Below are positions 1 to 64,000 of a stretch of DNA of 64,000 nt, one piece after another (positions within the stretch are counted from its first letter, which is position 1; every line of letters begins with the position of its first letter). Location of the stretch: NCBI GenBank assembly GCA_043807585.1, contig JAZDFV010000015.1, positions 16,071 through 80,070 on the forward strand, read 5' to 3'. The notes under the pieces are model-generated. The model saw only the letters and a program-made list of their open reading frames with translations, had not been told where the DNA came from and did not search any database. The stretch is from Candidatus Jorgensenbacteria bacterium. GTDB lineage: Bacteria; Patescibacteriota; Minisyncoccia; UBA6257; GWB1-50-10. The translations under genes were made by a program, and so were the position numbers.

Positions 1-207
1 CCAATCTCCCGCATCCCATTGTGTCGCGGATGCGCTCGAGAATGTCTTTGTCATCAGCCTTCAACCCTATCACAAACTCAATGTCCCAATAAAAATACTC
101 CGGTTTACCTTTCCGTTCGTGTCGGACATCGCGGCGGAATTTAAGCGCGAAGCATCCCTCTCCATCAACAAAACCCGCTATGTAGTCACCCGGCAACTTT
201 TCCATAA
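1..207 (-). CDS. LAGLIDADG family homing endonuclease, N-terminal part (CDS runs off window start)
   Basis: Reverse-complement of 1-207 translates MEKLPGDYIAGFVDGEGCFALKFRRDV..., which has the canonical LAGLIDADG motif (YIAGFVDGEGCF); not in the ORF track because it is partial. Confidence 0.55.
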
Positions 208-341
208 GTCAATTATATACATTGTCGCACAATGAAATCAACCGACAGTTATTCACTGTTTTGTAAAACGCGAATTTTCGAAGCGCTAAAGAAAAGGGCA
301 CCACTCCCCTTTTTCCGCGTCAAAGAGGCGCGGTCTCAATG

Positions 342-710
342 CTAAAGCACATCGAGCGCCGACTTGAACAGTTTAATGGCGAACTCAAAGACCCACACGA
401 CAAGGTCAATAATGCCGCGGAGGAGGTGTGTGAGGTCAATGCCGAGGTGCTCCTGCATCCATGCTTTCACGGAATCCCAGATGCCGGAGGCGCCGCCGGC
501 GATCTGTCCCGGGGCAACCATCTCGCCGGTAAAGCCCGGGAAAATGCGCTGGATGTTGATGCCGAGCTTCTCCTGGATAAATCCCAAGGGGTCAGTGAGC
601 ACTTGTGGGATACTTTCTGCGGACGGGAGCTCCTGCGCTGCGGCGGGAACGGGAAAAACCGCAAGGGAAGCGGAAAGAATAAGCGCGATGGCGAGGAGCT
701 TCATTGGCAA
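342..710 (-). CDS. small secreted hypothetical protein (signal peptide MPMKLLAIALILSASLAVFPVPAAAQE)
   Basis: 122-aa ORF with typical N-terminal signal peptide; no recognisable domain. Confidence 0.4.
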   Translation of the reverse strand: MPMKLLAIALILSASLAVFPVPAAAQELPSAESIPQVLTDPLGFIQEKLGINIQRIFPGFTGEMVAPGQIAGGASGIWDSVKAWMQEHLGIDLTHLLRGIIDLVVWVFEFAIKLFKSALDVL

Positions 711-741
711 TATTATACCACTCCCCTCTTGAGATCGGAAG

Positions 742-1617
742 TTAGAAAAATTCCCGAGGCGATTTTTTGAGCACCACTATCTTTTTCAATTTGGTGAGCA
801 GAGGAAACCGCGCGGTGTGCTTCCCGAGAAGCCGAAGGAGGGGCTTGAGGGATGCCACGCCTTCCGCCCCAAAATCCACTCCCCTGCCACGAGCGAGGTT
901 CTCCCCTGCGAGGCGGTTCCGGGAATATTTACTGTATCCGGTGGCAATTAGGTCGCCGCGTCCGGCGGGGCTCTCCGCGAGCGTCCGTCCTTTAGCGACT
1001 TTTGCGAGCACATCACCCATTTCTTTGATAGCTTTTTCGGTCAGCCGTTTCTTTTGCGTGGCATTCCACCCGAGGCCGTCGGCAATACCCAACGTGAGCG
1101 CGTAAACGTTTTTCAAAACGCCGGCGAGCGCAAGGGCACGGACGTTTGCCGAAGGTAAAAGTGAAACACTGGTGCCCCTGAAGAGCGCTATGACGCCCGC
1201 GCGCACCCGCAGCGATGTTGCGGCGCACAATCCTTTTCCCCGTTTCCCTATCTGCAGTTCCTCCGCGAGCATGTGACCGGAAACGAGCGCAAATGGCTGA
1301 TGTGGGGGAAGGGACGCGGCGAGCACCTTATCCATGGTGTTGCCATGGTCGTGTTCTATTCCCTTTGCAAAAGAAACCGCGATAGTTTTCCGCGCAATCC
1401 AGCGGCGGATATTACCGAGCGCTTCCTTCATCGCCCACGACGGCACGCAGAGCAATATGAAATCGGCTTCGGGCACCAATTGCGCGAGCGGCCGCTGTCC
1501 TCGTACACGCGAAGGGTTTTTATCCCACCGTTCAATGCGAAGATTGCGTTTCTTTTTGAGGACATGCGCGAGTGCAGTTCCTAATTCTCCCGCGCCGATG
1601 ATAAGCACTTTTGTCAT
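742..1617 (-). CDS. gpsA: NAD(P)H-dependent glycerol-3-phosphate dehydrogenase
   Basis: N-terminal Rossmann motif KVLIIGAGELGTALAHVL, overall GpsA-like length and conserved blocks. Confidence 0.75.
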   Translation of the reverse strand: MTKVLIIGAGELGTALAHVLKKKRNLRIERWDKNPSRVRGQRPLAQLVPEADFILLCVPSWAMKEALGNIRRWIARKTIAVSFAKGIEHDHGNTMDKVLAASLPPHQPFALVSGHMLAEELQIGKRGKGLCAATSLRVRAGVIALFRGTSVSLLPSANVRALALAGVLKNVYALTLGIADGLGWNATQKKRLTEKAIKEMGDVLAKVAKGRTLAESPAGRGDLIATGYSKYSRNRLAGENLARGRGVDFGAEGVASLKPLLRLLGKHTARFPLLTKLKKIVVLKKSPREFF

Positions 1618-1832
1618 TTGTTATTTACTGGACACGGATTTATACGGATTGGAACGGATTTATACGGATATCTTGCTTAACCCCTCCAACCCCCCCTTAT
1701 CATAAGGGGAGGTTGGAGGAGTTATACGCTGATATTTTTGAATAAATTTGTGCCACATTCGTAGATTCGCATGAATTCGCTCCGACTTTATCGAGAGTCC
1801 TCGATGGAATCGGGATATATTCGCATCGCGCT

Positions 1833-2354
1833 CTAATACTCTATTCCTTTCTTCGCCTTCGCGCCTCCGTGGAAAGGGTGTTTTACGTCCTCGCAGCGGG
1901 TGACGAGGTCCGCCCGTGCTTCCATCTCGCGCGGAGCCCCGCGTCCGGTGAGAACGAGGTCCACACCCTCCGGCACCGAGCGCATGAGTTTCAGGACACG
2001 CGCTTTCGGGATAAGTTTCAAACCGAGCGCAACATTCACCTCGTCCAGGATGACAAGGTCGTACCGTTTTGAGCGCACCGCGCGCTCCCCTACCGCGAGC
2101 GTTTTCATTGCCGCCGCGCGGTGTACCTGCCGCGGGAGCTTGTCGCCCAAAATACCGACGAATCCCCTACCACCTTTTTTAAAAACAAATCGCTTTCCGA
2201 GACGGGATAGTATTACATCCTCGCCGCTCGGATAGCCGCGACCCTTCAAAAACTGGATCATAAAAACGCGCTTCCCCTGCCCTAGAGCGCGTATCCCCTG
2301 CCCAATGGCCGCCGTCGTTTTTCCTTTACCGTTACCCGTGAAGACCAAAACCAT
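1833..2354 (-). CDS. cobO: cob(I)alamin/cob(I)yrinic acid a,c-diamide adenosyltransferase (CobO/BtuR-type)
   Basis: VFTGNGKGKTTAA P-loop, LVILDE and C-terminal KHP motif typical of CobA/BtuR; lies directly downstream of nrdJ. Confidence 0.8.
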   Translation of the reverse strand: MVLVFTGNGKGKTTAAIGQGIRALGQGKRVFMIQFLKGRGYPSGEDVILSRLGKRFVFKKGGRGFVGILGDKLPRQVHRAAAMKTLAVGERAVRSKRYDLVILDEVNVALGLKLIPKARVLKLMRSVPEGVDLVLTGRGAPREMEARADLVTRCEDVKHPFHGGAKAKKGIEY

Positions 2355-2448
2355 AGGAAACTATGACAATGACGATAACAAACGCTGATTATGACTATAA
2401 CAATGACAAGTATTCCCAGTCATCGTCATAATCATCAATCATCGTTAC

Positions 2449-5346
2449 TCATGAGCATCCTCCCGATGACTCGCCGCACTGGAGGCAGGTGAGGCAGGTG
2501 CCGGTGCGCACCATCATCCCGCCGCACTTGCGGCACACCGTTTCTCCCGTCACCGTTCCGTTCCCGTTGAGCTTGGGTGCGACGGGTACCGGCACAGCAC
2601 TATCCTCAGGCGCGACGGAGGCAATCACCGTTTTCACCGGTTCCCCGATGCGGTGTTCCACGGGTTTTGCGCCTTCTTGGAGCACCGCCGTCATTCCGAA
2701 CTCGCTGAGGTCTTCCGCAGAGAGGAAACGGATGGCAAGGTAGCGGAAAATGTAGTCCAGGATACTTGTCGCGATCCTGATGTGGGGGTTCTCGGTGAAA
2801 CCCGCTGGCTCGAAGCGGCTGTAGACGAACTTGTGGGCGAGTTCTTTGAACGGCACGCCGTACTGGAGCGCCATGGAGACCGAGATGGCGAAGGCGTCGA
2901 GAAGGCCGGAGAGGGTGCTCCCCTGCTTCGCTATGCGGATGAAAATTTCGGAGAGCGTGCCGTCCGACTGGTAGATGCTGTAGGTGAGATACCCTTCGTG
3001 CCCCGCGATGGAGAACTTGTGGGTCTCGGAGAGGCGCGTCGCGGGGAGCCGCCGCCGGGAGGCCGTGGTGCCCGCGCGGATTCCATCCTCGCCGTCAGCC
3101 GATTTTTTCTCGGCATCGGAAGAAGTGGAGAGCGGCTGAGCGGCCTTGGAACCGTCGCGGTATACCGCAAACGCCTTGATGCCGAGCTTCCATGCCATAA
3201 GGTAAGCGTCGGCGATCTCCTCCTTGGTGGTCTCGCGCTGCATGTTGAAGGTTTTTGATATGGCGCCCGAGATGAACGGTTGTACCGCCGCCACCATCTT
3301 CACGTGTCCCTGCCAAGGGATTGACCTGGTGCCTTCGTGGGGTCGCATTGCGCAGTCAAAGACCGCGAGGTGCTCGGACTTGAGGTGGGGAGCGCCCTCA
3401 ACGGTGCCGTGCTCCGAGATCCATGCGATGATAGCGTCCTTCTCTTCGCCGCGGTATCCGAGGTTCTCTAGGGCCTCGGGGACGCTGCCGTTCACGATCT
3501 TCATCAGGCCGCCACCGACAAGTTGCTTCGTCTTCACAAGGGAAAAGTCGGGTTCGATGCCGGTGGTGTCGCAGTCCATCATGAACGAGATCGTGCCGGT
3601 GGGCGCGATGACGGTAACCTGTGAGTTGCGGAATCCGTTCGTCTCGCCGAGTGAGAGCGTTTCCTCCCACACCCCCTGTACGGCGCCGCCGAGCGCGGCG
3701 TCCTTGAGGAGTGCTACTGGAATCGCGCGCGCCACGAACCCATGGCTGCGGATGACATCGAGCATCGGTGCACGGTTCGCGGCGAATCCCTCGAAGGGTT
3801 TCATCCGTGCCGCCACAAGCGCCGAGTAGCGGTACGCTTCCCCCGAGAGCAGCGAGGCAATGGTAGCGCCCCACGCTCTCCCCTCCTCCGAGTCGTAGGG
3901 GATCCCTTTGGTCATGAGAAGCGCTCCTAGGTTCGCGAACCCGAGCCCCAATTGCCTGAATTTGTGCGCGTTTTCGGTTATGGGTGGGGTCGGATAGCTC
4001 GAATCGTCAATGATGATTTCCTGGGCCAGGAGGAACACGTCCACCGCCTGCCGGAACGCATCAACGTTGAAGGCGCCACTCGCCTCGCCTCGGCTCGTCG
4101 AGGCCGGGTCGTCCCGCATGAATTTGAGGAGGTTCAGGGAAGCGAGGTTGCAGGCGGAGTTGTCGAGGTGCATGTACTCCGAGCAGGGGTTCGAAGCGTT
4201 GATGCGGCCGGAGTTGGGGCAGGTGTGCCAGCGGTTCACGGTGGTGTCGAACTGGACGCCAGGGTCGCCGGATTCCCACGCCGCCTGGGCGATCTCCCCT
4301 AGGAGCTCCCGCGCCCGGCAGGTGGTTGCCGGTTCTCCGGTTGCGATGAAGCGCGTTTGCCACGGCCGGTCCTCCTCGACCGCCGCCATGAAACTGTCGG
4401 TGACGCGTACCGAGTTGTTGGCGTTCTGGAACTGAATGGAGTTCCACGCCTCGTTGTTGAGATCCTCCATGTGGTACCCTGCCGCGGCGAGCGCGCGCAC
4501 CTTCTTTTCCTCCTCCGCCTTGCAGCGGATGAACTCTAGGATGTCTGGGTGGTCGATGTTCAGGATCACCATCTTCGCCGCACGGCGCGTGGTGCCGCCC
4601 GATCTGATCATGCCGGCGACGGAATCGGCGCCGCGCATGAAAGACACCGGTCCCGAGGCGTGTCCGCCGCGCGAGAGCGGTTCGAGCTTCGAGCGAAGCG
4701 GCGAGAGGTTCACGCCTGACCCCGAGCCGCCCTTGAAGATGGTGCCTTCCGTTTTGATCCAGTCCAGGATGGAAGGCATGGTGTCTTCCACCGCGAGGAT
4801 GAAGCACGCCGAGCACTGCGGGTGTTCGCGCACGCCGACGTTGAACCACACCGGGCTGTTGAACGAACCCTTCTGGTGGAGAAGGAGGTGGATAAGCTCG
4901 TCCTCGAAGATTCCCGCCTGCGTGGGGCCGGTGAAGTAGCCGGATTCCTCACCCCACTTGCGGATCGTCTTCGCGACGCGTGAGATCATTTGCTTCAGGC
5001 TCCACTCGCGTTCGGGGGAACCCAGTTTGCCGCGGAAGTACTTCGCGGCGGTGATGTTTATCGCATTGGGTGACCAAAAGTCGGGGAACTCAACGTCCTT
5101 CTGCTCGAACGCCTTGCGCTCGCCGCTCCCCACGGCCGCATCGCGCTTCACCCACGTGACCTCGTCGAATGGGTGGACCTTCCCATCGGTGAAGAGGCGC
5201 TTCAGGGGAAGCGCCGGCCTGTTGTCCGGCCCGCTTCGCCGGAGCTTCGGCGAGGCGAGTGGGATGGCGCGCTTCGCAGCGGCGCGCGACAGAGAACGGC
5301 GGCTCTGCGAAGTGCGGGAAATTTTTTTGGCAGTCATGCCCGACAA
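2449..5346 (-). CDS. nrdJ: class II adenosylcobalamin-dependent ribonucleoside-diphosphate/triphosphate reductase
   Basis: 965 aa; N-terminal FTDGKVHPFDEVTW block, central RNR barrel blocks, C-terminal CRKCGG...CLTCLQCGESSGGCS zinc ribbon typical of NrdJ; true start may be internal. Confidence 0.9.
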   Translation of the reverse strand: MSGMTAKKISRTSQSRRSLSRAAAKRAIPLASPKLRRSGPDNRPALPLKRLFTDGKVHPFDEVTWVKRDAAVGSGERKAFEQKDVEFPDFWSPNAINITAAKYFRGKLGSPEREWSLKQMISRVAKTIRKWGEESGYFTGPTQAGIFEDELIHLLLHQKGSFNSPVWFNVGVREHPQCSACFILAVEDTMPSILDWIKTEGTIFKGGSGSGVNLSPLRSKLEPLSRGGHASGPVSFMRGADSVAGMIRSGGTTRRAAKMVILNIDHPDILEFIRCKAEEEKKVRALAAAGYHMEDLNNEAWNSIQFQNANNSVRVTDSFMAAVEEDRPWQTRFIATGEPATTCRARELLGEIAQAAWESGDPGVQFDTTVNRWHTCPNSGRINASNPCSEYMHLDNSACNLASLNLLKFMRDDPASTSRGEASGAFNVDAFRQAVDVFLLAQEIIIDDSSYPTPPITENAHKFRQLGLGFANLGALLMTKGIPYDSEEGRAWGATIASLLSGEAYRYSALVAARMKPFEGFAANRAPMLDVIRSHGFVARAIPVALLKDAALGGAVQGVWEETLSLGETNGFRNSQVTVIAPTGTISFMMDCDTTGIEPDFSLVKTKQLVGGGLMKIVNGSVPEALENLGYRGEEKDAIIAWISEHGTVEGAPHLKSEHLAVFDCAMRPHEGTRSIPWQGHVKMVAAVQPFISGAISKTFNMQRETTKEEIADAYLMAWKLGIKAFAVYRDGSKAAQPLSTSSDAEKKSADGEDGIRAGTTASRRRLPATRLSETHKFSIAGHEGYLTYSIYQSDGTLSEIFIRIAKQGSTLSGLLDAFAISVSMALQYGVPFKELAHKFVYSRFEPAGFTENPHIRIATSILDYIFRYLAIRFLSAEDLSEFGMTAVLQEGAKPVEHRIGEPVKTVIASVAPEDSAVPVPVAPKLNGNGTVTGETVCRKCGGMMVRTGTCLTCLQCGESSGGCS

Positions 5347-5427
5347 CCATAGCGCAAAACGGGAAGCCCCGCACCTGTGGACAAGCCTCGAGAAGCGAAC
5401 GAAATGGTTGCAATGTCAACCCGAAAT

Positions 5428-5521
5428 GCTACGAAATACGAAAAGCTTACGAATATACGAAATGCCGCTGAATATCAGTGCTGTTTTTCGTATATTCGTA
5501 CTAAAATTCGTATTTCGTAGC
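5428..5521. promoter_or_regulatory. about 94-nt two-segment hairpin (14+14 bp arms of acgaaatacgaa/acgaatatacgaaa) in the pdaD-nrdJ spacer, equal to the nrdJ leader
   Basis: gctacgaaatacgaa..acgaatatacgaaa [loop with nested ctgaatatcag palindrome] tttcgtatattcgt..ttcgtatttcgtagc read directly. Confidence 0.5.
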
Positions 5522-5526
5522 CGCAA

Positions 5527-6105
5527 TTAGGGAGCTGGGGGTGCCTGCCCGTTCCCGAAGATGAGCACCGCGGATGCTACCGTGGTGGTCCAGAGCCCAT
5601 CCTTGTGACCCTCCGCGGACTGGGTGATGTTGGTAGTGCGGATGATCTTACCGGAGGCCTTGTACACCTGTTCGCGCTCGTCCCAGGCGGCGTTGGGGTC
5701 GAACTCAAGGCCGAGGGTGGTCGCGAGCATCGTGGCGGCAAGGTCTTCTGCATACTCCCCTGCCTTCCCTTCCGTTTCGCCGAATGTGTGGTGCTCGGAA
5801 AGATATCCATACTGCGATGGGTCTGCGGGTTGGGCAAGGCCGATTGCGGAAACCACGAGGCGGTTCGGTTCGTTCGTCTCATTCCGCGCCATGACGCAGA
5901 AGACCACCTGGCCGGGCACCAGAAACTTCTTCCCCTCTTCCTTGGAGATGCGCTTGCAGTTCGGGGGAAAGATGGAACTCACCTGCACGAGGTTGTACTC
6001 GGCGATGCCCGCGTCGCGGAGCGCCATCTCAAAGGATTGGAGCTGTTCCTTGTGGCGCCCCACACCCTTCGTGAAAAACATCTTTGCCGGCACTAAATTG
6101 GTCAT
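5527..6105 (-). CDS. pdaD: pyruvoyl-dependent arginine decarboxylase
   Basis: [44 protein letters not shown] matches the PdaD N-terminus including the SS self-processing site. Confidence 0.85.
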
Positions 6106-6129
6106 GCGAGATATAGTAGCAGATGTGTG

Positions 6130-7326
6130 TTATCCGTAAAGTCGCGCGAGCTCGTTGAACTTTACGAGACGCTCGCGGATAGGGGCGCCGATTTTCACGC
6201 CGTCGGCGCCGCAGGCGCGCGCGAGGTGGATGATGAACGTGTCATCGGTCTCGCCGGAGCGATGGGAAATAACAACCTGAATCCCGCGCGTGCGCGCCGC
6301 GCGGATGGCTTCGCATGTCTCGCTCACGGTTCCAATCTGGTTCGGTTTGATGATGACGCCGCTTATGGCTCCCTGTGCGGCGCACGATTCGATGAGCGCC
6401 GGATTCGTCACGGTGAGGTCGTCCCCCACGATGAGCTTTCCGGGGAGTTCCCGCCGCAGCGCCGCGAATGTCTCTCCCTCGTTCTCGTCGAACGGGTCTT
6501 CAATGGACATGAGGAGTGGCTCGCGCGCCGCATAGCTTTGGTAGATCGTTTTGAGTTCATCACTGGTGAGGTTTTTGCCCTCGAACTTATAGAAGCCACC
6601 CTTGAAGAAAACGGAGGCCGCGGAGTCAATGCCAAGCGCAAACTCTTTCTCGAGGTGGAGGGAGCGTATGCGCGCCCCGAGCGTGGCGAGGGGCTCGAAG
6701 TTGTCTTTGAAGTTCAGGGAGTAGCCACCCTCATCACCCAGGCGGATGGCGGTGAGATTCTGTGACTGCTGCAGCCATCCACCGAGGTCATGGTAGAAGG
6801 CCTTGAGCTGTTCCACGCTCTCTTTTACCGATACACTTGGTTTCACTGCGACAAGGTACTCCTGAATGTCGAGGTTGTTTTCCGCATGGGCGCCGCCGTT
6901 TATGAGATTTGAGAAAATGCGCGGCGGCGCGTCGCCTGCGGTGCTCGCGAAAAACTCGCCTCGGAGCATGAGCCAGAGCTCGCGTCCCTCGGCGCCCGCG
7001 AGCGCCCGCGCGAAGGCGATGGAGACGCCGAGGAGGACGTTACCGCCGAACGCTGCCTTATCCGGCGTGCCGTCCAGGTCAATGAGGAACCGGTCCAGGT
7101 CGCCCACCGAGGTGAAATCCCTGTCCCGTAGCGCCTGCTCGATCTTTTCCGCAGCCGCTATCGCCTCCGCGGTCGCCAGCACCCGCGCCTCGCGCGAGCC
7201 GCGGCTCCCACCGGAGGGAATGGATGCGGAGAATTCCTTTCCGTTGTCGGTGACGATGATCACCTCGATCGTAGGCGCCCCACGCGAGTCAGGAATTTCT
7301 TTTATGGCGATGCTTTGGATTCTCAT
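6130..7326 (-). CDS. eno: enolase (phosphopyruvate hydratase)
   Basis: IKEIPDSRGAPTIEV, SIPSGGSRGSREA, C-terminal IKPNQIGTVSET...VISHRSGETDD signature blocks. Confidence 0.9.
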   Translation of the reverse strand: MRIQSIAIKEIPDSRGAPTIEVIIVTDNGKEFSASIPSGGSRGSREARVLATAEAIAAAEKIEQALRDRDFTSVGDLDRFLIDLDGTPDKAAFGGNVLLGVSIAFARALAGAEGRELWLMLRGEFFASTAGDAPPRIFSNLINGGAHAENNLDIQEYLVAVKPSVSVKESVEQLKAFYHDLGGWLQQSQNLTAIRLGDEGGYSLNFKDNFEPLATLGARIRSLHLEKEFALGIDSAASVFFKGGFYKFEGKNLTSDELKTIYQSYAAREPLLMSIEDPFDENEGETFAALRRELPGKLIVGDDLTVTNPALIESCAAQGAISGVIIKPNQIGTVSETCEAIRAARTRGIQVVISHRSGETDDTFIIHLARACGADGVKIGAPIRERLVKFNELARLYG

Positions 7327-7421
7327 AGTTTTATTTTCCTTGGTTGCACATTCTCATATTCTTAAGAATATTAGAACATCATGCCACTCGTTGTTGTTTT
7401 GTTACTCATTGTACCCCGGCT

Positions 7422-7461
7422 GGTGCTATGACGCGTCATAGCACTATGCTATAGCATAGTA
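7422..7461. repeat. two abutting perfect palindromes (gtgctatgacgcgtcatagcac; actatgctatagcatagt) of the GGTRCTA-N10-TAGYACC family, upstream of eno
   Basis: Read directly; related copies at 9418, 15442, 16165, 23022, 23141. Confidence 0.55.
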
Positions 7462-7619
7462 CCCTCTCCCAGCTCGGAGACGAAATCGGGGAAGTTCTGA
7501 CACGTTTTAGCTTCGGTGTTCATTGATTGTGGTAAAACAACGGTCAATTAAATATGATTCTTCTTGCTCCATCCAAGGGTGCTATAATTAATTATAGCAC
7601 CCTCTACTACAGTTCCAGA

Positions 7620-9395
7620 TCACACCACCTCTGCATTGTAGCAGGATTCGCAATAGATTATCTCTTTGCGGTCCGGCGCGTAGGAGGTCTCGAACTCATT
7701 AGGACATTTCTCTCCCCCGTGGGTGTGGTGGACGGTGTTCTTATAGATACCGTTCTCACTCCCCTTCCCCGCACACTGACACTTTCTTTTCCATAGCTTC
7801 AAGGGGTTCCGCTGCTTCAAACGCTCATAGTGACGACAGTTGGGGCAGAGGCGGGGTATGGGCAGATTCATTCTCCGATAGAAGGCGAGTTCCTCCCCTA
7901 TGACCTTGAAGGCGGTGGTGCACTGGTGGGTGCATTTCCCCTCGTGAGCGCAGCCTATCGTTTCATTCAATACCTCGTCGGTGACATCTTTGATGTAGTC
8001 GGGAAGATCCTCGGGTCTCTTGGTGATAGTGTATTGTTTAAGGTCGGGGTTTTTCCACCTGTAGCCCTTCGACTTCGCTTCCGCTTCGCTCAGGGGGAAG
8101 TACTCCTGGGCGATTGTCTCGTTGTACGCGAAGGGAGACAATTCTGGAGGGAAGAACTCGCCGTACCGGTAGACCCTCCCCTGCTTATCTACGTAGGGCA
8201 TGGTGTTCATGTGCTCAATGATGCGAGGTACCAGCTCCTCATACTCTTCCTTGGTGTATTGCTTGTTCAAGATGCAGTACTGCTTGTTTTTCATCCCAAC
8301 ACACCCAAAAAGGTTATGAGAACTTGAGCACCAGTCAGTGTACTGGGACCCGCGGAGAACATCAGCGCTGGCAAAAAATTTTACATTCGAAGTTCCTTTG
8401 CCCCCGACAATCCCATCATACACGAGCTCACTTCCCTCACCACAACTGAAAACCCTGTGTACGTCTTTTGCCTTAAGGACGCGGACAACCCAAGAGGCGT
8501 TTTCCACATCATAGGCATCGAAAGAATTCCTCACGTTCTTGCAATTCAAAATGTAGTTCCCGGTGCAATTGACCGCTTTCGAAATGTCGGCGTATTTATG
8601 AATACTGCACGCCTCAAGATCCTTGAAGTCATTCAGAAGTTTGGCTCTCCCCCGAGCGCTCCCAAGATTGATCCCCGAAATCGATTTCTCATACGCGCCC
8701 TTCGAGAGCTGTTCGTTGCAAAAAACATACTGTTTGTTCCGAAGGTTTGCCGACATAAAACAATTCTGGCAATTCACACAGTCATATAGGTAGTACGAAT
8801 CCGTACAGTCACGGCTGTTCACGATGAACTGGCTCTTATAACAATGGTCGGAATTGAACCCCTCGTATAACAACTCGGAGTTCTTGGACATCAAGGAATC
8901 GAGGACATCCTTAGACCAATCAACGATATTCGAATAGTAAATGCTCTCTCCTGTAGAAATCCCATACGCAAGGTAGGCGTTCTTCGTGTTCCGCGTGTAG
9001 TTCGCGAATTCGCAGTTAACACTCGTTCCATACTGCAGTATCGCGACGCGGGGGGTTGTCTTCAAAACGGACAGGAACTGAGTAAAGAATGGTTTTGCGA
9101 AATCATACGGAACCCCATATTTTGTTGGGTCCCATTTGTCAGATATGAAACAGCTATGGCAATACACAGGGAACTGGGCCCCCACCGGGTACATGGAAAT
9201 TGTCTTCGTTTTACAAAGCTCACACTGCCCCCAATACAACGCTTTCTCATTCCGCCAGAGCATTTTCGCTGCAAAACCGCACTCCGGGCACCACGTGGGC
9301 AGCGGGACTTTTATCTTCTCGTAGAACGCGAAGTCATCCGGCTCTATCGTGAAATTCTGCTGGCAACTCTGGCAATTTCTTGATTCGTGGTGCAT
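7620..9395 (-). CDS. cysteine-rich hypothetical protein with N- and C-terminal CxxC zinc-ribbon-like modules and internal Cys/Asn-rich repeats; atypically low GC
   Basis: 591-aa ORF; FYEKIKVPLPTWCPECG at N-term and FYRRMNLPIPRLCPNCRH at C-term; local GC about 47% versus about 60% flanks. Confidence 0.5.
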   Translation of the reverse strand: MHHESRNCQSCQQNFTIEPDDFAFYEKIKVPLPTWCPECGFAAKMLWRNEKALYWGQCELCKTKTISMYPVGAQFPVYCHSCFISDKWDPTKYGVPYDFAKPFFTQFLSVLKTTPRVAILQYGTSVNCEFANYTRNTKNAYLAYGISTGESIYYSNIVDWSKDVLDSLMSKNSELLYEGFNSDHCYKSQFIVNSRDCTDSYYLYDCVNCQNCFMSANLRNKQYVFCNEQLSKGAYEKSISGINLGSARGRAKLLNDFKDLEACSIHKYADISKAVNCTGNYILNCKNVRNSFDAYDVENASWVVRVLKAKDVHRVFSCGEGSELVYDGIVGGKGTSNVKFFASADVLRGSQYTDWCSSSHNLFGCVGMKNKQYCILNKQYTKEEYEELVPRIIEHMNTMPYVDKQGRVYRYGEFFPPELSPFAYNETIAQEYFPLSEAEAKSKGYRWKNPDLKQYTITKRPEDLPDYIKDVTDEVLNETIGCAHEGKCTHQCTTAFKVIGEELAFYRRMNLPIPRLCPNCRHYERLKQRNPLKLWKRKCQCAGKGSENGIYKNTVHHTHGGEKCPNEFETSYAPDRKEIIYCESCYNAEVV

Positions 9396-9417
9396 GGATT
9401 CCTTTGCTCTAGTGGAG

Positions 9418-9442
9418 GGTACTACACGATCGTGTAGTACCT
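9418..9442. repeat. perfect palindrome gggtactacacgatcgtgtagtacc (GGTRCTA-N10-TAGYACC family), upstream of the Cys-rich gene
   Basis: Read directly. Confidence 0.55.
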
Positions 9443-9457
9443 CACCCCAGAGGCCTG

Positions 9458-10465
9458 CTACTGAGCCGTGAGATTTATCAGTTTCCCCGCGATGAATCCT
9501 TTTATATTTTCTACTGTGGTATTGAAGATGCGCTCCAGCGCCTCCTGGGTATTGAACGCGTTGTGCGGCGTGATGAGGACATTCGGCATTTTCATCAGCA
9601 TGTGGTTTTCCAGCATCGTGCGCAGTTCCTCCGCGTGTGCGTTAACGTTCCGGAAGAACTGCATCTCGTCCTTCGTCGGGCCTTCTTCTTCCAGCACGTC
9701 CACGCCAAGACCAGCCAGTGTTCCGTCCGCGAGCGCCGCAATCAAGGCATCGGTTTCCACGATGCCACCGCGCGCGGTGTTCACGAGGTACGCACCTTTC
9801 TTTATAAGCTTCATGTTATCGCGGTTCAAGAGGTGATGTGTTTCTTTGGTATAGGGCGTGTGGATAGAAATAATGTCGGAGGTCTTCAGAAGTTCTTCCA
9901 AGGGCAGGTACTGATAATTCATTTCTTTTGCATATGCCTCGTTGGGAAACGGGTCGTAAGCGACGACGTTCATTCCGAAACCTTTTGCGATCTTCACCAT
10001 TTCTTTCCCGATGCGGCCTGTGCCGATGATGCCGATGGTTTTCCATTTGAGGTCCATCCCGCGGAGGTCGTGGAGCGAGAACGATTCGAGTTCCTTCACC
10101 TGATCGATAGCGCGGTACATCTTGCGCGTGAGGTTCAGGATGAGGCCGAAGGCGAACTCCGCCACGGTATTGTCGCCATAGCCGGGCACGTAGGCCACCG
10201 CGATGCCGCGTTTTGTGCACTCCGCGAGGTCAATGTGGTCAAAACCGGTTGAGCGGGTCGTGATGAACTTGAGTTTCGGGAATTGGGCGAGGACCGCTGG
10301 CGTGAAGCGCGAGTTCACGAAGACGGAGATAACTTCCGCGCCGTTCATTTCGGGAAGCGTCAATTCGTCTATCTTGTTTTCATTGAACGATAATTCCGCA
10401 TCGGGAAACGCCGCCCGCGCGAGCGGTTCCTCCCACCCTTCCACCTCAAAAAAGGCAATGCGCAT
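9458..10465 (-). CDS. ldhA: D-isomer-specific 2-hydroxyacid dehydrogenase (D-lactate dehydrogenase-like)
   Basis: GIIGTGRIGKEMVKIAKGFGMNV NAD-binding motif and catalytic RGG/E/H arrangement of the D-2-HADH family; likely true start is MRIAFF (ATG at 10465) with TATAAT 7 nt upstream (leaderless). Confidence 0.8.
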   Translation of the reverse strand: MRIAFFEVEGWEEPLARAAFPDAELSFNENKIDELTLPEMNGAEVISVFVNSRFTPAVLAQFPKLKFITTRSTGFDHIDLAECTKRGIAVAYVPGYGDNTVAEFAFGLILNLTRKMYRAIDQVKELESFSLHDLRGMDLKWKTIGIIGTGRIGKEMVKIAKGFGMNVVAYDPFPNEAYAKEMNYQYLPLEELLKTSDIISIHTPYTKETHHLLNRDNMKLIKKGAYLVNTARGGIVETDALIAALADGTLAGLGVDVLEEEGPTKDEMQFFRNVNAHAEELRTMLENHMLMKMPNVLITPHNAFNTQEALERIFNTTVENIKGFIAGKLINLTAQ

Positions 10466-10496
10466 GTATCTATTATAGTACGTGTCGCCGCGAAAC

Positions 10497-10522
10497 AAAA
10501 ACCCCGCGCGGGGCGGGGCTTG
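10497..10522 (-). terminator. rho-independent terminator (ccccgcgcgggg stem then T-run on the minus strand) after the DUF559 gene
   Basis: aaaaaccccgcgcggggcggggctt read on the minus strand gives a GC hairpin followed by tttttgttt. Confidence 0.5.
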
Positions 10523-10558
10523 AAATTACATTTCCTCGCCAGTCATGCGACTATTCTC

Positions 10559-11317
10559 TTATTCGTGCGAATTAGCCGAGGGGAAGATAACGGCCCCGCC
10601 GCGGGAGCGAATCGCGCGCCGCACCGTCGCCATACAACTTTCAAAATCTGCTGTGAGTGCCTTCTCCGTAAGGCGCACCACTACCCATCCACGCTGCTGC
10701 AAGAAAAGATCTTTGGCACGGTCGCGCCTGCGTGTGTGCGCCCCGGCGTGCGCTTTCGTGTTATCGCATTCTACCGCAATGAATCCTCGCCGGCACGATA
10801 TCGCAAAATCAAGGCAGTACCGTTTCCCGCCGGAAATCCGGTATTGCGGAATCGCGGGGATGCCACACCGCGTGAGCGCCTGCGCCACTATCTCTTCTGT
10901 TGGCACCACTCGGTAGAGTTCGAGAATCGTTCTCGCAGTCAACAAACGGTCGAGCGTTGTAAAACCGAACGAAACACGCCTCGGCGGCACGTTCCTGATT
11001 GGCCGCGGGAGTTGTTGGATGCGGCCCACGTGAATTTGTTGATATTGCTTACCCGCGTCAGGATGGGTGGCCTCATCCGGAAGCAGGTCGCGCCGCGTCC
11101 GTACGCGCGAACGAACTGTGCGCGCATAGTAACGGATGCATCGCCCCAGTCGGCCGAAGAGCGCTGGTTGGTAGAACGCGAGATAGTGAAACGCGCGCCG
11201 CGGCGCCTTGGCGACCGGCATACGGTACCAATGCTCACGGAGGAGAATGGCCAAATCGCGCCTGCGCTTCAATATACCGACAAGCACCACCCCATCCTTC
11301 GTGTGTGCGCGCTCCAT
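10559..11317 (-). CDS. DUF559 (endonuclease-like, restriction-endonuclease fold) domain protein
   Basis: C-terminal YCLDFAI...IAVECDNTKAH...DRAKDLFLQQRGWVVVRL resembles the DUF559/Vsr-like fold. Confidence 0.55.
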   Translation of the reverse strand: MERAHTKDGVVLVGILKRRRDLAILLREHWYRMPVAKAPRRAFHYLAFYQPALFGRLGRCIRYYARTVRSRVRTRRDLLPDEATHPDAGKQYQQIHVGRIQQLPRPIRNVPPRRVSFGFTTLDRLLTARTILELYRVVPTEEIVAQALTRCGIPAIPQYRISGGKRYCLDFAISCRRGFIAVECDNTKAHAGAHTRRRDRAKDLFLQQRGWVVVRLTEKALTADFESCMATVRRAIRSRGGAVIFPSANSHE

Positions 11318-11327
11318 GCCTTTCGCC

Positions 11328-12020
11328 TTAGATGTTTAAAATCTGACTTTCAAGATGTTGTAACTTCGCTAGCCCCAACATGAGTTCACCTTTTTCCTCG
11401 GAGTTCAAGAGTGAAAGATATTCCAAAGAGCTCTTCAAAATCTTGAGACATTCTTTGAGTACATAGCTGGTGTATGCGTAGTCCACATCGCCATAAGCAT
11501 CACCGCGCTCCATCTCCCAACGGTTCGTGAGCTGCCGATAGGTCTTGGAGGTTAAGGTATTCCTATACCACGCCACATCGGCCGCCGCTTCCGTTTCCAA
11601 CCACAGGCTCCCTGATGTATCTGCGGCCTCCAGCACCGATTCCACGTTCTCACGCCATTGTGAAACTTTTCTATACAGCGGAAATTGTTCCGGCTCGGGC
11701 GGCACTGGGATATTGTCAATATTGGTAATATCAATCCCCATACGCTCAGCATCTTGCCTCACTATTGCTAAGGCTTCCCCGAAAGAGGCGCCAACATCTT
11801 CAAATACGCTCTTCATGTCATCGGGGTCTTCCCCGCAATCGATATGCGCGCTCCGATCGCGCATGATGTGTCCGCAGAGCGGGCAATCTTTTTGGTTACA
11901 CGGGATGCGACGCCAGGAACATTCCATCCACTTCGGCATCTCGAACTTACCATCCTTGCCTGATTTTATCTCCCCAATGATTGGCATACTGCTGTGTTTT
12001 TTAGTGGTAATAACCTTCAC
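11328..12020 (-). CDS. hypothetical protein with CxxC...CPLCGH zinc-finger-like motif
   Basis: 230-aa ORF, no recognised family. Confidence 0.4.
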   Translation of the reverse strand: MKVITTKKHSSMPIIGEIKSGKDGKFEMPKWMECSWRRIPCNQKDCPLCGHIMRDRSAHIDCGEDPDDMKSVFEDVGASFGEALAIVRQDAERMGIDITNIDNIPVPPEPEQFPLYRKVSQWRENVESVLEAADTSGSLWLETEAAADVAWYRNTLTSKTYRQLTNRWEMERGDAYGDVDYAYTSYVLKECLKILKSSLEYLSLLNSEEKGELMLGLAKLQHLESQILNI

Positions 12021-12076
12021 GCCACCATTCTCTTATTCGTGCGAATAAGAGAATGGTCAGAGCAAAGAAGAAATGG

Positions 12077-12355
12077 TTAAAGAATGGTAATGATGGCTCG
12101 GGCGGCAGGGCGTGCGGTATTCGCGAGCCGATAGAACACCTGCAAATCCCGCTGGTCGCGATCCACAAGGTCAGCCGCGTGGAGCACCGCGAGGTGCCGC
12201 GAGGTCGATTTGAAAGAGAGACGTATGGCACCCGCAATCTTCCCTACCGATGCCTCGCGCTCCTCCTTGAGATACTTCATGATGGCAAGCCGCCGCCGGT
12301 TGGCGAGTGCCTTGAGGGTCCGCTCGAGATCGCGCATAGGTGTTTGGGTTACCAT
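12077..12355 (-). CDS. ArsR/SmtB-family transcriptional regulator
   Basis: 92 aa; winged HTH VGKIAGAIRLSFKSTSRHLAVLHAADLV. Confidence 0.7.
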   Translation of the reverse strand: MVTQTPMRDLERTLKALANRRRLAIMKYLKEEREASVGKIAGAIRLSFKSTSRHLAVLHAADLVDRDQRDLQVFYRLANTARPAARAIITIL

Positions 12356-12383
12356 TATGCCTTATTTTACCATTCGCGCGAAA

Positions 12384-12416
12384 ACATTCCGACATTCTGC
12401 AGAATGTGAGAATGTT
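12384..12416. promoter_or_regulatory. imperfect copy of the 40-bp palindrome (cattctgcagaatgtgagaatg core) between the divergent ArsR genes, abutting the TATAAT of the plus-strand ArsR; candidate operator
   Basis: Palindrome ends 6 nt before tataat (12423-12428); ATG at 12438. Confidence 0.5.
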
Positions 12417-12437
12417 GTGTGGTATAATGAAACTGGT

Positions 12438-12713
12438 ATGAAAACAAAAACGGCAAAGCAACTGGAAAGGCATTTTAAGGGCATGGCCAACCATCGGCGG
12501 ATCGAGATTTTGAGATTGATTGCCGAGAGTGAGGGAATTAGCTTGGAAAACATTGCCAGGAGTCTGGATTGTAATTTCAAGACCATTTCCGAGCATACTA
12601 AAAAATTGGTTCAAGCTGGGCTGGTTGATAAAAAATATCACGGCAGGACAGTCGCTCATACCCTCTCACCCTACGGCAAAATTTTCTGCAAATTTATAAC
12701 CAGCTTCTCGTAA
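12438..12713 (+). CDS. ArsR/SmtB-family transcriptional regulator
   Basis: MKTKTAKQLERHFKGMANHRRIEILRLIAESEGISLENIARSLDCNFKTISEHTKKLVQAGLV; start chosen at internal ATG preceded by tataat. Confidence 0.7.
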   Translation: MKTKTAKQLERHFKGMANHRRIEILRLIAESEGISLENIARSLDCNFKTISEHTKKLVQAGLVDKKYHGRTVAHTLSPYGKIFCKFITSFS

Positions 12714-12742
12714 TCACCTAATCACCTAATCACCTAATCACT
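12711..12742. repeat. tandem 8-mer repeat (taatcacc) x4 starting at the ArsR stop codon
   Basis: taatcacctaatcacctaatcacctaatcac read directly. Confidence 0.6.
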
Positions 12743-12776
12743 GACATTCTCACATTCTGCAGAATGTGAGAATGTC
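12743..12776. repeat. copy of the 40-bp perfect palindrome family (gacattctcacattctgcagaatgtgagaatgtc) between the convergent ArsR and helicase genes
   Basis: Read directly; identical core at 15125, 16239. Confidence 0.7.
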
Positions 12777-12851
12777 GTTTAACGTAGTTGGAGTGCTCAG
12801 GACGAAGGAGGAAATTGGCCTATGTGGTGGAGAGAGGTAACAACACGTGTC

Positions 12852-14429
12852 TCATGCTTCTCGGAGCTTCCGGTCGAGCTTTAGTTTTGCGATGCGCGAA
12901 CGGATGGCGCTCTGTTGACGCCCCAATCGCCCCGCGAGGTTCTTCACGGGCGCGCCGCTCGAAAAAAGTTCTCTCAGTTCTGCATCATCGCTCGTCGGCC
13001 ATGGGCGGTACGCGTTCGGATACCGCTCCCGCATCTCGGCGAACCTGGTATCGCCCGACACTCCGCCGCCGCGTGACCGGGCGAATTCTGCTCGGTGTTC
13101 CGCTCGCCTCTTCATGGTTCCTCCGCACGTAACGATGAATTTCCTTTCCCGTGCGTTTTGGGAAACGGGGGTCTGTAGGGTAAGTTCTGCCGCGGCGCGG
13201 TGAGATAGTTGCTGGAACTCTCCATCACGCGCGAGAATCTCGGGATGCACTTCAAGCGCACGTTCGTTCCACCCGAGAAGGGAAAGCCCGGAAAAAGACC
13301 TCACGCGGGAGAGCGCGACATACCCCTGCCCGTACTCGAACGCGCGAGAGAGATCGACCACCGCGGCGTCGAGCGTCATCCCCTGGCTCTTATGGACGGT
13401 AATGGCCCACGCGAGCTTCAGCGGCACCTGCCGGATGCGCGCGAGCGTTTTCGCGCCGTCCACCATGGACCACTCCATGGGGAGTGCATGAATGAGACGC
13501 CCGGCGTGCGTGCGCACGAGCGGGTAGCCCTCATCGGAAAAATCTTCCACCTCTCCCAGCGTGCCGTTCACAAACCCCTCCTCAAAGTTGTTCTTAGTGA
13601 AGAGCACCTTCGCGCCCAGTTTGAGGAAAAGTCGCTCCGGTGAGAGACAGCCGCGCTTCAATTGCGCTACGAGCGTTTTTGCACCGTGCGATTCCATGGA
13701 GCATTCGCGGACGCTCCCCGGCAATAACGCCAAACGCTCTTCGTTCATTTTATCTACATCAACATTATGTGCGTAGAGATGTGTGTGATTTCCTTCTCGG
13801 ACGGTGTGGACACGCCGCGCGCGAAGCACGGCGGACATTCGCGTTCCACTCCCGCGGCGCACCTCCGAAAGGAGCGCGAGAAACTCCTTTTCATCCTGAC
13901 GGTACTGCTCGGAAAGATAGCACACCGCCACCTCGGCTGTTTCCCAGGACGGCGAGAGAAACGCGAATCGCGCCGGCGGTTCACCTTCCCGTGCAACCGG
14001 GGGTAATTGGAAGAAATCCCCAGCGAGCACCACCTGCAGACCGCCGAACGGCGCTTTATTTTTCCGGAGCACGCGGCACACCACATCAACAGAGGCAAAT
14101 GTTTCGGCATCCAGCATTGAAATCTCATCAATGATGAGCACTTTCGTACGCGCCACCCGCGACGTAAGTCGGTCGTTCCCCGCGAGCAGTTCCGCCTCAT
14201 CTCGGGAGAGCGATTTCCGGATACCGATGCCGGACCACGCATGGATGGTCATACCGCCTATATGCGTCGCCGCGATGCCGGTGGACGCGGTGATCGCCGG
14301 TTCGATACCGTGCGCGCGGAGATAGGCGACGTAGCGGTTCACGGTGTGTGTTTTTCCCGAGCCGGGCTCACCCGTCAAAAACACGTTCACGCCGGACTTC
14401 AACACCATGAGCGCTTGCTCCTGGGTCAT
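12852..14429 (-). CDS. PIF1/RecD-like (AAA_30) ATP-dependent DNA helicase
   Basis: Walker A LTGEPGSGKTH, Walker B VLIIDEISM, helicase motifs plus C-terminal HTH-like tail. Confidence 0.75.
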   Translation of the reverse strand: MTQEQALMVLKSGVNVFLTGEPGSGKTHTVNRYVAYLRAHGIEPAITASTGIAATHIGGMTIHAWSGIGIRKSLSRDEAELLAGNDRLTSRVARTKVLIIDEISMLDAETFASVDVVCRVLRKNKAPFGGLQVVLAGDFFQLPPVAREGEPPARFAFLSPSWETAEVAVCYLSEQYRQDEKEFLALLSEVRRGSGTRMSAVLRARRVHTVREGNHTHLYAHNVDVDKMNEERLALLPGSVRECSMESHGAKTLVAQLKRGCLSPERLFLKLGAKVLFTKNNFEEGFVNGTLGEVEDFSDEGYPLVRTHAGRLIHALPMEWSMVDGAKTLARIRQVPLKLAWAITVHKSQGMTLDAAVVDLSRAFEYGQGYVALSRVRSFSGLSLLGWNERALEVHPEILARDGEFQQLSHRAAAELTLQTPVSQNARERKFIVTCGGTMKRRAEHRAEFARSRGGGVSGDTRFAEMRERYPNAYRPWPTSDDAELRELFSSGAPVKNLAGRLGRQQSAIRSRIAKLKLDRKLREA

Positions 14430-14899
14430 GCGGGTAAATCGTCGTTGATGTGGGTCACCCGCAGCCGCTCAATGCCGTTGGTTTCAAATTCTTTCCAGTA
14501 TTTTTCGAACAGAGGATGGTCTTTCTCGATCCGCTCGGACGCGCTCATCGCCCGAATTTCCTCGTCGGTGTACATTCTGGAACAATCACGGTCCACGAGA
14601 TGGCACGCCAACTCCTCCCAGAAATTTTCCTCGTCGTAGCGATCAATACATTCCTGTATCTCCTCATCGTCCTCGAGTTTCAACGTAGGAACGTGCCGCC
14701 GCATCTCAACGTCGTACTTTACCAAGTCCCCCGCCCCAAACTCCTCGGCGCGGGAGAACATGTAATCCTCGATCTCGTCGAATGCCTCCTTCCGCTTGTC
14801 GTCGGGCGCGTCCGTACGCACCGCGTTCGCAAGCCAGTTGCCCAAGTATACCGTCTTGAGCAGGGCGAGAAACTGGTCTTTAGTAAGTCGAATCTCCAT
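14426..14899 (-). CDS. acidic hypothetical protein translationally coupled (ATGA overlap) to the PIF1-like helicase
   Basis: 157-aa ORF ending 4 nt inside the helicase start. Confidence 0.5.
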   Translation of the reverse strand: MEIRLTKDQFLALLKTVYLGNWLANAVRTDAPDDKRKEAFDEIEDYMFSRAEEFGAGDLVKYDVEMRRHVPTLKLEDDEEIQECIDRYDEENFWEELACHLVDRDCSRMYTDEEIRAMSASERIEKDHPLFEKYWKEFETNGIERLRVTHINDDLPA

Positions 14900-15124
14900 A
14901 CGCTTCGAAAATGGTAATAACTTCTCAACTATTCTATCACTTGCGCAATCCAGACAATAGCGTAGACAACTATTCTACCATTCGAGCTTTGCTAAGTAGC
15001 GCCTTCCCGTCCGCCCGCTCCGCGCGCCGTCGTCAAAGCCTCTGGCGACGTACGACCGGAGCAGTAGCGAGGCAAGTAGCTGGGCGAAAAGGCGGAAATT
15101 AGAGATATAACGAGAAAAGGTATG

Positions 15125-15164
15125 AACGACATTCTCACATTCTGCAGAATGTGAGAATGTCGTT
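15125..15164. repeat. 40-bp perfect palindrome aacgacattctcacattctgcagaatgtgagaatgtcgtt
   Basis: Exact reverse-complement symmetry about ctgcag. Confidence 0.75.
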
Positions 15165-15181
15165 TTGGTGATGCGGGTCTG

Positions 15182-15403
15182 TCAGTCGGACATTTTCCAC
15201 TGGACGCGGCCGACGGTGCCGTCCGTTAGGCGCACCTTGATGCCGCGCGGGTGGATGCCCTTGGACGTCAAAATCTCCTTCACTATCCCCTGCGTGTAGT
15301 TCGTCGTACCGTAGTTTTCTTTCTCTATGATCCAGACGGCGTCCCCGGGTTTCACTTCGCTCCGCTTCGGCGGATTGGGATTGTCGGGTCCGTGCTTTCT
15401 CAT
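15182..15403 (-). CDS. YwbE-family (DUF2196) small protein
   Basis: GIVKEILTSKGIHPRGIKVRLTDGTVGRVQ matches the YwbE signature. Confidence 0.7.
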   Translation of the reverse strand: MRKHGPDNPNPPKRSEVKPGDAVWIIEKENYGTTNYTQGIVKEILTSKGIHPRGIKVRLTDGTVGRVQWKMSD

Positions 15404-15441
15404 GTTCGTTTTGTCATTCTACCTCAAAACGCCGCGCGCGG

Positions 15442-15471
15442 CAGGGTGCTACAGTCAACTGTAGCACCCTG
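15442..15471. repeat. palindrome cagggtgctacagtcaactgtagcaccctg (GGTGCTA-N10-TAGCACC family) upstream of the ywbE-like gene
   Basis: Read directly. Confidence 0.55.
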
Positions 15472-15503
15472 GTGATGATGGGAGAATTGAGGAAGAAACC
15501 CGT

Positions 15504-15827
15504 CTACCGCGGCAAATTGTCAAAAATCGTAACATCGCCCCCACTGTACTCCCCTACTTCAAACCCATCATATGCAAAGTGATTGCCATTCTGATTGAAA
15601 TAGAGCGCGGTGTGTCGGTCGAGGATGATCATAAAGCCGCGGCTGCCTGGTTGATACGGAACGATATCGACACGCTCCACGCCGGAAAAAATATCATGGA
15701 GCGGACCAAAAGGAGAATTCTTGATTCCTTGTTGGCGCGCCAAAAATGTTATGGCCGCACGTGGCCATAACTTTAAAAGTAGTCTTGTATACCAGCTGAT
15801 TTTTATCTCCTTCCTCGTGTTCGCCAT
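15504..15827 (-). CDS. hypothetical protein
   Basis: 107-aa ORF, no recognised domain. Confidence 0.35.
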   Translation of the reverse strand: MANTRKEIKISWYTRLLLKLWPRAAITFLARQQGIKNSPFGPLHDIFSGVERVDIVPYQPGSRGFMIILDRHTALYFNQNGNHFAYDGFEVGEYSGGDVTIFDNLPR

Positions 15828-15837
15828 ATTCCTAGTA

Positions 15838-16134
15838 TCATTCGCTCGCGGGTGACTTGAGAGAATCGCGTTTTGCTTCTTCCACGTTTTCCTTTAGGGA
15901 GCCAACCTTACGCATGATATCGATCAAGGTTTTTGTTTCTTCCTGGTCTGCATCCGGTGACATTGCCCGGCGCGCTGCCTCTAAATTTTCCGCCAGGCGG
16001 GACATGCTCTCGGCCATCTTTTTGAAGAGCAACTCCTTCGGGATATTTTTCTCTCCGCCGTATTTCACAATCCACCACCAATATAGGAGCCGAACCTTCA
16101 CCATTGGCCAGAAGCTGTAGCGTATAAAATCCAT
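15838..16134 (-). CDS. hypothetical small protein
   Basis: 98-aa ORF. Confidence 0.35.
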   Translation of the reverse strand: MDFIRYSFWPMVKVRLLYWWWIVKYGGEKNIPKELLFKKMAESMSRLAENLEAARRAMSPDADQEETKTLIDIMRKVGSLKENVEEAKRDSLKSPASE

Positions 16135-16164
16135 ATCTCTATTCTATCTCAAAACGCCATGCGG

Positions 16165-16204
16165 GGTACTATAGGCTAATTCGCACGAATTAGCCTATAG
16201 TACC
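16165..16204. repeat. 40-bp palindrome ggtactataggctaattcgcacgaattagcctatagtacc (GGTACTA...TAGTACC outer arms, long spacer)
   Basis: Read directly; followed by a ccattcgcgcgaattagagaatgg module also present at 12367 and 12025. Confidence 0.55.
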
Positions 16205-16238
16205 ATTCGCGCGAATTAGAGAATGGGACTCAAGCAAG

Positions 16239-16274
16239 AACATTCTCACATTCTGCAGAATGTGAGAATGTCGT
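16239..16274. repeat. copy of the 40-bp palindrome family
   Basis: aacattctcacattctgcagaatgtgagaatgtcgtt. Confidence 0.7.
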
Positions 16275-16362
16275 TCTCTATGATCCAGACGGCATCCCTG
16301 GGTTTCACTTCGCTCCGCTTCGGCGGATTAGGATTGTCGGGTCCTTGCTTCCCCATATTCGT
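16264..16362 (-). pseudogene. internally deleted remnant of a duplicated ywbE-like gene (5-prime about 90 nt only)
   Basis: 16275-16362 is near-identical to 15308-15403 (the ywbE 5-prime end); a deletion junction joins it directly to the palindrome. Confidence 0.6.
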
Positions 16363-16399
16363 TTTGTCATTTTAACATTTTCGCCTTACTTCTCGTTGG

Positions 16400-17155
16400 T
16401 CAGTTAGTTTTTTTGTACCAAACATCAATTTTTTGACGTGTTTCTCTTCGATTTGCATTAACAAAAGTCTGTAATTGTGGAAAATATCCTAAAAATTCGT
16501 CGTGTAATTTCTTGCGGCTAGCTGATGTCTCTCTACCACTTTTAATTAAATAACTAGTCCGAACTAACCCAATAATAAGATCGACGAGTTGCAGTTCACA
16601 TGATGCATATAAAGGCGCAAAGAGTACTGAAGAATCTCGAATCTGGATTGTGGGCTTCCCCAAAATAGTATTCTTTTTTCTCAGCATATTATTCAGTACC
16701 TTCGAGAATTCTTCCTGTTGCTCAAAATTAAGCGATTGTCTATCAAAGATAAGTCGAGCAGCAGAAAGACGATTGTGTATTAAGCTTCCATGAAGTATCC
16801 ATGGATAAGACAATAGCAGTGCCGCTAACTTCGCGCGGCTGATGTGATTTTCCCATCTTTCCCACGTGCGAGCGTTCACCACAATTGCTCTAAACAGGGC
16901 ATTCGAATCAACAAAAGCAGAAAGAAACCCACTCATAACTTTAGATTGTTTTTCGGTAATATTTGTAGTGTTGGAAAAATGAAGAGTATTGATACAACTT
17001 TCTTTCATTCTCACTTGCCCAAGTCGCTGGAACAAATCGCAATCTACAGGTAGAAAAATACCACCAACCATAAAATGGCTGGTGCCTAGATACCCGAACT
17101 CAGTTTCGTCCAAAAAAATCCTGCAAAGATGAAATACTGATTCTGAAATTTTCAT
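16400..17155 (-). CDS. DUF3800-like protein (defence-island-associated family), AT-rich
   Basis: N-terminal IFLDETEFGY resembles the DUF3800 IFIDESG start; 251 aa; low GC. Confidence 0.4.
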   Translation of the reverse strand: MKISESVFHLCRIFLDETEFGYLGTSHFMVGGIFLPVDCDLFQRLGQVRMKESCINTLHFSNTTNITEKQSKVMSGFLSAFVDSNALFRAIVVNARTWERWENHISRAKLAALLLSYPWILHGSLIHNRLSAARLIFDRQSLNFEQQEEFSKVLNNMLRKKNTILGKPTIQIRDSSVLFAPLYASCELQLVDLIIGLVRTSYLIKSGRETSASRKKLHDEFLGYFPQLQTFVNANRRETRQKIDVWYKKTN

Positions 17156-17223
17156 TACGAAACAAGCCGGGTTGCCCCGGCTTGGAAGTCAAACGGCTTT
17201 CGAGTCAGGGCGCAATTGGTTCT

Positions 17224-18798
17224 TTATATTCCAAGTTCTTTGTCTCTATTTTTTTCTTCTACCGGCTTCGCTTCCTTGTAGTACCGCAGGGCGCCGAGGG
17301 GCACCCTCGGCTTCTTGTTGTTCAGCAAATCGTCAACGGTGAGGATTTGAATCTTGGGGAATTCAAACTCGTTTCCGAACTTGACCTTGTACGAACCGGC
17401 GCTCGCCGCTTCCTCCAGCATCGGCTTGGTTGGTTTCTCAAGCGTAATGAGCACGCCACCCTCCGCTCGTTCCCGCTCCACGTCACCCTTGAGCGTGGCG
17501 ATATCGTTCCGATGAACCCCGCCGCCTTTCACCTGCACCAGCAAGCGGCCGTATTCCTCGTTCCCATTCTTCAAGTCCTTTACGAACGTAATAACCCCGT
17601 CTATGCCTTTATCGGCGCCGCGCATATGCTCCTTCGTTTTACTTTGAGCCGGCACCGCGTCCACCATATCGAGCACCCAGTATTCGAATTCAAACGGGTC
17701 TTTTTTGAATAGTGCCTGCGCGCTGGCAACATCACGCGGACGACCGTCAATATATATTGCAGGCATCTTTCCTTCAAACTGCTTAGCGAGGCGATGGCGA
17801 ATGAGGTTGATCGCAAGCATCGTGATGTCAATACCGACCCAGTTCCGCTTCAGGCGTTCCGCCACCGACACCGTTGTCCCGCATCCGCAAAATGGGTCAA
17901 GCACCCAATCCATTTCGTTTGAAGATGCCTTAACAATACGTTCAAGGAGTGTTTCTGGTTTTTGAGTGGGATAGCCAAGTCGTTCATTAGGAGAAATATG
18001 CCCTCCTGATGGAATATCAACCCAAAAATCTTCTGGAATCTTACCTCGCTTTAAATATTCCTGACGCACTGTTTCATCCTGTAATTTCCCTTCACTCCCC
18101 CATATTTTTGCCCCAGCACCCTTATCTGTATGTAACTCCTTATAGGGAATCCTCGTTGCTTCAAGATTGCTGTAATAATTATCTGTCTTTGAATATCGCA
18201 AAATTGTGTCATGTTTTTTAGGAAAATCATTCTTTGCACCAGAAGGACCAGTATAGCACCACACAATCTCGTTCCTAAAATTCTGCTTTCCAAAAATCGC
18301 GTCCATCACAATTTTTAAGTAATGGCTTGCGGTCGGGTCACAGTGGAGATAAATACTCCCTGTCGGTTTCAGCACGCGATGTAACTCTAAGAGTCGCACC
18401 GTCATCATGGTGAGATAGGCAAGCACGTCGTTGTGTCCCACGAGTTTCTCCAACGCCTGCATCAGATTGATGATTTTCTCGTTGATGGGCGCTTTTGTAG
18501 TTCGTACTCCCGCGAGTTCCTCGAAGGTTTCCTGCGCATCGCGCGTCCAGTGCCATGAATCTTCAAACGCCTGCACTTGCGAAGGGCTGTCCTGCAACCC
18601 TTCTTTAAAGAGAACATTGTAGTTCCGGTTGGAGTTGAACGGCGGGTCGAGATAAATCAAATCAAAACTCTCGTCGGGAATTTTCTCCCGCAGGATTTCC
18701 AAATTATCGCCGAAGAACAGGGTGCGATTTCTAAGTGGTTCCATTTTTTTCCATCCTACTCCTCTTTTTCTTCCCCGCCAAGCTACGAGAGGGTACAC
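17224..18798 (-). CDS. beta-class N6-adenine/N4-cytosine DNA methyltransferase fused to a C-terminal Mrr-like (PD-(D/E)xK) nuclease domain
   Basis: Motif IV DLIYLDPPFNS precedes motif I LDPFCGCGTT (beta order); C-terminus GADKGIDGVITF...LLVQVKGGG resembles Mrr_cat. Confidence 0.75.
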   Translation of the reverse strand: MYPLVAWRGRKRGVGWKKMEPLRNRTLFFGDNLEILREKIPDESFDLIYLDPPFNSNRNYNVLFKEGLQDSPSQVQAFEDSWHWTRDAQETFEELAGVRTTKAPINEKIINLMQALEKLVGHNDVLAYLTMMTVRLLELHRVLKPTGSIYLHCDPTASHYLKIVMDAIFGKQNFRNEIVWCYTGPSGAKNDFPKKHDTILRYSKTDNYYSNLEATRIPYKELHTDKGAGAKIWGSEGKLQDETVRQEYLKRGKIPEDFWVDIPSGGHISPNERLGYPTQKPETLLERIVKASSNEMDWVLDPFCGCGTTVSVAERLKRNWVGIDITMLAINLIRHRLAKQFEGKMPAIYIDGRPRDVASAQALFKKDPFEFEYWVLDMVDAVPAQSKTKEHMRGADKGIDGVITFVKDLKNGNEEYGRLLVQVKGGGVHRNDIATLKGDVERERAEGGVLITLEKPTKPMLEEAASAGSYKVKFGNEFEFPKIQILTVDDLLNNKKPRVPLGALRYYKEAKPVEEKNRDKELGI

Positions 18799-18844
18799 CT
18801 ACCCCAAAACCGAACCCCGGTAATAGCGGTTAGTAGAGACAAAC

Positions 18845-18897
18845 AAAAACGCCCGCTTGGGCGGGTTTGGATTATCGGGTCCGAATTTACGCATATT
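18845..18897 (-). pseudogene. second short remnant of the ywbE-like 5-prime end
   Basis: gcccgcttgggcgggtttggattatcgggtccgaatttacgcatattcgttttgtcatttta parallels 15345-15420. Confidence 0.45.
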
Positions 18898-19002
18898 CGT
18901 TTTGTCATTTTACACCAAAATGACGACTATTAACCTGTTATTAGAAGCATTGACATAGAGAGTACGTGGCGTTAATATACCGTCGGTTACTTTTGAGAGT
19001 GC

Positions 19003-19221
19003 ATGTGGCCTAGGCCTAAGACGACACTTCGCTTGCGAGGTTCAAACGTCATGGCACATACGAAAGGACTGGGAAAGGAGTACATTTACTGCCAATCGAT
19101 CGACTCACCTCCAGAATGGCAGGACGAAGTAGACTACCTCATTTATGAAGTTCAAAGTCTATTGATAGTAGAGAGGTTCAGCCAAAGATCGGTCGAGACA
19201 GATTTTGTACCTTCTCCCTAA
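19003..19221 (+). CDS. small hypothetical ORF ending at a rho-independent terminator
   Basis: 72-aa ORF; terminator immediately follows. Confidence 0.3.
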   Translation: MWPRPKTTLRLRGSNVMAHTKGLGKEYIYCQSIDSPPEWQDEVDYLIYEVQSLLIVERFSQRSVETDFVPSP

Positions 19222-19250
19222 GCCCAACAAGGATATCCTTGTTGGGCTTT
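19221..19250 (+). terminator. rho-independent terminator agcccaacaaggatatccttgttgggc then ttt
   Basis: 11-bp perfect stem, T-run on the plus strand. Confidence 0.55.
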
Positions 19251-19362
19251 AAATTTTTATGTGGATAACTACGCACAGGTATCCCTTACCAACAAAAAGT
19301 GGTTTTCTTCCCTGCTCGGTGCTTTACTGTCTTCTGCAAGGTAGAGAGGAAGCGGGATTTGG

Positions 19363-19719
19363 TCATTTATTAAAAGCCCATTCAGAAATATTGAGCAGAA
19401 CAATAGCATCCTCCTGTTGATTGGTCCAAATAGGTACTGTTTTATTCCAGTAGAAGAAGTGTGAAGTATTGCCACTCCCATTTACTTGTGTTTTATAAGA
19501 CCCTTTCTTTGTATAAAGAACAATTAAATCACCCTTTTTAATTTCGTGGTCAGTAAACCAAAAAGTAGCACTGGTAGCACTAGAAACTTGCGCCTCCCCT
19601 GTTTTTTTAGATTTGAAAACGGCGTATTCTCCAACGTTATCATCATCCAAAACCTCAAAAATAACCCTTTCTTTCTCTAAATTCCCCGCGTCTTCAATTC
19701 CTTTAATTTGGATTTTCAT
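19363..19719 (-). CDS. hypothetical soluble protein, AT-rich, first gene of a two-gene module
   Basis: 118 aa; stop/start overlap with the upstream gene. Confidence 0.45.
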   Translation of the reverse strand: MKIQIKGIEDAGNLEKERVIFEVLDDDNVGEYAVFKSKKTGEAQVSSATSATFWFTDHEIKKGDLIVLYTKKGSYKTQVNGSGNTSHFFYWNKTVPIWTNQQEDAIVLLNISEWAFNK

Positions 19720-20267
19720 TATGAATTATTTTTCTTAAAAGATTTCAAAAAATCAGGGTTCCACATAGCCAAAACAAAACTCGCTAAACATAAAAGTGCT
19801 ATACCCCAACGATATTGCAATAAATCAGGAGTAAAGAAAAGACCTCCCAATAAACCACCAACGGTGAATAAAAGATTCCTTACTCCAATAGATTCTCCTA
19901 ATCCTAATAATCTCTCCTTCAAAACAGCGGATTCTTCACTCTTTTGATAAAATTTATCCTTAAATGGTTTTAATCCAGCAATTTCACTTTGATAACGCTT
20001 AGTATCACCAAGAAGTGTTCTAGCTACCACTTTTGCTACTTTATTGTTTTCTAAATCTTCTTCGGTAATTTCATCTTTAATGCCAGCGTAGGGCGTTTTT
20101 GCTGACTTAACGCCATCTATTTCTGGCGAACCCTTCGGCTCCTCATCTAGTTTTAGAACTATCTTAGCCATTTTGTCTAAGTATAACACACCTGGTTCAA
20201 TGGTATCTACCAAAGAGTAATCCCGATATTTATAATGAGACAAGGATAGCTTTTCTCTAGAAACCAC
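19719..20267 (-). CDS. hypothetical protein with C-terminal transmembrane helices, AT-rich
   Basis: 182 aa; hydrophobic C-terminus NLLFTVGGLLGGLFF...IALLCLASFVLAMW. Confidence 0.45.
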   Translation of the reverse strand: MVSREKLSLSHYKYRDYSLVDTIEPGVLYLDKMAKIVLKLDEEPKGSPEIDGVKSAKTPYAGIKDEITEEDLENNKVAKVVARTLLGDTKRYQSEIAGLKPFKDKFYQKSEESAVLKERLLGLGESIGVRNLLFTVGGLLGGLFFTPDLLQYRWGIALLCLASFVLAMWNPDFLKSFKKNNS

Positions 20268-20329
20268 AACAACCTCGCCTCGCGGCGGGGCTCATTATAC
20301 AAACGATTTTGACTATTCCGGCAGTTTTT

Positions 20330-22921
20330 CTACTTCTTCGCCAACTGAAGAATGGTTTTGATGACCGTATCCGGATTGAGAGAGATGCTCTCTATCCCCT
20401 TCCTGATGAGGAACGCGGCGAAGTCGGGGTAGTCCGAGGGTGCCTGGCCGCAGATGCCGCTGTATTTTTTTCGCTTGCGGCACTTCGCGATGACCTCCGC
20501 GATCATCTTCTTCACCGCCGGGTTGTTCTCGTTCGCGATGTGGGTGACGATTCCGGAATCGCGGTCGAGGCCCAGGACGAGCTGGGCTAGGTCGTTGGAC
20601 CCGATGGACATACCGTCAAAAATGTCCAGGAACTCATCGGCGAGGAGAATGTTGGAGGGGATTTCGCACATCACATAAACCCGCAACGGGTTTATGTGAC
20701 CCTGAGCCTGTCGAAGGGTTGTTTTCCCTCGCTTCAAACCGAAGCGCGCCATTGCGGCGAGTACCTTTCTTCCCTCCTCCGGCGTGCGGCAGAATGGCAC
20801 CATCGGCACCACGTTCGTGAGGCCGAACTTCTCGCGGACGCGCCGCAGGGCTTTCACCTCCAGGCCGAACGCTTTCTCGAACTTCGGGTCGTAGTAGCGC
20901 GAGGCGCCGCGCCACCCGAGCATGGGGTTCTCCTCCACCGGTTCGTAGAGTTCACCACCCACGAGCTTCCGGTACTCGTTCGTCTTGAAATCGGAGAAGC
21001 GGATGATAACCTCGCGCGGGTAGAACGCCGCGCCTATCTTTGCAATGCCCTCGGCGAGTTCGTCCACGTAGAATTTTGTCTTATCCTTATAGCCCGGCGT
21101 CAGTTCGTCAATTTTCCGAATCAGTTTCTGCAGTTTTGATTTTTCAGTTTTCGTTTTGACTTTTGAGATTTGAGATTTGAGTTTATCGTATTCGATGAGC
21201 GCGTTCGGGTGAACCTTGATGTGCGAGGCGATGATGAACTCCAACCGCCCAAGGCCCACGCCCGCGACGGGCAGGTAGTGGTTTTTGAACGCCTCGTCGG
21301 GCGCGCCGATATTGACCATAATCTTTACCTTCGGCTTCGGGAGCTTGTCCAGGTGGTGCTCTTTTATTTCAAACGCCAGTTTCCCCTGGTACACATGGCC
21401 GGTTTCGCCGCCCGAGCAGTCCACAGTAACCGCCTGCCCCGTTTTCAGCTTCCGCGTGGCGTTTCCCGCGCCCACGATGCAGGGAATCCCGAGCTCGCGC
21501 GAGACGATGGCGGCGTGCGACGTGCGCCCACCCTTGTCTGTCACGATCGCCGCGGCGATCTTCATGATAGGCTCCCAATCGGGGTCGGTGATCTCGGTCA
21601 CGAGCACCTCGCCGGGCTTGAACGAACCAATACCCCTTATGCTCTTTATCACCCGCGCCTTTCCCGCGCCCACTCTCTCCCCCACCGCGATGCCCTCCGT
21701 AAGCACCTTGCCCTGAGGGCTTCGACTGAGCTCAGCCGAATGTCCTTGTCGAAGGGTTTTGCCCCCTGCGCGCCGAAGTGTTTTATCTTTGAGCCGGTAC
21801 TCGCGGTAAACCTTCTTACTTTCCATTGCGTGGACCGTTTCGGGGCGCGCCTGCACGATGAAGAGTTCGCCTGTTTTGCCGTCCTTCGCCCACTCGATAT
21901 CCATCCCGTTAGAGGCAGCCCGCCCCAGGGCCCCTCCGGGGCGCGCAGCGCGGGCGCGGCCTCTAACGGGACCCATCGGCCGCATACGATTCCTCACTTC
22001 TGCAAAGTGTCTCTCTATCTCGACACTCCACCGCGCGAGCGTGAGCACCTCATCCTCCGTGAGGCAGAAGCGGTTCTGGTCACGCGGCGAGACCGCCACC
22101 TTCCGCGTTCCTACGCCCGCGTAGACGAGCTTCACCGTTTTCCTCCCAAGGTTCTGGGCAATGACCGCCTTGAACCCCTGCGCCAGGGTCGGTTTGAAGA
22201 CCACGAACTCATCCGGCAGCACCCTTCCCTGCACCACCATCTCACCCAGACCCCATGAGGCATTTACCACCACCACCTTGTCGAACCCCGTTTCGGTATC
22301 AATGGTGAAGATGACGCCGGAGGCGGAGAGATCGGAGCGCACCATCTTCTGGACACCCACCGAGAGCGCCACATCCGAGTGCGTGAACCCTTGGTCCGCA
22401 CGGTACGAGATGGCGCGGTCCTTGAAAAGCGAGGCGATGCATTTCTTCGTGGCGAGGAGCACTTCATCGGCGCCGGAAACGTTCAGGAACGTTTCGTGCT
22501 GGCCGGCAAATGAAACACCGGGGAGATCCTCCGCGGTCGCCGAAGAGCGCACCGCCGTGTCCAAGTTCTTCCCGTACTTCTTCTCCAGTTTCCGATACGC
22601 CGCCCGTATCTCGCGTTTCAGGTCTGCGGGGAGTTCCGCCTTCACTATGAGTTCGCGTATCGCCTTACCGCGCCGCTGGAGGTCCTTGAGGTTGCGGGTT
22701 TTGAGGCCAGCGAGGAGCGTTTTTATTTCGCGGTCCAGCCCGGTTTCTTTCAGAAAGTAGCGGTAGGCGCCCGCGGTGATGGCGAAGCCGTCAGGCACAC
22801 TGATACCCCGCTTCGTGAGGTTCGAGTACATTTCCCCGATCCCGGCGGTCTTGCCGCCTACCTTAGGGACGTCCTTCAAACGTATGTCTTTGAACCAGAT
22901 GATGAACGGCTTATAGGTCAT
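20330..22921 (-). CDS. ppsA: phosphoenolpyruvate synthase (pyruvate, water dikinase) carrying several in-frame repeat-element insertions
   Basis: MTYKPFIIWF...VGGKTAGIGEM N-terminus, central phospho-His domain, C-terminal MCEIPSN...GSNDLAQ PEP-utilising block; 863 aa against about 790 typical. Confidence 0.85.
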   Translation of the reverse strand: MTYKPFIIWFKDIRLKDVPKVGGKTAGIGEMYSNLTKRGISVPDGFAITAGAYRYFLKETGLDREIKTLLAGLKTRNLKDLQRRGKAIRELIVKAELPADLKREIRAAYRKLEKKYGKNLDTAVRSSATAEDLPGVSFAGQHETFLNVSGADEVLLATKKCIASLFKDRAISYRADQGFTHSDVALSVGVQKMVRSDLSASGVIFTIDTETGFDKVVVVNASWGLGEMVVQGRVLPDEFVVFKPTLAQGFKAVIAQNLGRKTVKLVYAGVGTRKVAVSPRDQNRFCLTEDEVLTLARWSVEIERHFAEVRNRMRPMGPVRGRARAARPGGALGRAASNGMDIEWAKDGKTGELFIVQARPETVHAMESKKVYREYRLKDKTLRRAGGKTLRQGHSAELSRSPQGKVLTEGIAVGERVGAGKARVIKSIRGIGSFKPGEVLVTEITDPDWEPIMKIAAAIVTDKGGRTSHAAIVSRELGIPCIVGAGNATRKLKTGQAVTVDCSGGETGHVYQGKLAFEIKEHHLDKLPKPKVKIMVNIGAPDEAFKNHYLPVAGVGLGRLEFIIASHIKVHPNALIEYDKLKSQISKVKTKTEKSKLQKLIRKIDELTPGYKDKTKFYVDELAEGIAKIGAAFYPREVIIRFSDFKTNEYRKLVGGELYEPVEENPMLGWRGASRYYDPKFEKAFGLEVKALRRVREKFGLTNVVPMVPFCRTPEEGRKVLAAMARFGLKRGKTTLRQAQGHINPLRVYVMCEIPSNILLADEFLDIFDGMSIGSNDLAQLVLGLDRDSGIVTHIANENNPAVKKMIAEVIAKCRKRKKYSGICGQAPSDYPDFAAFLIRKGIESISLNPDTVIKTILQLAKK
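20672..20735. mobile_element. hairpin (cacataaacccgcaacgggtttatgtg) plus cctgagcctgtcgaaggg element inserted in-frame in ppsA (encodes KTTLRQAQGHINP)
   Basis: Same cctgagcctgtcgaagg module with an adjacent hairpin at 47986-48030 (in ychF). Confidence 0.55.
21131..21183. repeat. gagatttg-type tandem repeat inside ppsA (encodes SQISKVKTKTEKSKLQKL); related copy intergenic at 50710-50750
   Basis: ttttgacttttgagatttgagatttgag. Confidence 0.5.
21707..21765. mobile_element. short CTGAGC-family element (ggcttcgactgagctcagccgaatgtccttgtcgaaggg) in-frame in ppsA
   Basis: Same termini as the longer copies at 55617, 60158 and 50010 (reverse orientation). Confidence 0.6.
21901..21976. mobile_element. 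cccgttagag TIR element (short form) inserted in-frame in ppsA (encodes MRPMGPVRGRARAARPGGALGRAASNG)
   Basis: catcccgttagaggc ... gcctctaacgggac inverted termini as in the copies at 44842, 45946, 48936. Confidence 0.6.
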
Positions 22922-23021
22922 ACTAGGCTACCTCCGTATTGTAACACGTCTCACAATACGATTTCTTTTTGTTCTGTACCATAGTTCAAAAACTAATCTC
23001 TTTGGTTACGATGCCGCAGTA

Positions 23022-23047
23022 CGGTGCCGTGACGCGTCACAGCACCG
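23022..23047. repeat. near-perfect palindrome cggtgccgtgacgcgtcacagcaccg upstream of ppsA (shares the tgacgcgtca core with the eno site)
   Basis: Read directly. Confidence 0.5.
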
Positions 23048-23124
23048 CATCTAGACCACTTTTGCATCGTAATTCGACACTGTCTGTTTTCTCGATTCAT
23101 ATTTTCTAGATTTAATTTCGGCTA

Positions 23125-23157
23125 CTATCCCATGGGATAGTACTATGCTATAGCATA
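23125..23157. repeat. palindromes ctatcccatgggatag and tactatgctatagcata upstream of ppsA (second shares a 16-mer with the eno upstream region)
   Basis: actatgctatagcata present at 7443 and 23142. Confidence 0.55.
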
Positions 23158-23252
23158 ACACCTTCATTCTTAGACGACTTCGCTGCTGTAGCACTGCTCA
23201 CAGTAGACGATTTCGGGCCGGTTGGGGGCATAACTCGTCTCAAATTCATTGG

Positions 23253-24581
23253 TTAATCTTTCAGCGCAACAATCAAATCCGAAACGTTGGAGCCGGTGTC
23301 GCCCGTGATGAGGGCGTCGCCCGTCGCTTTGAAAAACTCGTAGGAGTCGTTCTCGGCGAGGAACTGTGCGGCGTCAAGTTTCAACTTCTCCGAGTGCTCC
23401 TTCGTCATTATATCAGAGACGGCGCCGGCGAAGTCGGTGTTGTCCCGTCCGTCGGAAGCGAGGGCGAGAACGAGCTCCCCTTCTTTGAGCTCCCTCAAGG
23501 CACCGAGGGCGAGCTCAAGGTTCCGGCCGCCTCTCCCCTGCGGGTTCTGCACCGTGACAGTGGTCTCTCCGCCGTAGAGGTGGACGGTGCCGGGTGCCGC
23601 CTCATGGAGCACATCCGCGATTTCTCTGCCCACATCCCGCGCCTCGCCGCGAAGGTTCGCGGTCATGATGCGGGGCGTGAAACCGGATTTTTCCGCCTCC
23701 GCCGCCATCGCCCCGAGCGCGGCTTGGTTGGAAACGACAAGGAGGTTCGTCACTTTTTCAAAATACTTATCCTCTTTTGGCGTCTCAATGAGTTCCAGTC
23801 GCGGGAGGTTACACTTCTCGCGGATGGCGTACTTCTCGAGCACCGCTTCGGCGTCCGCCACCGTCGTTTTGTCCCTCACAGTGGGGCCCGACGCGATGAA
23901 AGCAAGTTCGCCGCCCGGGACGTCGGAGAAAATGAGCGAAATTACCTGTGCGGGGCAGGCATAGCGCGCGAGCCAGCCGCCGCGGGCAAGCGAGGTGTGC
24001 TTGCGGAGTGTGTTTATCTCGTAGATGTCGGCGCCGCCCGCAAAGAGGCAGCGGAGGATTTTGGCTTCATCTTCGCAGGTGTGGTCCTGCGGCTGACCCG
24101 CCTCCGCTGAAGCTATGGCGGGTAAACATAATAAAGTAGAGCCGCCCCCCGAGACGACAAAGAGCACCGTATCTTTCTCCGAGAGGCCGGTGAGCGTTTG
24201 AATAATCTCCTTCGTGGCGTCCACGTTGGACTGTGTGGGGAAGGGGTGGGTACCAAAGCGAATTTCTAATTTCAAATTCCTAATTTCTAATGACGGCTTG
24301 TTTGACGTTAGAATTATTCCACCAGACAATCTTTCGCCGAGAATTTTTTCCAGTACCCTACCCGATTCCAGCGCGCACTTCCCAACCCCAATGACGAGGA
24401 GTTTGCCGTCCGGTGCAAGCTTGAATTTCTCCCCCTTTACGGAGAGTGTGTCACCCGCGAACTGTACTGCGTTCTTCACGACCGATTCGGTGTCTATCGC
24501 CTGAAGTCCGGCCTCCGCGATCTGGAGCGCCGCTTCCCGCGGTCTGCTCTTCGCAAGTTGCCCGAAGTTTTTGATTCTCAT
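23253..24581 (-). CDS. glycerate kinase (MOFRL/DUF4147 family, glycerate 2-kinase type)
   Basis: 442 aa; conserved blocks LVIGVGKCA, FSDVPGGELAFIASGPT, LYGGETTVTV typical of the GckA/TtuD family. Confidence 0.7.
   Translation of the reverse strand: MRIKNFGQLAKSRPREAALQIAEAGLQAIDTESVVKNAVQFAGDTLSVKGEKFKLAPDGKLLVIGVGKCALESGRVLEKILGERLSGGIILTSNKPSLEIRNLKLEIRFGTHPFPTQSNVDATKEIIQTLTGLSEKDTVLFVVSGGGSTLLCLPAIASAEAGQPQDHTCEDEAKILRCLFAGGADIYEINTLRKHTSLARGGWLARYACPAQVISLIFSDVPGGELAFIASGPTVRDKTTVADAEAVLEKYAIREKCNLPRLELIETPKEDKYFEKVTNLLVVSNQAALGAMAAEAEKSGFTPRIMTANLRGEARDVGREIADVLHEAAPGTVHLYGGETTVTVQNPQGRGGRNLELALGALRELKEGELVLALASDGRDNTDFAGAVSDIMTKEHSEKLKLDAAQFLAENDSYEFFKATGDALITGDTGSNVSDLIVALKD
24261..24293. 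repeat. taatttctaat tandem units inside the glycerate kinase CDS (encode EIRNLKLEIRF)
   Basis: aatttctaatttcaaattcctaatttctaatga; same unit dominates the murG-ftsW spacer. Confidence 0.5.
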
Positions 24582-24687
24582 ACTCAGTTTTAGCGGATTT
24601 TTTTGTTCTGTTTTAGCCGTACTCCATACTTAACGCCCGCTACTGACCACCAAACAATTATACCACCGCACCTCACAAAACCGCGCT

Positions 24688-24721
24688 GCTTCATTTCGTC
24701 ACATATGTGACGAAATGAAGC
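24688..24721. promoter_or_regulatory. 34-bp perfect palindrome gcttcatttcgtcacatatgtgacgaaatgaagc upstream of glycerate kinase
   Basis: Exact reverse-complement symmetry. Confidence 0.5.
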
Positions 24722-24811
24722 ACTGCACAATCACCTCCACCGCCGAGCATTTCCCCCGCCGGAAACAAAAAGAAGCCCCGATTTCCGAGGCTTCGCTTTC
24801 TGTTCTGACCG

Positions 24812-25246
24812 TCAGCGGAGAATGACCTCCGCTGACTTCTCAAAGAGTAATTCCTTAACCACCCCCTCGATGGTTGTACCTGTACGCAGCGCCTTTGTTG
24901 CAAGGAAACGGAGGACGGAAACCTGTTCGCCATTCCCCGTCATCAGTGAGCTCACCTCCGCCGCCTCCTCGATCTTCTGGAACTCTTCCGCCGGGAGCTC
25001 CTCCTGAATCTTTCGGTAGGTAGACCCCGCGATTCCTTCCGTCTGCCTGACCAGATCCTCAATGCACAGGCGGCAGGCAGTACCACCCCCTTCAAACCCG
25101 AGGTGGGGAGATTTATGCCGCACACAGTATGCGGGTGATTGCTCCGCACACTGGAGACAGGAAATGGTAATGATGGAACCATCCGCCTTTTTGATTGGCA
25201 GGATAACGTAAGTCATCGCATTCTTGCCACACGTCTCGCAGTTCAT
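24812..25246 (-). CDS. hypothetical protein with N-terminal zinc-ribbon-like Cys pairs
   Basis: 144-aa ORF; MNCETCGKN...CLQCAE. Confidence 0.4.
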   Translation of the reverse strand: MNCETCGKNAMTYVILPIKKADGSIITISCLQCAEQSPAYCVRHKSPHLGFEGGGTACRLCIEDLVRQTEGIAGSTYRKIQEELPAEEFQKIEEAAEVSSLMTGNGEQVSVLRFLATKALRTGTTIEGVVKELLFEKSAEVILR

Positions 25247-25356
25247 GGGTTTGCCCTTTCTTGCGTTCGTGATGGGTTTGAATTAGGGAGAGCTAAAAAC
25301 AAAATAGCACGTTTCGTGCTATTTTGTCGAACACCGATATCCGGAAAGTTCACCTA

Positions 25357-25385
25357 CGCATCGTCCGCCTAAGGCGGACGATGCG
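25357..25385. repeat. palindrome cgcatcgtccgcctaaggcggacgatgcg (gtccgcctaaggcggac core, second copy at 61442)
   Basis: Read directly. Confidence 0.5.
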
Positions 25386-25456
25386 GGGTTTCGCTCCACG
25401 GAACCCCACAATGAGCCCCACACATAACCAAGAGATTATATGTGGGGTGTGGAGCT

Positions 25457-25840
25457 TCACTGCTGCGGGAGCGCGCAGCCGCTCGCCGCGGCGAGCGTTT
25501 CCAATGGCCGTTCTCCTGCCAGCTGCGTCCCGTCGGCAAGCACCCACGTGGGATATCCTTCTACCTTTGCCGCGAGGCATTTTTGCGGCTCCGTGGTGCA
25601 CTCCACGTAGGGTACATGCTTGAACGAGCTTCCGAACATCGCTTTCTGATTTTGGCAGTGCGAGCACCAGTAGGCGCCGTACATCGTCACGTTCTTTGCG
25701 GCTAAGCACTGGGCGAACGCATTGAGTGCTTCATCGGAGTACTTGCCGGTCCCACGTGAATTCAAAAATAAAAATGCAAAAATCAAAATAACAACGAAAA
25801 TCGCCAAAATGATCTTGAATTTCAAACCGTTATTTTTCAT
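25457..25840 (-). CDS. membrane-anchored thioredoxin-like thiol:disulfide oxidoreductase
   Basis: N-terminal TM helix; YGAYWCSHCQNQK CxxC active site. Confidence 0.65.
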   Translation of the reverse strand: MKNNGLKFKIILAIFVVILIFAFLFLNSRGTGKYSDEALNAFAQCLAAKNVTMYGAYWCSHCQNQKAMFGSSFKHVPYVECTTEPQKCLAAKVEGYPTWVLADGTQLAGERPLETLAAASGCALPQQ

Positions 25841-25879
25841 TTTGCGTAATTAACGACATCGTAAGTCGTTAATAATAAG

Positions 25880-26410
25880 TTATTCGTCGCAACAGTCCAC
25901 GAGCTTCTCGAGTATATCCTCCAAGGTCCACGGTTTCTTCATCCCATTCTCGTCGTGTATATTCAGTTTGTCGTCGCCGATCTTCTTCATGTCGCCCGCG
26001 TCAATAAGTTTGAGGCGCAGACCCCAGAAGAGCGCGTAGACGCGGTATGCCTGTCCGAAAAGCTTTTCGGCCTCCTCGCGCTTCCCCTCCCCCAGCGCCT
26101 TCGTCCCCACTTCCATGATGCGCATGGTGGCAGCAAGGAGGTGTTTTGAGATGCACCACGTCTCGCCCTCGTTCTGCGGCATCATTTTAGCAAGGAGCTC
26201 TTTCCGCAGTTCGCGGGTTTCCCTGAGCAGGTCCAGGTACCCAGACTTCTTCGTTTTCTCCGCGGTGAAGAAAAAGTGCTCCTCCAAACTCACGAGGTTC
26301 ATGATGGCGATGGAGAGATCCTCGTCGGAGGAAAGGTCAACCGTGCCTTTTTCCTTGAGCGCGCGGATCTTCTCGGCGAGCGCTTCCATTTTTTTAACGT
26401 TTTCGTCCAT
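25880..26410 (-). CDS. hypothetical protein
   Basis: 176-aa ORF, coiled-coil-like, no recognised family. Confidence 0.35.
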   Translation of the reverse strand: MDENVKKMEALAEKIRALKEKGTVDLSSDEDLSIAIMNLVSLEEHFFFTAEKTKKSGYLDLLRETRELRKELLAKMMPQNEGETWCISKHLLAATMRIMEVGTKALGEGKREEAEKLFGQAYRVYALFWGLRLKLIDAGDMKKIGDDKLNIHDENGMKKPWTLEDILEKLVDCCDE

Positions 26411-26529
26411 AGGTATTAGTGTAACATCTTGAACTTAGTTTTTCATTTATTTGGTTTTATCTTGTTTTATATCCTATTGAACGGCCGTCCAATGGGATAT
26501 ATTTACGAATTTATACTTTCACCTTCCCT

Positions 26530-28671
26530 CTACCCGTGCGGGTGCGGTTTCTCACGCGCCCAGCGGCGCAAAAGGAGCGCATTTGCCGCCACAATGACGG
26601 TGGAGAGCGACATGAGCACGGCGGAAGCGGCAGGCTGGAGGAGGATACCCTGGCTCGCGAGCACCCCGCCGGCCAGAGGAATAGCCACGACGTTGTAGCC
26701 GGTTGCCCAGAAAAGGTTTTGGAGCATCTTCCGATAGGTGGCGCGGGAGAGCGAGATTATTTTCGCGATATCGCGGGGGTCGCTCCTCATGAGCACAATG
26801 CCCGCGGACTCAATGGCGACGTTCGTGCCGGCTCCCACTGCGATGCCGACATCGGCTTGGGTGAGGGCGGGAGCGTCGTTCACGCCGTCCCCCACCATCG
26901 CGACCCGCAATCCGCGCGCCTGGAGCTCCTTCACCTTCGCCGCTTTCTCCTGCGGCAGCACTTTTGCGAAATATTCGTTCAAGTCCAGTTCTTTCGCGAC
27001 CCACTGCGCCACCGCCTCCGAATCTCCAGTGAGCATGGCAACCTTGAGGCCCATCGCTTTCAGGTCGCGCACCGCCTCGCGGGATTCATCGCGGATGATG
27101 TCGGCGAGCGCGATGGCGCCCGCGAGAGCACCATTCGCCGTGACGTAGATAATGGTGCTCCCTCCTTCTACATACTCGCGGAGCGATGCCGCAATGGCCG
27201 GCGGGAGCGGGTGGTTCGTTTCGGTAAACATCGCTTCGCCGCCGGAGGTCACCTGCGCCTCGCCCACCGCGCCCCGCACACCCTTGCCGGGAATCCGCTC
27301 GAAATTCTTAACGGGGAGCAGGGAAACGTTCCCATTTCGTGCTTCACGGACGATGGCTCGTGCCACGAAGTGCTCCGAATTTTGGTCTACCGATGCGGCA
27401 TACTGCAATACCCGGGACTCGGTGAATGGCGCCGCGGCGAGCACCTTCTCTACGCCGTATTCGCCCTTCGTGAGCGTTCCCGTTTTATCAAAGAGCACGA
27501 TATCAATGTTGCGGGCACGCTCCAACGCAAGCCGTTCGCGGACGAGGAATCCCTTCCGCGCCGCGAGGGTGGTGGAGAGCGACGCCACGAGCGGGACGGC
27601 GAGCCCCAGCGCGTGCGGGCACGCGATGACCAGGACCGCGACGAGCCGCTCGAATGCGAACGCGGTGTCCGCTCCCGCGAGGAGCCACCCCACGAACGCG
27701 ATGCCGCCGCTCGCAACCGCGATGAGGGTGAGAAAGAACGCGGCGCGGTCGGAGAGCATCTGGAGGCGCGATTTGGAGGCCTGCGCGTCGCGCACAAGGC
27801 GCATCACCCCCGCAAGGAACGTGTGTTCGCCGATCTTCGTCACCCGCACCGTAAGCGCTCCGTCGCCGTTGATGGTACCGGCAATGACCTCGCTCCCCGC
27901 CCCTTTCTCCACCGGTTTTGATTCTCCGCTCACCATGGATTCGTTCACCTGCGAACGTCCCTCGGTGACCGCTCCGTCGGCGGGAATGCCCGCACCCGGA
28001 CGCACAAACACCACATCACCTTCCTTAAGCTCGCGGAGCCCTATCATGACGCGCTTCCCGTCGCGGATGACCTCTGCGGTGTCAGGGAGAAGTTTGGAAA
28101 GTTCTTTGAGCGCTCCTTGGGTGGATGCCACCGCGCGCATCTCGAGCCAGTGTCCGAGGAGCATGACGGTGATAAGGGTAGCGAGTTCCCAGAAAAGGGT
28201 ATGGCCGTCGCCGGAGAACGTGGCGTATGCGCTCCAGAAATAGGCGGCGGCGATTGCGATGGCGATGAGCGTCATCATCCCCGGGAGCTTCCCGCGGAGT
28301 TCGCGCCACGCCCCCGCGAGGAATACCCACCCCCCATAGAAGAAAATAAGCGAACCAAGCGCAAACGTGAGGTACGGCGCGCCTGCGAACGGCGGCGGAG
28401 CCCACCCGAACAATTGTTCGGGTAGTTCCGAGTAAAGGATGATGGGAACTGTGAGCGCCGCGCTCACCCAAAACTTCTTGAGAAACGACTCCGTTTTGTG
28501 CCCCGCATGCTTGTCAAACGTATCGGCGTTCCCTCCTCCGTGCCGGTGGTCGTCCTCCTTCTTCTCTTTCACCGGCACGAGGTGCATGCCACACTCGGGA
28601 CACATCCCCGGCTGCGACTCTTGCACCTCGGGGTGCATGGGACAAGTAAATGTTTTTTGGCGTGTGTCCAT
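26530..28671 (-). CDS. copB: heavy-metal (copper) translocating P1B-type ATPase, CPH subtype (CopB-like) with N-terminal CPxHPE...CPECGM metal-binding ribbon
   Basis: DKTGTLT phosphorylation motif, TGDS/GDGVNDAP hinge, CPH in the transmembrane metal site. Confidence 0.85.
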   Translation of the reverse strand: MDTRQKTFTCPMHPEVQESQPGMCPECGMHLVPVKEKKEDDHRHGGGNADTFDKHAGHKTESFLKKFWVSAALTVPIILYSELPEQLFGWAPPPFAGAPYLTFALGSLIFFYGGWVFLAGAWRELRGKLPGMMTLIAIAIAAAYFWSAYATFSGDGHTLFWELATLITVMLLGHWLEMRAVASTQGALKELSKLLPDTAEVIRDGKRVMIGLRELKEGDVVFVRPGAGIPADGAVTEGRSQVNESMVSGESKPVEKGAGSEVIAGTINGDGALTVRVTKIGEHTFLAGVMRLVRDAQASKSRLQMLSDRAAFFLTLIAVASGGIAFVGWLLAGADTAFAFERLVAVLVIACPHALGLAVPLVASLSTTLAARKGFLVRERLALERARNIDIVLFDKTGTLTKGEYGVEKVLAAAPFTESRVLQYAASVDQNSEHFVARAIVREARNGNVSLLPVKNFERIPGKGVRGAVGEAQVTSGGEAMFTETNHPLPPAIAASLREYVEGGSTIIYVTANGALAGAIALADIIRDESREAVRDLKAMGLKVAMLTGDSEAVAQWVAKELDLNEYFAKVLPQEKAAKVKELQARGLRVAMVGDGVNDAPALTQADVGIAVGAGTNVAIESAGIVLMRSDPRDIAKIISLSRATYRKMLQNLFWATGYNVVAIPLAGGVLASQGILLQPAASAVLMSLSTVIVAANALLLRRWAREKPHPHG

Positions 28672-28678
28672 TGGTGCG

Positions 28679-28906
28679 CTACGTCAGTTCTCTCTTCTTT
28701 TCCTCATACTCTTTTTTGTTTATCTCCCCTTTGGCATAGCGCTCCTTCAATATTTCAAGCGCTTTGCCGTTGCCGCAACAGGAAGAATGGTGGGTAAACC
28801 ACCGTACCAGCGCCACGAGCGCAATGATCACAAATATCCACCAGAGGAACATCATGAGCGTGCCACCCCATCCCCAACCGCCGCCATATCCCCAATTCCA
28901 CATCAT
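28679..28906 (-). CDS. SHOCT-domain small membrane protein
   Basis: Gly/Trp-rich N-terminus, TM helix, C-terminal LEILKERYAKGEINKKEYEEKKREL SHOCT-like motif. Confidence 0.6.
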   Translation of the reverse strand: MMWNWGYGGGWGWGGTLMMFLWWIFVIIALVALVRWFTHHSSCCGNGKALEILKERYAKGEINKKEYEEKKRELT

Positions 28907-28954
28907 AAATCGTTATCGATGATCTTTATGTGAGGTCCGACTACACCTCGTTAT

Positions 28955-29224
28955 TCACTTTTTCCGCGATGACCGATAGATGGTGAGAATTTCCTTGACC
29001 GCCTTTGCGGTTTTTCCAGAGCGCATTTGTGCGGCGGCATGCGTCGCAAGGTGGTTTTCAAGAATGAGGTCTTCAACGCCGGAGAGCGCTTCCTTGACCG
29101 CCAATGACTGTCGGAGGATATCAATGCAGTATTGTTCGCGTTCCACCATATTTTGGAGACCGCGCACCTGCCCCTCCACGATCTTGAGACGCCGCATGGA
29201 CTTTCGTTTCACGTCAGATTTCAT
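28955..29224 (-). CDS. csoR: CsoR/RcnR-family metal-sensing transcriptional repressor
   Basis: RLKIVEGQVRGLQNMVEREQYCIDILRQ matches the DUF156/CsoR helix-bundle signature. Confidence 0.7.
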   Translation of the reverse strand: MKSDVKRKSMRRLKIVEGQVRGLQNMVEREQYCIDILRQSLAVKEALSGVEDLILENHLATHAAAQMRSGKTAKAVKEILTIYRSSRKK

Positions 29225-29281
29225 AGTCGTCAGTTGTTCGTCGTTCGTTGTAAGTTATCAGTTGTCAGTTGTAAGTTATCG

Positions 29282-30190
29282 CTATACCCCGCAACCGCCG
29301 CCTCCCTGTTTTTCCACCGGTTTCGTTGCCGCGAGAATGCGCTGAAATCCCTCTCCGCTCGAGAAATCATATCCCAGGAGCGTTTTCGGGTCCGCCTCTT
29401 CCCACGTCGTTCCCCGCTCCTTCAGGTATGCGGCAATGGTGCGGTACTGGTCGGGAAACCAATAGGAATTCACGGCGAGCGCGGCACGGTACATGGCCGC
29501 TTCATCGGCGCCCTGCGCGGCCATGAGTTCCAGGAGCCCCAGCATCGCCATTCCATGGTTGCAGTCCGGGAAGTAAGTGGCGTTCCCGCAACAGGGGCGG
29601 TAGATGTTCTTGCTCACCCGCTCCACGAGCTCCTGCTGTTCCTTTGTGAGCGTTATGAACGAGTGGGCGCTGTAGTGGTCCATCGCATCCCCTTTCGCGA
29701 GCGTCCAGCCGCCGGTGGAAGCGAAACGAGCCGCGCCGCCGTAGCGGGCCTGCCCGCCATCGCTGCGCTCAGGCGCTTGCGGGCGGGGATCTGCCATCGG
29801 CCCCTCCTCCAGAATGGGATTTTTGTTGGCCAGGCCGAACGCCCAGAAAAAGTTCAGGAGTACAGGCGCATTTTGTGCATTAATGCGGAGTGGCGCTTCA
29901 TTCCCGCCATAGAGTAGCGCCTTTTCGCCGGGAGCGAGGCCGCCCCTTGTGCTGTAGAGCGCTTCAAATTTTTCTCCGTCAATCACGCCCGCGGCGATGA
30001 GCCGGGGACCGATATCTTCTATGCGGGCGGGAAGCATGACGCCTTCCGCAGGGAGGAAAGTACTAATGACCGTGGCGACCTCCTGCGACGGAAGTGTCCG
30101 GCGGCCTTCGTGATATATCCAACCGATGCCCACTATGAGCACGGCGAGAAACAGGGAAAGCGGTATGAGGTAACGTGTGCGATCGGTTTC
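29282..30190 (-). CDS. membrane-anchored hypothetical protein with CCGNATYFPDCNHG Cys/His motif (start taken at internal METDRT)
   Basis: ORF track extends to 30352 but overlaps the ccdA-like gene; single N-terminal TM helix then soluble domain. Confidence 0.45.
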   Translation of the reverse strand, partial: ETDRTRYLIPLSLFLAVLIVGIGWIYHEGRRTLPSQEVATVISTFLPAEGVMLPARIEDIGPRLIAAGVIDGEKFEALYSTRGGLAPGEKALLYGGNEAPLRINAQNAPVLLNFFWAFGLANKNPILEEGPMADPRPQAPERSDGGQARYGGAARFASTGGWTLAKGDAMDHYSAHSFITLTKEQQELVERVSKNIYRPCCGNATYFPDCNHGMAMLGLLELMAAQGADEAAMYRAALAVNSYWFPDQYRTIAAYLKERGTTWEEADPKTLLGYDFSSGEGFQRILAATKPVEKQGGGGCGV

Positions 30191-30267
30191 CATAATGCGG
30201 GTATGATACCCCCGGGGGGTATATTGGTCAATGTGGATAACTTTGTTCCTTCGCGAGCCTTGAAGGT

Positions 30268-31056
30268 CTAGAACACGAAGATGAGGAACCCCAGGAGCAC
30301 CATCGCAATTCCGCCCCAGAGGTGCATGCCGCGGACGTTCTCTTTGCGCCACGTTTGAACCTTCGTGAGCAGCGTTTCATTCGCGGCGATCCCGAGAATG
30401 AGAGCGAGTGGAGCCACGAAGATAAGGTTGTAGAGGATGAGATAGCCAAAGCCGGAAATGTAGGTACGGGCGTCGTGGAGGAACCCCAGAACCATGAGGT
30501 AGGGCCCGCCGGTGCATGGAAATTCGCAGAGCGCGACGAAACCACCGAGCGCGAATGCGGCCGGTACAGACGCCTTTTCCATGAACACCGCCATTTTCTC
30601 GTGGGCAGCATCTGGAATCTTCAACTTTATCGGGAACCGCGGGAAGAACACGTTCACAAGATTAATGGCGCCGAGGAGTACGAGGAGCGCGGAGCCAAAC
30701 TTCCCCATGAAGTTCGGGATATTGAAGAGGTGGAGCGCCTGGAGCAATCCCAAACCTATGAGGAGATAGACCACAAAGATGCCGAGGATGTAGGCCAGTC
30801 CCACCTTGAGGATGCCGGAGCGGAGCCGCCCGATGCTGAAGAGGAATGCGATGGTGAGGACGAGCACCGAGAAGGCACAGGGGTTCACGCTGTCTATGAG
30901 CGCCGAGACGAGGAGGAGCGGGATGAATGCCTTGCCTCCATCGGAGAGATTCCAAATTGTAGTGGTGGCGCCGCCGCTCCACTTGAGGAACACGAGGAAG
31001 GCGGCGAGGAGTACCACGATACCGATGAGAACGAATGTGGTTTTGTTTTTGATCAT
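30268..31056 (-). CDS. ccdA: cytochrome c-type biogenesis protein CcdA / DsbD-like thiol:disulfide transporter
   Basis: Polytopic membrane protein with DSVNPCAF and CEFPCTGGPY motifs. Confidence 0.8.
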   Translation of the reverse strand: MIKNKTTFVLIGIVVLLAAFLVFLKWSGGATTTIWNLSDGGKAFIPLLLVSALIDSVNPCAFSVLVLTIAFLFSIGRLRSGILKVGLAYILGIFVVYLLIGLGLLQALHLFNIPNFMGKFGSALLVLLGAINLVNVFFPRFPIKLKIPDAAHEKMAVFMEKASVPAAFALGGFVALCEFPCTGGPYLMVLGFLHDARTYISGFGYLILYNLIFVAPLALILGIAANETLLTKVQTWRKENVRGMHLWGGIAMVLLGFLIFVF

Positions 31057-31063
31057 AGGATGG

Positions 31064-31564
31064 TTATGGCGTCACACGCGCGGCGATACCGAGCGTGAGG
31101 AGCGTGCCCGCGCCCGAATCCAATCGCACTTCACGCGCTATTGCGCCTATGCCTGCAGGTCCGTGCGCCGCCGGGTCAAAGACTGCTTCCACTTGGATTT
31201 CCTCGCCAGGTGCAATCGTGAGATTCCAGTTGGGAACGGGGCTGTGGCCAGGCATGCCGACAGGCCCCATCCTCCTTCCTCTTTGGATGAGCGTCGCTTC
31301 GGTGCACATGCAGGAGGTGTAGAAACGAGTGAGCGGCTGGGGAGTAGAGCCGCTGTTCTTCACGACGAATGTATGCGTGACTTTCCCCGCCGCCATGGAG
31401 ACAGTGCCGAAATCATAGTTGTTTTCCGAGGCGGCGAGGGCGCCCGGCGCGATGGCTTGTGAGAGATCTGCTCCCGCGGGCGCCGTGCCCGGTTTCCCGA
31501 CGATGAAGAGTGCGACGATGAGCACTGCGGCGCCGGCAAGTATAATGGTAGTTTTGTTTTTCAT
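31064..31564 (-). CDS. DUF1573 domain protein (secreted/anchored)
   Basis: YDFGTV...G.VTHTFVVKNSGSTPQPL...SCMCT pattern of DUF1573. Confidence 0.6.
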   Translation of the reverse strand: MKNKTTIILAGAAVLIVALFIVGKPGTAPAGADLSQAIAPGALAASENNYDFGTVSMAAGKVTHTFVVKNSGSTPQPLTRFYTSCMCTEATLIQRGRRMGPVGMPGHSPVPNWNLTIAPGEEIQVEAVFDPAAHGPAGIGAIAREVRLDSGAGTLLTLGIAARVTP

Positions 31565-31657
31565 TTATTCAGTGGTTAATGCCGATAAACACGCTCCCTC
31601 GACAATGGGAGGTGTTGGAAAGTACGCCAGCGGACCCGTTATTGTTCCGCGGCGCGT

Positions 31658-32065
31658 CTACGCCCCGTTCGGGGCGTTCTCCTTCAAGGAGAACCAGTGG
31701 GTGAACTTTTGGAACGAGGCAATGGAGGAAACCTGAGAGAGGCGGCGGCAATAGCCGGGACTGTAGCCGGGCGAAGGCCCCGCCGCAACGGGCGCCGGTA
31801 TCGCGGCAAGGAAGAGCATCGCGCCGAGAACCGCGAGCGTCGCGAGGGTGCCGGTGGAGAAAGTCTTTGCGGCATTGAGGTGGAAGTTCACGTAGGCGAA
31901 GAATTGGTCGGTGAGGGGGCAGGTGGCGCCGTTCACGCGCGCGGCGAGGCACCCGTCGTGGCCGGCTTCCTTAACCATAATAAGGGTGCCGAAGAGCGCC
32001 ACGGCAACGAAGGCGGTGAGCACCACTACCAACGGGATATATTTATTGACGTTTCTTACGGTCAT
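31658..32065 (-). CDS. hypothetical membrane protein
   Basis: 135 aa, two predicted TM helices. Confidence 0.35.
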   Translation of the reverse strand: MTVRNVNKYIPLVVVLTAFVAVALFGTLIMVKEAGHDGCLAARVNGATCPLTDQFFAYVNFHLNAAKTFSTGTLATLAVLGAMLFLAAIPAPVAAGPSPGYSPGYCRRLSQVSSIASFQKFTHWFSLKENAPNGA

Positions 32066-32102
32066 AAATGAGCTCCCATTGTACTCTGTCGCACGGCTTT
32101 CT

Positions 32103-33083
32103 TCAAATTATCCTTTTCACGCACCGATACGCCCAGTACCAGAGCGGCCGGAGCGGGTACTCCCACGTGCCGATCATTTTCACCGCCTTGCCGCCGAAGC
32201 TCTTTTTGAACGCCGTCACGCCTTTCCATTCTCCCTTGGTTTCGCTTACCCCCCAGAGGTCGAACGTGGTACTGAATTTCTGCTTCGCGCCCCGGATGGC
32301 TTCCCAGAGAATGAGCGAAGGGGCGTTGAACTTCCCCATGCCGGCCTTGGAAGCCGCATAGAGGTAGTACGCGCGTTTCCCGAAGTAGGCGACGATGGCT
32401 GCCGCGATCGTTTCGCCCTCAAGCTCCGCGATGAAAAGTTCTGTGTAGCAGCCTGCCTGCGCAGGCAGGTCCCCTTGGAGTTTCGCGACAGCTTCGTAGT
32501 AGCGCTTGTCGTAGGCATGGAGGTCATGCCGCACGTTGGTCTGCTCAAATAGGTCCCAGAACACGCTGAAGGCATGCGTCTTCTCGTCCGCGGTCCTCGC
32601 GATCGTGACCGTAACGCCCCGTCGCCCCGCCGCCCGGATGGCATAGCGCGTGTCGTGCTCCATTTCATGGAGGAGCTCCGGCTCGGGCTTCGTGAGATCG
32701 ATGAGGCGCGTTTCCGACGGCTGGGTATCGCGTCCCCGCCGGAAACCGGCCGCATGGAGCATCGCGGCGTTCTCCGGAGTATCGGGGAGCGCCGGTTCTA
32801 TTTTGAGAAATATTGCTCCCTCCCAATTTTCGGAGGCGAAACCTCCGAAAATGTGCCGAGTGTTAGTGAGCACCGGGCCATGCGGCGCGTACCAATAATT
32901 TTTACCGAACGGAAGTTCATAGCGCACGACCAAAGCCAGCATATCGTCCGTGGCGATGCGGCGCACCTCCCGGCCGAGCGGTTTTTGGAGCTCTCCCCAC
33001 TCCCACGACTGCAGGAGCGAACCGCCATGGGCCGCGACGCGCTCATTCCATAACTCCCTCCCCATTTCCTTTTTCTCGGTCAT
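32103..33083 (-). CDS. FemAB-family peptidoglycan interpeptide-bridge aminoacyltransferase
   Basis: Overall FemX/MurM-like architecture; conserved C-terminal FK.SFGG block. Confidence 0.75.
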   Translation of the reverse strand: MTEKKEMGRELWNERVAAHGGSLLQSWEWGELQKPLGREVRRIATDDMLALVVRYELPFGKNYWYAPHGPVLTNTRHIFGGFASENWEGAIFLKIEPALPDTPENAAMLHAAGFRRGRDTQPSETRLIDLTKPEPELLHEMEHDTRYAIRAAGRRGVTVTIARTADEKTHAFSVFWDLFEQTNVRHDLHAYDKRYYEAVAKLQGDLPAQAGCYTELFIAELEGETIAAAIVAYFGKRAYYLYAASKAGMGKFNAPSLILWEAIRGAKQKFSTTFDLWGVSETKGEWKGVTAFKKSFGGKAVKMIGTWEYPLRPLWYWAYRCVKRII

Positions 33084-33212
33084 CTTATTCTTTGCTCTTT
33101 GCTATTTACTATTTGCTATCTTGACGCTGATTAATGCTGATTTTGGCGGATTTATGCTGATATGTTCCAAGTCATCGGTTATTTTGTCATCCGTCATCGT
33201 CATTGGTCATTC

Positions 33213-34559
33213 TCACCTCATCTCTACGTACTGGGTCGGGTCGAGGTCGCCGCCTACCGGCATGGGGCCGCAACGGCTCGAGGCAGTGGTGCCCTCCGGA
33301 AACCCTGGTCTCGCGGGGGTAAGCGTTTGCGAAGCGAACACGGTGAAGTGGAGGTGGGACCCGGTCGCCCAGCCGGTGTGCCCCACGTAGCCGATAACCT
33401 CACCTTTCGTCACCGGCTGGCCAACAACAACAATAACGCGCGAGAGGTGGCCGTAGAGCGTGGTCAAACCGTTCTCGTGCTTTACCACGATGAATCTGCC
33501 ATAACCGGCATTCCGACAGCCGCGGTACTTGTCCTGGTCTCCCGTGCTGATGACAGTGCCGTTCGCCGGCGCAAAGATCTCGGTGCCGAGAGAGGCGGCG
33601 ATATCAATGCCGTTGTGGTACTGGCTGCCGTAGTTCCGGATGGCGAATTTGGTGCGCCCGTAGAGCTGGCTCACCCTTCCGCCGTTCACGGGCCACAGGA
33701 GCACGCCCACCCGCGGGATTGGGAGGAGGTTCTTGTCGATGGTGCTACGCAACTGGGACTCAATGCCCTCAATCTCTTCGGACACCTGTGCTTGGAGCGC
33801 CTTCAAATCCTCTAGCTGCTGCTGGTAGATCTGCTCCTGGCTTTTGGTCACTGAGAGGAGCACTTGCTTCTCCTGTTTCTGGTCCTGCGCGATGCTCTGT
33901 CGGTTCGCGAGGTTCACCAACTCAACCTCCCGCCGGCGCTTGTTTGCTTCGGTCGTGGCGCGTTTCTCTGCGAGCGCACTCTGCATGTCGCGCAGTTTTC
34001 CGATGTTCTGGACGAGCTGGCCCTGGAGAGTGGTGAGCGTCTGTATCTCCGAGACGCCGCCGCTCAAACTGGAATTGCGGAGGAGCACCATGAGGAGGTT
34101 CTCGCGATCCCGCTGCTGGAGCTCGGTGAAAAGTTTCCCGATGGTCTCCTTGGTGTTCTTGATGCTCTCCTGGGTGTCTATGATCTCGTCACCGAGCTCA
34201 TCGTATTCAAGGTCAAGTTTTTCCACGGTAACTTCGTTCGCGCGTACGGAGAGATTCAGTTGGTTCACGGTGGCGTCAATGGCGCGGAGCTCGTTCTTGA
34301 GCGAATCGCTCGAGCCGCGGACCTCTTCCAGATTCTTTTCAACCACATCCCGCCTGCTTTGGAGCTCCTTCAAGGTCCGTGCTTTCTCCTCGATCTGTGA
34401 GCGCAAGGAACCCGGGGCATTGGGCACGGTTTGCCCAAGTGCGGACGGAGCGGCGAGAATGCCGGCGCCCACGAGCATGGCGAGAGAGAATGCCGCAACA
34501 CGCTGGAGACGCGAGTACCTCATGGTTCGCTTACGACGGGAGCTCCCCGCCGCCGCCAA
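33213..34559 (-). CDS. M23/LytM family metallopeptidase with N-terminal coiled-coil (EnvC-like)
   Basis: Signal peptide, long coiled-coil, C-terminal HNGIDIAA...GYGRFIVVKHENGLTTLYGHLS...GHTGWATGSHLHF. Confidence 0.8.
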   Translation of the reverse strand: MAAAGSSRRKRTMRYSRLQRVAAFSLAMLVGAGILAAPSALGQTVPNAPGSLRSQIEEKARTLKELQSRRDVVEKNLEEVRGSSDSLKNELRAIDATVNQLNLSVRANEVTVEKLDLEYDELGDEIIDTQESIKNTKETIGKLFTELQQRDRENLLMVLLRNSSLSGGVSEIQTLTTLQGQLVQNIGKLRDMQSALAEKRATTEANKRRREVELVNLANRQSIAQDQKQEKQVLLSVTKSQEQIYQQQLEDLKALQAQVSEEIEGIESQLRSTIDKNLLPIPRVGVLLWPVNGGRVSQLYGRTKFAIRNYGSQYHNGIDIAASLGTEIFAPANGTVISTGDQDKYRGCRNAGYGRFIVVKHENGLTTLYGHLSRVIVVVGQPVTKGEVIGYVGHTGWATGSHLHFTVFASQTLTPARPGFPEGTTASSRCGPMPVGGDLDPTQYVEMR

Positions 34560-35958
34560 GCTTCTCGATCGCGATCTGGAGCCGGTTCATTGTTTCGGCG
34601 CGCCCGAGCACGACCGCAATCTCCACCGGCCCCGGGGAGGCCTCCCGCCCGGAGAGCGCCACGCGAAGCGGCCAGAGGAACTCCCCTCTCCCGCGCTCTT
34701 CGGCGAGGCGGAAGAGCTCTTTCTCAAGCCATGCCGGCGTAAACGATTTCTCCTTCGCTTTTTTGATGAGCGCCATAGCCGCATCCAAATTCTCGAGCGT
34801 GGCGTGCGTAGCGGTCCCCTTCCACTGCAGGAGTTCCGCGGGATAGTTGGGAAGTTCAAAGAAAAAGCTTGCGGATGCCGCGAATTCCTTGAGGGTGCCC
34901 AAGCGTTCCTGCTCCAGCGCGAGCACGCGGGTAAAGAACTCCTTATTCCCCAGCCAGTGCGGCGGAACGAACGGTTCCAGGTGCGCGGCTAGCTTCTCTG
35001 GTGAAAGGTGTCTCAGGTGCTGTGCGTTGAGCCATTCCAGCTTTTCCGGATTCCAGACCGCGCCGCCCTTCTGCACGCGCGGGAGGGTGAACTCCGCCAC
35101 CATTTCGGGGACTGTGAGCACCTCGCGGTCGCGGACAGGGTGCCACCCCAAAAGCACGAGGAAGTTCAGGAGCGCTTCCGGCAGATAGCCGTCGGCGCGG
35201 TAGTCGATTACCGACTTGGAAAGGTCGCGCTTGGAGAGTTTTTTTCGGTCGTGGCCCAGGATGAGCGGCAGGTGCGCGTAGGCGGGGGTCCGGAAACCGA
35301 GTGCTTCCTGGAACGCGATTTGCTTAGGAGTGTTTGAAAGGTGTTCCTCACCGCGTATCACGTGGGTGATGTCTGTCTCCTCGTCGTCCACCACCACGGC
35401 GAAATTGTAGAGCGGTTCCTCGAGCCCTTTTGCGATAATGACGTCTCCAACGAGGGTGAGATCGAACGACACTTTGCCGCGGATAAGATCGGTAAAGGTG
35501 ACGGCCTTCTCCGGCATCCGGAAGCGAATGACGGAGGGCTCCTTCGCGGCGCGGGCTTCCGCCTCCGCGGGCGGCAGGTTCCAGCACCCGCCCAGGTACT
35601 TCGGCACGAGTCCCTGGCTCATCTGGGCATCACGGTCCGCATCGAGCGTTTCCGGCGTACAGAAGCAGCGGTACGCCTTCCGCTCCTCCAAGAGCTTCCC
35701 GAGATAGCGGGCGTACACGGCCCGGCGCTCGCTCTGACGCATCACCGGTTCATCGGAGGTAATGCCGAGCCACGCAAAGCTTTGGATGATATCGTCCTCG
35801 AACCGCTTTTCGGAGCGCTCGCGGTCGGTATCCTCGATACGGATCACAAAGGAACCGCCCTCGTGACGGGCAAAAAGCCAGTTGAAGAGCGCCGTCCGGA
35901 CGCCGCCGATGTGGAGGAACCCCGTCGGAGAAGGCGCAAAGCGGACTTTAACAGGCAT
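34531..35958 (-). CDS. gltX: glutamate--tRNA ligase
   Basis: VRFAPSPTGFLHIGGVRTALFNW HIGH region, KLSKR KMSKS motif. Confidence 0.9.
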   Translation of the reverse strand: MPVKVRFAPSPTGFLHIGGVRTALFNWLFARHEGGSFVIRIEDTDRERSEKRFEDDIIQSFAWLGITSDEPVMRQSERRAVYARYLGKLLEERKAYRCFCTPETLDADRDAQMSQGLVPKYLGGCWNLPPAEAEARAAKEPSVIRFRMPEKAVTFTDLIRGKVSFDLTLVGDVIIAKGLEEPLYNFAVVVDDEETDITHVIRGEEHLSNTPKQIAFQEALGFRTPAYAHLPLILGHDRKKLSKRDLSKSVIDYRADGYLPEALLNFLVLLGWHPVRDREVLTVPEMVAEFTLPRVQKGGAVWNPEKLEWLNAQHLRHLSPEKLAAHLEPFVPPHWLGNKEFFTRVLALEQERLGTLKEFAASASFFFELPNYPAELLQWKGTATHATLENLDAAMALIKKAKEKSFTPAWLEKELFRLAEERGRGEFLWPLRVALSGREASPGPVEIAVVLGRAETMNRLQIAIEKLGGGGELPS

Positions 35959-36379
35959 ATCCTGATCATTATACGCTCGTTTCAGGGGTTTTTGAACCGA
36001 AAGGACCGCGAACGAATTCGCGGTCTCTGGAATCGCCTACTACGCAACAAAACTCGCTGGATTCGGCCGTGCTACGCCGCTATTATGCCATGGCGTAATA
36101 GCGGCGTATGATATGAAGAAAAGAAAGAAAGGCATATCGTCAGGACAATAATTCTTTTAGCTTTCCCAAAATCAACCAATCCGCTGTTTGATTATGTTTC
36201 TTTCTCTCAAGATCAGTTAATTCACTATGCGGTTTTCTAAATTCAACCGGGCCCTCTAAGCTGCTCATCGGCCAACCCGGAAGTATTATTTTCGAGGAGG
36301 GCGAAAAGAATAAAATTTCATGGTCGAGGGCAACTGTCTTTATTGAACCATCCGGGAATGCGAGAGAATAAGCGATGTG

Positions 36380-36754
36380 CTACCTTCCCGTCCTCTTTTC
36401 TTTCGGCGCCCCGGCAATGATTCCCTCCCAATAGTTAAGCAATGTATTGTCGTCTGCTTCGTCTTTGCTTTCAATTCTCCTCACAAAAACTCCCGGCTGT
36501 CTTTCCATGGGCAAAAAATCGACATAGAGAGCTTCATCTTCGGAAAAGACGGGCAAATTGAGCTTCTGGGAATAGAATCTTGCCTTGATCTCTGCGTTTT
36601 CTTCGGCGGTCGTACCATGTTCCTGCGGCTTCTCTGTGATGCCAAAATCGTCAAGGACAAAAATATCTTTAATCATCCCGACGAACAACCCTCCAAACCT
36701 TTCCTTTTTGGCCAGATTACGAGTGGCGATCACTATCTTTTCTACTTTTTCCAT
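36380..36754 (-). CDS. RdgB/Ham1-family non-canonical purine NTP pyrophosphatase, N-terminal portion only (possibly truncated)
   Basis: KIVIATRNLAKKERF ... GTTAEENAEIKARF ... DEALYVDFLPMERQPGVFVRR match Ham1 blocks, but the ORF is 124 aa against about 200. Confidence 0.5.
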   Translation of the reverse strand: MEKVEKIVIATRNLAKKERFGGLFVGMIKDIFVLDDFGITEKPQEHGTTAEENAEIKARFYSQKLNLPVFSEDEALYVDFLPMERQPGVFVRRIESKDEADDNTLLNYWEGIIAGAPKEKRTGR

Positions 36755-36899
36755 TTTTTAATTTTACCCCTTCGATAAACTCAGGACAAGCAAAAAACCG
36801 TCTGTTTGGCGATTTTTATTGGCTTGCCCTGAGCTTGTTGAAGGGCTCCGCTGGATGGATGATGCCTGCCCTGAGCAAAGTCGAAGGGTTAGGGCCTGT

Positions 36900-37580
36900 T
36901 TAGGATATTTCTGCATAGATCGGGTAATGATCCATATAAGCACCTCGTTCTCTCACTACTTTCGACCGCACACTACAGTGTTCAGTAATAAAGATTTTAT
37001 CCATAGATGTGCCGAAATAAGTCGTTGCTAATCCTGCTGAAGTGTCCGACGTGTAGTTGGTGAGAAGCTCGTACGATCGTCTATCTGTGTTGGATAGGAA
37101 ACGTTTTCCAATAATCCAGAAGTTAGTATCTCCGGCAATAATAACCTTGCCGTACTCCTTTATTATTTCACTAAGTATTTTGACTTGCCCAAAGCGTTTT
37201 TCCGGCGAGAAGGAGTTGAGATGTATAGGGACAATATAGTTATCATTCACTGTTAGAATTGTGAACTCTCTAGTCCCATCAACGATTTCTATGTCGGCAT
37301 TTGCGATAACTGCGATGGAATGCTTGTGGTACCAGGCATCCACTAAGAGATGGTGGGCGTAGCGAAGTTTGGTTTGAATTCTAGTAACGTCGCTCGGATG
37401 ATAAAACTCCTGAAGTATCACAACGTCGGCCGATATTTCTTGAAGAACCCCCACTACCTTCTCTATGTTTCCTTCAGAGTAGTATTCGTTTTCTATCGGG
37501 ACATTTCCAATGGTAAATTTCAGGTATCTTGCGTATTTCATCCACGGAAACAACCCGGTATTCCAAACGCAAAGCTTCAT
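36900..37580 (-). CDS. endonuclease/exonuclease/phosphatase (EEP) family protein
   Basis: VVILQE, IIAGDTNF and DHYPIYAEI motifs. Confidence 0.7.
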   Translation of the reverse strand: MKLCVWNTGLFPWMKYARYLKFTIGNVPIENEYYSEGNIEKVVGVLQEISADVVILQEFYHPSDVTRIQTKLRYAHHLLVDAWYHKHSIAVIANADIEIVDGTREFTILTVNDNYIVPIHLNSFSPEKRFGQVKILSEIIKEYGKVIIAGDTNFWIIGKRFLSNTDRRSYELLTNYTSDTSAGLATTYFGTSMDKIFITEHCSVRSKVVRERGAYMDHYPIYAEIS

Positions 37581-37913
37581 GGTAATTAGGAGTATGCCAG
37601 TTCCGGACAGTTTTCGTTCCGCTGGATAGACGATGCCTGCCCCGTTACAAAACTTGTTTTTGCAATGGGGTGAGAACCTGTTTGGTCAGCACTAAAAAAT
37701 ATCTCGCCGGAAGGTACCTAGGTTTTATCGTCGATCACTCTCCCAATGGCAACGCCAACGGCCACGGCAACAAAAAACCAAAGAACTCTATCCCAAAGCC
37801 GAGAAAAGTGCTCTGGCTGGCCAAAAATACTGGCGAGGAAAAATGCCGCGATGACTATGTAAACCAACTCTTTCCACCATTTCATAACCATTCTTGTGAT
37901 GGGTGGGTGGTTT

Positions 37914-38147
37914 TCACTTTTCTAGCCCGCTTAATCTCAAACAATTTTGATAGATAAAATTTAATTCACTCCTTCTTTCTGATTCGGTATTATAGATACG
38001 CAGTAGGCTTTTTATTGCTGAATTAAAACAACTTTTTCTAATTTGTGCTGGGCGAATCTCCCACCAATAAAAAGCTCCGACAACAGAAATAACCAAAATG
38101 GCCAGTAACCCAATCTTAAACCAATTTTCTTTGAGCCAGTTTTTCAT
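37914..38147 (-). CDS. small hypothetical membrane protein
   Basis: 77 aa with one TM helix; AT-rich region. Confidence 0.3.
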   Translation of the reverse strand: MKNWLKENWFKIGLLAILVISVVGAFYWWEIRPAQIRKSCFNSAIKSLLRIYNTESERRSELNFIYQNCLRLSGLEK

Positions 38148-38183
38148 AATTCAGATTCGAAAGAAAAATTTCCCCTTTATGGA

Positions 38184-39794
38184 CTACCAGAAACATCGAA
38201 CACTTCCAGCTGTCGGATTTGATTGACAAGTGACGCTTTTGTAATCCGAATCAGTGCAGTTGAGATAGCCAGGAGCGCCCTGTGAACAGCGTAGCATGCT
38301 AGAACCAAAGTTATCCCTGCAGGAAAATCCGGTGATGTTGTTGGTGCAGGTGACTGACGAAGGAGAACTTTTTATTTGTGGGAGAGAAATCGAACCAGAT
38401 ACGCCTACAGAATTCCCTATTGCACGAGTTATTGATATAATCTCATTTCCAACCGAATCAGTTTCTGACGGCGAGACAGAACCACCGGAATTTACTCGCT
38501 GTTGAATCGAACTCAATTGATTTGATACCCAACTGATCTTGTCCGAAATTGACGTATCAAGCTTGTATCGCGCAATACAATCGTCCCGACGTATTTCGAG
38601 GTCTCGTAAATCTCGCGCTAATTGATCCTCGATGTTCTTTTCTATGCTCGGCATGGTAGCAAAGCCTCTTCTGCTTTCGTAGTAAGCGGTTTTCTGTCTT
38701 TCAGCATCCTGTTTTAGGTAATCGACATTACTGTTATAGGAAGCGAGGCAATTTTGTTCCCCTCTGCTGGCAATATCTTGTTTCATCTGATATAGACGTT
38801 GTAAGTCTAATACCGTCTTTTGGTAGTAATCTAAATCTGATTTTGTTTGTCTTAGAATCTGCTCTTTTAGAAATTTCAATAATTCGCTTTCCAGTGCCGA
38901 TGAAGATATAGTAGGAGTATTATTTTGGGTTGGCCTAGTTTCAGAAGTAGGAGGAAATATCGGTTCAGCAGTTACGGGCACGGACGCACTTTCAGATTTT
39001 TGTTTATTCAGCTCTTGCGGGGTTTTTGCTTTGACCGCTTCTTTCAATCTCAGCTCCTCCACTTCTTTTTTTAACTTTTCAACTTCATTCGCTTGCGGAT
39101 CGCTCGATTCTTTTTTCAATTCCGCTACTTCTTTTTTCAGTTTTTCAATCTCGCCCTTGAGTTCGGCGATTTGTTTTGTTGCTTCATCTTGACCCTTTCT
39201 GCTTGCTTCAATCGCTTTTGTAATCGCCTCTTTCGCTTCATCAGGAACTCTACTTAAAACATCTGATAAAATTTCTTGATGTTTTGAAGTGTTATCAGTA
39301 ATTGAAGCAAGCAATCCTTCCGCCTTTTCCTTATTTTTGATTTGCTTAGATTCTTCTGTTGCGTAAGCGATATTGTTTTCATAACCGGCAACAGCAGTTT
39401 TAACGGCGCTGGTGTCCTTTTCTTCCGCAAGGGCTTCCGCTTCGGCTAATCGTTCATCGGCATATTCCAATGCTTTCTGCGCTTTCTTTTCGGGACTGAA
39501 TGTGAAAAATAGACTTACTCTTTCAAAAGTCGTATCAAAAAAGTAAAAGAAGCTACCGGGTTTTACGCCCGCGTTCGCGGCGGCCGAAGCAGAAACCGGT
39601 AGTGCAAAAACAACCACCAAAAACAAAAGGATAGTAACAAAAGATGATTTTTTCATCAGTTTCATTATATGCGATTTTTCATTTTTTTCGCTCCCGCTAC
39701 GCGGACCTTGCCGCAATAGCAAGCAGTTCCTTGGCGATGACATCCGCGGCGAGCGGTTTCCAAAACAACTTTGCGGCCCGCCGGGCGGCCTCAA
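38184..39794 (-). CDS. secreted coiled-coil protein with Cys-rich C-terminus (DUF5667-like N-terminal region); probable start at internal MKLMKK
   Basis: Signal peptide SSFVTILLFLVVVFALPVSASA, long EAEK-rich coiled-coil, C-terminal Cys cluster; low GC. Confidence 0.45.
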   Translation of the reverse strand: MRPPGGPQSCFGNRSPRMSSPRNCLLLRQGPRSGSEKNEKSHIMKLMKKSSFVTILLFLVVVFALPVSASAAANAGVKPGSFFYFFDTTFERVSLFFTFSPEKKAQKALEYADERLAEAEALAEEKDTSAVKTAVAGYENNIAYATEESKQIKNKEKAEGLLASITDNTSKHQEILSDVLSRVPDEAKEAITKAIEASRKGQDEATKQIAELKGEIEKLKKEVAELKKESSDPQANEVEKLKKEVEELRLKEAVKAKTPQELNKQKSESASVPVTAEPIFPPTSETRPTQNNTPTISSSALESELLKFLKEQILRQTKSDLDYYQKTVLDLQRLYQMKQDIASRGEQNCLASYNSNVDYLKQDAERQKTAYYESRRGFATMPSIEKNIEDQLARDLRDLEIRRDDCIARYKLDTSISDKISWVSNQLSSIQQRVNSGGSVSPSETDSVGNEIISITRAIGNSVGVSGSISLPQIKSSPSSVTCTNNITGFSCRDNFGSSMLRCSQGAPGYLNCTDSDYKSVTCQSNPTAGSVRCFW

Positions 39795-40827
39795 GCGCCT
39801 CGGGGTTCTCGAGGAGGTGTGCAGCCATATTGAGGAAAAGATTGACAGAGAGATTCTTCTGCTCGATCACGGTGGCGGCACCGCTCCCTGCATACTCGTA
39901 GGCATTCGCGCGCTGCTGCCCACCGTCGATCTCGAGGGGAACCAGGAGTGCGGGTTTACCGAACGTGGCGATCTCGTAGATGCTCCCCGCCCCGGCGCGC
40001 GAGAGCACGATGTCCGCCGCCGAGAGCGCCACGCCGAGGGCACGGTCGTCGAGGTTGCCCGCCACCCGGTAGCGCGGTTTGAACACTTCGCCCGCGTCGC
40101 GGAGCACCGAATCGGTGATGCGCTGTACCTCCGGGAGGTTCGCTGCCCCCGCTTGGTGGTAAACTTGGAATTTTTCGAGGAGTGTCGTGAGATTATCAAC
40201 CACGAACGCGTTCAGGGGTGCCGCGCCTTGGGAACCCCCGAGGACAAGGAGGAGCGGCTCACCGGAGTTGAACTTGAGCTCCGTCCTGGCCGTCTCCTGT
40301 GGAGGGACTCCTGCGCGGAGCCCCATGCGCACCGGGTTTCCCACAAACGCCGTTTTCTTTGCGGGAAAGAACCGGGCCGCCCCTTGAAATGCGATGCCGA
40401 TGCGCCTTGCGAAGGGAGCGGAGAGGCGGCTCGTGAGTCCCGGCACCGCGTCGGACTCATGGATCATCACGGGGACGAGATAGAAGCGTGCGGCAAGCAC
40501 CACCGCGAGCGCTCCCGGCCCCCCTTTGGAGAACACCACGTCGGGCATGAGGAGGTAGAGCTTAGTGAGCGCCTGGATGATGCCTATAAAGAACCGCGGC
40601 ACGTCAAGGAGGTTCTGGAAAAAACCGTAGCCGCGCCGCAGCTTGCTTCCCGCAACGGTGTGGATTGCGATCCCACGTTCCTCGAACTCCTCAAGGAATG
40701 CGCTCCGTGGACCGAGGTAGGTAAGCTCGAGGTCGGTCCCTGCGATGGATTTGAGTTTATCGGCAACCGCAAGAAGCGGGTAGATGTGCCCTCCGGTGCC
40801 GCCTCCTGTTAAGACGATTCGTAACAT
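39697..40827 (-). CDS. murG: undecaprenyldiphospho-muramoylpentapeptide beta-N-acetylglucosaminyltransferase
   Basis: MLRIVLTGGGTGGHIYPLLAV N-terminal G-loop and GT28 C-terminal domain. Confidence 0.9.
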   Translation of the reverse strand: MLRIVLTGGGTGGHIYPLLAVADKLKSIAGTDLELTYLGPRSAFLEEFEERGIAIHTVAGSKLRRGYGFFQNLLDVPRFFIGIIQALTKLYLLMPDVVFSKGGPGALAVVLAARFYLVPVMIHESDAVPGLTSRLSAPFARRIGIAFQGAARFFPAKKTAFVGNPVRMGLRAGVPPQETARTELKFNSGEPLLLVLGGSQGAAPLNAFVVDNLTTLLEKFQVYHQAGAANLPEVQRITDSVLRDAGEVFKPRYRVAGNLDDRALGVALSAADIVLSRAGAGSIYEIATFGKPALLVPLEIDGGQQRANAYEYAGSGAATVIEQKNLSVNLFLNMAAHLLENPEALEAARRAAKLFWKPLAADVIAKELLAIAARSA

Positions 40828-40830
40828 AAG

Positions 40831-40975
40831 AATGTAATGTCTAATTTCTAATGACTAATTTCTAATGAATTTCTAATTTCTAATGCTCAAATGTCTAAAG
40901 TATCATTTCTGGTCATTTGTCATTGGGGTTTGATTAGATATTAGAAATTAGGATTTAGACATTTCCGTCATCGGT
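40831..40975. repeat. AT-rich array of taatttctaatg units with inverted termini (aatgtctaa ... ttagacatt) in the murG-ftsW spacer
   Basis: tctaatttctaatgactaatttctaatgaatttctaatttctaatg ... attagaaattaggatttagacattt. Confidence 0.6.
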
Positions 40976-42074
40976 ACCTCGATATATTAGCGATGATACC
41001 GCTCATGGTCAAAAACGCCGCGAGCGCCGTGCCGCCGTAGGAGATGAAAGGCAGAGGCACGCCGGTCAAGGGAATGAGGCCGGAGATGGCGGCGATATTC
41101 ACGAATGCCTGAATTCCGATGAGCGAGGTGAACCCCGCGGCGAGGAGCCGCCCGAACATGTCCGAGGCGCGCCGTGCGATGGCGAGACCGCGCCATACAA
41201 AGACGGCGAAGAGCGCTACGAGCCCCGTGGCGCCCACGAAACCGAGCTCCTCCCCAACCACCGCGAAGATGGAATCCCCGATCGGCTCAGGGAGAAATTT
41301 GAGCTTGGTGGTGGATTTCCCGAACCCCACACCAGTCCACCCTCCCGAGCCTATGGCAGTCAGCGCCTGGTTGATGTGGTAAGAGGCACCGAGCTCATCC
41401 TGCGAAGGATTCAAGAATGTGAGCACGCGTTCCATTCGGTAAGGCGCAAGATACACGAGGAGCGAGACGCCGAGCGCCGCGATGAGCACGGCCGCCGCGA
41501 GAAAATGGAATCGCGCGCCCGCCACAAAGTACACGAGAAATGCGGTGGCAAAGATAATGATAGCGGTGGTGGTTGATGGCTGGGCGATGAGGAGCGCCAT
41601 CACCGCACCCACGAGCATGAGGAATGGCACGAAACCGCCGAGGAAGCTCTTGCTGCGTTCCCGGCTTCGCGCGAACCAACTGGCGAGGTAAATGAGGAAC
41701 GAGAGTTTCAGGAGTTCGCTCGGTTGGAACGTGAAGAAGCCCGCCGAGAGCCACCGCTCCCCTCCCTTGAGGTGAACTCCGAGGGGGGTCCATACAAGGA
41801 CGAGGAGCACGAGAGTGAAGAGAAGGAACGGCACCGACAATTTTTCCCACGCCCGGTAGTACACGAAGAAACCTGCGAGAAATCCCACGAGACCGATGGA
41901 GAAACCGTTCATGAGCTGGTGGCGAAGGTAGTACCAGCTCTCGCCGAACTTGGCCTCGGCGAGGTCGGAGGAGGCGCTCGTGAGCATCACGAACCCGAAC
42001 ACCGTGAGGAGCGCGAGTGCACAAAGGAAAAGGAGGTCGGGCCTGCTGTGCGGCTGCGAGAACCACTTTTTCAT
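40968..42074 (-). CDS. ftsW: SEDS-family peptidoglycan glycosyltransferase FtsW/RodA
   Basis: Polytopic membrane protein with FtsW/RodA conserved loops; start taken at MKKWFS (ATGA overlap with the upstream gene). Confidence 0.85.
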   Translation of the reverse strand: MKKWFSQPHSRPDLLFLCALALLTVFGFVMLTSASSDLAEAKFGESWYYLRHQLMNGFSIGLVGFLAGFFVYYRAWEKLSVPFLLFTLVLLVLVWTPLGVHLKGGERWLSAGFFTFQPSELLKLSFLIYLASWFARSRERSKSFLGGFVPFLMLVGAVMALLIAQPSTTTAIIIFATAFLVYFVAGARFHFLAAAVLIAALGVSLLVYLAPYRMERVLTFLNPSQDELGASYHINQALTAIGSGGWTGVGFGKSTTKLKFLPEPIGDSIFAVVGEELGFVGATGLVALFAVFVWRGLAIARRASDMFGRLLAAGFTSLIGIQAFVNIAAISGLIPLTGVPLPFISYGGTALAAFLTMSGIIANISRYR

Positions 42075-43573
42075 GGATGCGACGCCGGGCGAAGCACCGC
42101 TCCGGCGCATATTCCCGCGAGACGCCCTTCCCGGAGCGCCCATTGCCCGTTTATAAGCACCTCGCGGGGAGTTCCCTCACGCAGCACGACCACATCGGCG
42201 TGGTACCCCGGTTTCATGCTCCCCCGCTTCGCGATGCCGAACTTCCGTGCCGCGAGCGCGGTGAGCTTTTCCACCGCGCGTTCCATGGGGAGCGCGCCAC
42301 CGCGCGCCGCACGGAGAAACTGCAAAAAGGTAAGGGGTCCCCGCGGGAGCCCCCCCGTGCAAACGAGCGCATGCTCGTGCATGAGATAGCGTCCGATGAG
42401 GTGCGAATCCCCGAACGGCGCCGTGAGCACCGCGCGGAGATCCGTGGCATTCATGAACGAAAGAAGCGCGTGTCCGAACGGATAGTGCCCATGGAGTGCA
42501 AGGTCGGCGAGCGCCTTTCCCTCGAGGGAAGCGAGTGAACGCTGGGGCATATAAGCGATCGAGAACGGCACCGCCCGGAACCGCTCAAGATGAACAGTGA
42601 GGCGGCGCTTCCCTTCCGCGGTCGCGAGGTAGCGAAGCGTTTCTTCCCGCGTCGCGGAGCGGAGCCAGTCAGGGAGAAGCGCCGTGAGCGGCACCGGGAT
42701 GCGTTCCTGGGGACAGAGATCAAAATGGACGTTCGTCGTCACCGTCGCTTCGTCGAGAAGCGCGAGCGCGTGTTCGTAGGCCGCTCGGTGGTCCGCGAGG
42801 GGGGTAAGTCCGCTGATTTCCAGATTCACTTCCGTTTCCCTGGCGAGGCGGAGCGTTTCCTCCACAGATGCGGCCACTGCATCGCCGGTGTCCCGGAGAT
42901 GGAGCGCGAGAACCCGCCTGCTGTGCGCGGCAACCGAAGCGAGTGCACGAAGCTCCCGGAAGGGAGTTTGGCGTTTATACGTATCACCGAGATCGGCGGA
43001 GATGCCAAACGCGCCGTCCCCGCATGCGCGGGTGAGCAATTTCCCGAGCAACGTGAGCTCCCCTTCCGTGAGATCGCGAAATACATCCTGCGTGAGCGCC
43101 CTTCGGACGGTCGCATGCCCCGCGAGGGTCCCGAAGTTCACCCCCAAATCTCGGGCGCCGAGCCATTTGAGAAATTTTCCCACCGTTTCCCCGCGTACAT
43201 GCATTCCTTCGGTTGATGTCCACCGCTCCACGGCGCGCAGCGACCCGTCGAGGAGTGGCGCCAGAGAAACGCCGCCGTTTCCCCCGATGACCGTGGTGAT
43301 CCCCTGCCGGAGGAGGTGCTCCGCGTGCGGTTCGGAGAAAAGCGTGAGATAGTGGTCCGTTTCGCCGCCGACATCTATGAAACCGGGGGTTACCACGGCA
43401 TTCTTCGCATCTATGGTCACATCCGCGTGCACCCGAGGCACTTCGCCCACATGCGCGATGCGGCTGCCGCGGATGAGCACATCGCCGACCGTCGGCGCCG
43501 TGCCGCTCCCGTCATACACGAGTCCCCCATGGATGAGCGTGGTCATTTCTACACTTATTGTAGCATGAACCAA
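42071..43573 (-). CDS. amidohydrolase-superfamily protein (D-aminoacylase / N-acyl-D-amino-acid deacylase-like)
   Basis: TLIHGGLVYDGSG...GDVLI...I..VG...DAKN.VVTPGFID.H motif pattern of metal-dependent amidohydrolases; sits where murD usually lies. Confidence 0.65.
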   Translation of the reverse strand: MVHATISVEMTTLIHGGLVYDGSGTAPTVGDVLIRGSRIAHVGEVPRVHADVTIDAKNAVVTPGFIDVGGETDHYLTLFSEPHAEHLLRQGITTVIGGNGGVSLAPLLDGSLRAVERWTSTEGMHVRGETVGKFLKWLGARDLGVNFGTLAGHATVRRALTQDVFRDLTEGELTLLGKLLTRACGDGAFGISADLGDTYKRQTPFRELRALASVAAHSRRVLALHLRDTGDAVAASVEETLRLARETEVNLEISGLTPLADHRAAYEHALALLDEATVTTNVHFDLCPQERIPVPLTALLPDWLRSATREETLRYLATAEGKRRLTVHLERFRAVPFSIAYMPQRSLASLEGKALADLALHGHYPFGHALLSFMNATDLRAVLTAPFGDSHLIGRYLMHEHALVCTGGLPRGPLTFLQFLRAARGGALPMERAVEKLTALAARKFGIAKRGSMKPGYHADVVVLREGTPREVLINGQWALREGRLAGICAGAVLRPASHP

Positions 43574-43797
43574 AGCCCCCGCTCGTTTTTTTATTCCTCT
43601 ACCTTCAATTTTCCCCTTCTCCTCCGTTACTACACTAAATGACGGTCGTTATTTGGTGTAGTAAGAAACAAACCAATTAATCTCGATCGTCAATCCCCTC
43701 TCCTATTCCATAAATAAACCGCGCCAACTCTCCTTCATTACCTCCTCCGCAGCCAAATTAACGACATCGTAAGTCGTTAATGGTAAAAAGACATACC

Positions 43798-44844
43798 CTA
43801 GATAAAACGAGCTAAGAAGAAGAACACGAGCCCCAGGGTGGTAACCACGGCGGAGACTATCCAAAACCGCATGGTGACCTGGCTCTCTGGCCACCCCAAC
43901 GCCTCGAAGTGGTGGTGGATGGGGGTGGAGAGGAATACCTTCTTCTTGCGCAGTTTCTTGCTCGCGACCTGCACAATGACGGAACACGATTCCACCACGA
44001 AAATGAACGCAAAGAACGGCAGGAGGAGCGCCGTGTTGGTGAGCATCGCCATGACGCCGAGGGTGATACCAAGCGACATGGAACCGGTGTCTCCCATGAA
44101 AAAACGGGCGGGAAAGATATTGAACCAGAGGAAGGCGAGGAGCGCGCCCAAAATGGCGGCGTTCATGGCAGCGAGGTCATACCGGTGGATCACGAATGCG
44201 ACGACCGCGAACGCCATGAAGGCGAAGACAAGCACCCCGGCGGCGAGCCCGTCCAAGCCGTCAGTTTCGTTCGCCGAGAACGCGGTGGCGGTGAGGACGA
44301 AGACGAAAAAAGGGATATACCACCAACCGATGGTCACGGTTCCCACGAACGGGATGAAGAGCGCGTCGAACCCAAGCTTGAAGTAGAACCACCACGCGCC
44401 TACGGCCGCCACGGCGGCGTAGAGAACCAGTTTCCGCGGCACGGAGAGTCCTCCGCCGTGCGGCCCCTTTCCCAAAATGCCGAAGAGATCGTCAAAGAGC
44501 CCCACAAGCGCCGCAAAGAAGAGCGCCGCGAGAGGCAGGTACGTCTCCGCGCGATCCACAAAATTGAAATAGGATGCGAAACCGTCAAAGAGCGCATCGG
44601 CGGCGAGGAAAATAAGCGCGAGACCGAGCACCGTCACCCAAATGATGATGCCGCCCATGGTGGGCGTGTTCACTTTCCCCTTGTGGAGCGAGTAGAAGAT
44701 GGGCGCGCTTGCCTCGTCCCGGATGTTCTTTTTCTTGAGCCCGTGACGTTCCAAGAAATGAGCGACAAACGGCGTGATGAGAAGCGCCACGATGAACGAG
44801 ATGGCGAAGAGTATGAGAATGCGGACTGCCTCGAAGATTTCCAT
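43798..44844 (-). CDS. mraY: phospho-N-acetylmuramoyl-pentapeptide transferase
   Basis: Ten-TM MraY architecture and conserved motifs. Confidence 0.9.
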   Translation of the reverse strand: MEIFEAVRILILFAISFIVALLITPFVAHFLERHGLKKKNIRDEASAPIFYSLHKGKVNTPTMGGIIIWVTVLGLALIFLAADALFDGFASYFNFVDRAETYLPLAALFFAALVGLFDDLFGILGKGPHGGGLSVPRKLVLYAAVAAVGAWWFYFKLGFDALFIPFVGTVTIGWWYIPFFVFVLTATAFSANETDGLDGLAAGVLVFAFMAFAVVAFVIHRYDLAAMNAAILGALLAFLWFNIFPARFFMGDTGSMSLGITLGVMAMLTNTALLLPFFAFIFVVESCSVIVQVASKKLRKKKVFLSTPIHHHFEALGWPESQVTMRFWIVSAVVTTLGLVFFFLARFI

Positions 44845-44969
44845 CCCGTTAGAAACAGGTCGTCATAGACGACCGTAGTAAAAGCGGCTTTTTCTCAGAC
44901 GTTGTTATTTTACTTTTATAAATAAGGGATTGCATGGCGGTTGTTTTAGTTGTTTCTAACGGGATCCAT
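44842..44969. mobile_element. MITE-like element with 13-bp TIRs (cccgttagaaaca / tgtttctaacggg), filling the dac-stop to mraY-start spacer exactly; its terminal CAT is the mraY start codon
   Basis: catcccgttagaaacagg ... hairpin ... ttgtttctaacgggatccat. Confidence 0.7.
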
Positions 44970-44985
44970 GGTTGTTTACACCCGT

Positions 44986-45948
44986 TCAAAGCTCATAGGC
45001 CCGTTCGGCCCAATCAAGGATGAGGTTCACGTCGCGCACGCGATCCGTGCTCCCAAGAATCACTGCGACGAGCCGCTTGTCATGGAACGAGAGCACCCCG
45101 ACAAGATTCTCGCCGGCACTTTCCAGCGTCCCGGTCTTGCCGCCCAAAAAACGCGCGTCATTCACCAGCGGATTGATGTTCTGCGCCGTGCGGCTCGTTG
45201 GGTCATTCAGGGGCTGCACAAGGAATTGCGGTACGCGGGACCATGAGAAGATCTGCGGATGGTTTGCGAGGATGTAGCGCACCAGCCGGAGTAGGTCGTT
45301 GGGCGTAGCGGTCGTGAGGTCGGAGAGCCCAGCAGGATCGTCAATGTGGGTTCCCGTCATGCCTATCTTCAGGGCCTTTCCCTGCATTACCCGCACAAAC
45401 TCACGTTCCCCTCCGCCCGCTTCCGCAAACACCGACGCCGCATCGTTTGAAGATGTGAGGAGCATCACCCGTAGGAGATCTTGTGAGCGGTACACCTCGC
45501 CGCTCTGGAGTTCCCCCGCGTCGCCGTCGGCCGCAATTGCGGTCTCACTCACAGCCACTTTTTTGTTCTCGCCCAAATTCTCGAGTACGGTGACCGCGGT
45601 AAGCAGCTTTATCACCGAAGCGGTCGGTCGTGCGTTTTCGACGCCCATACCCCACAGCGTCATATCGTCGTCAAGCGAGTAGAGGAGCGCTCCGCGCGCG
45701 GACGGTGTAGGATCGGGCACGTCCCACTTTCTGACCGGCGCTCGATGTGCGCCGCCGAGCACTTCGAGGATCGATGCCCGTTTGAAAGAGACGTTCCCCG
45801 GAGCCGGGATAGGCGTTGAAGTTTCGGGGGCTGCGGAAATGGTTTTGGAGGAAGCGACGGGCGTTGCAACCTCAAAGTTCCGGTGGGTAAGCTCCGCGGA
45901 GATAAGAATGATGAGGATAAGGACAATGGACTGCCAGCGTTCTTTCAT
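44986..45948 (-). CDS. serine-type D-alanyl-D-alanine carboxypeptidase (PBP5/6 family)
   Basis: SxxK (ASVIK), SxN (TSSND) and KTG motifs; start at MKERW (track ORF extends through the repeat as MCYGRGARPVSNGM). Confidence 0.8.
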   Translation of the reverse strand: MKERWQSIVLILIILISAELTHRNFEVATPVASSKTISAAPETSTPIPAPGNVSFKRASILEVLGGAHRAPVRKWDVPDPTPSARGALLYSLDDDMTLWGMGVENARPTASVIKLLTAVTVLENLGENKKVAVSETAIAADGDAGELQSGEVYRSQDLLRVMLLTSSNDAASVFAEAGGGEREFVRVMQGKALKIGMTGTHIDDPAGLSDLTTATPNDLLRLVRYILANHPQIFSWSRVPQFLVQPLNDPTSRTAQNINPLVNDARFLGGKTGTLESAGENLVGVLSFHDKRLVAVILGSTDRVRDVNLILDWAERAYEL

Positions 45949-46076
45949 CCCGTTAGAGACAGGTCGCGCACCGCGACCGTAACACAACGGCCTTTTTTAT
46001 TATTAGACATCACTTTCCCTTTGTGGACGTTAAATAGCATAGTAAATTATTTTAGTTGTCTCTAACGGGATTCATA
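45946..46076. mobile_element. second copy of the cccgttagagaca-TIR element, lying exactly between the scpB stop and the dac start codon
   Basis: catcccgttagagacaggtcgcgcaccgcgacc... ttgtctctaacgggattcat; scpB stop tca at 46077-46079. Confidence 0.7.
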
Positions 46077-46718
46077 TCAGTGTTGCGGTGCCGTTTCGGC
46101 AGGGGTGGTCTCCGCTCCCGTATCCATTTCGATGCGCGCAAGGGCGCCGTGGAACCGTTCGTACTCGGGAAGCTCTTCGACGCGGGAAAACCCAAGGTGC
46201 TTCAAAAATTGAAAGCTTGGGAGGTAGTGGAACACATTCCCCTTCCCCTCGAAGTGCTGCCGTTCCACGAGCCCTCGCACGAGGAGATTCCGGACGGTGA
46301 AACTGGAATTGACGCCGCGGATGTAGTCAATGGTGGCGCGGGGCACCGGTCCCAGGTAGGCGATGAGGGAGAGTGTTTCAAGCCCCGCGGGGGAGAGTTC
46401 CTCGCGGAACTCCTCCTGGAGAAGCCGTTCTCCCACCTGTTTCTGTTCCGCCTTGGTGGCAAGCTGCACCGCCTCGTCATGGACGATAAGGGTGAGGCCG
46501 CGCGCCGGATCCCCGGCAAGCGCCGCCTGCCACTCTTGTATGAGCGCTTCGCACTTCGCCCGGTCCACGTCGAGAAGCTTCGCGATACGGCTCATTTTCA
46601 TAGGTTCCCCGTAGGAGAAAAGGAGTGCTTCAAGGCGCGGGAGCGCTGAGGGGGGCGTGTCCATAGTGATACTCATGTTACGTGTTTTGCTCGCGCCTCG
46701 CAACGGTAATCTCTCCAA
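46077..46718 (-). CDS. scpB: segregation and condensation protein B
   Basis: LEALLFSYGEPMKMSRIAKLL winged-helix repeat typical of ScpB. Confidence 0.8.
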   Translation of the reverse strand: MERLPLRGASKTRNMSITMDTPPSALPRLEALLFSYGEPMKMSRIAKLLDVDRAKCEALIQEWQAALAGDPARGLTLIVHDEAVQLATKAEQKQVGERLLQEEFREELSPAGLETLSLIAYLGPVPRATIDYIRGVNSSFTVRNLLVRGLVERQHFEGKGNVFHYLPSFQFLKHLGFSRVEELPEYERFHGALARIEMDTGAETTPAETAPQH

Positions 46719-47454
46719 AATGGCCGGTTTGCTCGACCCTCACGAGCTGCGTTTTCAAAAGGTGGAGGATGGCGAGGAAAAGCACCACGAGCTCGCTTCT
46801 GCTCCCGCCGCGGTGGAGCGCCCCGAGGCCGAGCGGAGCACCGGTGAGCCGCGCGAGCACCTCCTCTATTTTCTTGGTGAGATTGATGATCTCCGACTTG
46901 ATGTGTCCGGTGGGTTTTGCGATGCGCTCAAGCTCTCCCAAAACGCGTCCGAAGGCGGCAGCGAGATCCCCCGCCGTGAGGCGCGCGGGCGGGTAAAAAA
47001 GCGCTTCGCTTCCCATCAAGAATTCACGCGAGCGCATGAGGGGGAACACGCTCCACCCCCGTGCGAGGTGGCGCTGCCCTTCCTTGAGCTCCCGGTAGAG
47101 CCGCAGGCGGTGTTCAAGGTCGGCCACCTCCCCTTCCTCTTCTTCGGAGAGCGTAAGGTCCGGTAAGAGCGCCTTGGATTTTATGAGGATGAGGCGCGAG
47201 GCGACCACGAGGAAATCCGCGAGGAGGCCGGGCGGAATACCGCCGCCTTTAGCGTCTTTTTCTAGTTTCTCAATATACGCGAGGAAATCCGCGGTTACCT
47301 CGGCGAGGTTCAACCGCGTAATCTCCATCTTTTTCTCTTCTATGAGCTCGAGGAGCTTGTCGAGGGGACCTTGGTAGGTTTCTGTAGCTACTTCGTAGGG
47401 CATGAGGTAATGATAGATGAAAATGGCGTTACCAACATCAAATAGACACAACAA
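46678..47454 (-). CDS. scpA: segregation and condensation protein A
   Basis: MPYEVATETYQGPLDKLLELIEEKKMEITRL matches the ScpA N-terminus; overlaps scpB. Confidence 0.8.
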   Translation of the reverse strand: MLCLFDVGNAIFIYHYLMPYEVATETYQGPLDKLLELIEEKKMEITRLNLAEVTADFLAYIEKLEKDAKGGGIPPGLLADFLVVASRLILIKSKALLPDLTLSEEEEGEVADLEHRLRLYRELKEGQRHLARGWSVFPLMRSREFLMGSEALFYPPARLTAGDLAAAFGRVLGELERIAKPTGHIKSEIINLTKKIEEVLARLTGAPLGLGALHRGGSRSELVVLFLAILHLLKTQLVRVEQTGHFGEITVARREQNT

Positions 47455-47462
47455 ACCGAACC

Positions 47463-47894
47463 CTACCTTGGAATTTTATTCTCGACACGGAGAAATATTT
47501 GCTTTATGTCTTCCAATCGAACCCTTCTCAATACCTCATCTCTATCACACCATACAACCTCTTCAATGTTCTCGAGTGGAATTGGTATTTCGTTCTCACC
47601 AAGCTCCAACGTAAATAGATGGGTAATCCCTTTTCCTCCTACCCTTCCTGGCTTTTCCAACCCATAAACAAATTCATTTTTCACTCCCGTATCCTTACAT
47701 CGATTTTCACTTACATCCAAACCGGTTTCCTCTTTTATTTCTCTTCTCAAACATTCAACGAGCGTACCATCCGTTTCTTCTTTTACACCGCCAGGAAACG
47801 TCCAAAAACCTTGCCTATGTTTTAGGAGTAAAAATTGCAGACCATTTTCAACTCTTCTAAAGGTGAGCGCTAAAACCCCCGTTATTTTTTGCAT
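47463..47894 (-). CDS. NUDIX hydrolase
   Basis: Nudix box GGVKEETDGTLVECLRREIKEETGL. Confidence 0.75.
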   Translation of the reverse strand: MQKITGVLALTFRRVENGLQFLLLKHRQGFWTFPGGVKEETDGTLVECLRREIKEETGLDVSENRCKDTGVKNEFVYGLEKPGRVGGKGITHLFTLELGENEIPIPLENIEEVVWCDRDEVLRRVRLEDIKQIFLRVENKIPR

Positions 47895-47903
47895 GAAACT
47901 ATT

Positions 47904-48938
47904 TTAGCCATGCCTAATAACCATCACATCACCGTCCTGGACCACATAATCCTTCCCCTCCAACCGTAGCCAGCCCTTCTGTTTTGCAATCGCCCACGGC
48001 GATTGTCCTGAGCCTGTCGAAGGACCGCTCACTGAACGGGCCGCTTCAATCAGTTTCTCGTACGAGATGACCTCGGCGCGGATGAACTTCTTCTCAAAAT
48101 CGGTGTGGATGACCCCCGCCGCCTGCGGTGCCTTCCAGCCGCGCTCGATGGTCCATGCCCGTGTTTCGTCCTCGCCGGTGGTGAGGAAACTGATGAGCCC
48201 CAATACCTCGTACGCCTTCTTTATGAACGCGGGTATGGCGTCAGTCGTGGCGAGGTCGGCAATAAGGTAGCCCGCACCCATTTCCTTTATCTTCGCCTTA
48301 AGCTCGTCGTTCACATCACTTTCCTTGCCATTCAAAAGCACTATTTGTTTTTTGGCTGTGAGGAGCTGGAGATTGGCGACCGCCTCTTCATGTGCGAAAG
48401 GAGTGAGAGGGTTTCCCCCCGCGAGCGTTTCTTTCGCTTTGCGAAGCACGTCACAGTCGCGAATCGCGGTTTTGTTGCCGCCGCGCGCGTCCGCCACGGC
48501 GCCCGCGAGGCGCTTCTCCAGCGTCTCGAGGTCCTTCAGCGCGAGCTCCGCGCCGATGATCCCGAGGTCGCGCACCGGATCGGAGGTACCCTCCACATGC
48601 ACGATCTCGCTCCCGCCGAAGCAGCGCACCACCTGCACAATGGCTTTGCACTCGCGGATGTGTGCGAGGAACTGGTTTCCCAAACCTTCTCCCTTATGCG
48701 AGCCCTTCACAAGCCCAGCGATGTCGTAGAATTCCACGACTGCCGGGACCACCTTCTTGGAATGAGAGAGCGTCGCGAGCTTTTCCACGCGCTCATCGGG
48801 CACCTGCACCACGCCCACATTCGGGTCAATGGTGGCAAAGGGGTAGTTCGCGATGTGCACCTCCTGCTTCGTGAGAACCTTGAACAGCGTGGATTTCCCC
48901 ACGTTGGGCAATCCCACAATACCGATACTTAATTTCAT
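47904..48938 (-). CDS. ychF: ribosome-binding ATPase YchF/Ola1
   Basis: IGIVGLPNVGKSTLF P-loop, TGS C-terminal domain; start at MKLSIG (track ORF reads through the repeat as ...PISNGM). Confidence 0.9.
   Translation of the reverse strand: MKLSIGIVGLPNVGKSTLFKVLTKQEVHIANYPFATIDPNVGVVQVPDERVEKLATLSHSKKVVPAVVEFYDIAGLVKGSHKGEGLGNQFLAHIRECKAIVQVVRCFGGSEIVHVEGTSDPVRDLGIIGAELALKDLETLEKRLAGAVADARGGNKTAIRDCDVLRKAKETLAGGNPLTPFAHEEAVANLQLLTAKKQIVLLNGKESDVNDELKAKIKEMGAGYLIADLATTDAIPAFIKKAYEVLGLISFLTTGEDETRAWTIERGWKAPQAAGVIHTDFEKKFIRAEVISYEKLIEAARSVSGPSTGSGQSPWAIAKQKGWLRLEGKDYVVQDGDVMVIRHG
47986..48030. mobile_element. hairpin plus cctgagcctgtcgaagg element in-frame near the 3-prime end of ychF
   Basis: ttgcaatcgcccacggcgattgtcctgagcctgtcgaaggacc; same module as 20672-20735. 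Confidence 0.5.
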
Positions 48939-49064
48939 CCCGTTAGAGATAGGTTGCCGCAGGCAACCGTAACACAACGGCCTTTTTATTCTCAATCAAT
49001 GTTGTGTCTTTTTGAACGTCGAATCGCACAGGTAAGGGTCTTAGTTATCTCTAACGGGATTCAT
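48936..49064. mobile_element. third full copy of the cccgttagaga-TIR element, abutting the ychF start codon
   Basis: catcccgttagagataggttgccgcaggcaacc ... ttatctctaacgggattcat. Confidence 0.7.
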
Positions 49065-49150
49065 AATCGTTTGACCTCAACTCAAGAATATCGTACACTG
49101 ATATCGGCACAAAATCCACAAAACTTTCACAGAAAGGAAGGGAGGCGCCT

Positions 49151-49459
49151 ATGCATGGCGAACTAGATCTCGGCACGGCGCTTGCGGCGTTCGTGATTCT
49201 CGCGGTTGCAGTAAGCATCTTTTTATGCGGCTTCGTGCATCTCATGACGAGGAAAGAACCGCCCGCGAAGTTAACTCATAGGGGAACGGTGACGATGCCT
49301 CCTGAAGAGTTCCGACCCCGAGGCGGATTCGTAACGGTGAAAAGTCCATGTTGTGGTGCTCCCACTTACTGGACCGATGGTGGCATTCGAATCGAGAAAT
49401 GTTCGAAATGCCATAATCCTGTCGCGCCGCCGGCGCAGTATCGCACCACGAAGGAATGA
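49151..49459 (+). CDS. small hypothetical protein with N-terminal TM helix and C-terminal CC...CSKC zinc-ribbon
   Basis: 102-aa ORF. Confidence 0.4.
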   Translation: MHGELDLGTALAAFVILAVAVSIFLCGFVHLMTRKEPPAKLTHRGTVTMPPEEFRPRGGFVTVKSPCCGAPTYWTDGGIRIEKCSKCHNPVAPPAQYRTTKE

Positions 49460-49510
49460 TGCAAACAAGCGAGAATCTTTATGGAAAACCGCGGAACGAG
49501 TCCGCGGTTT

Positions 49511-50161
49511 TCACTTGCCCGAGAGGACAAATCGGTACTTCTTTTTTGACCACACCGGACCAGCATATTCAACTCCAATTCTTTCGCCTTTCGCGATTTG
49601 CCTCTTGCTAACCCGCACTCCCCTGTCCTCAATCCACAAACCTGTCCGTCGGCTGGCGCGCATGCCATTGAACCGCTTATCAATTTTGAAAAACCTTGTA
49701 ACCCGCCCCGGTCCGCTAATACACCGACACCGAGGTTCAACCTCTCTGTATGGAGGTTGAACCTCCATAAATTGAACACTTCTTATTAGAACCGCCGCAG
49801 GGTATCCTTTCTCGCGCGTCACCACATTCAGCATCCAGTGCATCCCATAGGTGAAGTACACGTACCAGCGCCCGGGCGGCCCGAACATAGGGGCGTTCCG
49901 CTTGGTGAGCCCCCGCGAGGCGTGCGAGGCCCCATCATGCGGCCCGTCGTAGGCCTCCACCTCGGTTATCATTGCGACGACGTACTTACGTCGTCGTCCT
50001 GAGGACATTCGGCTGAGCCCTTCGGCGGTGAGCTCAGGGCCGAACCGCTCAGTCGAAGCCCCTGTCGAAGGACATCTCCGCACCAAGTACTTCCCCAGTA
50101 GTTCCCGCGCCACCGCAAGCGCCGGACGCTCAAAAAATTTATCCGACAACAATTTTCTCAT
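49511..50161 (-). CDS. DNA-3-methyladenine glycosylase (Mpg/AAG family) with in-frame repeat insertion
   Basis: FFERPALAVARELLGKYLV ... ITEVEAYDGPHDGASHA ... FGPPGRWYVYFTYGMHWMLNVV match AAG blocks; [27 protein letters not shown] segment is encoded by the CTGAGC-family element (50010-50075). Confidence 0.8.
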   Translation of the reverse strand: MRKLLSDKFFERPALAVARELLGKYLVRRCPSTGASTERFGPELTAEGLSRMSSGRRRKYVVAMITEVEAYDGPHDGASHASRGLTKRNAPMFGPPGRWYVYFTYGMHWMLNVVTREKGYPAAVLIRSVQFMEVQPPYREVEPRCRCISGPGRVTRFFKIDKRFNGMRASRRTGLWIEDRGVRVSKRQIAKGERIGVEYAGPVWSKKKYRFVLSGK

Positions 50162-50215
50162 AAATCCCCCATCCTCAATTCATTCACGTACGTGAATGAA
50201 TTGAGGACACTCCAT

Positions 50216-50590
50216 CTACAGCAATCTTCGGACCTCTTCCATTACCCCTCGCGGGACCGGGTCACGCTCCGGGCTCTTCCCCGGGTACCGCCACGCCGTT
50301 ATCACTTTTATCTTCGGCTTTTCTATTAGCTTTGAGCTGTGAGCTTTTAGCTGTGAGCCAGCTCGTTGGCCGCGACCAACGAGCTTGTACATCACCCACA
50401 TCTCCTGGTACCGCTTGGTGCCGGCGGGTTGCATCACCGCCACGGTCTGCGGGGCGATCCCCTCCTCCACGCGCGAGGGGTGACGTATGATGCGGCGGAT
50501 GCGCCCCTCGGAAATGCCGTAGTACTGCATTTTCTCCACGACGTGGTACGTCCAGGAGTAGGTGCTATCCTCGCGAGGCAACTTTTGCAT
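50216..50590 (-). CDS. hypothetical small protein (possibly DUF4258/RelE-like) with in-frame palindromic insertion (agctgtgagc repeats, 50290-50350)
   Basis: Start taken at MQKLPRED; the insertion encodes GRGQRAGSQLKAHSSKLIEKPK. Confidence 0.3.
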   Translation of the reverse strand: MQKLPREDSTYSWTYHVVEKMQYYGISEGRIRRIIRHPSRVEEGIAPQTVAVMQPAGTKRYQEMWVMYKLVGRGQRAGSQLKAHSSKLIEKPKIKVITAWRYPGKSPERDPVPRGVMEEVRRLL

Positions 50591-50750
50591 GCTGGGGAAA
50601 ACTACAAATTCCAAGCACCAAACACCAAATAAATACCAATGTTCAAAATTCAAAACTTCTGAATTTCGGTCATTGTCTCGCTACGCGAGATCCCGCGAAG
50701 CGGGAGAAATTGGAATTTATTTGAGATTTGATTTTTGAGATTTGGGATTT

Positions 50751-51332
50751 TTATGGTCTCTGGTACAACCCCGTGAGGGCAGTTTGGTTAATGATGTGTC
50801 CCTCCATCGCCGCGAGGAGCGCGGCATTATCGGCGCCCGCGGGAACGGTGAGCATCGTATCCAAGGCATAGAGTGAAAAGACGTAGCGGTGGGGCTTGTC
50901 TCCGCGCGGCGGACACGGACCGCTGTACTTTACGTATCCAGCACTCGTTTTCCCCTGCACGGCATCGGACGGCAGATTGTCCTCGGAGATGTACTGCGTT
51001 TTCGGGTCTATGTTCCAGACGAGCCAGTGAATCCAGGTCCCGCGCGGCGCATCGGGATCATCCACCACGAGCGCAAAACTCACCGTGCCCTCAGGCGTGT
51101 TCTTGATCTCCAGAAATGGATTCACGTCGTCCCCGTCACAGGTAAACTTTGCGGGGATGGCACCGCCTTCCTTAAACACCGAGCTCTTGATGGTGAAAGT
51201 GTCCATGGGAACGTGAGAAGCCGGCACGGGGTTCCGCGGGGGTGCGAGGGAGATGCCAACCACGATGGCAATACCCACGCACCCGAGGAGAATCCACCGC
51301 ATGGCACCGTTTTCCACACCATTGTCTGGCAT
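50751..51332 (-). CDS. YbhB/YbcL-family phosphatidylethanolamine-binding (PEBP) protein
   Basis: FTCDGDDVNP ... VVDDPDAP ... HW ... YSGPCPP.GDKPHRYVFSLYALD signature. Confidence 0.75.
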   Translation of the reverse strand: MPDNGVENGAMRWILLGCVGIAIVVGISLAPPRNPVPASHVPMDTFTIKSSVFKEGGAIPAKFTCDGDDVNPFLEIKNTPEGTVSFALVVDDPDAPRGTWIHWLVWNIDPKTQYISEDNLPSDAVQGKTSAGYVKYSGPCPPRGDKPHRYVFSLYALDTMLTVPAGADNAALLAAMEGHIINQTALTGLYQRP

Positions 51333-51370
51333 TTTGGAAAAATTTACAAGCCGCGTATAATAGGGGCGTT

Positions 51371-52474
51371 ATGGCCATTGCTATCTACCGCCGCTACCGG
51401 CCGGCCACTTTCGGAGACCTCCTCGGGCAGGAGCTCACCGCCCGCACTCTGAAGGAAGCCGCGAAGCAGGAGAAACTCGCCCACGCGTACCTCCTAGCGG
51501 GGCCGCGCGGCACAGGGAAGACCACCACCGCGCGCCTTATCGCCAAGATAGCGAACTGCGAGACCCGCGCGAAGGACGCGAAGTTCCGCGCGGAGGGAGA
51601 GCCCTGCAACCACTGCACCCATTGCACCGAGATCGACGAGGGGCGCAGTTTGGATGTGATAGAAATAGACGCGGCGTCAAACCGCGGCATTGATGAAATG
51701 CGGGACCTGAAGGAGAGCATTCGCGTCTCCCCCTCCTCATCACGCCACAAGGTGTTCATCATTGACGAGGCGCACCAGCTCACGAAGGACGCCTTTAATG
51801 CGCTCTTAAAAAGTTTGGAGGAGCCGCCGCCCCACATCATTATGATCCTTGCGACCACGGAGGCAGACCGCATCCCGCCGACCATCATTTCACGCACCCA
51901 GCAGTTCTACTTCCGCCGCGTGCCAAGGGAGCTCGTCATGCAAAAACTCACCCGCATCGCCAAGGAGGAACAGGTGGATGTGAGCGGGGAAGCACTGGAC
52001 CTCATCGCCGCCTCCGGTGAGGGTAGCTTTCGCGACGCAGAATCGCTCCTGGACCAGCTAATCTCTTTCGGCGGCCACAGCATCGCCCTCACCGACGTGG
52101 AGGGCATGATAGGCAAGGTGGGATTCGCGAAACTCTCTGCATTCGCGGGGCTCCTCATTGCGGGAGACCGCAAGGCGGCGCTCGCCGCGCTCGCTGAACT
52201 TTCCGATGCCGGCTACAACCTCGCCCAATTCACCAAGGATCTCATCCAGTACCTCCGCCGCGTGGCGGTCATCGCCTACAGCGCTTCCATGAAAGACGTG
52301 TTTGCGCGGGAACTCACCGCCGAGCACGTCGCCCAGCTCACAGAGCATGCCAAGGAGTTCAAGGACAAGCACCTGGAACTCCTGAAGGGCCTCATCCACG
52401 CCTACAGCCAGATGCGCTACAGCCAGTTCCCGATAATTCCGTTGGAAGTTGCGATAATAGAAGCGCTGAAATAG
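51371..52474 (+). CDS. dnaX: DNA polymerase III subunit gamma/tau (short, gamma-like)
   Basis: YRPATFGDLLGQE, GPRGTGKTTTARL Walker A, CNHCTHC zinc module, FIIDEAHQL. Confidence 0.85.
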   Translation: MAIAIYRRYRPATFGDLLGQELTARTLKEAAKQEKLAHAYLLAGPRGTGKTTTARLIAKIANCETRAKDAKFRAEGEPCNHCTHCTEIDEGRSLDVIEIDAASNRGIDEMRDLKESIRVSPSSSRHKVFIIDEAHQLTKDAFNALLKSLEEPPPHIIMILATTEADRIPPTIISRTQQFYFRRVPRELVMQKLTRIAKEEQVDVSGEALDLIAASGEGSFRDAESLLDQLISFGGHSIALTDVEGMIGKVGFAKLSAFAGLLIAGDRKAALAALAELSDAGYNLAQFTKDLIQYLRRVAVIAYSASMKDVFARELTAEHVAQLTEHAKEFKDKHLELLKGLIHAYSQMRYSQFPIIPLEVAIIEALK

Positions 52475-52537
52475 AAAATACGCTTTCATTTATGGACTAG
52501 GCTATGCTATAATAGAGCATATTACCTAGGTTCGTTT

Positions 52538-53224
52538 ATGTTATCCCCTTCTCTTAAAGAAAAGGCTGTCGCGCTCCGGCGTGGTGGTCTTTCTTACTCT
52601 GAAATACTCAACCAAATACCAATTGCAAAATCAACTCTTTCGACGTGGTTACATTCGGTTGGATTATCCAAAAAACAAAAGCAACGACTGACGGAAAAGA
52701 AATTAGCTTCTGCAAGACGCGGCGCTTTTAGAAAGCACGAAATAAGACTCTTAAAAACGGATGCTATTTTCAAAGAGGCAATAAAAGATATTGCCCATAT
52801 TTCCGAAAGAGAGTTGTTTCTTATAGGCGTTGCGTTGTATTGGGCAGAAGGAGCTAAAGAAAAAGAATGGAGGCCTGGGTCAGGGGTACAATTCACAAAC
52901 TCAGATGCTTCTATGGTAACACTCTTCTTGAAATGGCTTACTGATGTGTGCCGTGTAGATAAAGATGAAATCTACTTTGACCTTTTTATTCACGAAACCA
53001 GCAAGAATCGAGTTAGTTCTATAATTGATTATTGGTCCAAACATACAAATTTTCCAAGAAATTACTTCCAGCACGTTTATTTTAAACGAAATAAACTAGC
53101 CACCAAGAGAAAAAACGTTGGAGATTCTTATTTTGGAGTTATAAAGGTGAGAGTAAAAACAAGCTCAACACTAAATAGAAAAATTGCAGGATGGACAAAG
53201 GGCGTGATAAAGTATGCAAAGTGA
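52538..53224 (+). CDS. hypothetical protein with N-terminal HTH and a LAGLIDADG-like core (possible degenerate homing endonuclease), low GC, ending 2 nt before tRNA-Gln
   Basis: LSYSEILNQIPIAKSTLSTWL HTH-like; ELFLIGVALYWAEGAKE resembles a LAGLIDADG helix. Confidence 0.35.
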   Translation: MLSPSLKEKAVALRRGGLSYSEILNQIPIAKSTLSTWLHSVGLSKKQKQRLTEKKLASARRGAFRKHEIRLLKTDAIFKEAIKDIAHISERELFLIGVALYWAEGAKEKEWRPGSGVQFTNSDASMVTLFLKWLTDVCRVDKDEIYFDLFIHETSKNRVSSIIDYWSKHTNFPRNYFQHVYFKRNKLATKRKNVGDSYFGVIKVRVKTSSTLNRKIAGWTKGVIKYAK

Positions 53225-53226
53225 AT

Positions 53227-53297
53227 TGGGGGGTGGTGTAACGGTAGCACGCCAGGCTTTGAACCTGGAAATTTAGGTCCGATTCCTAGCCCCCCAG
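53227..53297 (+). tRNA. tRNA-Gln (anticodon TTG); T-loop reads TCCGATT (C at position 55); CCA not encoded
   Basis: Hand-folded cloverleaf: acceptor TGGGGGG/CCCCCCA, 3-bp D-stem GTG/CAC (as in E. coli tRNA-Gln), anticodon stem CCAGG/CCTGG, loop CTTTGAA, T-stem TTAGG/CCTAG. Confidence 0.6.
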
Positions 53298-53544
53298 CAC
53301 TCAATTTTTCTTAGCAAGGAACGAGCTTAGAAAAATGAGTGCTCCGACCGGAGAGTCTGAGCGAATAAGTCAGCGCAGCCTGCCCTGAGTTAACCCTGGG
53401 TTTGCCGAAGGATTTATCGAAGGGTATCGAGGGGCCGAGGAGCCTCATAAATATGCTAATAACTACAGGAAAGGACCTAGAGCCAAACATAAAAAATATC
53501 TCGAAAACATAGAGAGTCGGTTTTTATTTCATGATATTTACGGA

Positions 53545-54411
53545 TTGAAACATCCTCTAGCAACCTATAATGTTTCCTTCGGGAAGGTTGAGAGTGATTT
53601 ACAGGATTTTTTTGTTGCGTATAAAAATATTGAAATTAGAGATTTTCTTCCGGAAAACAAAAGCGATGAGAAGATAAAAGAAGCATTAAAACGTTATAGG
53701 GTTTTTCTTTATTCTTTAAGAGAGTATCTAGACGACTGCTTTCATGTCGTAAAAACCTTTATCCCTCCGCAACCACAATTTAGATACAATAAAAATCAAT
53801 ATGATTGGTTGAAACAAAATATTATCATGCCACATATGGTGTCTTTTCTTAGTAAAATTGATACCTATAAAAAGTTCTTAGATAGTATTGTTAATGAACT
53901 CAAACACAATAACGCTGTTCTAAACGGGATTGTTTTCTATGACACAATCACCAAAGATTTTTCATTAGGATACTATATAGCAAATGTGTTCAATGGAAGA
54001 TATGAACCAGTAGAGAAAATCCACCAGAAATTTCATAATCAAGACACCGCGTTTTCTTTCGCGAGGGATATTAGATATAACTCTTGCAATATCTTTCAAT
54101 TATCTGAGGAACTAGTTGAATTTATTGTTAATGGTTTGAAATTGCAGATACCTGTACCTACGCAGGAACGAACTCCAAATGAGGAGCGCCGCTTGCTATA
54201 TGAAGATATTTCTAATCTACCAAGATATTTTTTCCCTGATGAATATCAAAAAGATGTTCCAAGCGTAGTACTAAGAGAAAATAGTGCATTAAAATTAGAG
54301 CTCCCTTCTAAACTTTCTTTGAGACCACTCCATCACAACAGAGTGTTGCTTTATCACTCTGGCGATGGGAAAACGAGGAGTTTTGCATTACTTTACTACT
54401 CTGGAGAATAA
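53545..54411 (+). CDS. hypothetical protein, AT-rich island
   Basis: 288-aa ORF, no recognised family. Confidence 0.4.
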   Translation: MKHPLATYNVSFGKVESDLQDFFVAYKNIEIRDFLPENKSDEKIKEALKRYRVFLYSLREYLDDCFHVVKTFIPPQPQFRYNKNQYDWLKQNIIMPHMVSFLSKIDTYKKFLDSIVNELKHNNAVLNGIVFYDTITKDFSLGYYIANVFNGRYEPVEKIHQKFHNQDTAFSFARDIRYNSCNIFQLSEELVEFIVNGLKLQIPVPTQERTPNEERRLLYEDISNLPRYFFPDEYQKDVPSVVLRENSALKLELPSKLSLRPLHHNRVLLYHSGDGKTRSFALLYYSGE

Positions 54412-54504
54412 CCCCGACCGAGACGGGTCAATGGGAAAATGCATTTCCAGCAACTTCTCCCTCCTTGTTGTTCCTAACCGCCCTTCTATACTGGAGGTAC
54501 GCCT

Positions 54505-54753
54505 ATGAGAAAGATTATTGGTTCAATATTGGATATTGCTTACTACCTTTTAGGAGCATCTGCGGTGGTAGTTTTATACGCTATCTTCAAATCATCAGTA
54601 CCGTCGGGCCTACGCTGGCTTTTTTGGGTCGTTTTTATCGGGGGTCTCTGGTTAGTGGCTTGGATAGTGGCCCGGAAACAGGGTAAATCATTTTGGGATA
54701 TTTGGAGTGAAAACAAAGAAAGTGGATCCGATCAAGATAAGTCAGCAAAATAG
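54505..54753 (+). CDS. hypothetical two-TM small membrane protein
   Basis: 82-aa ORF, two hydrophobic helices. Confidence 0.4.
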   Translation: MRKIIGSILDIAYYLLGASAVVVLYAIFKSSVPSGLRWLFWVVFIGGLWLVAWIVARKQGKSFWDIWSENKESGSDQDKSAK

Positions 54754-54832
54754 GTTCGAATAGCGTTCTTACTACGCAACACGAGTCAGCACGGTATCGA
54801 GAGACCAAGAGAGATAACAACGTGTTACTAGA

Positions 54833-55546
54833 ATGAACAACAACGGGGAACTTAAAAAGAAGCTTGATGAACTGGTTAAAAATGCTGACTTCATTCTGGC
54901 TAGTCCCGATACGTTAGAAAAACTAAAGGCGAGGGGATTTCCCATTCAATCTAAGTTTGTAACTTATCAAGAATATCTAGATAAATTATTTGAAGAGAAA
55001 AAGAAAAATGCCAATGAAATCATTCAGGATTTCCCGCCGCTTTCTGATAAGTTAGCGAATGCCGCAATAAAATCATTATACGAAGAGATAAGAGAATGCT
55101 ATGCCTTAGGTCTATTTGGAGCAGCCATAACTTTATCGGTAATTCTTTTAGAACTGGGTTTTAAATATAAAATTTATAACAAAAGAAGAGAACATGATCC
55201 AAAATCACAATGGGAAAAAATAGAAATAATCGATCTTACTACGGCAATCAAAAATTTAAAAAATCTTGGTGAATTATCAAATTCTGAGAAAAAAGAATTG
55301 GACAATTTTAATTTAGAGATAAGAAATCCGTACATCCACTATAATTTACAAAAACTAGTTTGCAATATAATGGTAGAAAAGTTACCTCTACTCAAAACCG
55401 AAACAGGCGAGATGGAAATTCTTGAGAATGTAGAAGTTGCAAAAAAACCTTATTTATGGTTTTCGGGTAAAAAATTTGTGGATAAAAATCAAGCTCACAG
55501 CATACTTAAGTTTTGTATTGGGTGGGTAAATAAAGTTTTGGGATAG
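54833..55546 (+). CDS. hypothetical protein, AT-rich
   Basis: 237-aa ORF, no recognised family. Confidence 0.4.
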   Translation: MNNNGELKKKLDELVKNADFILASPDTLEKLKARGFPIQSKFVTYQEYLDKLFEEKKKNANEIIQDFPPLSDKLANAAIKSLYEEIRECYALGLFGAAITLSVILLELGFKYKIYNKRREHDPKSQWEKIEIIDLTTAIKNLKNLGELSNSEKKELDNFNLEIRNPYIHYNLQKLVCNIMVEKLPLLKTETGEMEILENVEVAKKPYLWFSGKKFVDKNQAHSILKFCIGWVNKVLG

Positions 55547-55616
55547 AGTTTTCTTACCCCGACCGAAACCCTCCTTCAGTAAACTTTCGGACGGGCAGGC
55601 CCTTCAACGGGTTCGG

Positions 55617-55700
55617 CAAGGGCTTCGACTGAGCGGTTCGGCCCTGAGCTCACCGCCGAAGGGCTCAGCCGAATGTCCTCACCGCAAGCAAGCTCAGGGC
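55617..55700. mobile_element. intergenic copy of the CTGAGC-family element (ggcttcgactgagcggttcggccctgagctcaccgccgaagggctcagccgaatgtcc)
   Basis: Near-identical to 60158-60232 and the reverse complement of 50010-50075. Confidence 0.65.
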
Positions 55701-55790
55701 AAGCGGGTCAGTTTGACCGCTAGATTGACTGTGATAAATAGAAGACCCACACGAATGTGGGTCTTTTGGTTTCTACCTCTCAATATATCT

Positions 55791-57272
55791 TCACTGCTGA
55801 AGTATTTCCTGATAAAGCGTAGCTTCGTTCTTCAGTAAATATCCAGCCGTAAATATTCTCCTCCACCTCTCGCGCGCCTCGGCGGCGCTGAACACCATCC
55901 GGAGGATCTCGTTCCACCGCTCCACCTCCTCTTTCGATATATCAAGTTCATCGGTACGTCGAAGATCCCCTCTTTCAATGATTTCTCTGATGGACAGCGG
56001 GATGGATTCCTCGCCGCGATATTTCTCGAGAAGCGCATCGGCTTCCGCGAGTGAGTGATTCACTGTTTCCCTGATTTCTTTCATGTTCGCCGACGGCTCA
56101 AACACATTGAATGCCGCAAGCTGGACAATGCGGTACCCGGTTTCTCCGTCAATACCGAAGGAAACGCCCTCTCTTTTCAGAAACTCCTTCGCCTCGCTCG
56201 ATGCATAACATCCGCGCAATTCCACGATCTCTTGGAGCATGTGGTCTGGATAGACCACGAGCCCCGTGAGCACGGTATTCATGCGTTTTAGGGCGAACGT
56301 GAGTACGTGGAAAAGGTCGGGCCATGCGACCCTTTCGACTGACGACTGTTCGATTGACCGTTCCTCCCACGTGACCACGTTCTCGCGTATCGCGTCAAAA
56401 TACCCCCGCGCAAGCCGTGCCATTCCCTGGATGTTCTCCGAAAAAATGGTGTTCTTCTTGTGCGGCATCGCCGACGAACCTTTCTGCTTCCTACTGAACG
56501 GCTCGTGGTAGATGGGCCGGCCGCTCCGCGCACCAAGCCGTATGTCGAGCGCGATCTTCTCGAGCGAAAGACTTATCTGAAGCAGGGCGCCCGCAAGCGG
56601 AAGATGCAGCTCACGCGGCAATATCTGAGTCGCTCCGTAGAACGGCTCGAAACCGAGAAGTTCAAGTGCTCGCCTCTCCACTGCGGGGTTGATGCTGCCA
56701 TAATTGCCGATCGCGCCGGAGATCTTCGCATACTTGAGCCCATCCTGCGCGGCATAGAAAGCTGTCGCACTTTCCCCCAACGTCCGAAGCCACGTCAGGC
56801 ATCTCTTGCCGAACGTTTGGAGCTCCGCTTCCTGGCCATGGGTTCTCCCGTTCATGATGGTGTAGCGGTGTTTGAGCGCGAGCACCTTCAAGGTTGGCAC
56901 GAGATCGTGCACCATCTCCTCCACAACCTCACAGGATTGCTTCAGCATTTTCATGAACGCCGGCTCCTCTGTGTCGTAGGAGGTGATGTTCTCGTGAAAA
57001 TAGCGGTGGAGCCCGACGGGAAGATACTGTCGCCGTTCGTCGAGGAACGCATTCAGGTCGTGGCGGATCTCTTTATCCCTTGCATACCACCACGCAATGT
57101 CGATTGGTGCATTTTCAAGCGCTGTCCGTATCTCTAGATGCGTCCCACGGGGGAATTGGCCCAGCTCTTCGTTCGCCTGAACGACCGCGAGTTCGGTATC
57201 CTGCCAATGTGCCAATCTTCTCTCGTCCTTCCAAATCTCCGCAATCCGGGCGTCTTCATAACGTGTGATCAT
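55791..57272 (-). CDS. purB: adenylosuccinate lyase
   Basis: GSSAMPHKKNTIFSEN signature; fumarate-lyase fold; start taken at MITRYEDARIAEIW. Confidence 0.85.
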   Translation of the reverse strand: MITRYEDARIAEIWKDERRLAHWQDTELAVVQANEELGQFPRGTHLEIRTALENAPIDIAWWYARDKEIRHDLNAFLDERRQYLPVGLHRYFHENITSYDTEEPAFMKMLKQSCEVVEEMVHDLVPTLKVLALKHRYTIMNGRTHGQEAELQTFGKRCLTWLRTLGESATAFYAAQDGLKYAKISGAIGNYGSINPAVERRALELLGFEPFYGATQILPRELHLPLAGALLQISLSLEKIALDIRLGARSGRPIYHEPFSRKQKGSSAMPHKKNTIFSENIQGMARLARGYFDAIRENVVTWEERSIEQSSVERVAWPDLFHVLTFALKRMNTVLTGLVVYPDHMLQEIVELRGCYASSEAKEFLKREGVSFGIDGETGYRIVQLAAFNVFEPSANMKEIRETVNHSLAEADALLEKYRGEESIPLSIREIIERGDLRRTDELDISKEEVERWNEILRMVFSAAEARERWRRIFTAGYLLKNEATLYQEILQQ

Positions 57273-57473
57273 AGGAACCTCCGTTATATAGTGATCAAGG
57301 TAAGTGGATTTGAAATTGACTAGGATGACCATACCAATTCCCTCCGAGAATGTCAATCAATTTTCCGCTTACCTTTCTCTTATACTAAAGTCGCCCTCCC
57401 GGGGCTCCGTAACCGAAAAGCCCCACCGATTACCTCGATGGGGCTTTTTATGTTCGCGGGAGGGTGTCCACGC

Positions 57474-58121
57474 TCACTCACGGAGACCTTTGGATATCAT
57501 CAAAAACTTTTCCAAACCGATCCACGTTCCGTCCTCACCGGTAACGAGAGTTTGTTCGTACAGCCTGGGGTTGCGCAAGTGAAACTCGTCAATCCCAAGT
57601 ATCTCGAACACCTCCCTTACCGCATCCACCGCTTCGAAGAGATATTTGCTCTCGTCACGCCTGTAGACGAGGAAGTCGGTCGTATCCGGCGCGGGTGGAG
57701 TTCGCTCCGACGTTGAGCAATCGAAAGTGAAAAGGAGATCACCACTCGTCTGCACGTACGCCTCCTTAATGGACTTGCCTATCTCTTTTGTGCGTCGTTT
57801 GAGATCGGCTTGGAACGCGCCGACTTTTCCGGAATCGGGACAGTTCTCAAGCATCACCAGGACTTCTCCCTTGCTTTTATCAAGCGGGGCGGCGCGGCGC
57901 GCACGGACGAACCGGACCGTACGCCGGTGGTTCTGACCCTCGACTGCACCCAATTCGGTCGTCACGGGTTTCTCGAACTTCGAAAAATCCCAATCCATGA
58001 ACCTAATGACCCATGCCTCGAGAGTTTGGGGTATTTTCTCCGGTCGTTTCATGCGAGGTTCCTCCAGAAGAGTGATTGATTCAGTTGTTTGTTGAGCTGG
58101 CGTGAATATAACATTGTTCAT
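57474..58121 (-). CDS. hypothetical protein
   Basis: 215-aa ORF. Confidence 0.35.
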   Translation of the reverse strand: MNNVIFTPAQQTTESITLLEEPRMKRPEKIPQTLEAWVIRFMDWDFSKFEKPVTTELGAVEGQNHRRTVRFVRARRAAPLDKSKGEVLVMLENCPDSGKVGAFQADLKRRTKEIGKSIKEAYVQTSGDLLFTFDCSTSERTPPAPDTTDFLVYRRDESKYLFEAVDAVREVFEILGIDEFHLRNPRLYEQTLVTGEDGTWIGLEKFLMISKGLRE

Positions 58122-58157
58122 GCTTTCCTGTCAAATGAATCAAAACCCGCCGCATGG

Positions 58158-59432
58158 TCATCTTCGCCGCTTGGAATGACCGAACCTCTGCGGTCCCCGG
58201 AATCCGCCGCGCTGATCGCTGAAACGGGAATGGGCTCCGGCGGGACGGCGGTCATGGCCGAAACGGGATTTCGGCGCATCGGGAATCCGGTCAGTCCTGC
58301 GGGCCGGAGGAAGCTCGGGGAGCTTTGAGAGCGGCAATACGGCGCGAATGAGGCGCTCGATCCCCCGCACGTCCCCCCTCTGGTCGGGTGTCGCGAAGGA
58401 AATGGCGTGCCCCGCGCCCCCAGCGCGGGCGGTGCGGCCGATGCGGTGCACGTAATCCTCCGGACTCTGGGGGAGATCATAATTCAGCACCAATTCTATC
58501 CCCTTAACGTCTATCCCCCGCGCGGCAATATCGGTGGCGATGAGCACGCGATACGTGCCGTTTTTGAATCCCTCAAGCGCGGCGCGGCGTTGGGCAAGCG
58601 AACGGTTTGCGTGGATTTCGGCGGCCGCGTGGCCCATCGCGCGAACGTTCGCAGTGATCTTGCGCGCGCCGAATTTTGTCCGCGAAAACACGAGCACGGA
58701 ACCCCGGTACTCATACAGGATCTTTTCCAAGAGACGCGGCTTGTCATGCTTCTCCACGAAGAAAAGTTCCTGTGTCACCTTCGCGACGGTGGTGCCGGAG
58801 GGGGCGATCTCCACGCGTATTGGAAGCTTCATGTTCGCCTGCGCGATAGCCAAGATGTCCTGGGGCATGGTGGCCGAGAAGAGCATCGTCTGCCTGTGGC
58901 GGGGCACTACATTGAGTATCCTCTGCAACTGCGGCGCGAAACCCATATCGAGCATCCGATCCGCCTCATCGAGCACGAGAACGGCAACCGATCCCAACGA
59001 GAGGGTCTTCCCCTGCAGGTGGTCGAGGATCCTCCCCGGCGTGCCGATGATTATCTGAGGATCTTTCTGAAGCGCGAGGAGCTGGCGGCTGATGGATTCG
59101 CCGCCGATGAGGACCGCCGTCCGCGCGCCGGGGGACGCGCCAATCTTATGAAAAACATCGTTCACCTGAGCCGCGAGCTCACGCGTGGGCAGTATGACGA
59201 GCCCCCGCTTTCCGCGAAGCACGGCCTGGATCATAGGTACCGCGAAGGCCAGCGTTTTCCCCGTGCCGGTCTGGGCAATGCCGATCATATCTTTTCCTTC
59301 CAGCGCCGGGGGAATGGATTTTTCCTGAATGGGGGTGGGAACGGTGAAGTTGAGTTTATCAAGCACCGCCAGTATGTTCGGCGCAATGCCGAGGCGATAA
59401 AAACCGGAAGATTGGTTCATAGGAGATACCAT
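58158..59432 (-). CDS. DEAD-box ATP-dependent RNA helicase
   Basis: Q-motif, AQTGTGKT, DEAD, SAT, HRIGRTARAG; Arg/Gly-rich C-terminal tail. Confidence 0.85.
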   Translation of the reverse strand: MVSPMNQSSGFYRLGIAPNILAVLDKLNFTVPTPIQEKSIPPALEGKDMIGIAQTGTGKTLAFAVPMIQAVLRGKRGLVILPTRELAAQVNDVFHKIGASPGARTAVLIGGESISRQLLALQKDPQIIIGTPGRILDHLQGKTLSLGSVAVLVLDEADRMLDMGFAPQLQRILNVVPRHRQTMLFSATMPQDILAIAQANMKLPIRVEIAPSGTTVAKVTQELFFVEKHDKPRLLEKILYEYRGSVLVFSRTKFGARKITANVRAMGHAAAEIHANRSLAQRRAALEGFKNGTYRVLIATDIAARGIDVKGIELVLNYDLPQSPEDYVHRIGRTARAGGAGHAISFATPDQRGDVRGIERLIRAVLPLSKLPELPPARRTDRIPDAPKSRFGHDRRPAGAHSRFSDQRGGFRGPQRFGHSKRRR

Positions 59433-59451
59433 AGCACAAAAAATGGAGGGG

Positions 59452-61416
59452 TTAACGCAGTGCGTTACGGAGTATCCGCTTGCGCAGGCGGATGCTTTTG
59501 GGCGTCACCTCCACCAGCTCGTCCTCGCCGATGTACTCCAGCGCCTGCTCCAGGGAGAGCGTGCGGGGCGGGACGAGATCGTCGGTTACCGCGTCCGTCT
59601 TGGCCCGGAAGTTCGTCAGCTGTTTCTGCCTGCAAACGTTCACCGCAATGTCGTTCGCCTTGGCATTCTGCCCCGCCACCTGTCCCTCATACACCTTCTC
59701 GCCGGGACCGATGAACATGACGCCCCGTTCCTGCGCGCGCAGGAGCGCATACGCGGTGGTCGTGCCCGTTTCGTGTACGATAAGCGAACCGTGTGCGCTC
59801 GTCGGGATAAAATCCAGTTTCGGGAAGTAACCAGCGAAAAGCGAGTTCACGACGCCGGTGCCCCGGGTTTCTATTATGAACTCGTTCCGGAAACCGATGA
59901 GACCGCGGGTGGTGATGAAAAAGTGGAACGAGGCGATGCCGTTATCAACACTCATGTTTTTGAGCTCGCCCCTCCGCATGCTCATTTTCTGAATGACGAG
60001 GCCGGCATACGCCTCCGGCACCTCGATCCACACGTCCTCCGTCGGCTCCAGCATTACGCCGCTCTCCTCCTCCCTTCGACTTTGCTCAGGGTGGTACGGT
60101 ACTAAATCGCTAGATGTGCTATCGGTATTTGACGTTGCATTGTTGCCTGGGTGGTGAGGGCTTCGACTGAGCGGTTCGGCCCTGAGCTCACCGCCGAAGG
60201 GCTCAGCCGAACGTCCTTGTCGAACCATGAAAATGACCTCCGGCCGCGAGACCTGCACCTCATAGCCCTCGCGCCGCATGGTTTCTATGAGGATCGCGAG
60301 GTGCAGCTCGCCGCGCCCGCTCACGACGAATTCGTCGGCGGAGGCGCCCTCCTCAACGCGGAGCGCCACGTCATTGTCGAGTTCCCTGAAGAGCCGCTCA
60401 CGGATGTTGCGTGACGTGCAGTATTCCCCTTCCTCTCCGGAGAAGGGTGAATCATTGGCCGAGAACACCATTTTCACCGTGGGCTTTTCAATGGCGATGG
60501 GAGTCAGGGGGTCCGGATGGGCGGCATCCGCGAGCGTGTCGCCGATATTCACCTCTGGGATCCCCGCGATGGCCACAATGTCGCCCGCGGGCACGGCATC
60601 GATGGGCACGCGTCCCAAGCCGGAGAACGTCATGAGTTCCGTGATCTTGAAATTCTTGACCGCACTGCCGCTCCGGAGGTGCGCGATCGTCATGCCGTTC
60701 TCCGCGACGCCGCGATGGATGCGCCCCACTGCGATCCTCCCCTGGTAATCGTTGTATTGTATGGAAGCCACCATCATCTGGAACGGCGCATCGCTCTCCA
60801 TCTTCGGAGCGGGGATGTGCTGGAGAATGGCCTCAAAGAGCGGGGCGATATTTTTCATGGCGGCGAGGTCCGGCGCGATGCCCGCCACTCCAAATTTGCC
60901 CGCCGCGTAGAGAATGGGAAAATTCAGCTGTTCGTTCGTCGCGCCAAGCTCAAGGAAGAGCTCGATTACCTTTTCAAGCACGTAGTGCACGCGCGCACTT
61001 TTCTTGTCTATTTTATTGATCACGAGAATGATCTTATGCCCCGCGTTGAGCGCCTTCTTGAGCACAAAACGGGTCTGCGGCATCGGCCCCTCCTGCGCAT
61101 CCACGAGCAGGAGCGAGCCGTCCACCATATTAAGGACGCGCTCCACCTCCCCGCCGAAGTCCGCGTGACCGGGCGTGTCAATGATGTTGATCTTCGTCCC
61201 CCGGTAGACCACGGCGGCGTTCTTGGAAAAAATGGTGATGCCGCGCTCCCGCTCGAGCTCGTTCGAGTCCATGATGAGCTCGTTATTCACCAGCTTGCCG
61301 AGCTTGGTCTCGGATTGCTTCAGGAGCGCGTCAACGAGGGTGGACTTGCCGTGGTCTACATGAGCAATAATTGCTATATTTCGAATCTGCATAATATTCT
61401 CTAACTCTAGCTCCAA
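59452..61416 (-). CDS. typA: translational GTPase TypA/BipA carrying an in-frame repeat-element insertion
   Basis: [18 protein letters not shown]1, [13 protein letters not shown]; about 49-aa low-complexity insertion ([40 protein letters not shown]) encoded by 60158-60232. Confidence 0.85.
60158..60232. mobile_element. CTGAGC-family element inserted in-frame in typA
   Basis: gggcttcgactgagcggttcggccctgagctcaccgccgaagggctcagccgaacgtccttgtcgaa. Confidence 0.65.
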
Positions 61417-61441
61417 GTTATGAAATCAATGTGGGCGACTT

Positions 61442-61479
61442 GCCCCGTACCGTCCGCCTAAGGCGGACTGGTGCGGGGT
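61442..61479. repeat. imperfect palindrome ccccgtaccgtccgcctaaggcggactggtgcgggg (second gtccgcctaaggcggac copy) in the divergent typA/rarA promoter region
   Basis: Read directly. Confidence 0.5.
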
Positions 61480-61634
61480 AATGGCAATGTTGCGTATGGA
61501 ATCCATAAAAAAGTGCCGCACTCCGGGCGGCGCTTAAAAACAATATAAACCAAAACATTCAAAAAATCAACCTCAGTAAATGACCGCCCTGTGCGCGTTT
61601 GCAATTCTACCCTCCCGCGCTACGCTGCGAACAC

Positions 61635-62780
61635 ATGGAACCGCTTGCCGCAAGAATCAGGCCGACGTCGCTCGATGAATTCATCGGGCAGGAGCACCTC
61701 GTGGGCCAGGGAAAACCCATCCGCGAGGCGATTGAGAAGAAGCACCTCTTTTCGTTCGTCCTCTGGGGGCCGCCGGGGGTCGGCAAGACCACGCTCGCCA
61801 AAATCTACGCGAAAGCGCTCACCGCGGACCTCGTGGAGCTCTCCGCGGTTTCGGCCGGGAAGGACGACATAAAAGAGATCGTGCAGGGACAGCGGGGGCT
61901 CCGGTCCACCATCCTCTTTCTTGACGAAATTCACCGATTCAACAAGGCCCAGCAGGATTTCCTGCTTCCCTACGTCGAGACCGGCCGGCTCACTTTGATT
62001 GGCGCAACCGCCGAGAATCCCAGTTTTGAGATCATCGCTCCCCTCCTCTCGCGCTGCCAGGTGTTCGTCTTGAATGAGCTCTCGCTGGAGGAATTGAGCC
62101 GGATCGTTGACCGGACCGGCATCACGCTCGATAAGGCGGCGCGCGAGTGGCTCATCAACTTTGCGAACGGCGATGCCCGCCAGCTTCTGGGACTCCTGGA
62201 GGCGACGCAGGCACTCTACCGCGCCGTGAACGTCCAAACGCTCGCCAACGCCCTCCAATCCAAATTCCTCCGCTACGACCGTAAAGGTGAGGAGCACTAC
62301 AATACCATCAGCGCCTTCATCAAGAGCATGCGCGCCTCCAACCCGGACGCCGCGCTCTACTACCTCGGGCGCATGGTGGAATCGGGCGAGGATCCGAAAT
62401 TCATCGCACGCCGGATGGTAATCTTCGCCTCGGAAGACGTGGGGCTCGCGGATCCCCAAGCGCTCCCTATCGCGAATGCCGTGTTCCGCGCCGTGGAGAT
62501 CATCGGCCTGCCCGAGTGCGCCATTAACCTCGCCCATGGTGTGACCTATCTATCGCTGGCGCCGAAGAGCCGCCGTTCGTACGACGCGTATTTCCTGGCG
62601 GTGGACGACGTCAAAACGCACGGCAATCTTCCCGTCCCGTTGAATCTCCGGAACCCCGTAACGAAGCTTATGAAGGACCTTGACTACGGCAAGGGATATG
62701 AAAAGTACACGAAAGAGGATCTGCTCCCAAAGAAACTCAAAGGGAAAAAATACCTTGACCCGCCGATTGAAGGAAAATAG
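61635..62780 (+). CDS. rarA: replication-associated recombination protein A (RarA/MgsA AAA+ ATPase)
   Basis: RPTSLDEFIGQEHL, WGPPGVGKTTLA Walker A, LFLDEIHRF, MgsA C-terminal domain. Confidence 0.85.
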   Translation: MEPLAARIRPTSLDEFIGQEHLVGQGKPIREAIEKKHLFSFVLWGPPGVGKTTLAKIYAKALTADLVELSAVSAGKDDIKEIVQGQRGLRSTILFLDEIHRFNKAQQDFLLPYVETGRLTLIGATAENPSFEIIAPLLSRCQVFVLNELSLEELSRIVDRTGITLDKAAREWLINFANGDARQLLGLLEATQALYRAVNVQTLANALQSKFLRYDRKGEEHYNTISAFIKSMRASNPDAALYYLGRMVESGEDPKFIARRMVIFASEDVGLADPQALPIANAVFRAVEIIGLPECAINLAHGVTYLSLAPKSRRSYDAYFLAVDDVKTHGNLPVPLNLRNPVTKLMKDLDYGKGYEKYTKEDLLPKKLKGKKYLDPPIEGK

Positions 62781-62800
62781 GACCGAGACTCTCCTAAATT

Positions 62801-63799
62801 ATGTTGATTGACGACGTAACCATAAAAGTAAGCTCCGGCGACGGCGGGAACGGCGCCGTAGCTTTCAATAAAAACCTCATGTCGCTCGGACCCGTGGGCG
62901 GGAGCGGCGGCAGAGGCGGCAGTATCTATTGCGAGGGCGTCTCCGATCTGAACGCCTTAGGCCAATTCAGGTACGAAAAGAACATCAAGGCGAAGGACGG
63001 CGGACCAGGGAAGGGACAATTCAGAGACGGCCCCGACGGCAACGACCTTGTCTTGAAAGTTCCCGTGGGCACGGTGATCCACAATCTGACGACCGGCACG
63101 GAATCGGAGATCACAAAGATCGGCGCGCGCGTCCTCATCGCGAAAGGCGGCCGCGGCGGGAAAGGGAACTTCCATTTCCGCTCATCCACAAACACCACAC
63201 CGAAACAATTTCAGGCTGGGCTCCCCGGCGAGCAGTTCACCCTGCGGCTTGAACTCAAACTCATTGCCGACGTGGGCCTCATCGGCCTGCCGAACTCGGG
63301 AAAATCCAGCTTATTGAACGAACTCACGAGAGCAAAGAGCAAAGTTGCCAACTATCCCTTCACGACGCTGGAGCCGAATCTGGGAGCCTATTACAAGCTC
63401 ATCCTTGCGGACATTCCCGGGCTCATTGAAGGCGCGTCCTCCGGCAAGGGCTTGGGTATCAAATTCCTGCGGCACATTGAGCGCACAAAGATCCTTTTCC
63501 ATCTCATCTCCGCGGAATCGGAAGATCCAGCCAAAGACCGCAAGATCATCAAAAAAGAGCTTGAGAAATACAGCTCTTCGAAGAGTCTGAAGACTCAGAG
63601 TCTGAATGACAAGGAACTTTCAAAGAAAACCGAATACCTGTTCCTAAGCAAGAGCGACGCGGTACCGGCAAAGGACGTAAAGAAGAAGATCGCCGCTCTA
63701 AGGAAGATCGGTAAGAAAGCTTTCCCTATTTCCGTCTATGACTGGGACAGCTTGGAAAAAGTGAAAGCGATCTTAAATACGATACAGTCAAAAAAATAG
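62801..63799 (+). CDS. obg: GTPase Obg/CgtA
   Basis: N-terminal Gly-rich Obg fold (GDGGNG, GGSGGRGG), G-domain GLPNSGKSSL, DIPGLIEGA. Confidence 0.9.
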   Translation: MLIDDVTIKVSSGDGGNGAVAFNKNLMSLGPVGGSGGRGGSIYCEGVSDLNALGQFRYEKNIKAKDGGPGKGQFRDGPDGNDLVLKVPVGTVIHNLTTGTESEITKIGARVLIAKGGRGGKGNFHFRSSTNTTPKQFQAGLPGEQFTLRLELKLIADVGLIGLPNSGKSSLLNELTRAKSKVANYPFTTLEPNLGAYYKLILADIPGLIEGASSGKGLGIKFLRHIERTKILFHLISAESEDPAKDRKIIKKELEKYSSSKSLKTQSLNDKELSKKTEYLFLSKSDAVPAKDVKKKIAALRKIGKKAFPISVYDWDSLEKVKAILNTIQSKK

Positions 63800-63844
63800 T
63801 GAAGCTCCACAGGCTTAAACGCGTGAAGCTCCACATATTTTTTT

Positions 63845-63887
63845 ATATCACTTTCAACGGTCGTTGAAAGTGATATACTTTTTTATT
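63845..63887 (+). terminator. rho-independent terminator after obg (atatcactttcaacggtcgttgaaagtgatat then cttttttatt)
   Basis: 15-bp perfect inverted repeat followed by a T-run. Confidence 0.6.
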
Positions 63888-63924
63888 CACCCAGAGAAAA
63901 CCACAGGCATAAACCCGTGGAGTT

Positions 63925-64000
63925 TTATTGCGCCAGCATTCCTGTCCGCAACTGGATGGTTTGCGCGGTGATGCTCCCATCCGGATTGGCGGTTCCGCTC
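63925..64000 (-). CDS. C-terminal end of an unidentified minus-strand CDS running off the window
   Basis: Reverse-complement reads ...GSITAQTIQLRTGMLAQ* with stop at 63925-63927. Confidence 0.25.
   Translation of the reverse strand, partial: SGTANPDGSITAQTIQLRTGMLAQ

Follow-up and report, generated by a model that had tools for sequence, protein, structure and literature searches.

A patchily distributed family of perfectly palindromic intergenic repeats in a Candidatus Jorgensenbacteria genome, tentatively likened to REP/BIME elements

Introduction

The genomes of CPR/Patescibacteria are tiny and compact, and a full-text literature search found no prior description of interspersed palindromic repeats in these bacteria. 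The closest described systems are of several kinds. CIRCE (TTAGCACTC-N9-GAGTGCTAA) is an inverted repeat of about 27 bp with two known roles, one as an operator in DNA and one at the RNA level. Correia elements and small MITE-like repeats (Neisseria CREE, RUP, BOX, ERIC) measure at least 100–150 bp and consist of terminal inverted repeats around a non-palindromic body, with target-site duplications. The crossover regions of natural recombination sites are usually asymmetric, and typical REPs have loops or bulges. REPs are, in general, multi-copy extragenic palindromes of 20–50 nt, with several subtypes per genome; they join other short motifs in mosaics, differ in their presence from one related genome to the next and can fold in transcripts (PMC8266576). 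A conserved tetranucleotide, usually GTAG, is located directly 5' of the REP palindrome (PMC8266576).

The window analysed here, a 64-kb stretch of a Candidatus Jorgensenbacteria MAG (Patescibacteria), contains a family of palindromes, called T units below, with the arms GGTRCTA/TAGYACC and a palindromic core. The T units have in common with REPs all the general properties listed above but differ from them in lacking any loop or bulge sequence and in a conserved outer arm with a core that varies between subtypes. The 5' GTAG tetranucleotide is absent from them; their 5' flanks (agag, gtga, ccag, gaat, atgc, tgaa, ctac, taag) merely extend the palindrome (AG...CT), and RTAG sits inside the stem. 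Like Correia and MITE-like repeats, they are intergenic, probably co-transcribed and predicted to form hairpins, with possible promoter-like ends and presence/absence differences between strains; in contrast to these, the T unit is entirely a perfect palindrome of 24–40 bp, with no visible duplication. The hexamers GTGCTA and TAGCAC in inverted repeat are common to CIRCE and the T units, whose spacer is 10 rather than 9 nt and itself palindromic and whose sites are not beside chaperone genes. A CIRCE/HrcA operator was rejected on account of the arm order, which is everted relative to that of CIRCE.

Palindromes of the Window

The family is strictly intergenic and clustered in the window: its nine elements (Table 1) are confined to 5 of the 45 intergenic gaps, lie within 15.9 kb, and intergenic DNA makes up about 11% of the sequence. 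The exact pattern GGTRCTA-N10-TAGYACC has three matches (7578, 9418 and 15445), against none in 100 shuffles; allowing up to three mismatches gives 15 matches against 3.1 expected and adds 7422–7445, 7440–7463, 23023–23046, 23121–23144 and 23139–23162. The half-site GGTRCTA is found 16 times against 5.5 expected; 10 of the 16 are inside palindromes and the remaining six do not exceed chance, so that the palindrome, and not the solo half-site, is the unit. A preliminary description had proposed a palindrome family with common half-sites, and the family proves both real and larger than stated: the seven sites then listed are genuine, those at 7576–7603 and 23121–23144 had been overlooked, and the copy at 16165, seen as a longer-spaced exception, is indeed a 40-nt palindrome with the same ends.

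Table 1. Coordinates of the T units and of genes beside them in the window
Feature	Coordinates	Strand	Sequence	Position
Enolase (eno)	6130–7326	-		
T3	7422..7445		GGTGCTA-TGACGCGTCA-TAGCACt	95 nt upstream of eno start (7326)
T4	7440..7463		GGTACTA-TGCTATAGCA-TAGTGCT (sense = minus strand)	
T1	7576..7603		AGGGTGCTATAATTAATTATAGCACCCT (perfect 28-mer)	16 nt past stop of 591-aa Cys-rich gene
T5	9418..9441		GGTACTACACGATCGTGTAGTACC	62-nt gap between 2-hydroxyacid dehydrogenase gene and Cys-rich gene; 16 nt past stop of the former, 22 nt ahead of ATG of the latter
T2	15442..15471		CAGGGTGCTACAGTCAACTGTAGCACCCTG	38 nt upstream of DUF2196 gene start
T6 (nested 40-mer)	16165..16204		T-type arms GGTACTATA/TATAGTACC around independent palindrome GGCTAATTCGCACGAATTAGCC (P3)	
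ppsA	20330–22921	-		
T3'	23022..23047		CGGTGCTGTGACGCGTCACGGCACCG (sense strand)	100 nt upstream of ppsA start
T7	23121..23144		GCTACTATCCCATGGGATAGTACT	
T4'	23139..23162		GGTGTTATGCTATAGCATAGTACT (sense strand)	7 nt past stop of a conserved ORF located after the MOFRL gene and coding for a Cys-motif peptide
MOFRL/DUF4147 glycerate kinase	23253–24581			Gene upstream of ppsA
Possible distant relative	43627..43664		TTACTACAC-N20-GTGTAGTAA	Intergenic

The subtypes have a common outer arm, GGTRCTA(YR), and differ in a palindromic core of 6–10 bp. At least nine distinct cores are present in the family, and within a genome every core type is represented at least twice. As described earlier, two cores are common to eno and ppsA: TGACGCGTCA and TGCTATAGCA occur exactly twice each, once upstream of either gene, and the 18-mers at 7445–7462 and 23140–23157 are 100% identical. 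Two pairs distinguish T3' from T3: one is changed with compensation (A-T to G-C), the other is a U.G wobble in the sense strand. At both loci two units overlap by 6 nt with their centres 18 bp apart, T3 with T4 and T7 with T4'.

The distance from the nearest unit to the downstream start codon is a rather tight 22–38 nt in six cases and about 95–100 nt in three, which hints at a link with the 5' end of the downstream gene; several units are also located 7–32 nt past stop codons. The genes on either side of the sites are without exception on the minus strand. A site thus always follows the end of one gene closely and at the same time precedes the next gene, and the earlier term promoter-proximal is therefore not discriminating.

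Symmetry, Covariation and Folding

Covariation, evaluated with 16 T units of four genomes, is very strong: 95.8% of the cells are paired, 10 of the 12 pairs change on both sides, and the observed score is reached by none of 500 shuffles. This bears out the conserved ends and compensatory-variable centre noted previously. Position C5 is conserved in 15 of the 16 members. The units, 24–40 nt long, have predicted hairpins of −12 to −28 kcal/mol. The symmetry extends through the centre, pair 11–14 being complementary in 16/16 members and the central dinucleotide in most of them. The earlier preference for a hairpin over a protein site thus holds only in part, as the central positions 11–14 are symmetric and yet unpairable in a hairpin; since these four bases covary without being able to pair, hairpin stability alone is insufficient to account for the symmetry. 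In the overlapping units, moreover, the two hairpins are compatible only if their stems are shortened at the expense of pairing in the conserved arms. The central symmetry and this loss of the arms imply that either a constraint on duplex DNA (dyad) or an origin by perfect inverted duplication is also needed.

Most of the mismatches found in intergenic palindromes would allow a G.U pair in the sense strand (about 16 to 6 in total and 5 to 1 inside T units), a bias that could alternatively have its source in strand-biased mutation.

Distribution in Related Genomes

Close relatives were reached via protein homologs, and among them the family is patchy. Three further assemblies, which belong to a narrow subclade, carry identical or near-identical palindromes at intergenic positions that are not orthologous, with copies 26/26 identical across loci and genomes. 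In particular, T1 is present in identical form at L117:2127 and L117:11540 and as variants at L122:7519 and L122:14910; T2 is found at L117:12444, L117:13370, L117:15565 and L120:1751; L122 also carries T8v and three T9 copies. The copies amount to six in 15.6 kb of L117 and six in 21.8 kb of L122, where several units are located in a spacer of 830 nt that separates convergent genes, is rich in repeats and contains no convincing ORF. No T unit is present in 42 kb of the close relative GCA_043808525.1 (L118, L121, L125), in L126 and slightly more distant relatives or in 116 other, more distant loci. Scans of genome and metagenome contigs retrieved only distant relatives (PpsA at most 64% and Eno at most 56% identical), none of them carrying a T unit; viral contigs scanned for T1 and T2 gave no match, nor did a blastn search of the T2 module against phages and plasmids.

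The same units abut, overlap or nest with other palindromic modules at these non-orthologous places, and the resulting mosaics include P3+T2 pairs, the nested T6 and the T4-T3 and T4'-T7 overlaps. P3 occurs on its own in L117, L120 and L121 and adjoins T2 in both L117 and L120, and the further modules CCATTCTCTAATTCGCGCG and GGCGTTTTGAGGTAGAAT recur near units. T2 belongs to a module of 56–61 nt that is 95–96% identical to L117:12429–12484 and L117:13356–13416, in genomes whose PpsA is only 81% identical and whose intergenic DNA around the module does not align; its conserved flanks accompany T2 ahead of unrelated genes. The compared genomes gave no example of an orthologous site that is empty in one and filled in another with clean boundaries, and the alignment of the window segment T1...ATTCTTAAGAAT with its L122 counterpart revealed no such relationship.

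The units upstream of eno and ppsA had suggested coordinated control of the PEP node, with absence at orthologous positions in relatives named as one observation that would speak against the proposal, and T3 and T4 are indeed absent there. Among the genomes compared, T3 and T4 are private to this one. Upstream of eno, T1/T4/T3 in the window correspond to P3+T2, another subtype, in L120 and to no T unit in L121 and L127; upstream of ppsA, no T unit is present in L117 and L118. The alignment of the eno and ppsA upstream regions of the window shows nothing in common beyond the palindromes. Because the orthologous upstream regions are without T3/T4, a reading of the units as a conserved regulatory signal of the eno/ppsA node is not supported by the sequence comparison, and in annotation the palindromes common to these two regions should not be read as a metabolic regulon.

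Origin and Possible Function

The leading, still tentative, explanation is a lineage-specific REP/BIME-like family, perfectly dyad-symmetric, that would spread as units and would probably be transcribed into sense-strand hairpins. A REP-like repeat family had been the fallback of the preliminary description, and it is the best fit to the non-orthologous copies, the mosaics and the absence from close relatives. From the distribution alone, we infer that the units are mobile. Each multi-copy subtype would move or persist as a unit, spreading by a copy-and-paste process that may act on the folded or dyad form; inserted units would be co-transcribed with their same-strand neighbours and could form hairpins of 10–18 bp, whether in sense RNA or on the lagging-strand template, and may in this way influence mRNA ends or stability, like REP and Correia elements. 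Subtype T1, with the arm TGCTATAAT, would probably serve as a promoter in addition. No RAYT/tnpA-REP/IS200-IS605 gene (Y1_Tnp) is present among the scanned ORFs of the window, nor is a RAYT/IS200-IS605-type gene found in the Pfam lists of the genes called on about 120 kb of the relatives' contigs. This missing gene and the missing 5' GTAG weigh against the REP-like reading, as do the symmetry through the centre, the arm pairing lost in overlapping units and the tight spacing to start codons.

Other readings assign the units a role in gene expression. As putative operators for one or several dimeric DNA-binding proteins, they would be read on duplex DNA through the arms and possibly the cores, which would explain a perfect dyad symmetry through the centre that a hairpin does not need, as well as zero-spacer palindromes that contrast with the canonical looped terminators of this genome. 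Overlapping units would then bind two dimers 18 bp apart, in line with the identical arrangement at both loci and with the arm pairing lost in overlapping hairpins, and T3 and T4, whose cores are found only at eno and ppsA, would mark co-regulation of these genes in this genome. The positions 22–38 nt ahead of several start codons are also in favor, and other palindromes of the clade resemble conserved operators in their behaviour: an ArsR-like gene is accompanied in synteny by an identical P4, and the palindrome at 26468 keeps its position upstream of a 176-aa gene with compensated changes. Operators are nevertheless rather unlikely. At least nine distinct cores would require many regulators in a tiny genome, and the putative regulators in the 64 kb are only ArsR-like (12077–12355) and CsoR-like (28955–29224); the 26/26 identity is unlike typical degenerate operator sets; the units are not kept at orthologous promoters, are missing from a close relative with the same genes, occur also between convergent genes and, in the case of T2, bring their flanks with them; moreover, a reading of the arms alone would not require a palindromic core. 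Promoter elements, in which each arm would be an extended −10 (GG-TG-C-TA...) and the palindrome a symmetric, potentially bidirectional promoter, are improbable for the family as a whole. The promoter-like sites of this genome follow the pattern TGnTA(N)AAT, 6–16 nt ahead of start codons, and T1 (GGTGCTATAAT...), each arm of which (TGCTATAAT) is a perfect extended −10 (TGnTATAAT), fits the genome's own TGnTAnAAT, with T2 (TGCTACAGT) and T4' (TGTTATGCT) as partial matches; the location upstream of starts is also suitable, since T1 is 34–36 nt ahead of two L117 start codons and an L117 copy occupies the place equivalent to TGGTATAAT, the non-palindromic promoter candidate upstream of MOFRL in the window. 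However, TGn + TAnnnT is matched by T1, T2 and T4' and unmatched by T3, T3', T5, T6, T7, T8 and T9, the key T at −7 being present in only 3 of about 10 subtypes, which is no more than chance; in T4 to T7 the TG is lost, as R = A there; the conservation of C5 concerns a position that is free in promoters; the mirror arm is left without a role where both genes lie on the same strand; and a simple promoter/terminator consensus scan showed no enrichment and called no T unit. Little probability is likewise given to plain structural signals in RNA, evolved in place and not mobile, be they terminators without a U-tract, sites of RNase processing or hairpins that stabilise mRNA. The units past stop codons, the very stable predicted hairpins and the sense-strand G.U bias are in agreement with them; but no U-tract follows the units, whose flanks are without T runs and none of which the terminator scan called, whereas canonical U-tract terminators are present elsewhere in the window, and evolution in place accounts neither for identical 26–28-mers at unrelated loci in different genomes nor for the central symmetry. 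In Rfam 15 the only gathering-level match in the window is a tRNA, and a permissive Rfam scan of 7000–24800 gave only chance hairpin matches on a different palindrome.

Recombination provides the remaining alternatives. The units could be core sites of a tyrosine-type site-specific recombinase, with 9-bp arms (GGTRCTAYR) flanking a 6-bp crossover that differs between compatibility groups, and would then mark the boundaries of exchangeable gene modules. Their architecture fits, resembling dif, lox and attC in the inverted arms around a short variable centre and in the several 'heterospecific' variants, and T1 resembles a symmetrised arm of E. coli dif (GGTGCGCATAA). The recurrence of each core type within a genome, the clustering of the units and their position between small accessory genes (12–16.4 kb in the window and 11.3–15.6 kb in L117) are also in favor. 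This reading is, however, very improbable: unlike usual natural crossover regions, the T centres are symmetric, within a perfect duplex, and no recombinase gene is found in the window or beside units in the relatives. Integron attC features are not seen either, the T units having no RYYYAAC/GTTRRRY R''/R' cores or extrahelical bases and the window no integrase. The 591-aa Cys-rich gene as a cassette inserted between T5 and T1 was rejected, since its homolog and eno are immediate neighbours in L083, a distant relative, so that the gene is ancestral beside eno; T3/T4 and T3'/T4' as att-like ends of a 15.6-kb island were rejected because synteny over much of this stretch is kept in L121, where T units are absent. 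A minimal mobile or recombinogenic CPR element, a zero-spacer palindrome whose 9-bp arms would be bound by a dedicated non-RAYT enzyme and whose 6-bp centre would define the compatibility group, shuffling or seeding gene modules and promoters, would be of a kind previously undescribed in CPR bacteria, and its probability is considered low.

Under the preferred REP/BIME-like reading, the family would show that even tiny CPR genomes carry small selfish or structural DNA and tolerate its turnover, and would give markers for strain-level dynamics; it is also informative on how promoters and intercistronic signals may look in an uncultured phylum. A possible distant relative at 43627..43664, outside the cluster, has the 8-mer TACTACAC/GTGTAGTA in common with T5.

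Palindromic Units in the Window and Their Gene Context

The pattern GGTRCTA-N10-TAGYACC, formed by the arms of the T units (palindromes with a palindromic core, divided into subtypes T1 to T9), has three exact matches in the window (7578, 9418, and 15445; none in 100 shuffles), and with up to 3 mismatches the units at 7422, 7440, 23023, 23121, and 23139 are also recovered, for 15 hits against 3.1 expected. T6, a palindrome of 40 nt, shares its ends with the other units. For the half-site alone, the window has 16 copies where 5.5 would be expected; 10 of them lie inside the palindromes, so that the unit is the palindrome. The seven sites reported in the preliminary description are real, as are the cores common to the eno and ppsA regions, but its list was incomplete: nine elements are present, T1 and T7 having been overlooked. 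The window is rich in palindromes more generally: it has 21 perfect ones (arms ≥10, loops ≤4), nearly all intergenic, where simulated sequence has about 0.45, and the T family belongs to this broader pattern.

Coordinates of T units, genes, and other features in the window and in loci of related genomes (L-numbers)
Feature	Window	Relatives	Remark
T1	7576-7603	L117: 2127, 11540	identical in L117
T2	15442	L117: 12444, 13370, 15565
T3 / T3'	7422 / 23022
T4 / T4'	7440 / 23139
T5	9418
T6	16165-16204		P3, an independent palindrome, nested inside T arms
T7	23121-23144
P3+T2 pair		L117: 15538-15590
eno (enolase)	6130-7326		minus strand
ppsA (PEP synthase)	20330-22921		minus strand
MOFRL glycerate kinase gene			upstream of ppsA
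591-aa zinc-ribbon protein	7620-9395		formerly "Cys-rich gene"
DUF2196 gene	15182-15403		formerly "ywbE"
ArsR-like HTH gene	12077-12355		minus strand
TGnTA(N)AAT, examples	12369, 12423, 14977, 22943, 24662, 35973, 52508
P4, ACCATTCTCTTATTCGTGCGAATAAGAGAATGGT	12024-12057	L121: 5325-5358	34 nt
26468 palindrome	26468-26501	L117: 69-102; L122: 15007-15040
P5, ACATTCTCACATTCTGCAGAATGTGAGAATGT	12383-12416, 12743-12776, 15125-15164, 16236-16275
TATATCACTTTCAACGGTCGTTGAAAGTGATATA	63844-63877	L117: 1943-1976	34-nt palindrome
TTTATCACATTAAAACGCG..CGCGTTTTAATGTGATAAA		L121: 13433; L125: 1492	akin to TATATCACTTTCAACGGTCGTTGAAAGTGATATA
TTCGACTGAGCGGTTCGGCCCTGAGCTCACCGCCGAAGGGCTCAGCCGAA	50008-50057, 55624-55673, 60162-60211 (also 21721-21740)		50-nt repeat
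TCCTCAATTCATTCACGTACGTGAATGAATTGAGGA	50172-50207		36-nt perfect palindrome
CGAACAATTGTTCG	28406-28419
TACGAATATACGAAA / TTTCGTATATTCGTA	5448-5500		inverted 15-mers, 23 nt apart
Post-MOFRL peptide	23170-23250	L117: 3657-3737	minus strand in window
DUF2196 5' end and leader	15321-15418, 16274-16371; 18892-18912		third copy 21 nt
Low-G+C islands	16000-20000, 36000-40000, 52000-56000
tRNA-Gln	53227-53298	L122: 14360-14431	minus strand in L122

The gene content of the window is bacterial in Pfam scans, with the usual CPR/Patescibacteria markers. The window's PEP synthase matches a protein of a Candidatus Jorgensenbacteria MAG at 100% identity. All nine T units are intergenic and occupy five of 45 gaps within a span of 15.9 kb, a degree of clustering with P about 0.01. 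Because the flanking genes are all on the minus strand, each unit follows the stop of one gene and precedes the start of the next, at 7-32 nt from the former in several cases and at 22-38 nt or about 95-100 nt from the latter.

Symmetry of the Units

In an alignment of 16 members from four genomes, pairing is found in 95.8% of cells and two-sided changes are seen at 10 of the 12 pairs. Positions 11-14 are complementary in every member and the central dinucleotide in most; since these would be the loop of any hairpin, hairpin stability is not the whole explanation. The overlapping pairs T4-T3 and T4'-T7 have centres 18 bp apart at both loci, and in folding both hairpins form only with shortened stems, leaving the conserved arms unpaired. 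Central symmetry and overlap geometry speak for a dyad in duplex DNA, or for an origin as perfect inverted duplications. Mismatches are G.U-compatible on the sense strand, here the probable lagging-strand template, by 5 to 1 within T units and by about 16 to 6 among all intergenic palindromes, and T3' is set apart from T3 by one compensated pair and one wobble. These features are suggestive of the folding of one strand, and only suggestive because strand-biased mutation could yield the same bias. The earlier view of a hairpin and not a protein site agrees with the covariation and the G.U bias, but does not by itself account for the central symmetry and the unpaired arms.

Occurrence in Related Genomes

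Two large scans of genome and metagenome collections returned only distant relatives, without any member of the family, and closer genomes were reached via protein homologs. L117 (Jorgensenbacteria CG23, PpsA 81%) contains T1, T2, and a further subtype, T8; in L120 (Eno 76%) T2 lies between a dehydrogenase gene and eno with P3 directly before it, the same pair as in L117; L122 (TypA 86%) has two variants of T1, one of T8, and a new subtype, T9 (GCTACCGCATGCGGTAGC), present three times, several units being located in an 830-nt spacer that separates convergent genes, is filled with repeats, and shows no convincing ORF. No T units were found in L118, L121, and L125 (GCA_043808525.1, 42 kb searched), in L126 (TypA 77%) and L127 (Eno 68%), or in 116 more distant loci; as carrier genomes have about 0.2 units per kb, zero in the 42 kb is unlikely by chance. 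Among the loci compared, T3, T4, T5, and T7 are private to the window's genome. T2 with its flanks forms a 56-61-nt module, 95-96% identical in the window and L117, that precedes unrelated genes and whose adjoining intergenic DNA cannot be aligned; around the T units short modules recur, among them CCATTCTCTAATTCGCGCG and GGCGTTTTGAGGTAGAAT.

Upstream of eno, the window has T1, T4, and T3 and L120 the P3+T2 pair, with no T unit in L121 (167-nt gap) and L127 (14-nt gap); in L083 the Cys-rich gene adjoins eno directly. Upstream of ppsA, L117 has an unrelated palindrome and L118 none. Absence at orthologous positions, which the preliminary description had named as evidence against its view, is thus what is seen at eno and ppsA, and the family therefore does not resemble a regulatory site conserved at the PEP node; the coordinated control suggested there is not supported, relatives having different units or none. 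In contrast, other palindromes of the clade keep their place. P4, just downstream of the ArsR-like HTH gene, is identical and syntenic in the genome of L121, where enolase identity is only 71%, and is a good candidate for an operator or RNA element that is truly conserved. The 26468 palindrome, TAT(A/G/C)TCC(T/C)ATTG(A/G)ACGGCCGTCCAATGGGA(T/C/G)ATA, stays symmetric in three genomes by way of three different compensated pairs and lies upstream of the same 176-aa gene in the window and L117.

Nature of the Family

The T family quite possibly consists of lineage-specific, perfectly dyad-symmetric interspersed units similar to REPs (repetitive extragenic palindromes) and BIMEs (their mosaics); the REP-like family, first offered as a fallback, is the best-supported reading, the units being at non-orthologous sites and in mosaics. 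Flank-carrying T2, nested T6, and recurring short modules give a mosaic comparable to BIMEs (PMC8266576). Unlike strict REPs, T units have neither 5' GTAG nor a loop, and no RAYT (REP-associated Y1 transposase) gene was seen among window ORFs and genes on the relatives' contigs, so that the family is not REP in the strict sense; it may work like REP without being one. The units would spread as whole units and could fold into hairpins in sense transcripts or single-stranded DNA, T1 probably doubling as a promoter. The main rival, recognition by dimeric DNA-binding proteins, best accounts for the central symmetry and the 18-bp overlaps and is considered unlikely.

The promoter-like sites of this genome, TGnTA(N)AAT, lie 6-16 nt before many start codons, so that leaders would be short or absent, and mRNAs with no leader or a very short one may be common in this organism. 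The T1 arm, GGTGCTATAAT, matches this motif perfectly, and in L117 T1 is 34-36 nt before two start codons, at the position where the window has TGGTATAAT upstream of MOFRL; T1 could probably act as a promoter. A promoter role of the whole family is not sustained, as T is at -7 in only three of about 10 subtypes, TG is absent in four, and C5 is conserved without a promoter reason. Terminators are discounted by the lack of U-tracts and of scan calls, with canonical terminators elsewhere in the window; the architecture fits recombination sites, but no recombinase gene is seen in the window or beside the units in relatives, and the flanked segments are ancestral or syntenic. Curated RNA families gave no match to the units, nor did searches for a phage, plasmid, or viral origin.

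Other Repeats and Genes

P5, a second palindrome family, is represented between genes of the accessory region (12-16 kb) by four copies of 32-40 nt, of which three are perfect and one is imperfect; the 12-mers ATTC-N4-GAAT number 11 in the window against about one per 20 kb in unrelated loci. The TATATCACTTTCAACGGTCGTTGAAAGTGATATA palindrome has the same sequence in the window and in L117 but not the same place: in the window it follows obg, and in L117 it lies between MOFRL and a 122-aa gene. The TTCGACTGAGCGGTTCGGCCCTGAGCTCACCGCCGAAGGGCTCAGCCGAA repeat has three copies, one inverted and some within predicted ORFs, and similar motifs (TTCGAC..CTCAG..AAGCCC) occur in L120. The TCCTCAATTCATTCACGTACGTGAATGAATTGAGGA palindrome ends 10 nt before the start of a methylpurine-DNA glycosylase gene and, carrying a GAGGA Shine-Dalgarno in its 3' arm and the complementary TCCTC in its 5' arm, could occlude the ribosome-binding site. 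The TACGAATATACGAAA / TTTCGTATATTCGTA pair, about 100 nt upstream of a class II ribonucleotide reductase gene, could be a putative regulator site, e.g., of NrdR type. CGAACAATTGTTCG, within the predicted 5' part of a P-type ATPase ORF near a CsoR-like gene, matches CGAAC-N4-GTTCG, the LexA box of Gram-positive type.

Directly following the MOFRL stop, in a different frame, the window and L117 encode NEFxTSYAPxRxEIVYCExCYxxEV*, a homolog of the C-terminal end of the 591-aa Cys-rich protein. The two genomes differ here by many synonymous changes, including AGT vs TCC for serine, and the peptide may represent a remnant that is translated, an ORF overlapping the gene, or an extension by frameshifting. 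The 5' end and leader of the DUF2196 gene are duplicated (98 nt, 93% identity), and the intact copy is preceded by a five-codon ORF (MTKRT); the stop of this ORF and the ATG of the gene overlap in the sequence ATGA. The low-G+C islands (40-46% vs about 55-60% elsewhere) include one at 16000-20000 with a DNA methylase-Mrr fusion and a DUF3800 gene, and one at 52000-56000 that flanks the only tRNA of the window. At L122:14200-14440, a tRNA-Gln gene with a partial direct duplication adjoins an MjaI-type restriction-modification pair, a pattern that would be as expected of an integration site.

Follow-up and report, generated by a model that had tools for sequence, protein, structure and literature searches.

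Zinc binding by small proteins of the CxxC-x17-CxxC type was measured by ICP-MS in Methanosarcina mazei (PMC12704099). The related domain models PF13451 (zf_Tbcl), PF23477 (zf_Tbcl_2) and TIGR04272 span fingers of ~35 residues, known from small proteins and from fusions of other kinds. In 2,918 Patescibacteria genomes 5,713 VirD4-like T4CPs were found, just 148 of them near virB4, and exaptation for other functions was considered possible; the T4SS of these bacteria has no relaxases and has been regarded as repurposed (PMC12102498). Among regular solenoids, the left-handed beta-helix (LbH) proteins (GlmU, LpxA/LpxD, gamma-carbonic anhydrase) are built of 18-residue (3x6) coils. The antifreeze protein of Tenebrio molitor (TmAFP) is a small secreted eukaryotic 12-residue beta-helix with a TCTxSxxCxxAx motif, a Thr ladder and intra-coil disulfides.

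The 591-aa protein described here is encoded in the 64-kb stretch of DNA that was analysed as a whole (the window). Two of its terminal modules, ZnA and ZnC, follow the CxxC...F.FY...P.P..CP.CR pattern of the finger models, ZnB is exactly CxxC-x17-CxxC and ZnD is C-x17-CxxC with a ...Y.P.R.E.VYC..CY strand, but the models account for roughly 30% of the protein and none of their known carriers has a double-solenoid core. With LbH proteins it shares a narrow, regular all-beta solenoid of short strands, and these are its best PDB matches in Foldseek; its coils are, however, of 12 residues, its family has neither the hexapeptide signature nor the catalytic residues, and there are two solenoids per chain, capped by NLRNKQY motifs. 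The 12-residue repeat, the evenly spaced Cys and the very narrow solenoid recall TmAFP, whereas the window protein is cytoplasmic and bacterial, has another repeat motif, no signal peptide and no sequence similarity to TmAFP; 1EZG was absent from the top 50 Foldseek matches. The operon-like linkage of the family to an ATPase is reminiscent of the effectors, relaxases and adaptors encoded beside T4CPs (VirD4/TraD/TrwB), but this ATPase has no N-terminal membrane domain, no relaxase is present, the T4CP homologues of Patescibacteria usually do not lie near virB4 (PMC12102498), and the window copy is unlinked to a T4CP-type ATPase within 64 kb.

Domain architecture of the 591-residue protein

The ORF product (68 kDa, pI 7.8) contains 5.4% Cys (32 Cys) and 6.6% Asn and has 100% identity with the hypothetical protein MFH1162353.1 from a Candidatus Jorgensenbacteria MAG. 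The first-pass annotation, made from the letters of the window, had described a Cys-rich ORF without signal peptide, with matching zinc-ribbon-like ends and internal Cys/Asn repeats, which it could not place in a known family. The ORF is real, it contains both terminal motifs and both internal strings that had been quoted, and its Cys content agrees with the description. A zinc ribbon forms the N-terminus, and neither a signal peptide nor a TM segment was found in the protein (maximal 19-aa hydropathy 0.91), which is soluble and cytoplasmic. The family assignment stayed empty as well: for the window protein Pfam returned 0 families at E<=1 and NCBIfam no match, PDB sequences were matched neither by the single sequence (phmmer) nor by a 144-sequence profile, neither Pfam nor NCBIfam revealed a known DNA- or RNA-binding domain, and Foldseek gave no meaningful match. 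PHROGs matched weakly, in two families of unknown function, phrog_9336 (Zn module) and phrog_15341 (solenoid 1 of one distant relative). An anti-phage defence reading was dropped, 0 PADLOC-DB families having matched the query and four diverse relatives at E<=0.1. Literature searches on PF13451 and on beta-helix, zinc or cysteine-rich families of CPR bacteria turned up no account of this family. The gene and its modules are:

7620..9395, minus strand: complete family gene, 591 aa (ORF list; family profile positions 1-589, E=1e-266)
9240..9395, minus strand: ZnA, residues 1-52, treble-clef/zinc-ribbon (C8-x2-C11-x24-C36-x2-C39)
9096..9239, minus strand: ZnB, residues 53-100, exact CxxC-x17-CxxC ribbon (C58, C61, C79, C82)
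9042..9095, minus strand: linker helix, residues 101-118 (AF2 helix 103-113, pLDDT >90)
8706..9041, minus strand: beta-solenoid 1, residues 119-230, ~nine 12-residue coils (periodicity; all-beta in the second AF2 model)
8604..8705, minus strand: helical hairpin between the solenoids, residues 231-264 (AF2 helices 232-240 and 247-263)
8253..8603, minus strand: beta-solenoid 2, residues 265-381 (homologous duplicate of solenoid 1)
7962..8252, minus strand: long helix and small acidic alpha/beta region, residues 382-478 (conservation; pLDDT >90)
7788..7961, minus strand: ZnC, residues 479-536, second zf_Tbcl-like module (conservation, hhalign)
7620..7787, minus strand: ZnD, residues 537-591 and stop (C539-x-C541, H557, H559, C564-x17-C582-x2-C585)

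The match between the two ends was borne out by hhalign, in which residues 1-100 align with 478-591 at 99.6% (E=1.8e-24; controls <3%), ZnA being homologous to ZnC (99.3%, E=1.4e-20) and ZnB to ZnD (92.6%, E=4.7e-7). Their zinc-ribbon-like character finds support in the relatives, of which 40/73 weakly match PF13451 (best E=6.3e-4; the window protein is below the gathering threshold) and 23/73 weakly match PF23477 (best E=1.2e-5; no significant match for the window protein); a precomputed PF23477 match is recorded for two database relatives. ZnA and ZnC both display the zf_Tbcl pattern of two CxxC knuckles, an aromatic/Pro segment and a C..CR end (C8xxC11...FAFYEKIKVPLPTWC36PEC39G and C492...FYRRMNLPIPRLC517PNC520R; Cys columns 92-100% conserved). 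In ZnA (motif F.FYEKI.VP.PT.CPxCR) the Cys columns are 99-100% conserved, and ZnC (C482, C488, C492 ... C517-x2-C520; motif F.FYRRMNLP.PRLCPNCRH) is the most basic segment of the protein, with a family mean charge of +5.6, ZnA having +2. The exact 17-residue spacing of PF23477/TIGR04272 is found in ZnB (C58-x2-C61-x17-C79-x2-C82), a ribbon that about 70-89% of family members possess; ZnD is a ribbon of the same type with extra His/Cys ligands, in which C539-x-C541 stands in place of the first CxxC pair and which ends in the invariant tail YCExCYxxEVV.

The internal Cys/Asn repeats are also real, although their anatomy had been described imprecisely: the unit is of 12 residues, roughly [N/D][S/C]x[Y/F][L/S]xxxxx[S/C/N][E/K/Q], and is arranged in two homologous blocks of ~115 aa. 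Blocks 119-230 and 265-381 align with each other at 99.9% (hhalign, E=1.6e-35), and their lag-12 periodicity reaches z=8.3 and z=3.3, respectively (0/2000 shuffles reach the observed value; control regions z~0), the periods of 24 and 36 being harmonics of the dominant 12. In the query sequence alone, the periodicity is detectable in the first block only (z=4.4 vs -0.1). The Cys ladders of solenoid 1 run in 12-residue registers (140/164/176/212; 185/197/209; 194/206) into an end cap, C206-x2-C209-x2-C212...NLRNKQYVF.N.Q, and solenoid 2 ends in a highly conserved cap, NLFGC.G(L/M)(R/K)NKQYCILNKQY. Cys residues in the solenoids are 40-95% conserved, and the family alignments show neither conserved His or Asp nor a catalytic motif there. 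The linker helix bears the conserved PFFxQFxEL...VP (with F103, Q106, L110 and P115), the hairpin varies more than any other part of the protein (mean pairwise identity 0.24), and residues 382-478, with a mean charge of -6.3 in a protein that is near neutral as a whole, hold the highest conservation blocks, including the family signature MPY.D..GR.Y.YGEFFPPELSPFAYNETIAQEYFP. Pairwise identity is 0.24-0.34 in the solenoids and hairpin vs 0.42-0.54 in the Zn modules and across residues 382-478.

A first AF2 model, based on 73 sequences, had a pLDDT of ~60 in the centre and yielded noise in Foldseek; the model from a 144-sequence alignment reaches a pLDDT of 92.9 and a pTM of 0.92 with an all-beta centre. 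Such a model, which the first-pass annotation had suggested as a check, offers just a generic beta-helix resemblance: the Foldseek matches are insignificant (E>=1.3e-3, probability <=0.14), the fold does not superimpose on the hexapeptide-repeat LbH superfamily (TM <=0.19, RMSD 12-20 A), and Hexapep of Pfam matches neither the query nor any of the 73 relatives. The chain runs from a Zn pair through solenoid, hairpin, solenoid and acidic alpha/beta region to a second Zn pair and, judged from the alignments, zinc-finger pair and solenoid alike have been duplicated within the chain.

Family, surroundings and the linked ATPase

A word-indexed search with the ORF protein returned at least 7,979 matches; at 50% identity the family comprises 3,562 clusters with E<=1e-3 and 1,428 with E<=1e-30. 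The search for homologues that the first-pass annotation had suggested led to a large family, and to no characterised one. At least 582 species genomes carry it, all with Parcubacteria-type titles, and essentially all of the family appears to be restricted to Parcubacteria/Paceibacteria (CPR). In 38 of 83 family-seeded loci 2-6 tandem copies stand on the same strand, with a within-array identity (median 41.9%, maximum 66.6%) equal to that between genomes (42.7%), and the tandem paralogues are anciently diverged. As many as six consecutive 1.8-kb copies occur in CPR genomes, which are generally under about 1 Mb.

No conserved operon was found around the ORF in the window, and the genes next to it have unrelated housekeeping roles (class II RNR, pyruvoyl arginine decarboxylase, enolase, 2-hydroxyacid dehydrogenase). 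The stop of the 2-hydroxyacid dehydrogenase gene is separated from the ORF start by a 62-bp gap, and a 293-bp spacer (41% GC) lies downstream of the ORF. Further features of the window are:

9418..9441, no strand: perfect 24-bp palindrome GGTACTACACGATCGTGTAGTACC, in the 62-bp gap 5' of the ORF
23173..23256, minus strand: relic of a lost paralogue, 28 codons, LTNEFETSYAPNRPEIVYCEQCYSSEVV and stop (tblastn and family HMM)
22926..22985, minus strand: weaker relic of the family C-terminus, KKKSYCETCYNTEVA and stop (HMM positions 574-589, E=0.007)

The palindrome is unique in the window (0 expected), its RNA hairpin has a predicted energy of -27.9 kcal/mol (z=-3.1), and it may act as an operator or as an RNA hairpin. 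Between it and the ORF, at about -9, lies an AAGGA Shine-Dalgarno-like site; promoter and terminator scans at the ORF gave no informative signal. The longer relic begins directly after the stop of a DUF4147/MOFRL gene and matches the family by tblastn (68% identity, E=1.7e-8) and by HMM (positions 562-589, E=4e-12). By these matches, the window contains two decayed C-terminal family relics. A 35-aa ORF (22993-23100), the start of which, MNRENRQC, resembles the family N-terminus, precedes the weaker relic.

Elsewhere the family is associated with an ATPase: its gene was found at 14 of 83 family-seeded loci, mostly directly beside the family genes and in some cases between them. A reciprocal scan, the seeds of which were ATPases chosen for family adjacency and the loci of which are phylogenetically non-independent, found family ORFs in 59 of 80 ATPase-seeded metagenome loci (74%) and in 31 of the 39 loci of >=10 kb. 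The family is the top neighbour of the ATPase (51 loci, 89/92 genes on the same strand), followed by DnaJ (21 loci), and for 42 of 108 ATPase genes the immediate same-strand neighbour is a family gene (median gap 35 bp). DnaK (8/80 ATPase-seeded loci, in which DnaJ occurs in 21/80), GrpE (6/83 family-seeded loci) and a sigma-like/HARE-HTH protein are further neighbours, and the signal may partly be inherited synteny of a block with DnaJ, the sigma-like protein and small membrane proteins. Adjacency to the ATPase applies to only 17-19% of the copies in the family, a search for an ATPase-specific subfamily including the window copy found none, and the window has no VirD4/TraD-like ATPase gene. 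The ATPase matches TrwB_AAD_bind/DUF87/TraG-D_C and, weakly and far below all family cut-offs, TraD/VirD4/CedD models; no TM segment was found in it and the N-terminal membrane anchor is absent. One of these ATPases (locus L086) matches TIGR04272, the CxxC-x17-CxxC domain (E=9e-14), a zinc module common to the family and to some of the linked ATPases.

Proposed role and alternative readings

We propose, with about even confidence, that the ORF is a native stand-alone copy of an ancient Parcubacteria paralogous family, the members of which are zinc-stabilised scaffolds acting as client or adaptor of a VirD4/TraD-like ATPase; we infer every functional step for the family. The window copy would be a vertically maintained member of this Parcubacteria/Paceibacteria family. 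Four to five structural Zn(II) sites would clamp both ends of the protein, the two narrow, variable solenoids and the hairpin between them would form a ligand-recognition surface, and the basic zinc modules (ZnC ~+6) might touch nucleic acid or a partner protein; nucleic-acid binding is only putative because ZnA (+2) and ZnC (+5.6) are modestly basic and the whole protein is near neutral. The gene neighbourhood suggests that the family works with a soluble, TM-less VirD4/TraD/HerA-like P-loop ATPase, the family member being either its client (a translocated or remodelled substrate) or a substrate-recruiting adaptor, and the anciently diverged paralogues would supply differing specificities.

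A nucleic-acid-handling factor apart from secretion, e.g. a DNA/RNA binding or uptake accessory feeding an FtsK/HerA/CedD-like translocase, is rather unlikely. The basic treble-clef modules, above all ZnC (+5.6), the zf_Tbcl-type fingers that structure search finds in phage zinc-ribbon and HNH-type proteins, the weak resemblance of the ATPase to TraD and the DNA-translocating ATPase CedD, and the sigma-like/HARE-HTH neighbour are in line with such a role, but the overall charge is near neutral and the core acidic, known DNA- or RNA-binding domains are absent (Pfam, NCBIfam), and the ATPase model matches all lie far below the family cut-offs.

It is unlikely that the paralogues are T4SS effectors, recruited by the VirD4-like ATPase and delivered by the Patescibacteria T4SS to differing host targets, even though the tight linkage to T4CP-like ATPase genes, the absence of a signal peptide, which would be expected of T4SS substrates, and the expansion of a multi-copy family in obligate episymbionts would all suit this reading. 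Transit through a T4SS requires unfolding, which proteins with many zinc sites and solenoids resist, and a tightly folded multi-zinc protein is ill suited as a type IV secretion substrate. No N-terminal membrane anchor is present in the ATPase, and the paralogues are ancient and conserved (~42% identity, with invariant motifs), while typical effectors evolve fast. A repurposed T4SS without relaxases would accord with effector delivery, but the T4CP homologues are mostly not near virB4 (PMC12102498).

That the protein is a proteostasis or redox factor, a multi-zinc holdase or redox switch working with DnaK/DnaJ/GrpE and with the ATPase as remodelling motor, is quite improbable. The recurrence of these chaperone genes nearby, the 32 Cys with several CxxC pairs and Cys ladders, and the precedent of Hsp33, in which zinc-centre redox switches are established, speak for it; similarity to Hsp33 or to the DnaJ zinc finger is, however, absent (Pfam, Foldseek), the DnaJ linkage is far weaker than the family-ATPase linkage and may be plain synteny, and the presence of 2-6 ancient divergent paralogues would be left without explanation.

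A different origin of the gene was put forward by the first-pass annotation, which took a drop to ~47% GC between ~60% flanks as a sign of foreign descent. The ORF does lie below its flanks, but at 49.4% GC and between flanks of 60.4% (left) and 53.5% (right), in a window with a mean of 54.2%. A low-GC gene from another organism or a mobile element, inserted between the 2-hydroxyacid dehydrogenase and enolase genes, would agree with the contrast to the left flank, with the AT-rich downstream spacer (41% GC over 293 bp), with the direct adjacency of 2-Hacid_dh and enolase in the related genome L085, which marks the position here as inserted, and with the nearest relatives being only 66-77% identical, one of them labelled Woesearchaeota. 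Against this stand the codon data, in which the ORF is among the most typical genes of the window: GC3 is 0.645 (window mean 0.629 +/- 0.15), the codon-usage distance, 0.138, ranks 40th of 50 and makes the ORF more typical than 39/50 window genes, and the GC expected when the ORF's amino-acid sequence is encoded with the pooled synonymous codon usage of the window is 50.3% vs 49.5% observed (difference -0.008, rank 17/50), whereas atypical genes elsewhere in the window deviate by -0.11 to -0.16. The low GC stems from GC1 (0.454) and GC2 (0.383), i.e. from a K/N/Y/S/E/F-rich amino-acid composition. The family resides in the 582 or more Parcubacteria-type genomes, other Jorgensenbacteria included; phage and plasmid collections and defence-island searches gave no family matches, IMG/VR (2.9 million viral contigs) gave one partial match, and the surroundings of the ORF showed neither an integrase nor a tRNA nor a repeat boundary. 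Relocation of a native multi-copy gene within the genome explains the inserted position equally well; relics of other copies lie at 22926-23256. Foreign origin is therefore very improbable and inter-phylum transfer already largely refuted, intragenomic transposition is possible, and by all these measures the gene appears native to its Parcubacteria (CPR) bacterium. An LbH enzyme (acyltransferase- or gamma-carbonic-anhydrase-like, with the solenoid as catalytic platform) was rejected and is hardly probable at all: the top Foldseek PDB matches are all LbH (GlmU, LpxD, LpxA, gamma-CA) and gamma-CA is a zinc enzyme, but these matches are insignificant, Hexapep is absent, the repeat is of 12 residues, not 6 or 18, and the solenoids have no catalytic motif.

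Implications for Patescibacteria

Much of bacterial diversity belongs to the CPR/Patescibacteria, most of whose lineage-specific proteins are functionally unexplained. The family of the zinc-clamped scaffold proposed here is one of the bigger cases, with thousands of clusters and a core without Pfam model or structural relative, and its duplicated zinc-finger pairs on either side of a 12-residue Cys/Asn-ladder solenoid are a predicted new architecture. For genome scanning, it cautions that amino-acid composition alone can produce a GC dip. A role in DNA/RNA uptake would bear on nucleotide scavenging in CPR bacteria. The link of the family to the ATPase provides a testable handle on the role of the Patescibacteria T4CP homologues not near virB4. 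We suggest, tentatively and as the less likely outcome, that the family and the soluble ATPase form an unrecognised Paceibacteria-wide machine, in which a set of ancient paralogous, zinc-clamped double solenoids would serve the 'orphan' T4CP as its specific clients or as specificity subunits. If true, this machine would account for the ~two T4CP genes per Patescibacteria genome that are kept away from the T4SS, and the solenoids would represent a fold class of 12-residue Cys/Asn-ladder coils without a solved relative.

Architecture of the protein

The ORF (7620..9395, minus strand, ATG start) encodes 591 aa as first annotated, and every sequence string quoted in the first-pass annotation is found in its product, which contains 6.6% Asn and 5.4% Cys, K, E, S and Y also being abundant. 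The protein has no signal peptide, as had been claimed, since no part of it is hydrophobic (the highest Kyte-Doolittle value over 19 residues is 0.91) and its N-terminus opens directly with a zinc-ribbon motif. Conserved Cys/His clusters were read from the family alignments A1 and A2.

Zinc modules of the ORF product
ZnA, residues 1-52: cluster C8/C11/C36/C39, 99-100% conserved
ZnB, residues 53-100: cluster C58/C61/C79/C82, exact CxxC-x17-CxxC, 70-89% conserved
ZnC, residues 479-536: cluster C482/C488/C492/C517/C520
ZnD, residues 537-591: cluster C539/C541/H557/H559/C564/C582/C585

The reported match between the termini was borne out by profile-profile comparison, in which residues 1-100 are homologous to 478-591 (99.6%, E=1.8e-24), ZnA pairing with ZnC at 99.3% and ZnB with ZnD at 92.6%, while residues 115-240 are homologous to 262-400 (99.9%, E=1.6e-35); negative controls stayed below 3%. 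The internal repeats are equally real, the unit in the centre being 12 residues long, roughly [N/D][S/C]x[Y/F][L/S]xxxxx[S/C/N][E/K/Q]. Lag-12 column similarity reaches z=8.3 in solenoid 1 (119-230) and z=3.3 in solenoid 2 (265-381) against z~0 in control regions, and the observed value was equalled in 0 of 2,000 shuffles. Partly conserved Cys residues of the first block fall on 12-residue registers (140/164/176/212; 185/197/209; 194/206) and are ladders along the repeat, and a cap, 'NLRNKQY.(I/F).N.QYSKEEY', followed by a helix, closes both blocks. AlphaFold, the check proposed in the first-pass annotation, modelled the centre poorly from 73 sequences; an alignment of 144 sequences of greater diversity gave a pLDDT of 92.9, a pTM of 0.92 and an all-beta centre, in which DSSP assigns 'EEEE--E--E--' every 12 residues (188-216). 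Family conservation is lowest in the two solenoids and in the helical hairpin that joins them (identity 0.24-0.34) and highest in the zinc modules and the 382-478 region (0.42-0.54; signature GEFFPPELSPFAYNETIAQEYFP). The protein is soluble, carries duplicated zinc-finger pairs at its two ends and has a pair of homologous beta-solenoids built of the 12-residue repeat.

The query, which the first-pass annotation could not place in a known family, is without a match in Pfam, NCBIfam or PDB sequences, and the 144-sequence profile found nothing among PDB sequences even at E<=10. When 73 members were scanned one by one, the only matches, all weak and sub-threshold, were to a pair of short zinc-finger models: 40 members matched PF13451 zf_Tbcl and 23 matched PF23477 zf_Tbcl_2. 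The termini are probably distant zf_Tbcl / zf_Tbcl_2 (CxxC-x17-CxxC) members that work alike, sharing the spacing and motifs of these families but scoring below their HMM thresholds. The core of ~380 residues belongs to none of the described families; the 12-residue period is presumably the sole feature that it has in common with the insect antifreeze beta-helix. Elsewhere in the window, the class II (B12-dependent) ribonucleotide reductase (2449-5346, minus strand) has, besides its TSCPD domain, a Cys-rich tail at the C-terminus, CRKCGGMMVRTGTCLTCLQCGESSGGCS, a further putative zinc-ribbon-like appendage in this genome.

Base composition and distribution of the family

A GC content of about 47% between flanks of about 60% had been taken to indicate foreign origin. 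The ORF does lie below the window mean (54.2%), but at 49.4%, and only the left flank (5527-7326, 60.4%) is as described, the right one (9458-10498) having 53.5%. GC1/GC2/GC3 of the ORF are 0.454/0.383/0.645, the mean GC3 of the 53 long ORFs of the window being 0.629 +/- 0.15. When the amino-acid sequence of each gene was re-encoded using synonymous codon frequencies pooled over all other genes, the ORF showed 49.5% GC observed versus 50.3% expected (difference -0.008, rank 17 of 50), and 39 of 50 genes lie farther from the pool in synonymous codon usage than the ORF does (distance 0.138). GC3 and codon usage, the comparison that the annotation itself had proposed, are typical of the window and contradict its conclusion: the GC dip reflects a K/N/Y/S/F/E-rich protein, not a foreign codon dialect, and the ORF is native by composition. 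A tblastn search of 50,697 phage records and of 72,556 plasmids found no relatives, IMG/VR (2.9 million contigs) has a single partial match, and PADLOC defence models gave no match. Horizontal acquisition of the gene, for which the low GC had spoken, is very improbable.

Far stronger candidates for foreign or recently acquired DNA are the truly atypical low-GC genes at 16400-17155, 19719-20267, 36377-39794, 47463-47894 and 52538-55546. Their GC3 is mostly 0.26-0.38 (0.45-0.49 in two ORFs at 36377-37580), observed minus expected GC is -0.05 to -0.16 and codon-usage distance 0.26-0.43; for 16400-17155, 19719-20267, 38184-39794, 47463-47894 and 52538-55546 the ranges are -0.11 to -0.16 and 0.31-0.43.

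The product shows 100% identity to MFH1162353.1, a 'hypothetical protein' from a 101-kb contig of a Candidatus Jorgensenbacteria MAG (Patescibacteria group > Parcubacteria group). Relatives number at least 7,979 in a word-indexed search, and the top 120 have 49-77% identity and are nearly all full length, mostly ~580-610 aa; exhaustive phmmer against 1.84 billion cluster representatives gave 3,562 clusters at E<=1e-3, of which 1,428 reach E<=1e-30. At least 582 family stretches were confirmed in GTDB species genomes, and the 80 loci kept come almost throughout from Parcubacteria/Paceibacteria-type MAGs (Jorgensen-, Giovannoni-, Lipton-, Nomura-, Staskawicz-, Kaiser-, Niyogi- and Sungii-bacteria, Paceibacterota). 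The third-best relative (P0003, 68% identity), from a contig of 4.3 kb, bears the label Candidatus Woesearchaeota archaeon; a mistake in binning or a DPANN-CPR transfer might account for this. Among the matches listed, relatives are named only 'hypothetical', 'uncharacterized', 'Zinc-binding domain-containing' or 'CxxC-x17-CxxC domain-containing', and we found no description of the family in the literature. Its sequences are already public as hypothetical proteins, and zinc ribbons and beta-solenoids are known kinds of block; no earlier description appears to exist of the architecture, of the 12-residue Cys/Asn-ladder coil or of the linkage to the ATPase.

Tandem copies and genomic neighbours

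ORFs were clustered from 82 family-seeded loci and the window. The sole strongly recurrent neighbour is the family itself (156 members in 83 loci), with tandem same-strand copies, 2-6 per locus, in 38 of the 83. Median identity within arrays is 41.9% (maximum 66.6%) versus 42.7% between genomes, hence the arrays consist of anciently diverged paralogues and not of recent duplicates. Besides one intact copy, the window contains two decayed C-terminal relics.

Relics and associated features
22922-23256, minus strand: relic-bearing region; its spacer (22922-23252) separates the PEP-utilising enzyme gene (20330-22921) from the DUF4147/MOFRL gene (23253-24581)
23173-23256, minus strand: relic 1, 'LTNEFETSYAPNRPEIVYCEQCYSSEVV*', HMM E=4e-12, beginning right after the DUF4147/MOFRL stop codon
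22926-22985, minus strand: relic 2, 'KKKSYCETCYNTEVA*', HMM E=0.007
22993-23100, minus strand: 35-aa ORF beginning MNRENRQC, like the family N-terminus

The relics and the MNRENRQC ORF suggest that former tandem copies were deleted. The intact ORF lies between the genes of a 2-hydroxyacid dehydrogenase and enolase, which adjoin each other in a related genome (L085) with family copies elsewhere on the contig; the arrangement is compatible with relocation inside a native family that is dynamic.

The 62-bp gap that precedes the ORF on its 5' side contains a perfect 24-bp palindrome, GGTACTACACGATCGTGTAGTACC (9418-9441), unique in the window (hairpin -27.9 kcal/mol, z=-3.1, no T-tract), which could be an operator or an mRNA processing/stability element. 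Just upstream of the locus are a REase_MTES_1575/DUF559-type endonuclease-like gene (10559-11317, minus) and a PIF1-family helicase gene (12852-14429, minus), and between them a 230-aa ORF (11328-12020, 48.8% GC, no Pfam match) and ArsR-type HTH genes (12077-12355). Small ArsR/HTH_5 regulators occur near family genes in four loci, the window included, directly upstream in L001 (5703-5978) and L002 (42-347), a weak link.

The next commonest neighbour is a P-loop ATPase of ~490-660 aa (14 of 83 loci), which matches TrwB_AAD_bind, DUF87 and TraG-D_C and, weakly, TraD, VirD4-like and CedD models, and in which no TM segment was found. It lies on the strand of the family gene, usually abutting, and is interleaved more than once with family genes in four loci (L017, L037, L056, L086). 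Some ATPases carry a C-terminal CxxC-x17-CxxC domain themselves (L086 versus TIGR04272, E=9e-14; the L055 sequence includes 'CSICKKETTVPFKPEPGRSVYCKDC'). The ATPase, soluble and VirD4/TraD/HerA-like, is highly conserved, most copies having 66-84% identity across species (range 43-84%). In a reciprocal test, metagenome contigs were scanned with the ATPase alignment A3; family ORFs lay within +/-6 kb of the ATPase in 59 of 80 loci (31 of 39 among loci >=10 kb), these loci being phylogenetically non-independent and the seed ATPases chosen for family adjacency. The family is the top neighbour (51 loci; 89 of 92 genes on the ATPase strand), followed by DnaJ (21 loci), a small membrane protein (20) and a sigma-like protein (18), and a family gene is the immediate same-strand neighbour of 42 of 108 ATPase genes (median gap 35 bp). 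ATPase-adjacent copies make up about 19% of the family, no more; the window copy has no such ATPase beside it or anywhere in the 64 kb, and no ATPase-specific subfamily containing this copy was found. We have moderate confidence in a genomic coupling between the family and a soluble VirD4/TraD-like ATPase. A recurrent Paceibacteria block (L009, L017, L037, L055, L056, L086 and metagenome loci L087-L166) combines the ATPase with a sigma70-region-4/HARE-HTH protein, small membrane proteins, DnaJ/DnaK, CutA1 and the zinc-solenoid family.

Proposed role

We propose that four to five structural Zn sites would stiffen the protein ends, Zn binding by this CxxC-x17-CxxC module type having been measured in M. 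mazei small proteins (PMC12704099); that the variable solenoid and hairpin surfaces may recognise a ligand; and that the protein may be a client or specificity adaptor of the ATPase, different specificities being supplied by the paralogues. Confidence is high in the descriptive part, the architecture and an ancient, paralogous, Parcubacteria-specific family, and low in the exact role, client versus adaptor; for the package as a whole, belief and doubt are evenly balanced.

ZnC is basic (family average +5.6) and the 382-478 region acidic (-6.3). That the protein is a nucleic-acid-handling accessory factor seems unlikely. A survey counted 5,713 VirD4-like T4CP homologues in 2,918 Patescibacteria genomes and does not mention the zinc-solenoid family (PMC12102498). 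A T4SS effector family is a rather more doubtful reading. It is quite improbable that the protein is a proteostasis or redox factor acting with DnaK/J. The likeness of the core to LbH proteins is generic, no more, and an LbH-type enzyme is barely credible.

Though not a foreign gene, the ORF belongs to a family that represents a sizeable part of the CPR 'dark matter' and offers a concrete handle for experiments.

Follow-up and report, generated by a model that had tools for sequence, protein, structure and literature searches.

A four-box palindrome as the probable operator of a small winged-helix repressor family in Patescibacteria

The palindrome that recurs around two small ArsR-like genes in the window, the whole 64-kb stretch of DNA analysed here, which derives from a Jorgensenbacteria MAG, is probably the cognate operator of the ArsR2-type protein, an ArsR/SmtB-like winged-helix repressor of about 90 aa whose family occurs throughout Patescibacteria. 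From sequence we infer binding, the sign of regulation and any control of neighbouring genes. The features concerned are given below, with the strand where one is assigned.

7348-7379: variant type-1 palindrome ACATTCTCATATTCTTAAGAATATTAGAACAT; the enolase start (7326) lies 22 bp downstream (enolase by Pfam)
10559-11317, minus: REase_MTES_1575/DUF559 nuclease-like gene (Pfam), whose stop codon is covered by a three-box type-2 site (10553-10572)
12024-12057: type-2 four-box palindrome ACCATTCTCTTATTCGTGCGAATAAGAGAATGGT, 3' copy of the ArsR1 cassette, just 3' of ArsR1
12077-12355, minus: ArsR1-type mini wHTH gene, paralogue of ArsR2 (Pfam HTH_5 33.9 bits; NCBIfam NF033788 64.3 bits against a cut-off of 55)
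12366-12383: partial type-2 site ACCATTCGCGCGAAA on the 5' side of ArsR1, directly adjoining the type-1 palindrome
12384-12415: type-1 four-box palindrome, 5' copy and putative ArsR2 operator; boxes intact, differences in spacers only, position occupied in 79/80 homologue loci
12420-12428, plus: extended -10 element TGGTATAAT; the ATG at 12438, a leaderless start, follows after 9 nt (read directly)
12438-12713, plus: ArsR2-type mini wHTH gene, 91 aa (Pfam HTH_5 30.1 bits, HVO_A0114 39.1 bits)
12712-12742, plus: tandem 8-mer TAATCACC, about 3.5 units, between the ArsR2 stop codon and the 3' palindrome (read directly)
12744-12775: type-1 palindrome, 3' copy of the ArsR2 cassette, between the convergent ArsR2 and helicase genes
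12852-14899, minus: operon of a 157-aa protein and a PIF1/RecD-like helicase (Pfam PIF1, E 3.5e-35), between palindromes 12744 and 15129
15129-15160: type-1 palindrome whose flanks extend the perfect symmetry to 40 bp (15125-15164); it lies 3' of the YwbE gene and, at a distance of 225 bp, upstream of the 157-aa/helicase operon
15182-16134, minus: three small genes (98 aa, 107 aa and YwbE/DUF2196), between palindromes 15129 and 16240
16165-16228: 40-bp palindrome with an ATTCG-CA-CGAAT core, lying with a neighbouring partial type-2 site on the 5' side of the 98-aa gene
16240-16271: type-1 palindrome, upstream of the 98-aa gene by 105 bp; a truncated YwbE duplicate is joined to its opposite edge
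16276-16375, minus: truncated duplicate of the 5' part and promoter of the YwbE gene (source 15322-15421), about 92% identical by alignment

The perfect 32-bp palindrome ACATTCTCACATTCTGCAGAATGTGAGAATGT occurs three times in the window, at 12744-12775, 15129-15160 and 16240-16271. The 40-mer matched exactly at 15125-15164 and with two mismatches each at 12740-12779 and 16236-16275, against a chance expectation of 0. A fourth copy (12384-12415) lies between the two divergent ArsR-like wHTH genes; it keeps the central 14-mer, which has four matches in the window against 0.23 expected, and departs from the perfect core at two left-arm bases and nowhere else. Since both positions are variable spacer columns in related loci, all four boxes of this copy are intact. 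The preliminary description had reported four copies of a recurring palindrome, and our analysis confirmed them, with the core perfect at three and the fourth differing at two spacer bases. It had also put the end of the spacer copy about 6 nt before a TATAAT; we measured 6-7 nt to TATAAT at 12423-12428, where the preceding TGG makes an extended -10. The variant copy at 7348-7379 and the type-2 palindrome at 12024-12057 were both absent from that description.

Both divergent genes indeed encode ArsR-type wHTH proteins, as described, scoring 33.9 and 30.1 bits for HTH_5 against a cut-off of 22 bits. ArsR2 has homologues in 1338 clusters, with 66-93% identity among the 120 matches listed (including 20 aligned), and is a member of a large, highly conserved Patescibacteria (CPR) family, which appears restricted to Patescibacteria among the named matches. 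The recognition helix CNxKTISEHTxKL is conserved in this family, and its profile matched HlyU, ArsR, CadC and CzrA in the PDB. Resemblance to ArsR, CadC and CzrA at family level would suit a conventional metal- or arsenic-sensing pair controlling a detoxification regulon, but we consider this extremely unlikely: the family alignment has neither the ELCVCDL-type alpha3 motif nor the alpha5-site His/Asp/Glu ligands, ArsR2 scored 46.6 bits, under the NCBIfam metalloregulator cut-off of 55, and no efflux or arsenic gene was present in the island or recurrent near the cassettes.

The idea that paired regulators share one site did not hold. ArsR2 goes with the type-1 palindrome, and ArsR1 with a type-2 palindrome (consensus ATTCTCTwATTCG-NN-CGAATwAGrGAAT) that is distinct from type-1 and equally built. 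The same kind of type-2 palindrome flanks four ArsR1 homologues (L034, L136, L137 and L138). ArsR1 is 31% identical to ArsR2 and has homologues in 767 clusters, mostly of 86 aa; its start is probably M7 (12337), which would give it the same 86 aa. Nor is the adjacency of the two genes conserved, an ArsR1-type gene being found near ArsR2 in L063 and L071 only among 80 ArsR2 loci. Because the ArsR1 paralogue has its own palindrome, the window would hold two head-to-head cassettes, ArsR1 with type-2 and ArsR2 with type-1, and no joint regulator.

We fetched 80 homologue loci independently, via the protein alone. A related palindrome lay 9-91 bp upstream of the wHTH gene in 79 of them, and the layout of palindrome, TAnnnT, start codon and ORF was found for 53/77 5' copies, compared with 2% of random positions. 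The second (3') copy usually overlapped the stop codon, with -17 and -8 as the commonest offsets. Palindrome, gene and palindrome form a unit of about 330 bp, and 85 of 124 spacings between consecutive sites measured 307-386 bp, corresponding to this bracketed unit. The 5' copy ends a few bases before the -10 (often TG-extended); the start codon follows 6-10 nt further, indicating a leaderless mRNA and a site covering roughly -14 to -46. Protein bound there would occlude the promoter, suggesting negative autoregulation, and the second copy over the stop codon would complete the operator, gene, operator unit. No neighbouring gene was conserved across related loci, indicating that the genomic context of the cassettes varies; the PIF1/RecD-like helicase family was present in 7 related loci, mostly directly beside the cassette, and the REase_MTES_1575/DUF559 family adjoined cassettes in 6.

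The type-1 site follows the pattern ATTC-N4-ATTCT-N2-AGAAT-N4-GAAT, with the consensus ACATTC-yn-AyATTCT-nn-AGAATrT-nr-GAATGT, so that four ATTC boxes form two direct repeats per arm. Across related loci most box positions were 97-100% conserved and the spacer positions variable, which indicates a protein operator rather than a hairpin. Spacer positions were complementary in merely 60-79% of sites, as where CCAA stands opposite TGAG. The boxes read AAACT instead of ATTCT in two loci, L095 and L127, and there the helix has KTIGEH. Given these conserved boxes and variable spacers, and a palindrome upstream in nearly every homologue locus, the earlier suggestion of an ArsR-type operator is very probably right.

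It is quite unlikely, in our judgement, that the sites are hairpins only, that is, U-tract-less bidirectional terminators or mRNA-stabilising stem-loops that act with no protein and owe their link to the wHTH gene to the common ancestry of an intergenic module that was duplicated. Stem stability is high (-26.7 to -28.3 kcal/mol, z-scores -3.7 to -6.1), copies are intergenic, with 12744 between convergent genes, and the window holds 26 long palindromes against about 0.7 expected, mostly unique and intergenic, many of them unrelated and in similar gaps. Symmetric spacer positions also pair above the expectation from column composition, suggesting that some hairpin or cruciform constraint, or arm-to-arm conversion, acts as well. 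However, boxes that are invariant across genomes next to freely varying, often non-complementary spacers do not suit this reading, and box variants co-occur with recognition-helix variants. The 5' copy, upstream of the -10, is probably not transcribed with the gene. No U-tract was seen 3' of the sites in related loci, terminator-like sites in the region numbered 6 against 5.5 in shuffles, which is no excess, and no Rfam family reached threshold for the palindrome. Palindrome 15129-15160 folded as RNA into a hairpin of -27.5 kcal/mol, and on the minus strand a weak T-run comes after it. Termination, previously put forward as an alternative, may be a second role, but the missing U-tract speaks against it.

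The three copies outside the ArsR spacer had each been placed at the 3' side of a gene or pseudogene. Among 12744, 15129 and 16240, convergent placement applies to 12744 alone; 15129 and 16240 also lie upstream of minus-strand operons starting at 14899 and 16134. Further type-1 copies stand between the helicase operon and the YwbE operon, with a variant copy at the enolase promoter; in the operator model, the extra copies may put neighbours under the same repressor, serve as hairpin or roadblock terminators, or both. Several observations count against the operator model. Such a role is odd for the copies inside coding sequences, of which there are at least 13, and 12744 is convergent. The next start codons lie 225 and 105 bp from 15129 and 16240, and other palindromes are closer to the promoters concerned. 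Among copies located elsewhere than 5' of a wHTH gene, just 10-16% show a tight promoter arrangement, so the proposed small regulon was only partly borne out. Generic hairpin "punctuation" could explain the 3' and solo copies with no protein, given the many long palindromes in the window.

The 20-mer core of the window's palindrome was found in 46 stretches, of which 43 belong to MAGs classed as CPR or only as "bacterium" and 3 to bins with other labels. Perfect in-frame copies lie inside YchF, MnmA, AlaRS, PolA and PurB of other CPR genomes, indicating that the site spreads by copying in the manner of a low-copy REP/RPE-type repeat; other lineages have decayed or expanded remnants. YchF site A has a type-1 palindrome in place of a type-2-derived segment, in exact register and with the length unchanged. 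Copies were more similar in their variable columns within loci (0.73) than between loci (0.57), a difference reached by 0/2000 permutations, and where a locus has identical asymmetric copies, these point the same way, as in L062 and L101. Sites would multiply through copying, not point mutation, which would account for identical copies within a genome and for in-frame housekeeping-gene copies in other CPR bacteria. The preliminary description had named a REP-like repeat irrespective of gene context as the outcome that would speak against it; the palindrome is dispersed and copied across CPR, even into coding sequences, but it is low-copy (1-6 per contig) and tied to the wHTH gene.

These data also make possible, though we hold it doubtful, a REPtron-like self-propagating module of palindrome, wHTH gene and palindrome, which is compatible with the operator model. 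Solo palindromes would then be non-autonomous copies, comparable to REP, MITE or RPE, and the wHTH protein would mark or protect sites or recruit host recombination or replication functions, with regulation incidental. The gene is bracketed by its own repeat in variable contexts with no conserved neighbour; the in-frame copies and their remnants, the exact replacement at YchF site A, the like-oriented copies and the within-locus similarity all fit. So do the truncated gene duplicate joined directly to palindrome 16240-16271, the third window copy, and a cassette on an IMG/VR contig with a DDE transposase beside it. However, no catalytic domain is recognisable in the 90-aa protein, the cassettes have no recurrent transposase or recombinase nearby, YchF site B showed no target-site duplication, the 20-mer had no match in viral contigs, copies per contig are few, and the 5' copy sits in the tight promoter geometry of an ordinary autoregulated gene.

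Very unlikely, finally, is a role as crossover sites at which a trans-acting site-specific recombinase, with the wHTH protein as accessory factor, would shuffle the cassettes of an integron-like array. Genes or small operons separated by palindromes do form arrays with heterogeneous cargo (L101, L010, L049, L055 and 12.0-16.3 kb of the window), L025 and L026 differ in the order of palindromes and neighbours beside the wHTH gene, and a deletion or duplication junction falls exactly at a palindrome edge. But no integrase or recombinase occurs among the window's Pfam-annotated genes or the recurrent neighbours, perfect symmetry gives no directionality, and in-frame copies within essential genes misfit a cassette system.

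No counterpart of the palindrome was found in the searched literature. Long perfect intergenic stems with no T-run resemble U-tract-less ("I-shaped") hairpin terminators, but invariant boxes, free spacers and a position upstream of the -10 misfit a purely structural element. Controller (C) proteins of R-M systems are tiny HTH autoregulators with a palindromic two-dimer site just upstream of their own leaderless or short-leader gene. The tiny leaderless HTH gene and its upstream site are alike here; C proteins, however, have an Xre-type HTH and are tied to an R-M operon, whereas our cassette has no fixed partner genes. In REPIN/REP-RAYT systems (REPtrons), a single-copy gene is flanked by a short palindromic repeat that is also scattered genome-wide (PMC3116915, PMC3337134). 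Our gene is likewise flanked by its repeat, with homogeneity within genomes, but its product is a wHTH protein of 90 aa and no HUH/Y1 transposase, copies per contig are few rather than hundreds, and, unlike extragenic REPs, they also lie in frame within genes. Rickettsia palindromic elements (RPE) are palindromic repeats inserted in frame into protein-coding genes of a bacterium with a reduced genome, where surface loops tolerate them (PMC1166351, PMC1458961). The present repeats share the in-frame position, but at YchF site A sequence was replaced with no change in length. RPEs measure about 100-150 bp and are not known to have an associated binding-protein gene, whereas our element has 32 bp and is also the promoter-proximal site of a dedicated putative regulator. 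Compared with HlyU, BigR, SdpR and NolR, autoregulated ArsR/SmtB repressors with no metal sites, the site differs in its 32 bp and four boxes (two direct repeats per arm), its second copy over the stop codon of a leaderless gene, its dispersal as a repeat even inside coding sequences and the lack of a metal or efflux partner. Its ATTC/GAAT-rich inverted repeats nevertheless recall what we take to be the 12-2-12 operators of the ArsR/SmtB family, and, as in the HlyU type, a palindromic operator would precede a small winged-helix gene and overlap its own promoter.

We found that the two divergent genes of the preliminary description, ArsR1 and ArsR2, both encode ArsR-type winged-helix (wHTH) proteins, with Pfam HTH_5 scores of 33.9 and 30.1 bits respectively (cut-off 22), and that the palindrome reported around them is a genuine repeat, with three 40-mer copies where shuffled sequences gave an expectation of 0. 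The perfect core of this palindrome, which we call type-1, is 32 bp long, ACATTCTCACATTCTGCAGAATGTGAGAATGT. A fourth copy, lying between the two genes, differs from the core at only two bases, both in the left arm, and keeps the central 14-mer (4 matches vs 0.23 expected). The 64-kb window holds five type-1 palindromes, among them a variant copy that lies 22 bp upstream of enolase with the same promoter geometry.

Features of the ArsR region in the window
12024-12057, type-2 palindrome, ACCATTCTCTTATTCG-TG-CGAATAAGAGAATGGT, immediately 3' of ArsR1
12077-12355, minus strand, ArsR1
12366-12383, partial type-2 copy upstream of ArsR1, touching the type-1 site
12384-12415, fourth type-1 copy
12438-12713, plus strand, ArsR2
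12712-12742, tandem 8-mer TAATCACC, about 3.5 units
12740-12779, type-1 40-mer
12852-14899, helicase operon (157-aa protein and PIF1-like helicase)
15125-15164, type-1 40-mer, exact
15182-16134, three-gene YwbE operon
16236-16275, type-1 40-mer, copy 3
16276-16375, about 92% identical duplicate of 15322-15421

ArsR2 is bracketed as in its relatives, with the 12384 copy upstream and the 12744 copy downstream, the latter pushed about 30 bp off by the tandem repeat. This repeat lies between the 3' palindrome and the ArsR2 stop codon, whereas most homologue loci have the two overlapping. Type-1 copies also bound the helicase operon and the YwbE operon. Copy 3 is joined directly to a truncated duplicate of the 5' part of the YwbE gene, which comprises the 5' third of this YwbE/DUF2196 gene plus its promoter and is cut off exactly at the edge of the palindrome. 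The remainder of the window has normal chromosomal content, with genes for enolase, class II ribonucleotide reductase, PPDK and YchF. A low-GC stretch at 16000-20000 (GC 0.42-0.46 vs about 0.55-0.60 elsewhere) was probably acquired horizontally; its genes include one of the DUF3800 family and one for an N6/N4 DNA methylase with a fused Mrr-like nuclease domain. TAGAAT-type -10 boxes were observed 6-13 nt before the start codon in several minus-strand island genes (14900-14975; 15404-15440 / 16135-16165), and the upstream string tcaaaacgcc is common to the YwbE and 98-aa genes, which suggests that starts in the island are leaderless and that promoters have been duplicated.

The central 20-mer of the palindrome was scanned for exact matches in one genome per species. 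The scan returned 46 stretches, 43 of them from CPR (Patescibacteria) or unclassified MAGs and 3 from otherwise-labelled bins, covering Saccharibacteria, Parcubacteria, Doudna-, Morani-, Jorgensen-, Azam-, Nomura- and Liptonbacteria. An ArsR2 homologue adjoined the palindrome in only 11 of the 46. We regard the reverse test as the decisive comparison at the sequence level, in which 80 metagenome loci were fetched via the ArsR2 protein alone, the palindrome not being used. A related palindrome lay 9-91 bp upstream of the gene in 79 of these loci, and the sole locus without one has just 54 nt of upstream sequence. The generalised type-1 motif, ATTC-N4-ATTCT-N2-AGAAT-N4-GAAT, was present twice in most protein-fetched loci, and 85 of 124 spacings were 307-386 bp. 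Within such a bracketing pair, one copy lies upstream of the gene and the other overlaps the stop codon or directly follows it (n = 77 for 5' copies and n = 77 for 3' copies around wHTH genes).

Several other accounts of this distribution were considered and set aside. Conservation of the exact 32-mer, which might be read as extreme constraint, is partly an ascertainment effect of the exact 20-mer search, and the protein-fetched loci show variable spacers. A sequencing adaptor or assembly artefact was ruled out, since many independent projects have yielded MAGs with the palindrome, nearly all of them CPR bins, and since it occurs inside genes whose halves both encode one protein. A phage origin was also rejected: no viral contig contained the 20-mer, and an ArsR2 homologue is encoded on only one viral-collection contig (L127, from IMG/VR, 504-4829). 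On that contig the boxes are variant (AAACT), and the cassette neighbours are a DDE transposase, a DNA methylase and TspO.

The preliminary description had weighed an operator against a bidirectional hairpin terminator. The stem that a terminator needs is present, and the palindrome RNA folds strongly (-27 to -28 kcal/mol), but no U-tract follows the palindromes, the mean downstream T content (3.1-3.3 of 10) being that of mirrored upstream A, and terminator-like sites in the region are not enriched. Rfam 15 returned no family at gathering score, its only match being the mir-5583 hairpin at 39.6 bits vs 80. Among 239 non-redundant sites, box positions were mostly 97-100% conserved, and the spacer columns were variable and complementary in only 60-79% of the sites. 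Mixed arms were common (for example CCAA on one side vs TGAG on the other), and conservation ended about 3 bp outside the 32-mer. A TATAAT-like hexamer, often with a preceding TG, lies 2-6 nt after the 5' copy, and the start codon follows another 6-10 nt on. This full layout was found in 53 of 77 loci vs 2% of random positions; the ArsR2 promoter of the window reads TGGTATAAT, 9 nt, ATG. Because the start codon stands so close to the -10 element, the ArsR2-type gene is probably leaderless, and the 5' palindrome probably covers about -14 to -46. Our conclusion is that protein binding is probably the main role of the palindrome, and that it may act secondarily as a hairpin. The operator proposal is well supported by the comparative evidence of an upstream palindrome in nearly every locus, beside a -10 element.

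We also compared the two proteins with known families. ArsR1 and ArsR2 are 31% identical, and NCBIfam NF033788 (cut-off 55) scored ArsR1 above its cut-off at 64.3 and ArsR2 below it at 46.6. The ArsR2 family contains 1338 homologue clusters, the 120 listed being 66-93% identical, and the ArsR1 family is likewise large and CPR-based (767 clusters). The exact ArsR1 match on record, from a Candidatus Jorgensenbacteria MAG, begins only at the seventh codon of the called ORF, which makes 12337 the probable true start and places the window in such a MAG; the exact ArsR2 sequence is not on record. Against the PDB, the ArsR2 family profile matched HlyU, ArsR, CadC and CzrA (E 1.6e-6 to 4e-3). The ArsR/SmtB fold is a homodimer with the order alpha1-alpha2-alpha3-alphaR-beta-beta-alpha5, and the elements of the AlphaFold2 model follow this order, but its mean pLDDT of only 60.6 is too low for classification by structure. 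In the ArsR2 family alignment (A1) there was no metal- or metalloid-sensing site, neither an alpha3 CxC nor a His/Asp/Glu cluster in the C-terminal helix, and ArsR/SmtB metal-binding motifs appear to be missing from both families. One Cys is conserved in the ArsR2 family: 116 of 119 close homologues have it, at the recognition-helix N-cap.

The recognition helix, CNxKTISEHTxKL, is nearly invariant across the ArsR2 family. KTIGEH replaces KTISEH in the two loci with AAACT boxes instead of ATTCT; this association of box variants with helix variants, seen in two loci only, is suggestive but not conclusive. We consider it likely that the wHTH protein binds the palindrome. Bound at the 5' site, it would occlude the promoter, and autorepression is a likely outcome. 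We consider the operator explanation as a whole reasonably probable.

It had also been proposed that the paired regulators control a small regulon, and this is only partly supported by our results. The type-2 palindrome next to ArsR1 has the same build as type-1 with a different sequence. Type-2-like palindromes stood beside the gene in all four ArsR1 homologue loci inspected (L034, L136, L137 and L138), on both sides in three of them, and the downstream copy in L137 overlaps the stop codon. An ArsR1-type gene was found near ArsR2 only at L063/L071 among the 80 ArsR2 loci, and the divergent genes of the window are therefore two juxtaposed cassettes. The divergence is not a conserved two-regulator system, and ArsR1 has a palindrome of its own.

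We then considered the small regulon suggested by the preliminary description. At L055 the order is helicase, palindrome, wHTH gene, palindrome, REase_MTES_1575, palindrome, and comparable palindrome-separated arrays occur at L101, L010 and L049. The cargo between palindromes is heterogeneous across related loci. Recurrent cassette neighbours are PIF1-like helicase (7 loci), REase_MTES_1575 (6 loci), TspO and NUDIX, and further cargo includes HhH-GPD glycosylase, SNase and DsbB (L012, L025, L063, L101, L107, L127, L136, L138 and others). This neighbour set and the recognition-helix Cys together give a speculative hint of a redox or DNA-damage theme. All-against-all ORF clustering of 127 loci revealed loose recurrence only and no fixed partner gene (transposase, toxin or efflux pump), and a PADLOC search for known defence systems matched nothing beyond generic helicases and methyltransferases. 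Some neighbours may plausibly belong to a regulon, but the tight promoter layout was found in just 10-16% of copies other than those 5' of a wHTH gene. We regard control of adjacent operons by the wHTH protein as possible, though somewhat less likely than not.

Other palindromes are frequent in the window. We detected 26 long, near-perfect palindromes with next to no loop and arms of 12 nt or more between 1683 and 63877, where Markov simulations gave about 0.7, and a second repeated family was also present.

Further palindromes in the window
Long palindromes, examples:
9418-9441
19220-19249
24687-24722
36073-36108
50172-50207
63844-63877
Repeated family GGTGCTAy...rTAGCACC:
7421-7446
7576-7603
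15442-15471
23022-23047

Of the 26 palindromes, 21 are intergenic and most are unique in sequence; hairpin punctuation therefore seems widespread in this genome, and it may be a further role of the operator palindrome. The long palindromes may serve generally as terminators or punctuation, or other regulators may bind them. They often fill gaps of a few bases between co-directional genes. In one copy of the GGTGCTAy...rTAGCACC family both strands carry TGCTATAAT; a further copy closely precedes the TAGAAT -10 element of the YwbE gene.

The type-1 palindrome also shows signs of copying. At variable columns, copies within a locus were more alike than copies from different loci (0.73 vs 0.57; reached in 0 of 2000 permutations), and some loci, such as L062 and L101, have three identical asymmetric copies that all point the same way. 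The YwbE duplicate fused to copy 3 in the window is a further sign. Of about 95 copies without an adjacent wHTH gene, at least 13 are in frame within long conserved genes, which encode MnmA (three loci), YchF, AlaRS, PolA, PurB and membrane glycosyltransferase-like proteins.

Perfect in-frame 32-bp palindromes in other CPR
MnmA: L005, L024, L037
YchF: L006, L007, L128-L132
AlaRS: L041
PolA: L043
PurB: L046

On each strand the palindrome is open in two of its three reading frames, giving the peptides HSHILQNVRM and TFSHSAECENV, and in-gene copies encode one of these or HSNILQNVGM, in surface loops. TFSHS, a frequent C-terminus of the ArsR2 family, is encoded by the left arm. Among 92 scorable YchF proteins (of 120 homologues), the site B loop has 8 aa in 73 and 16 aa in 7, and 4 of the 7 longer loops carry perfect 32-bp DNA palindromes. 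These four proteins are only 65-69% identical, with diverged flanking codons, and no direct repeat indicative of target-site duplication surrounded the four insertions, few as these cases are. Other site B loops resemble decayed copies, one with an internal tandem expansion. Site A carries the type-1 palindrome in three lineages, and the common CPR loop at this site, MSLIRANKRISE, is encoded by a near-complete type-2 palindrome, TCTCTTATTCGCGCGAATAAGCGAAT (L133, L134), in exact register with the type-1 copies and with length unchanged. Frame 2 of the type-2 palindrome of the window translates as HSLIRANKRM, which suggests that the CPR YchF loop SLIRANKRI may derive from a palindromic DNA element. 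The pattern fits copying or conversion between palindromes with common ATTC/GAAT boxes.

The view of the palindrome as a REP-like repeat is partly true: it is dispersed and copied, even into genes, but remains bound up with the wHTH gene. Neighbour clustering of related loci found no recurrent transposase or recombinase near the cassettes. We also considered that palindrome and wHTH protein form a transposase-less selfish or domesticated replicator. Its 32-bp site would spread from one ATTC-box palindrome to another by gene conversion or by template switching, a process that the bound protein might promote. It would settle in gaps between genes and in permissive loops of essential genes throughout CPR, and would have contributed the now-standard SLIRANKRI loop of CPR YchF, which a type-2 palindrome encodes. 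We judge this replicator unlikely. If it exists, the in-gene copies might be repressor roadblocks tying housekeeping genes such as YchF to the regulator.

To our knowledge, almost nothing is known about transcriptional control in Patescibacteria, which are mostly uncultured. The cassette offers a candidate superphylum-wide transcription factor with a precise putative operator, and its promoter model (extended -10 plus leaderless start) could serve CPR genome annotation. The type-1 and type-2 protein-site pairs are a natural system for the evolution of recognition specificity. A copied binding site in essential genes is relevant to the spread and persistence of repeats in very small genomes, and the in-frame palindromes to the question of how CPR proteins came by lineage-specific loops. 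The motif could also mark CPR contigs in metagenomes, given that 43 of 46 exact matches come from CPR or unclassified MAGs.

Searches of the literature (CPR/Patescibacteria palindromes, ArsR in Saccharibacteria and the sequence itself) and of Rfam returned no description of the motif or of either family's sites, and we compared the cassette with known systems. An intrinsic terminator combines a GC-rich stem-loop with a U-tract, and only the stem is found here. A MITE or IS-derived element would be expected to have terminal inverted repeats and to leave a target-site duplication; no such duplication was seen in the four YchF site B cases. The palindrome-separated gene arrays resemble those of integrons; no integrase or recombinase was found among the Pfam-annotated genes of the window or the recurrent neighbours. 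REP/REPIN-RAYT systems have tens to hundreds of extragenic repeat copies per genome; our counts, made per contig or locus, were 1-6. The likeness to these REPtrons is a gene bracketed by its own dispersed palindrome (PMC3116915, PMC3337134). The difference is that the cassette gene lacks an HUH/Y1 (IS200-like) transposase: only wHTH families match, not Y1_Tnp, and the HUH motif was not found in alignment A1. Rickettsia palindromic elements are about 100-150 bp long, several times longer than the 32-40 bp element here, which is moreover linked to a binding-protein gene and for which we claim no homology to RPE families. Both kinds of palindrome lie in frame in conserved protein genes and are absent from orthologues (PMC1166351, PMC1458961). 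Functionally, the 5' copy and its gene look like an ordinary member of the ArsR/SmtB autorepressors.
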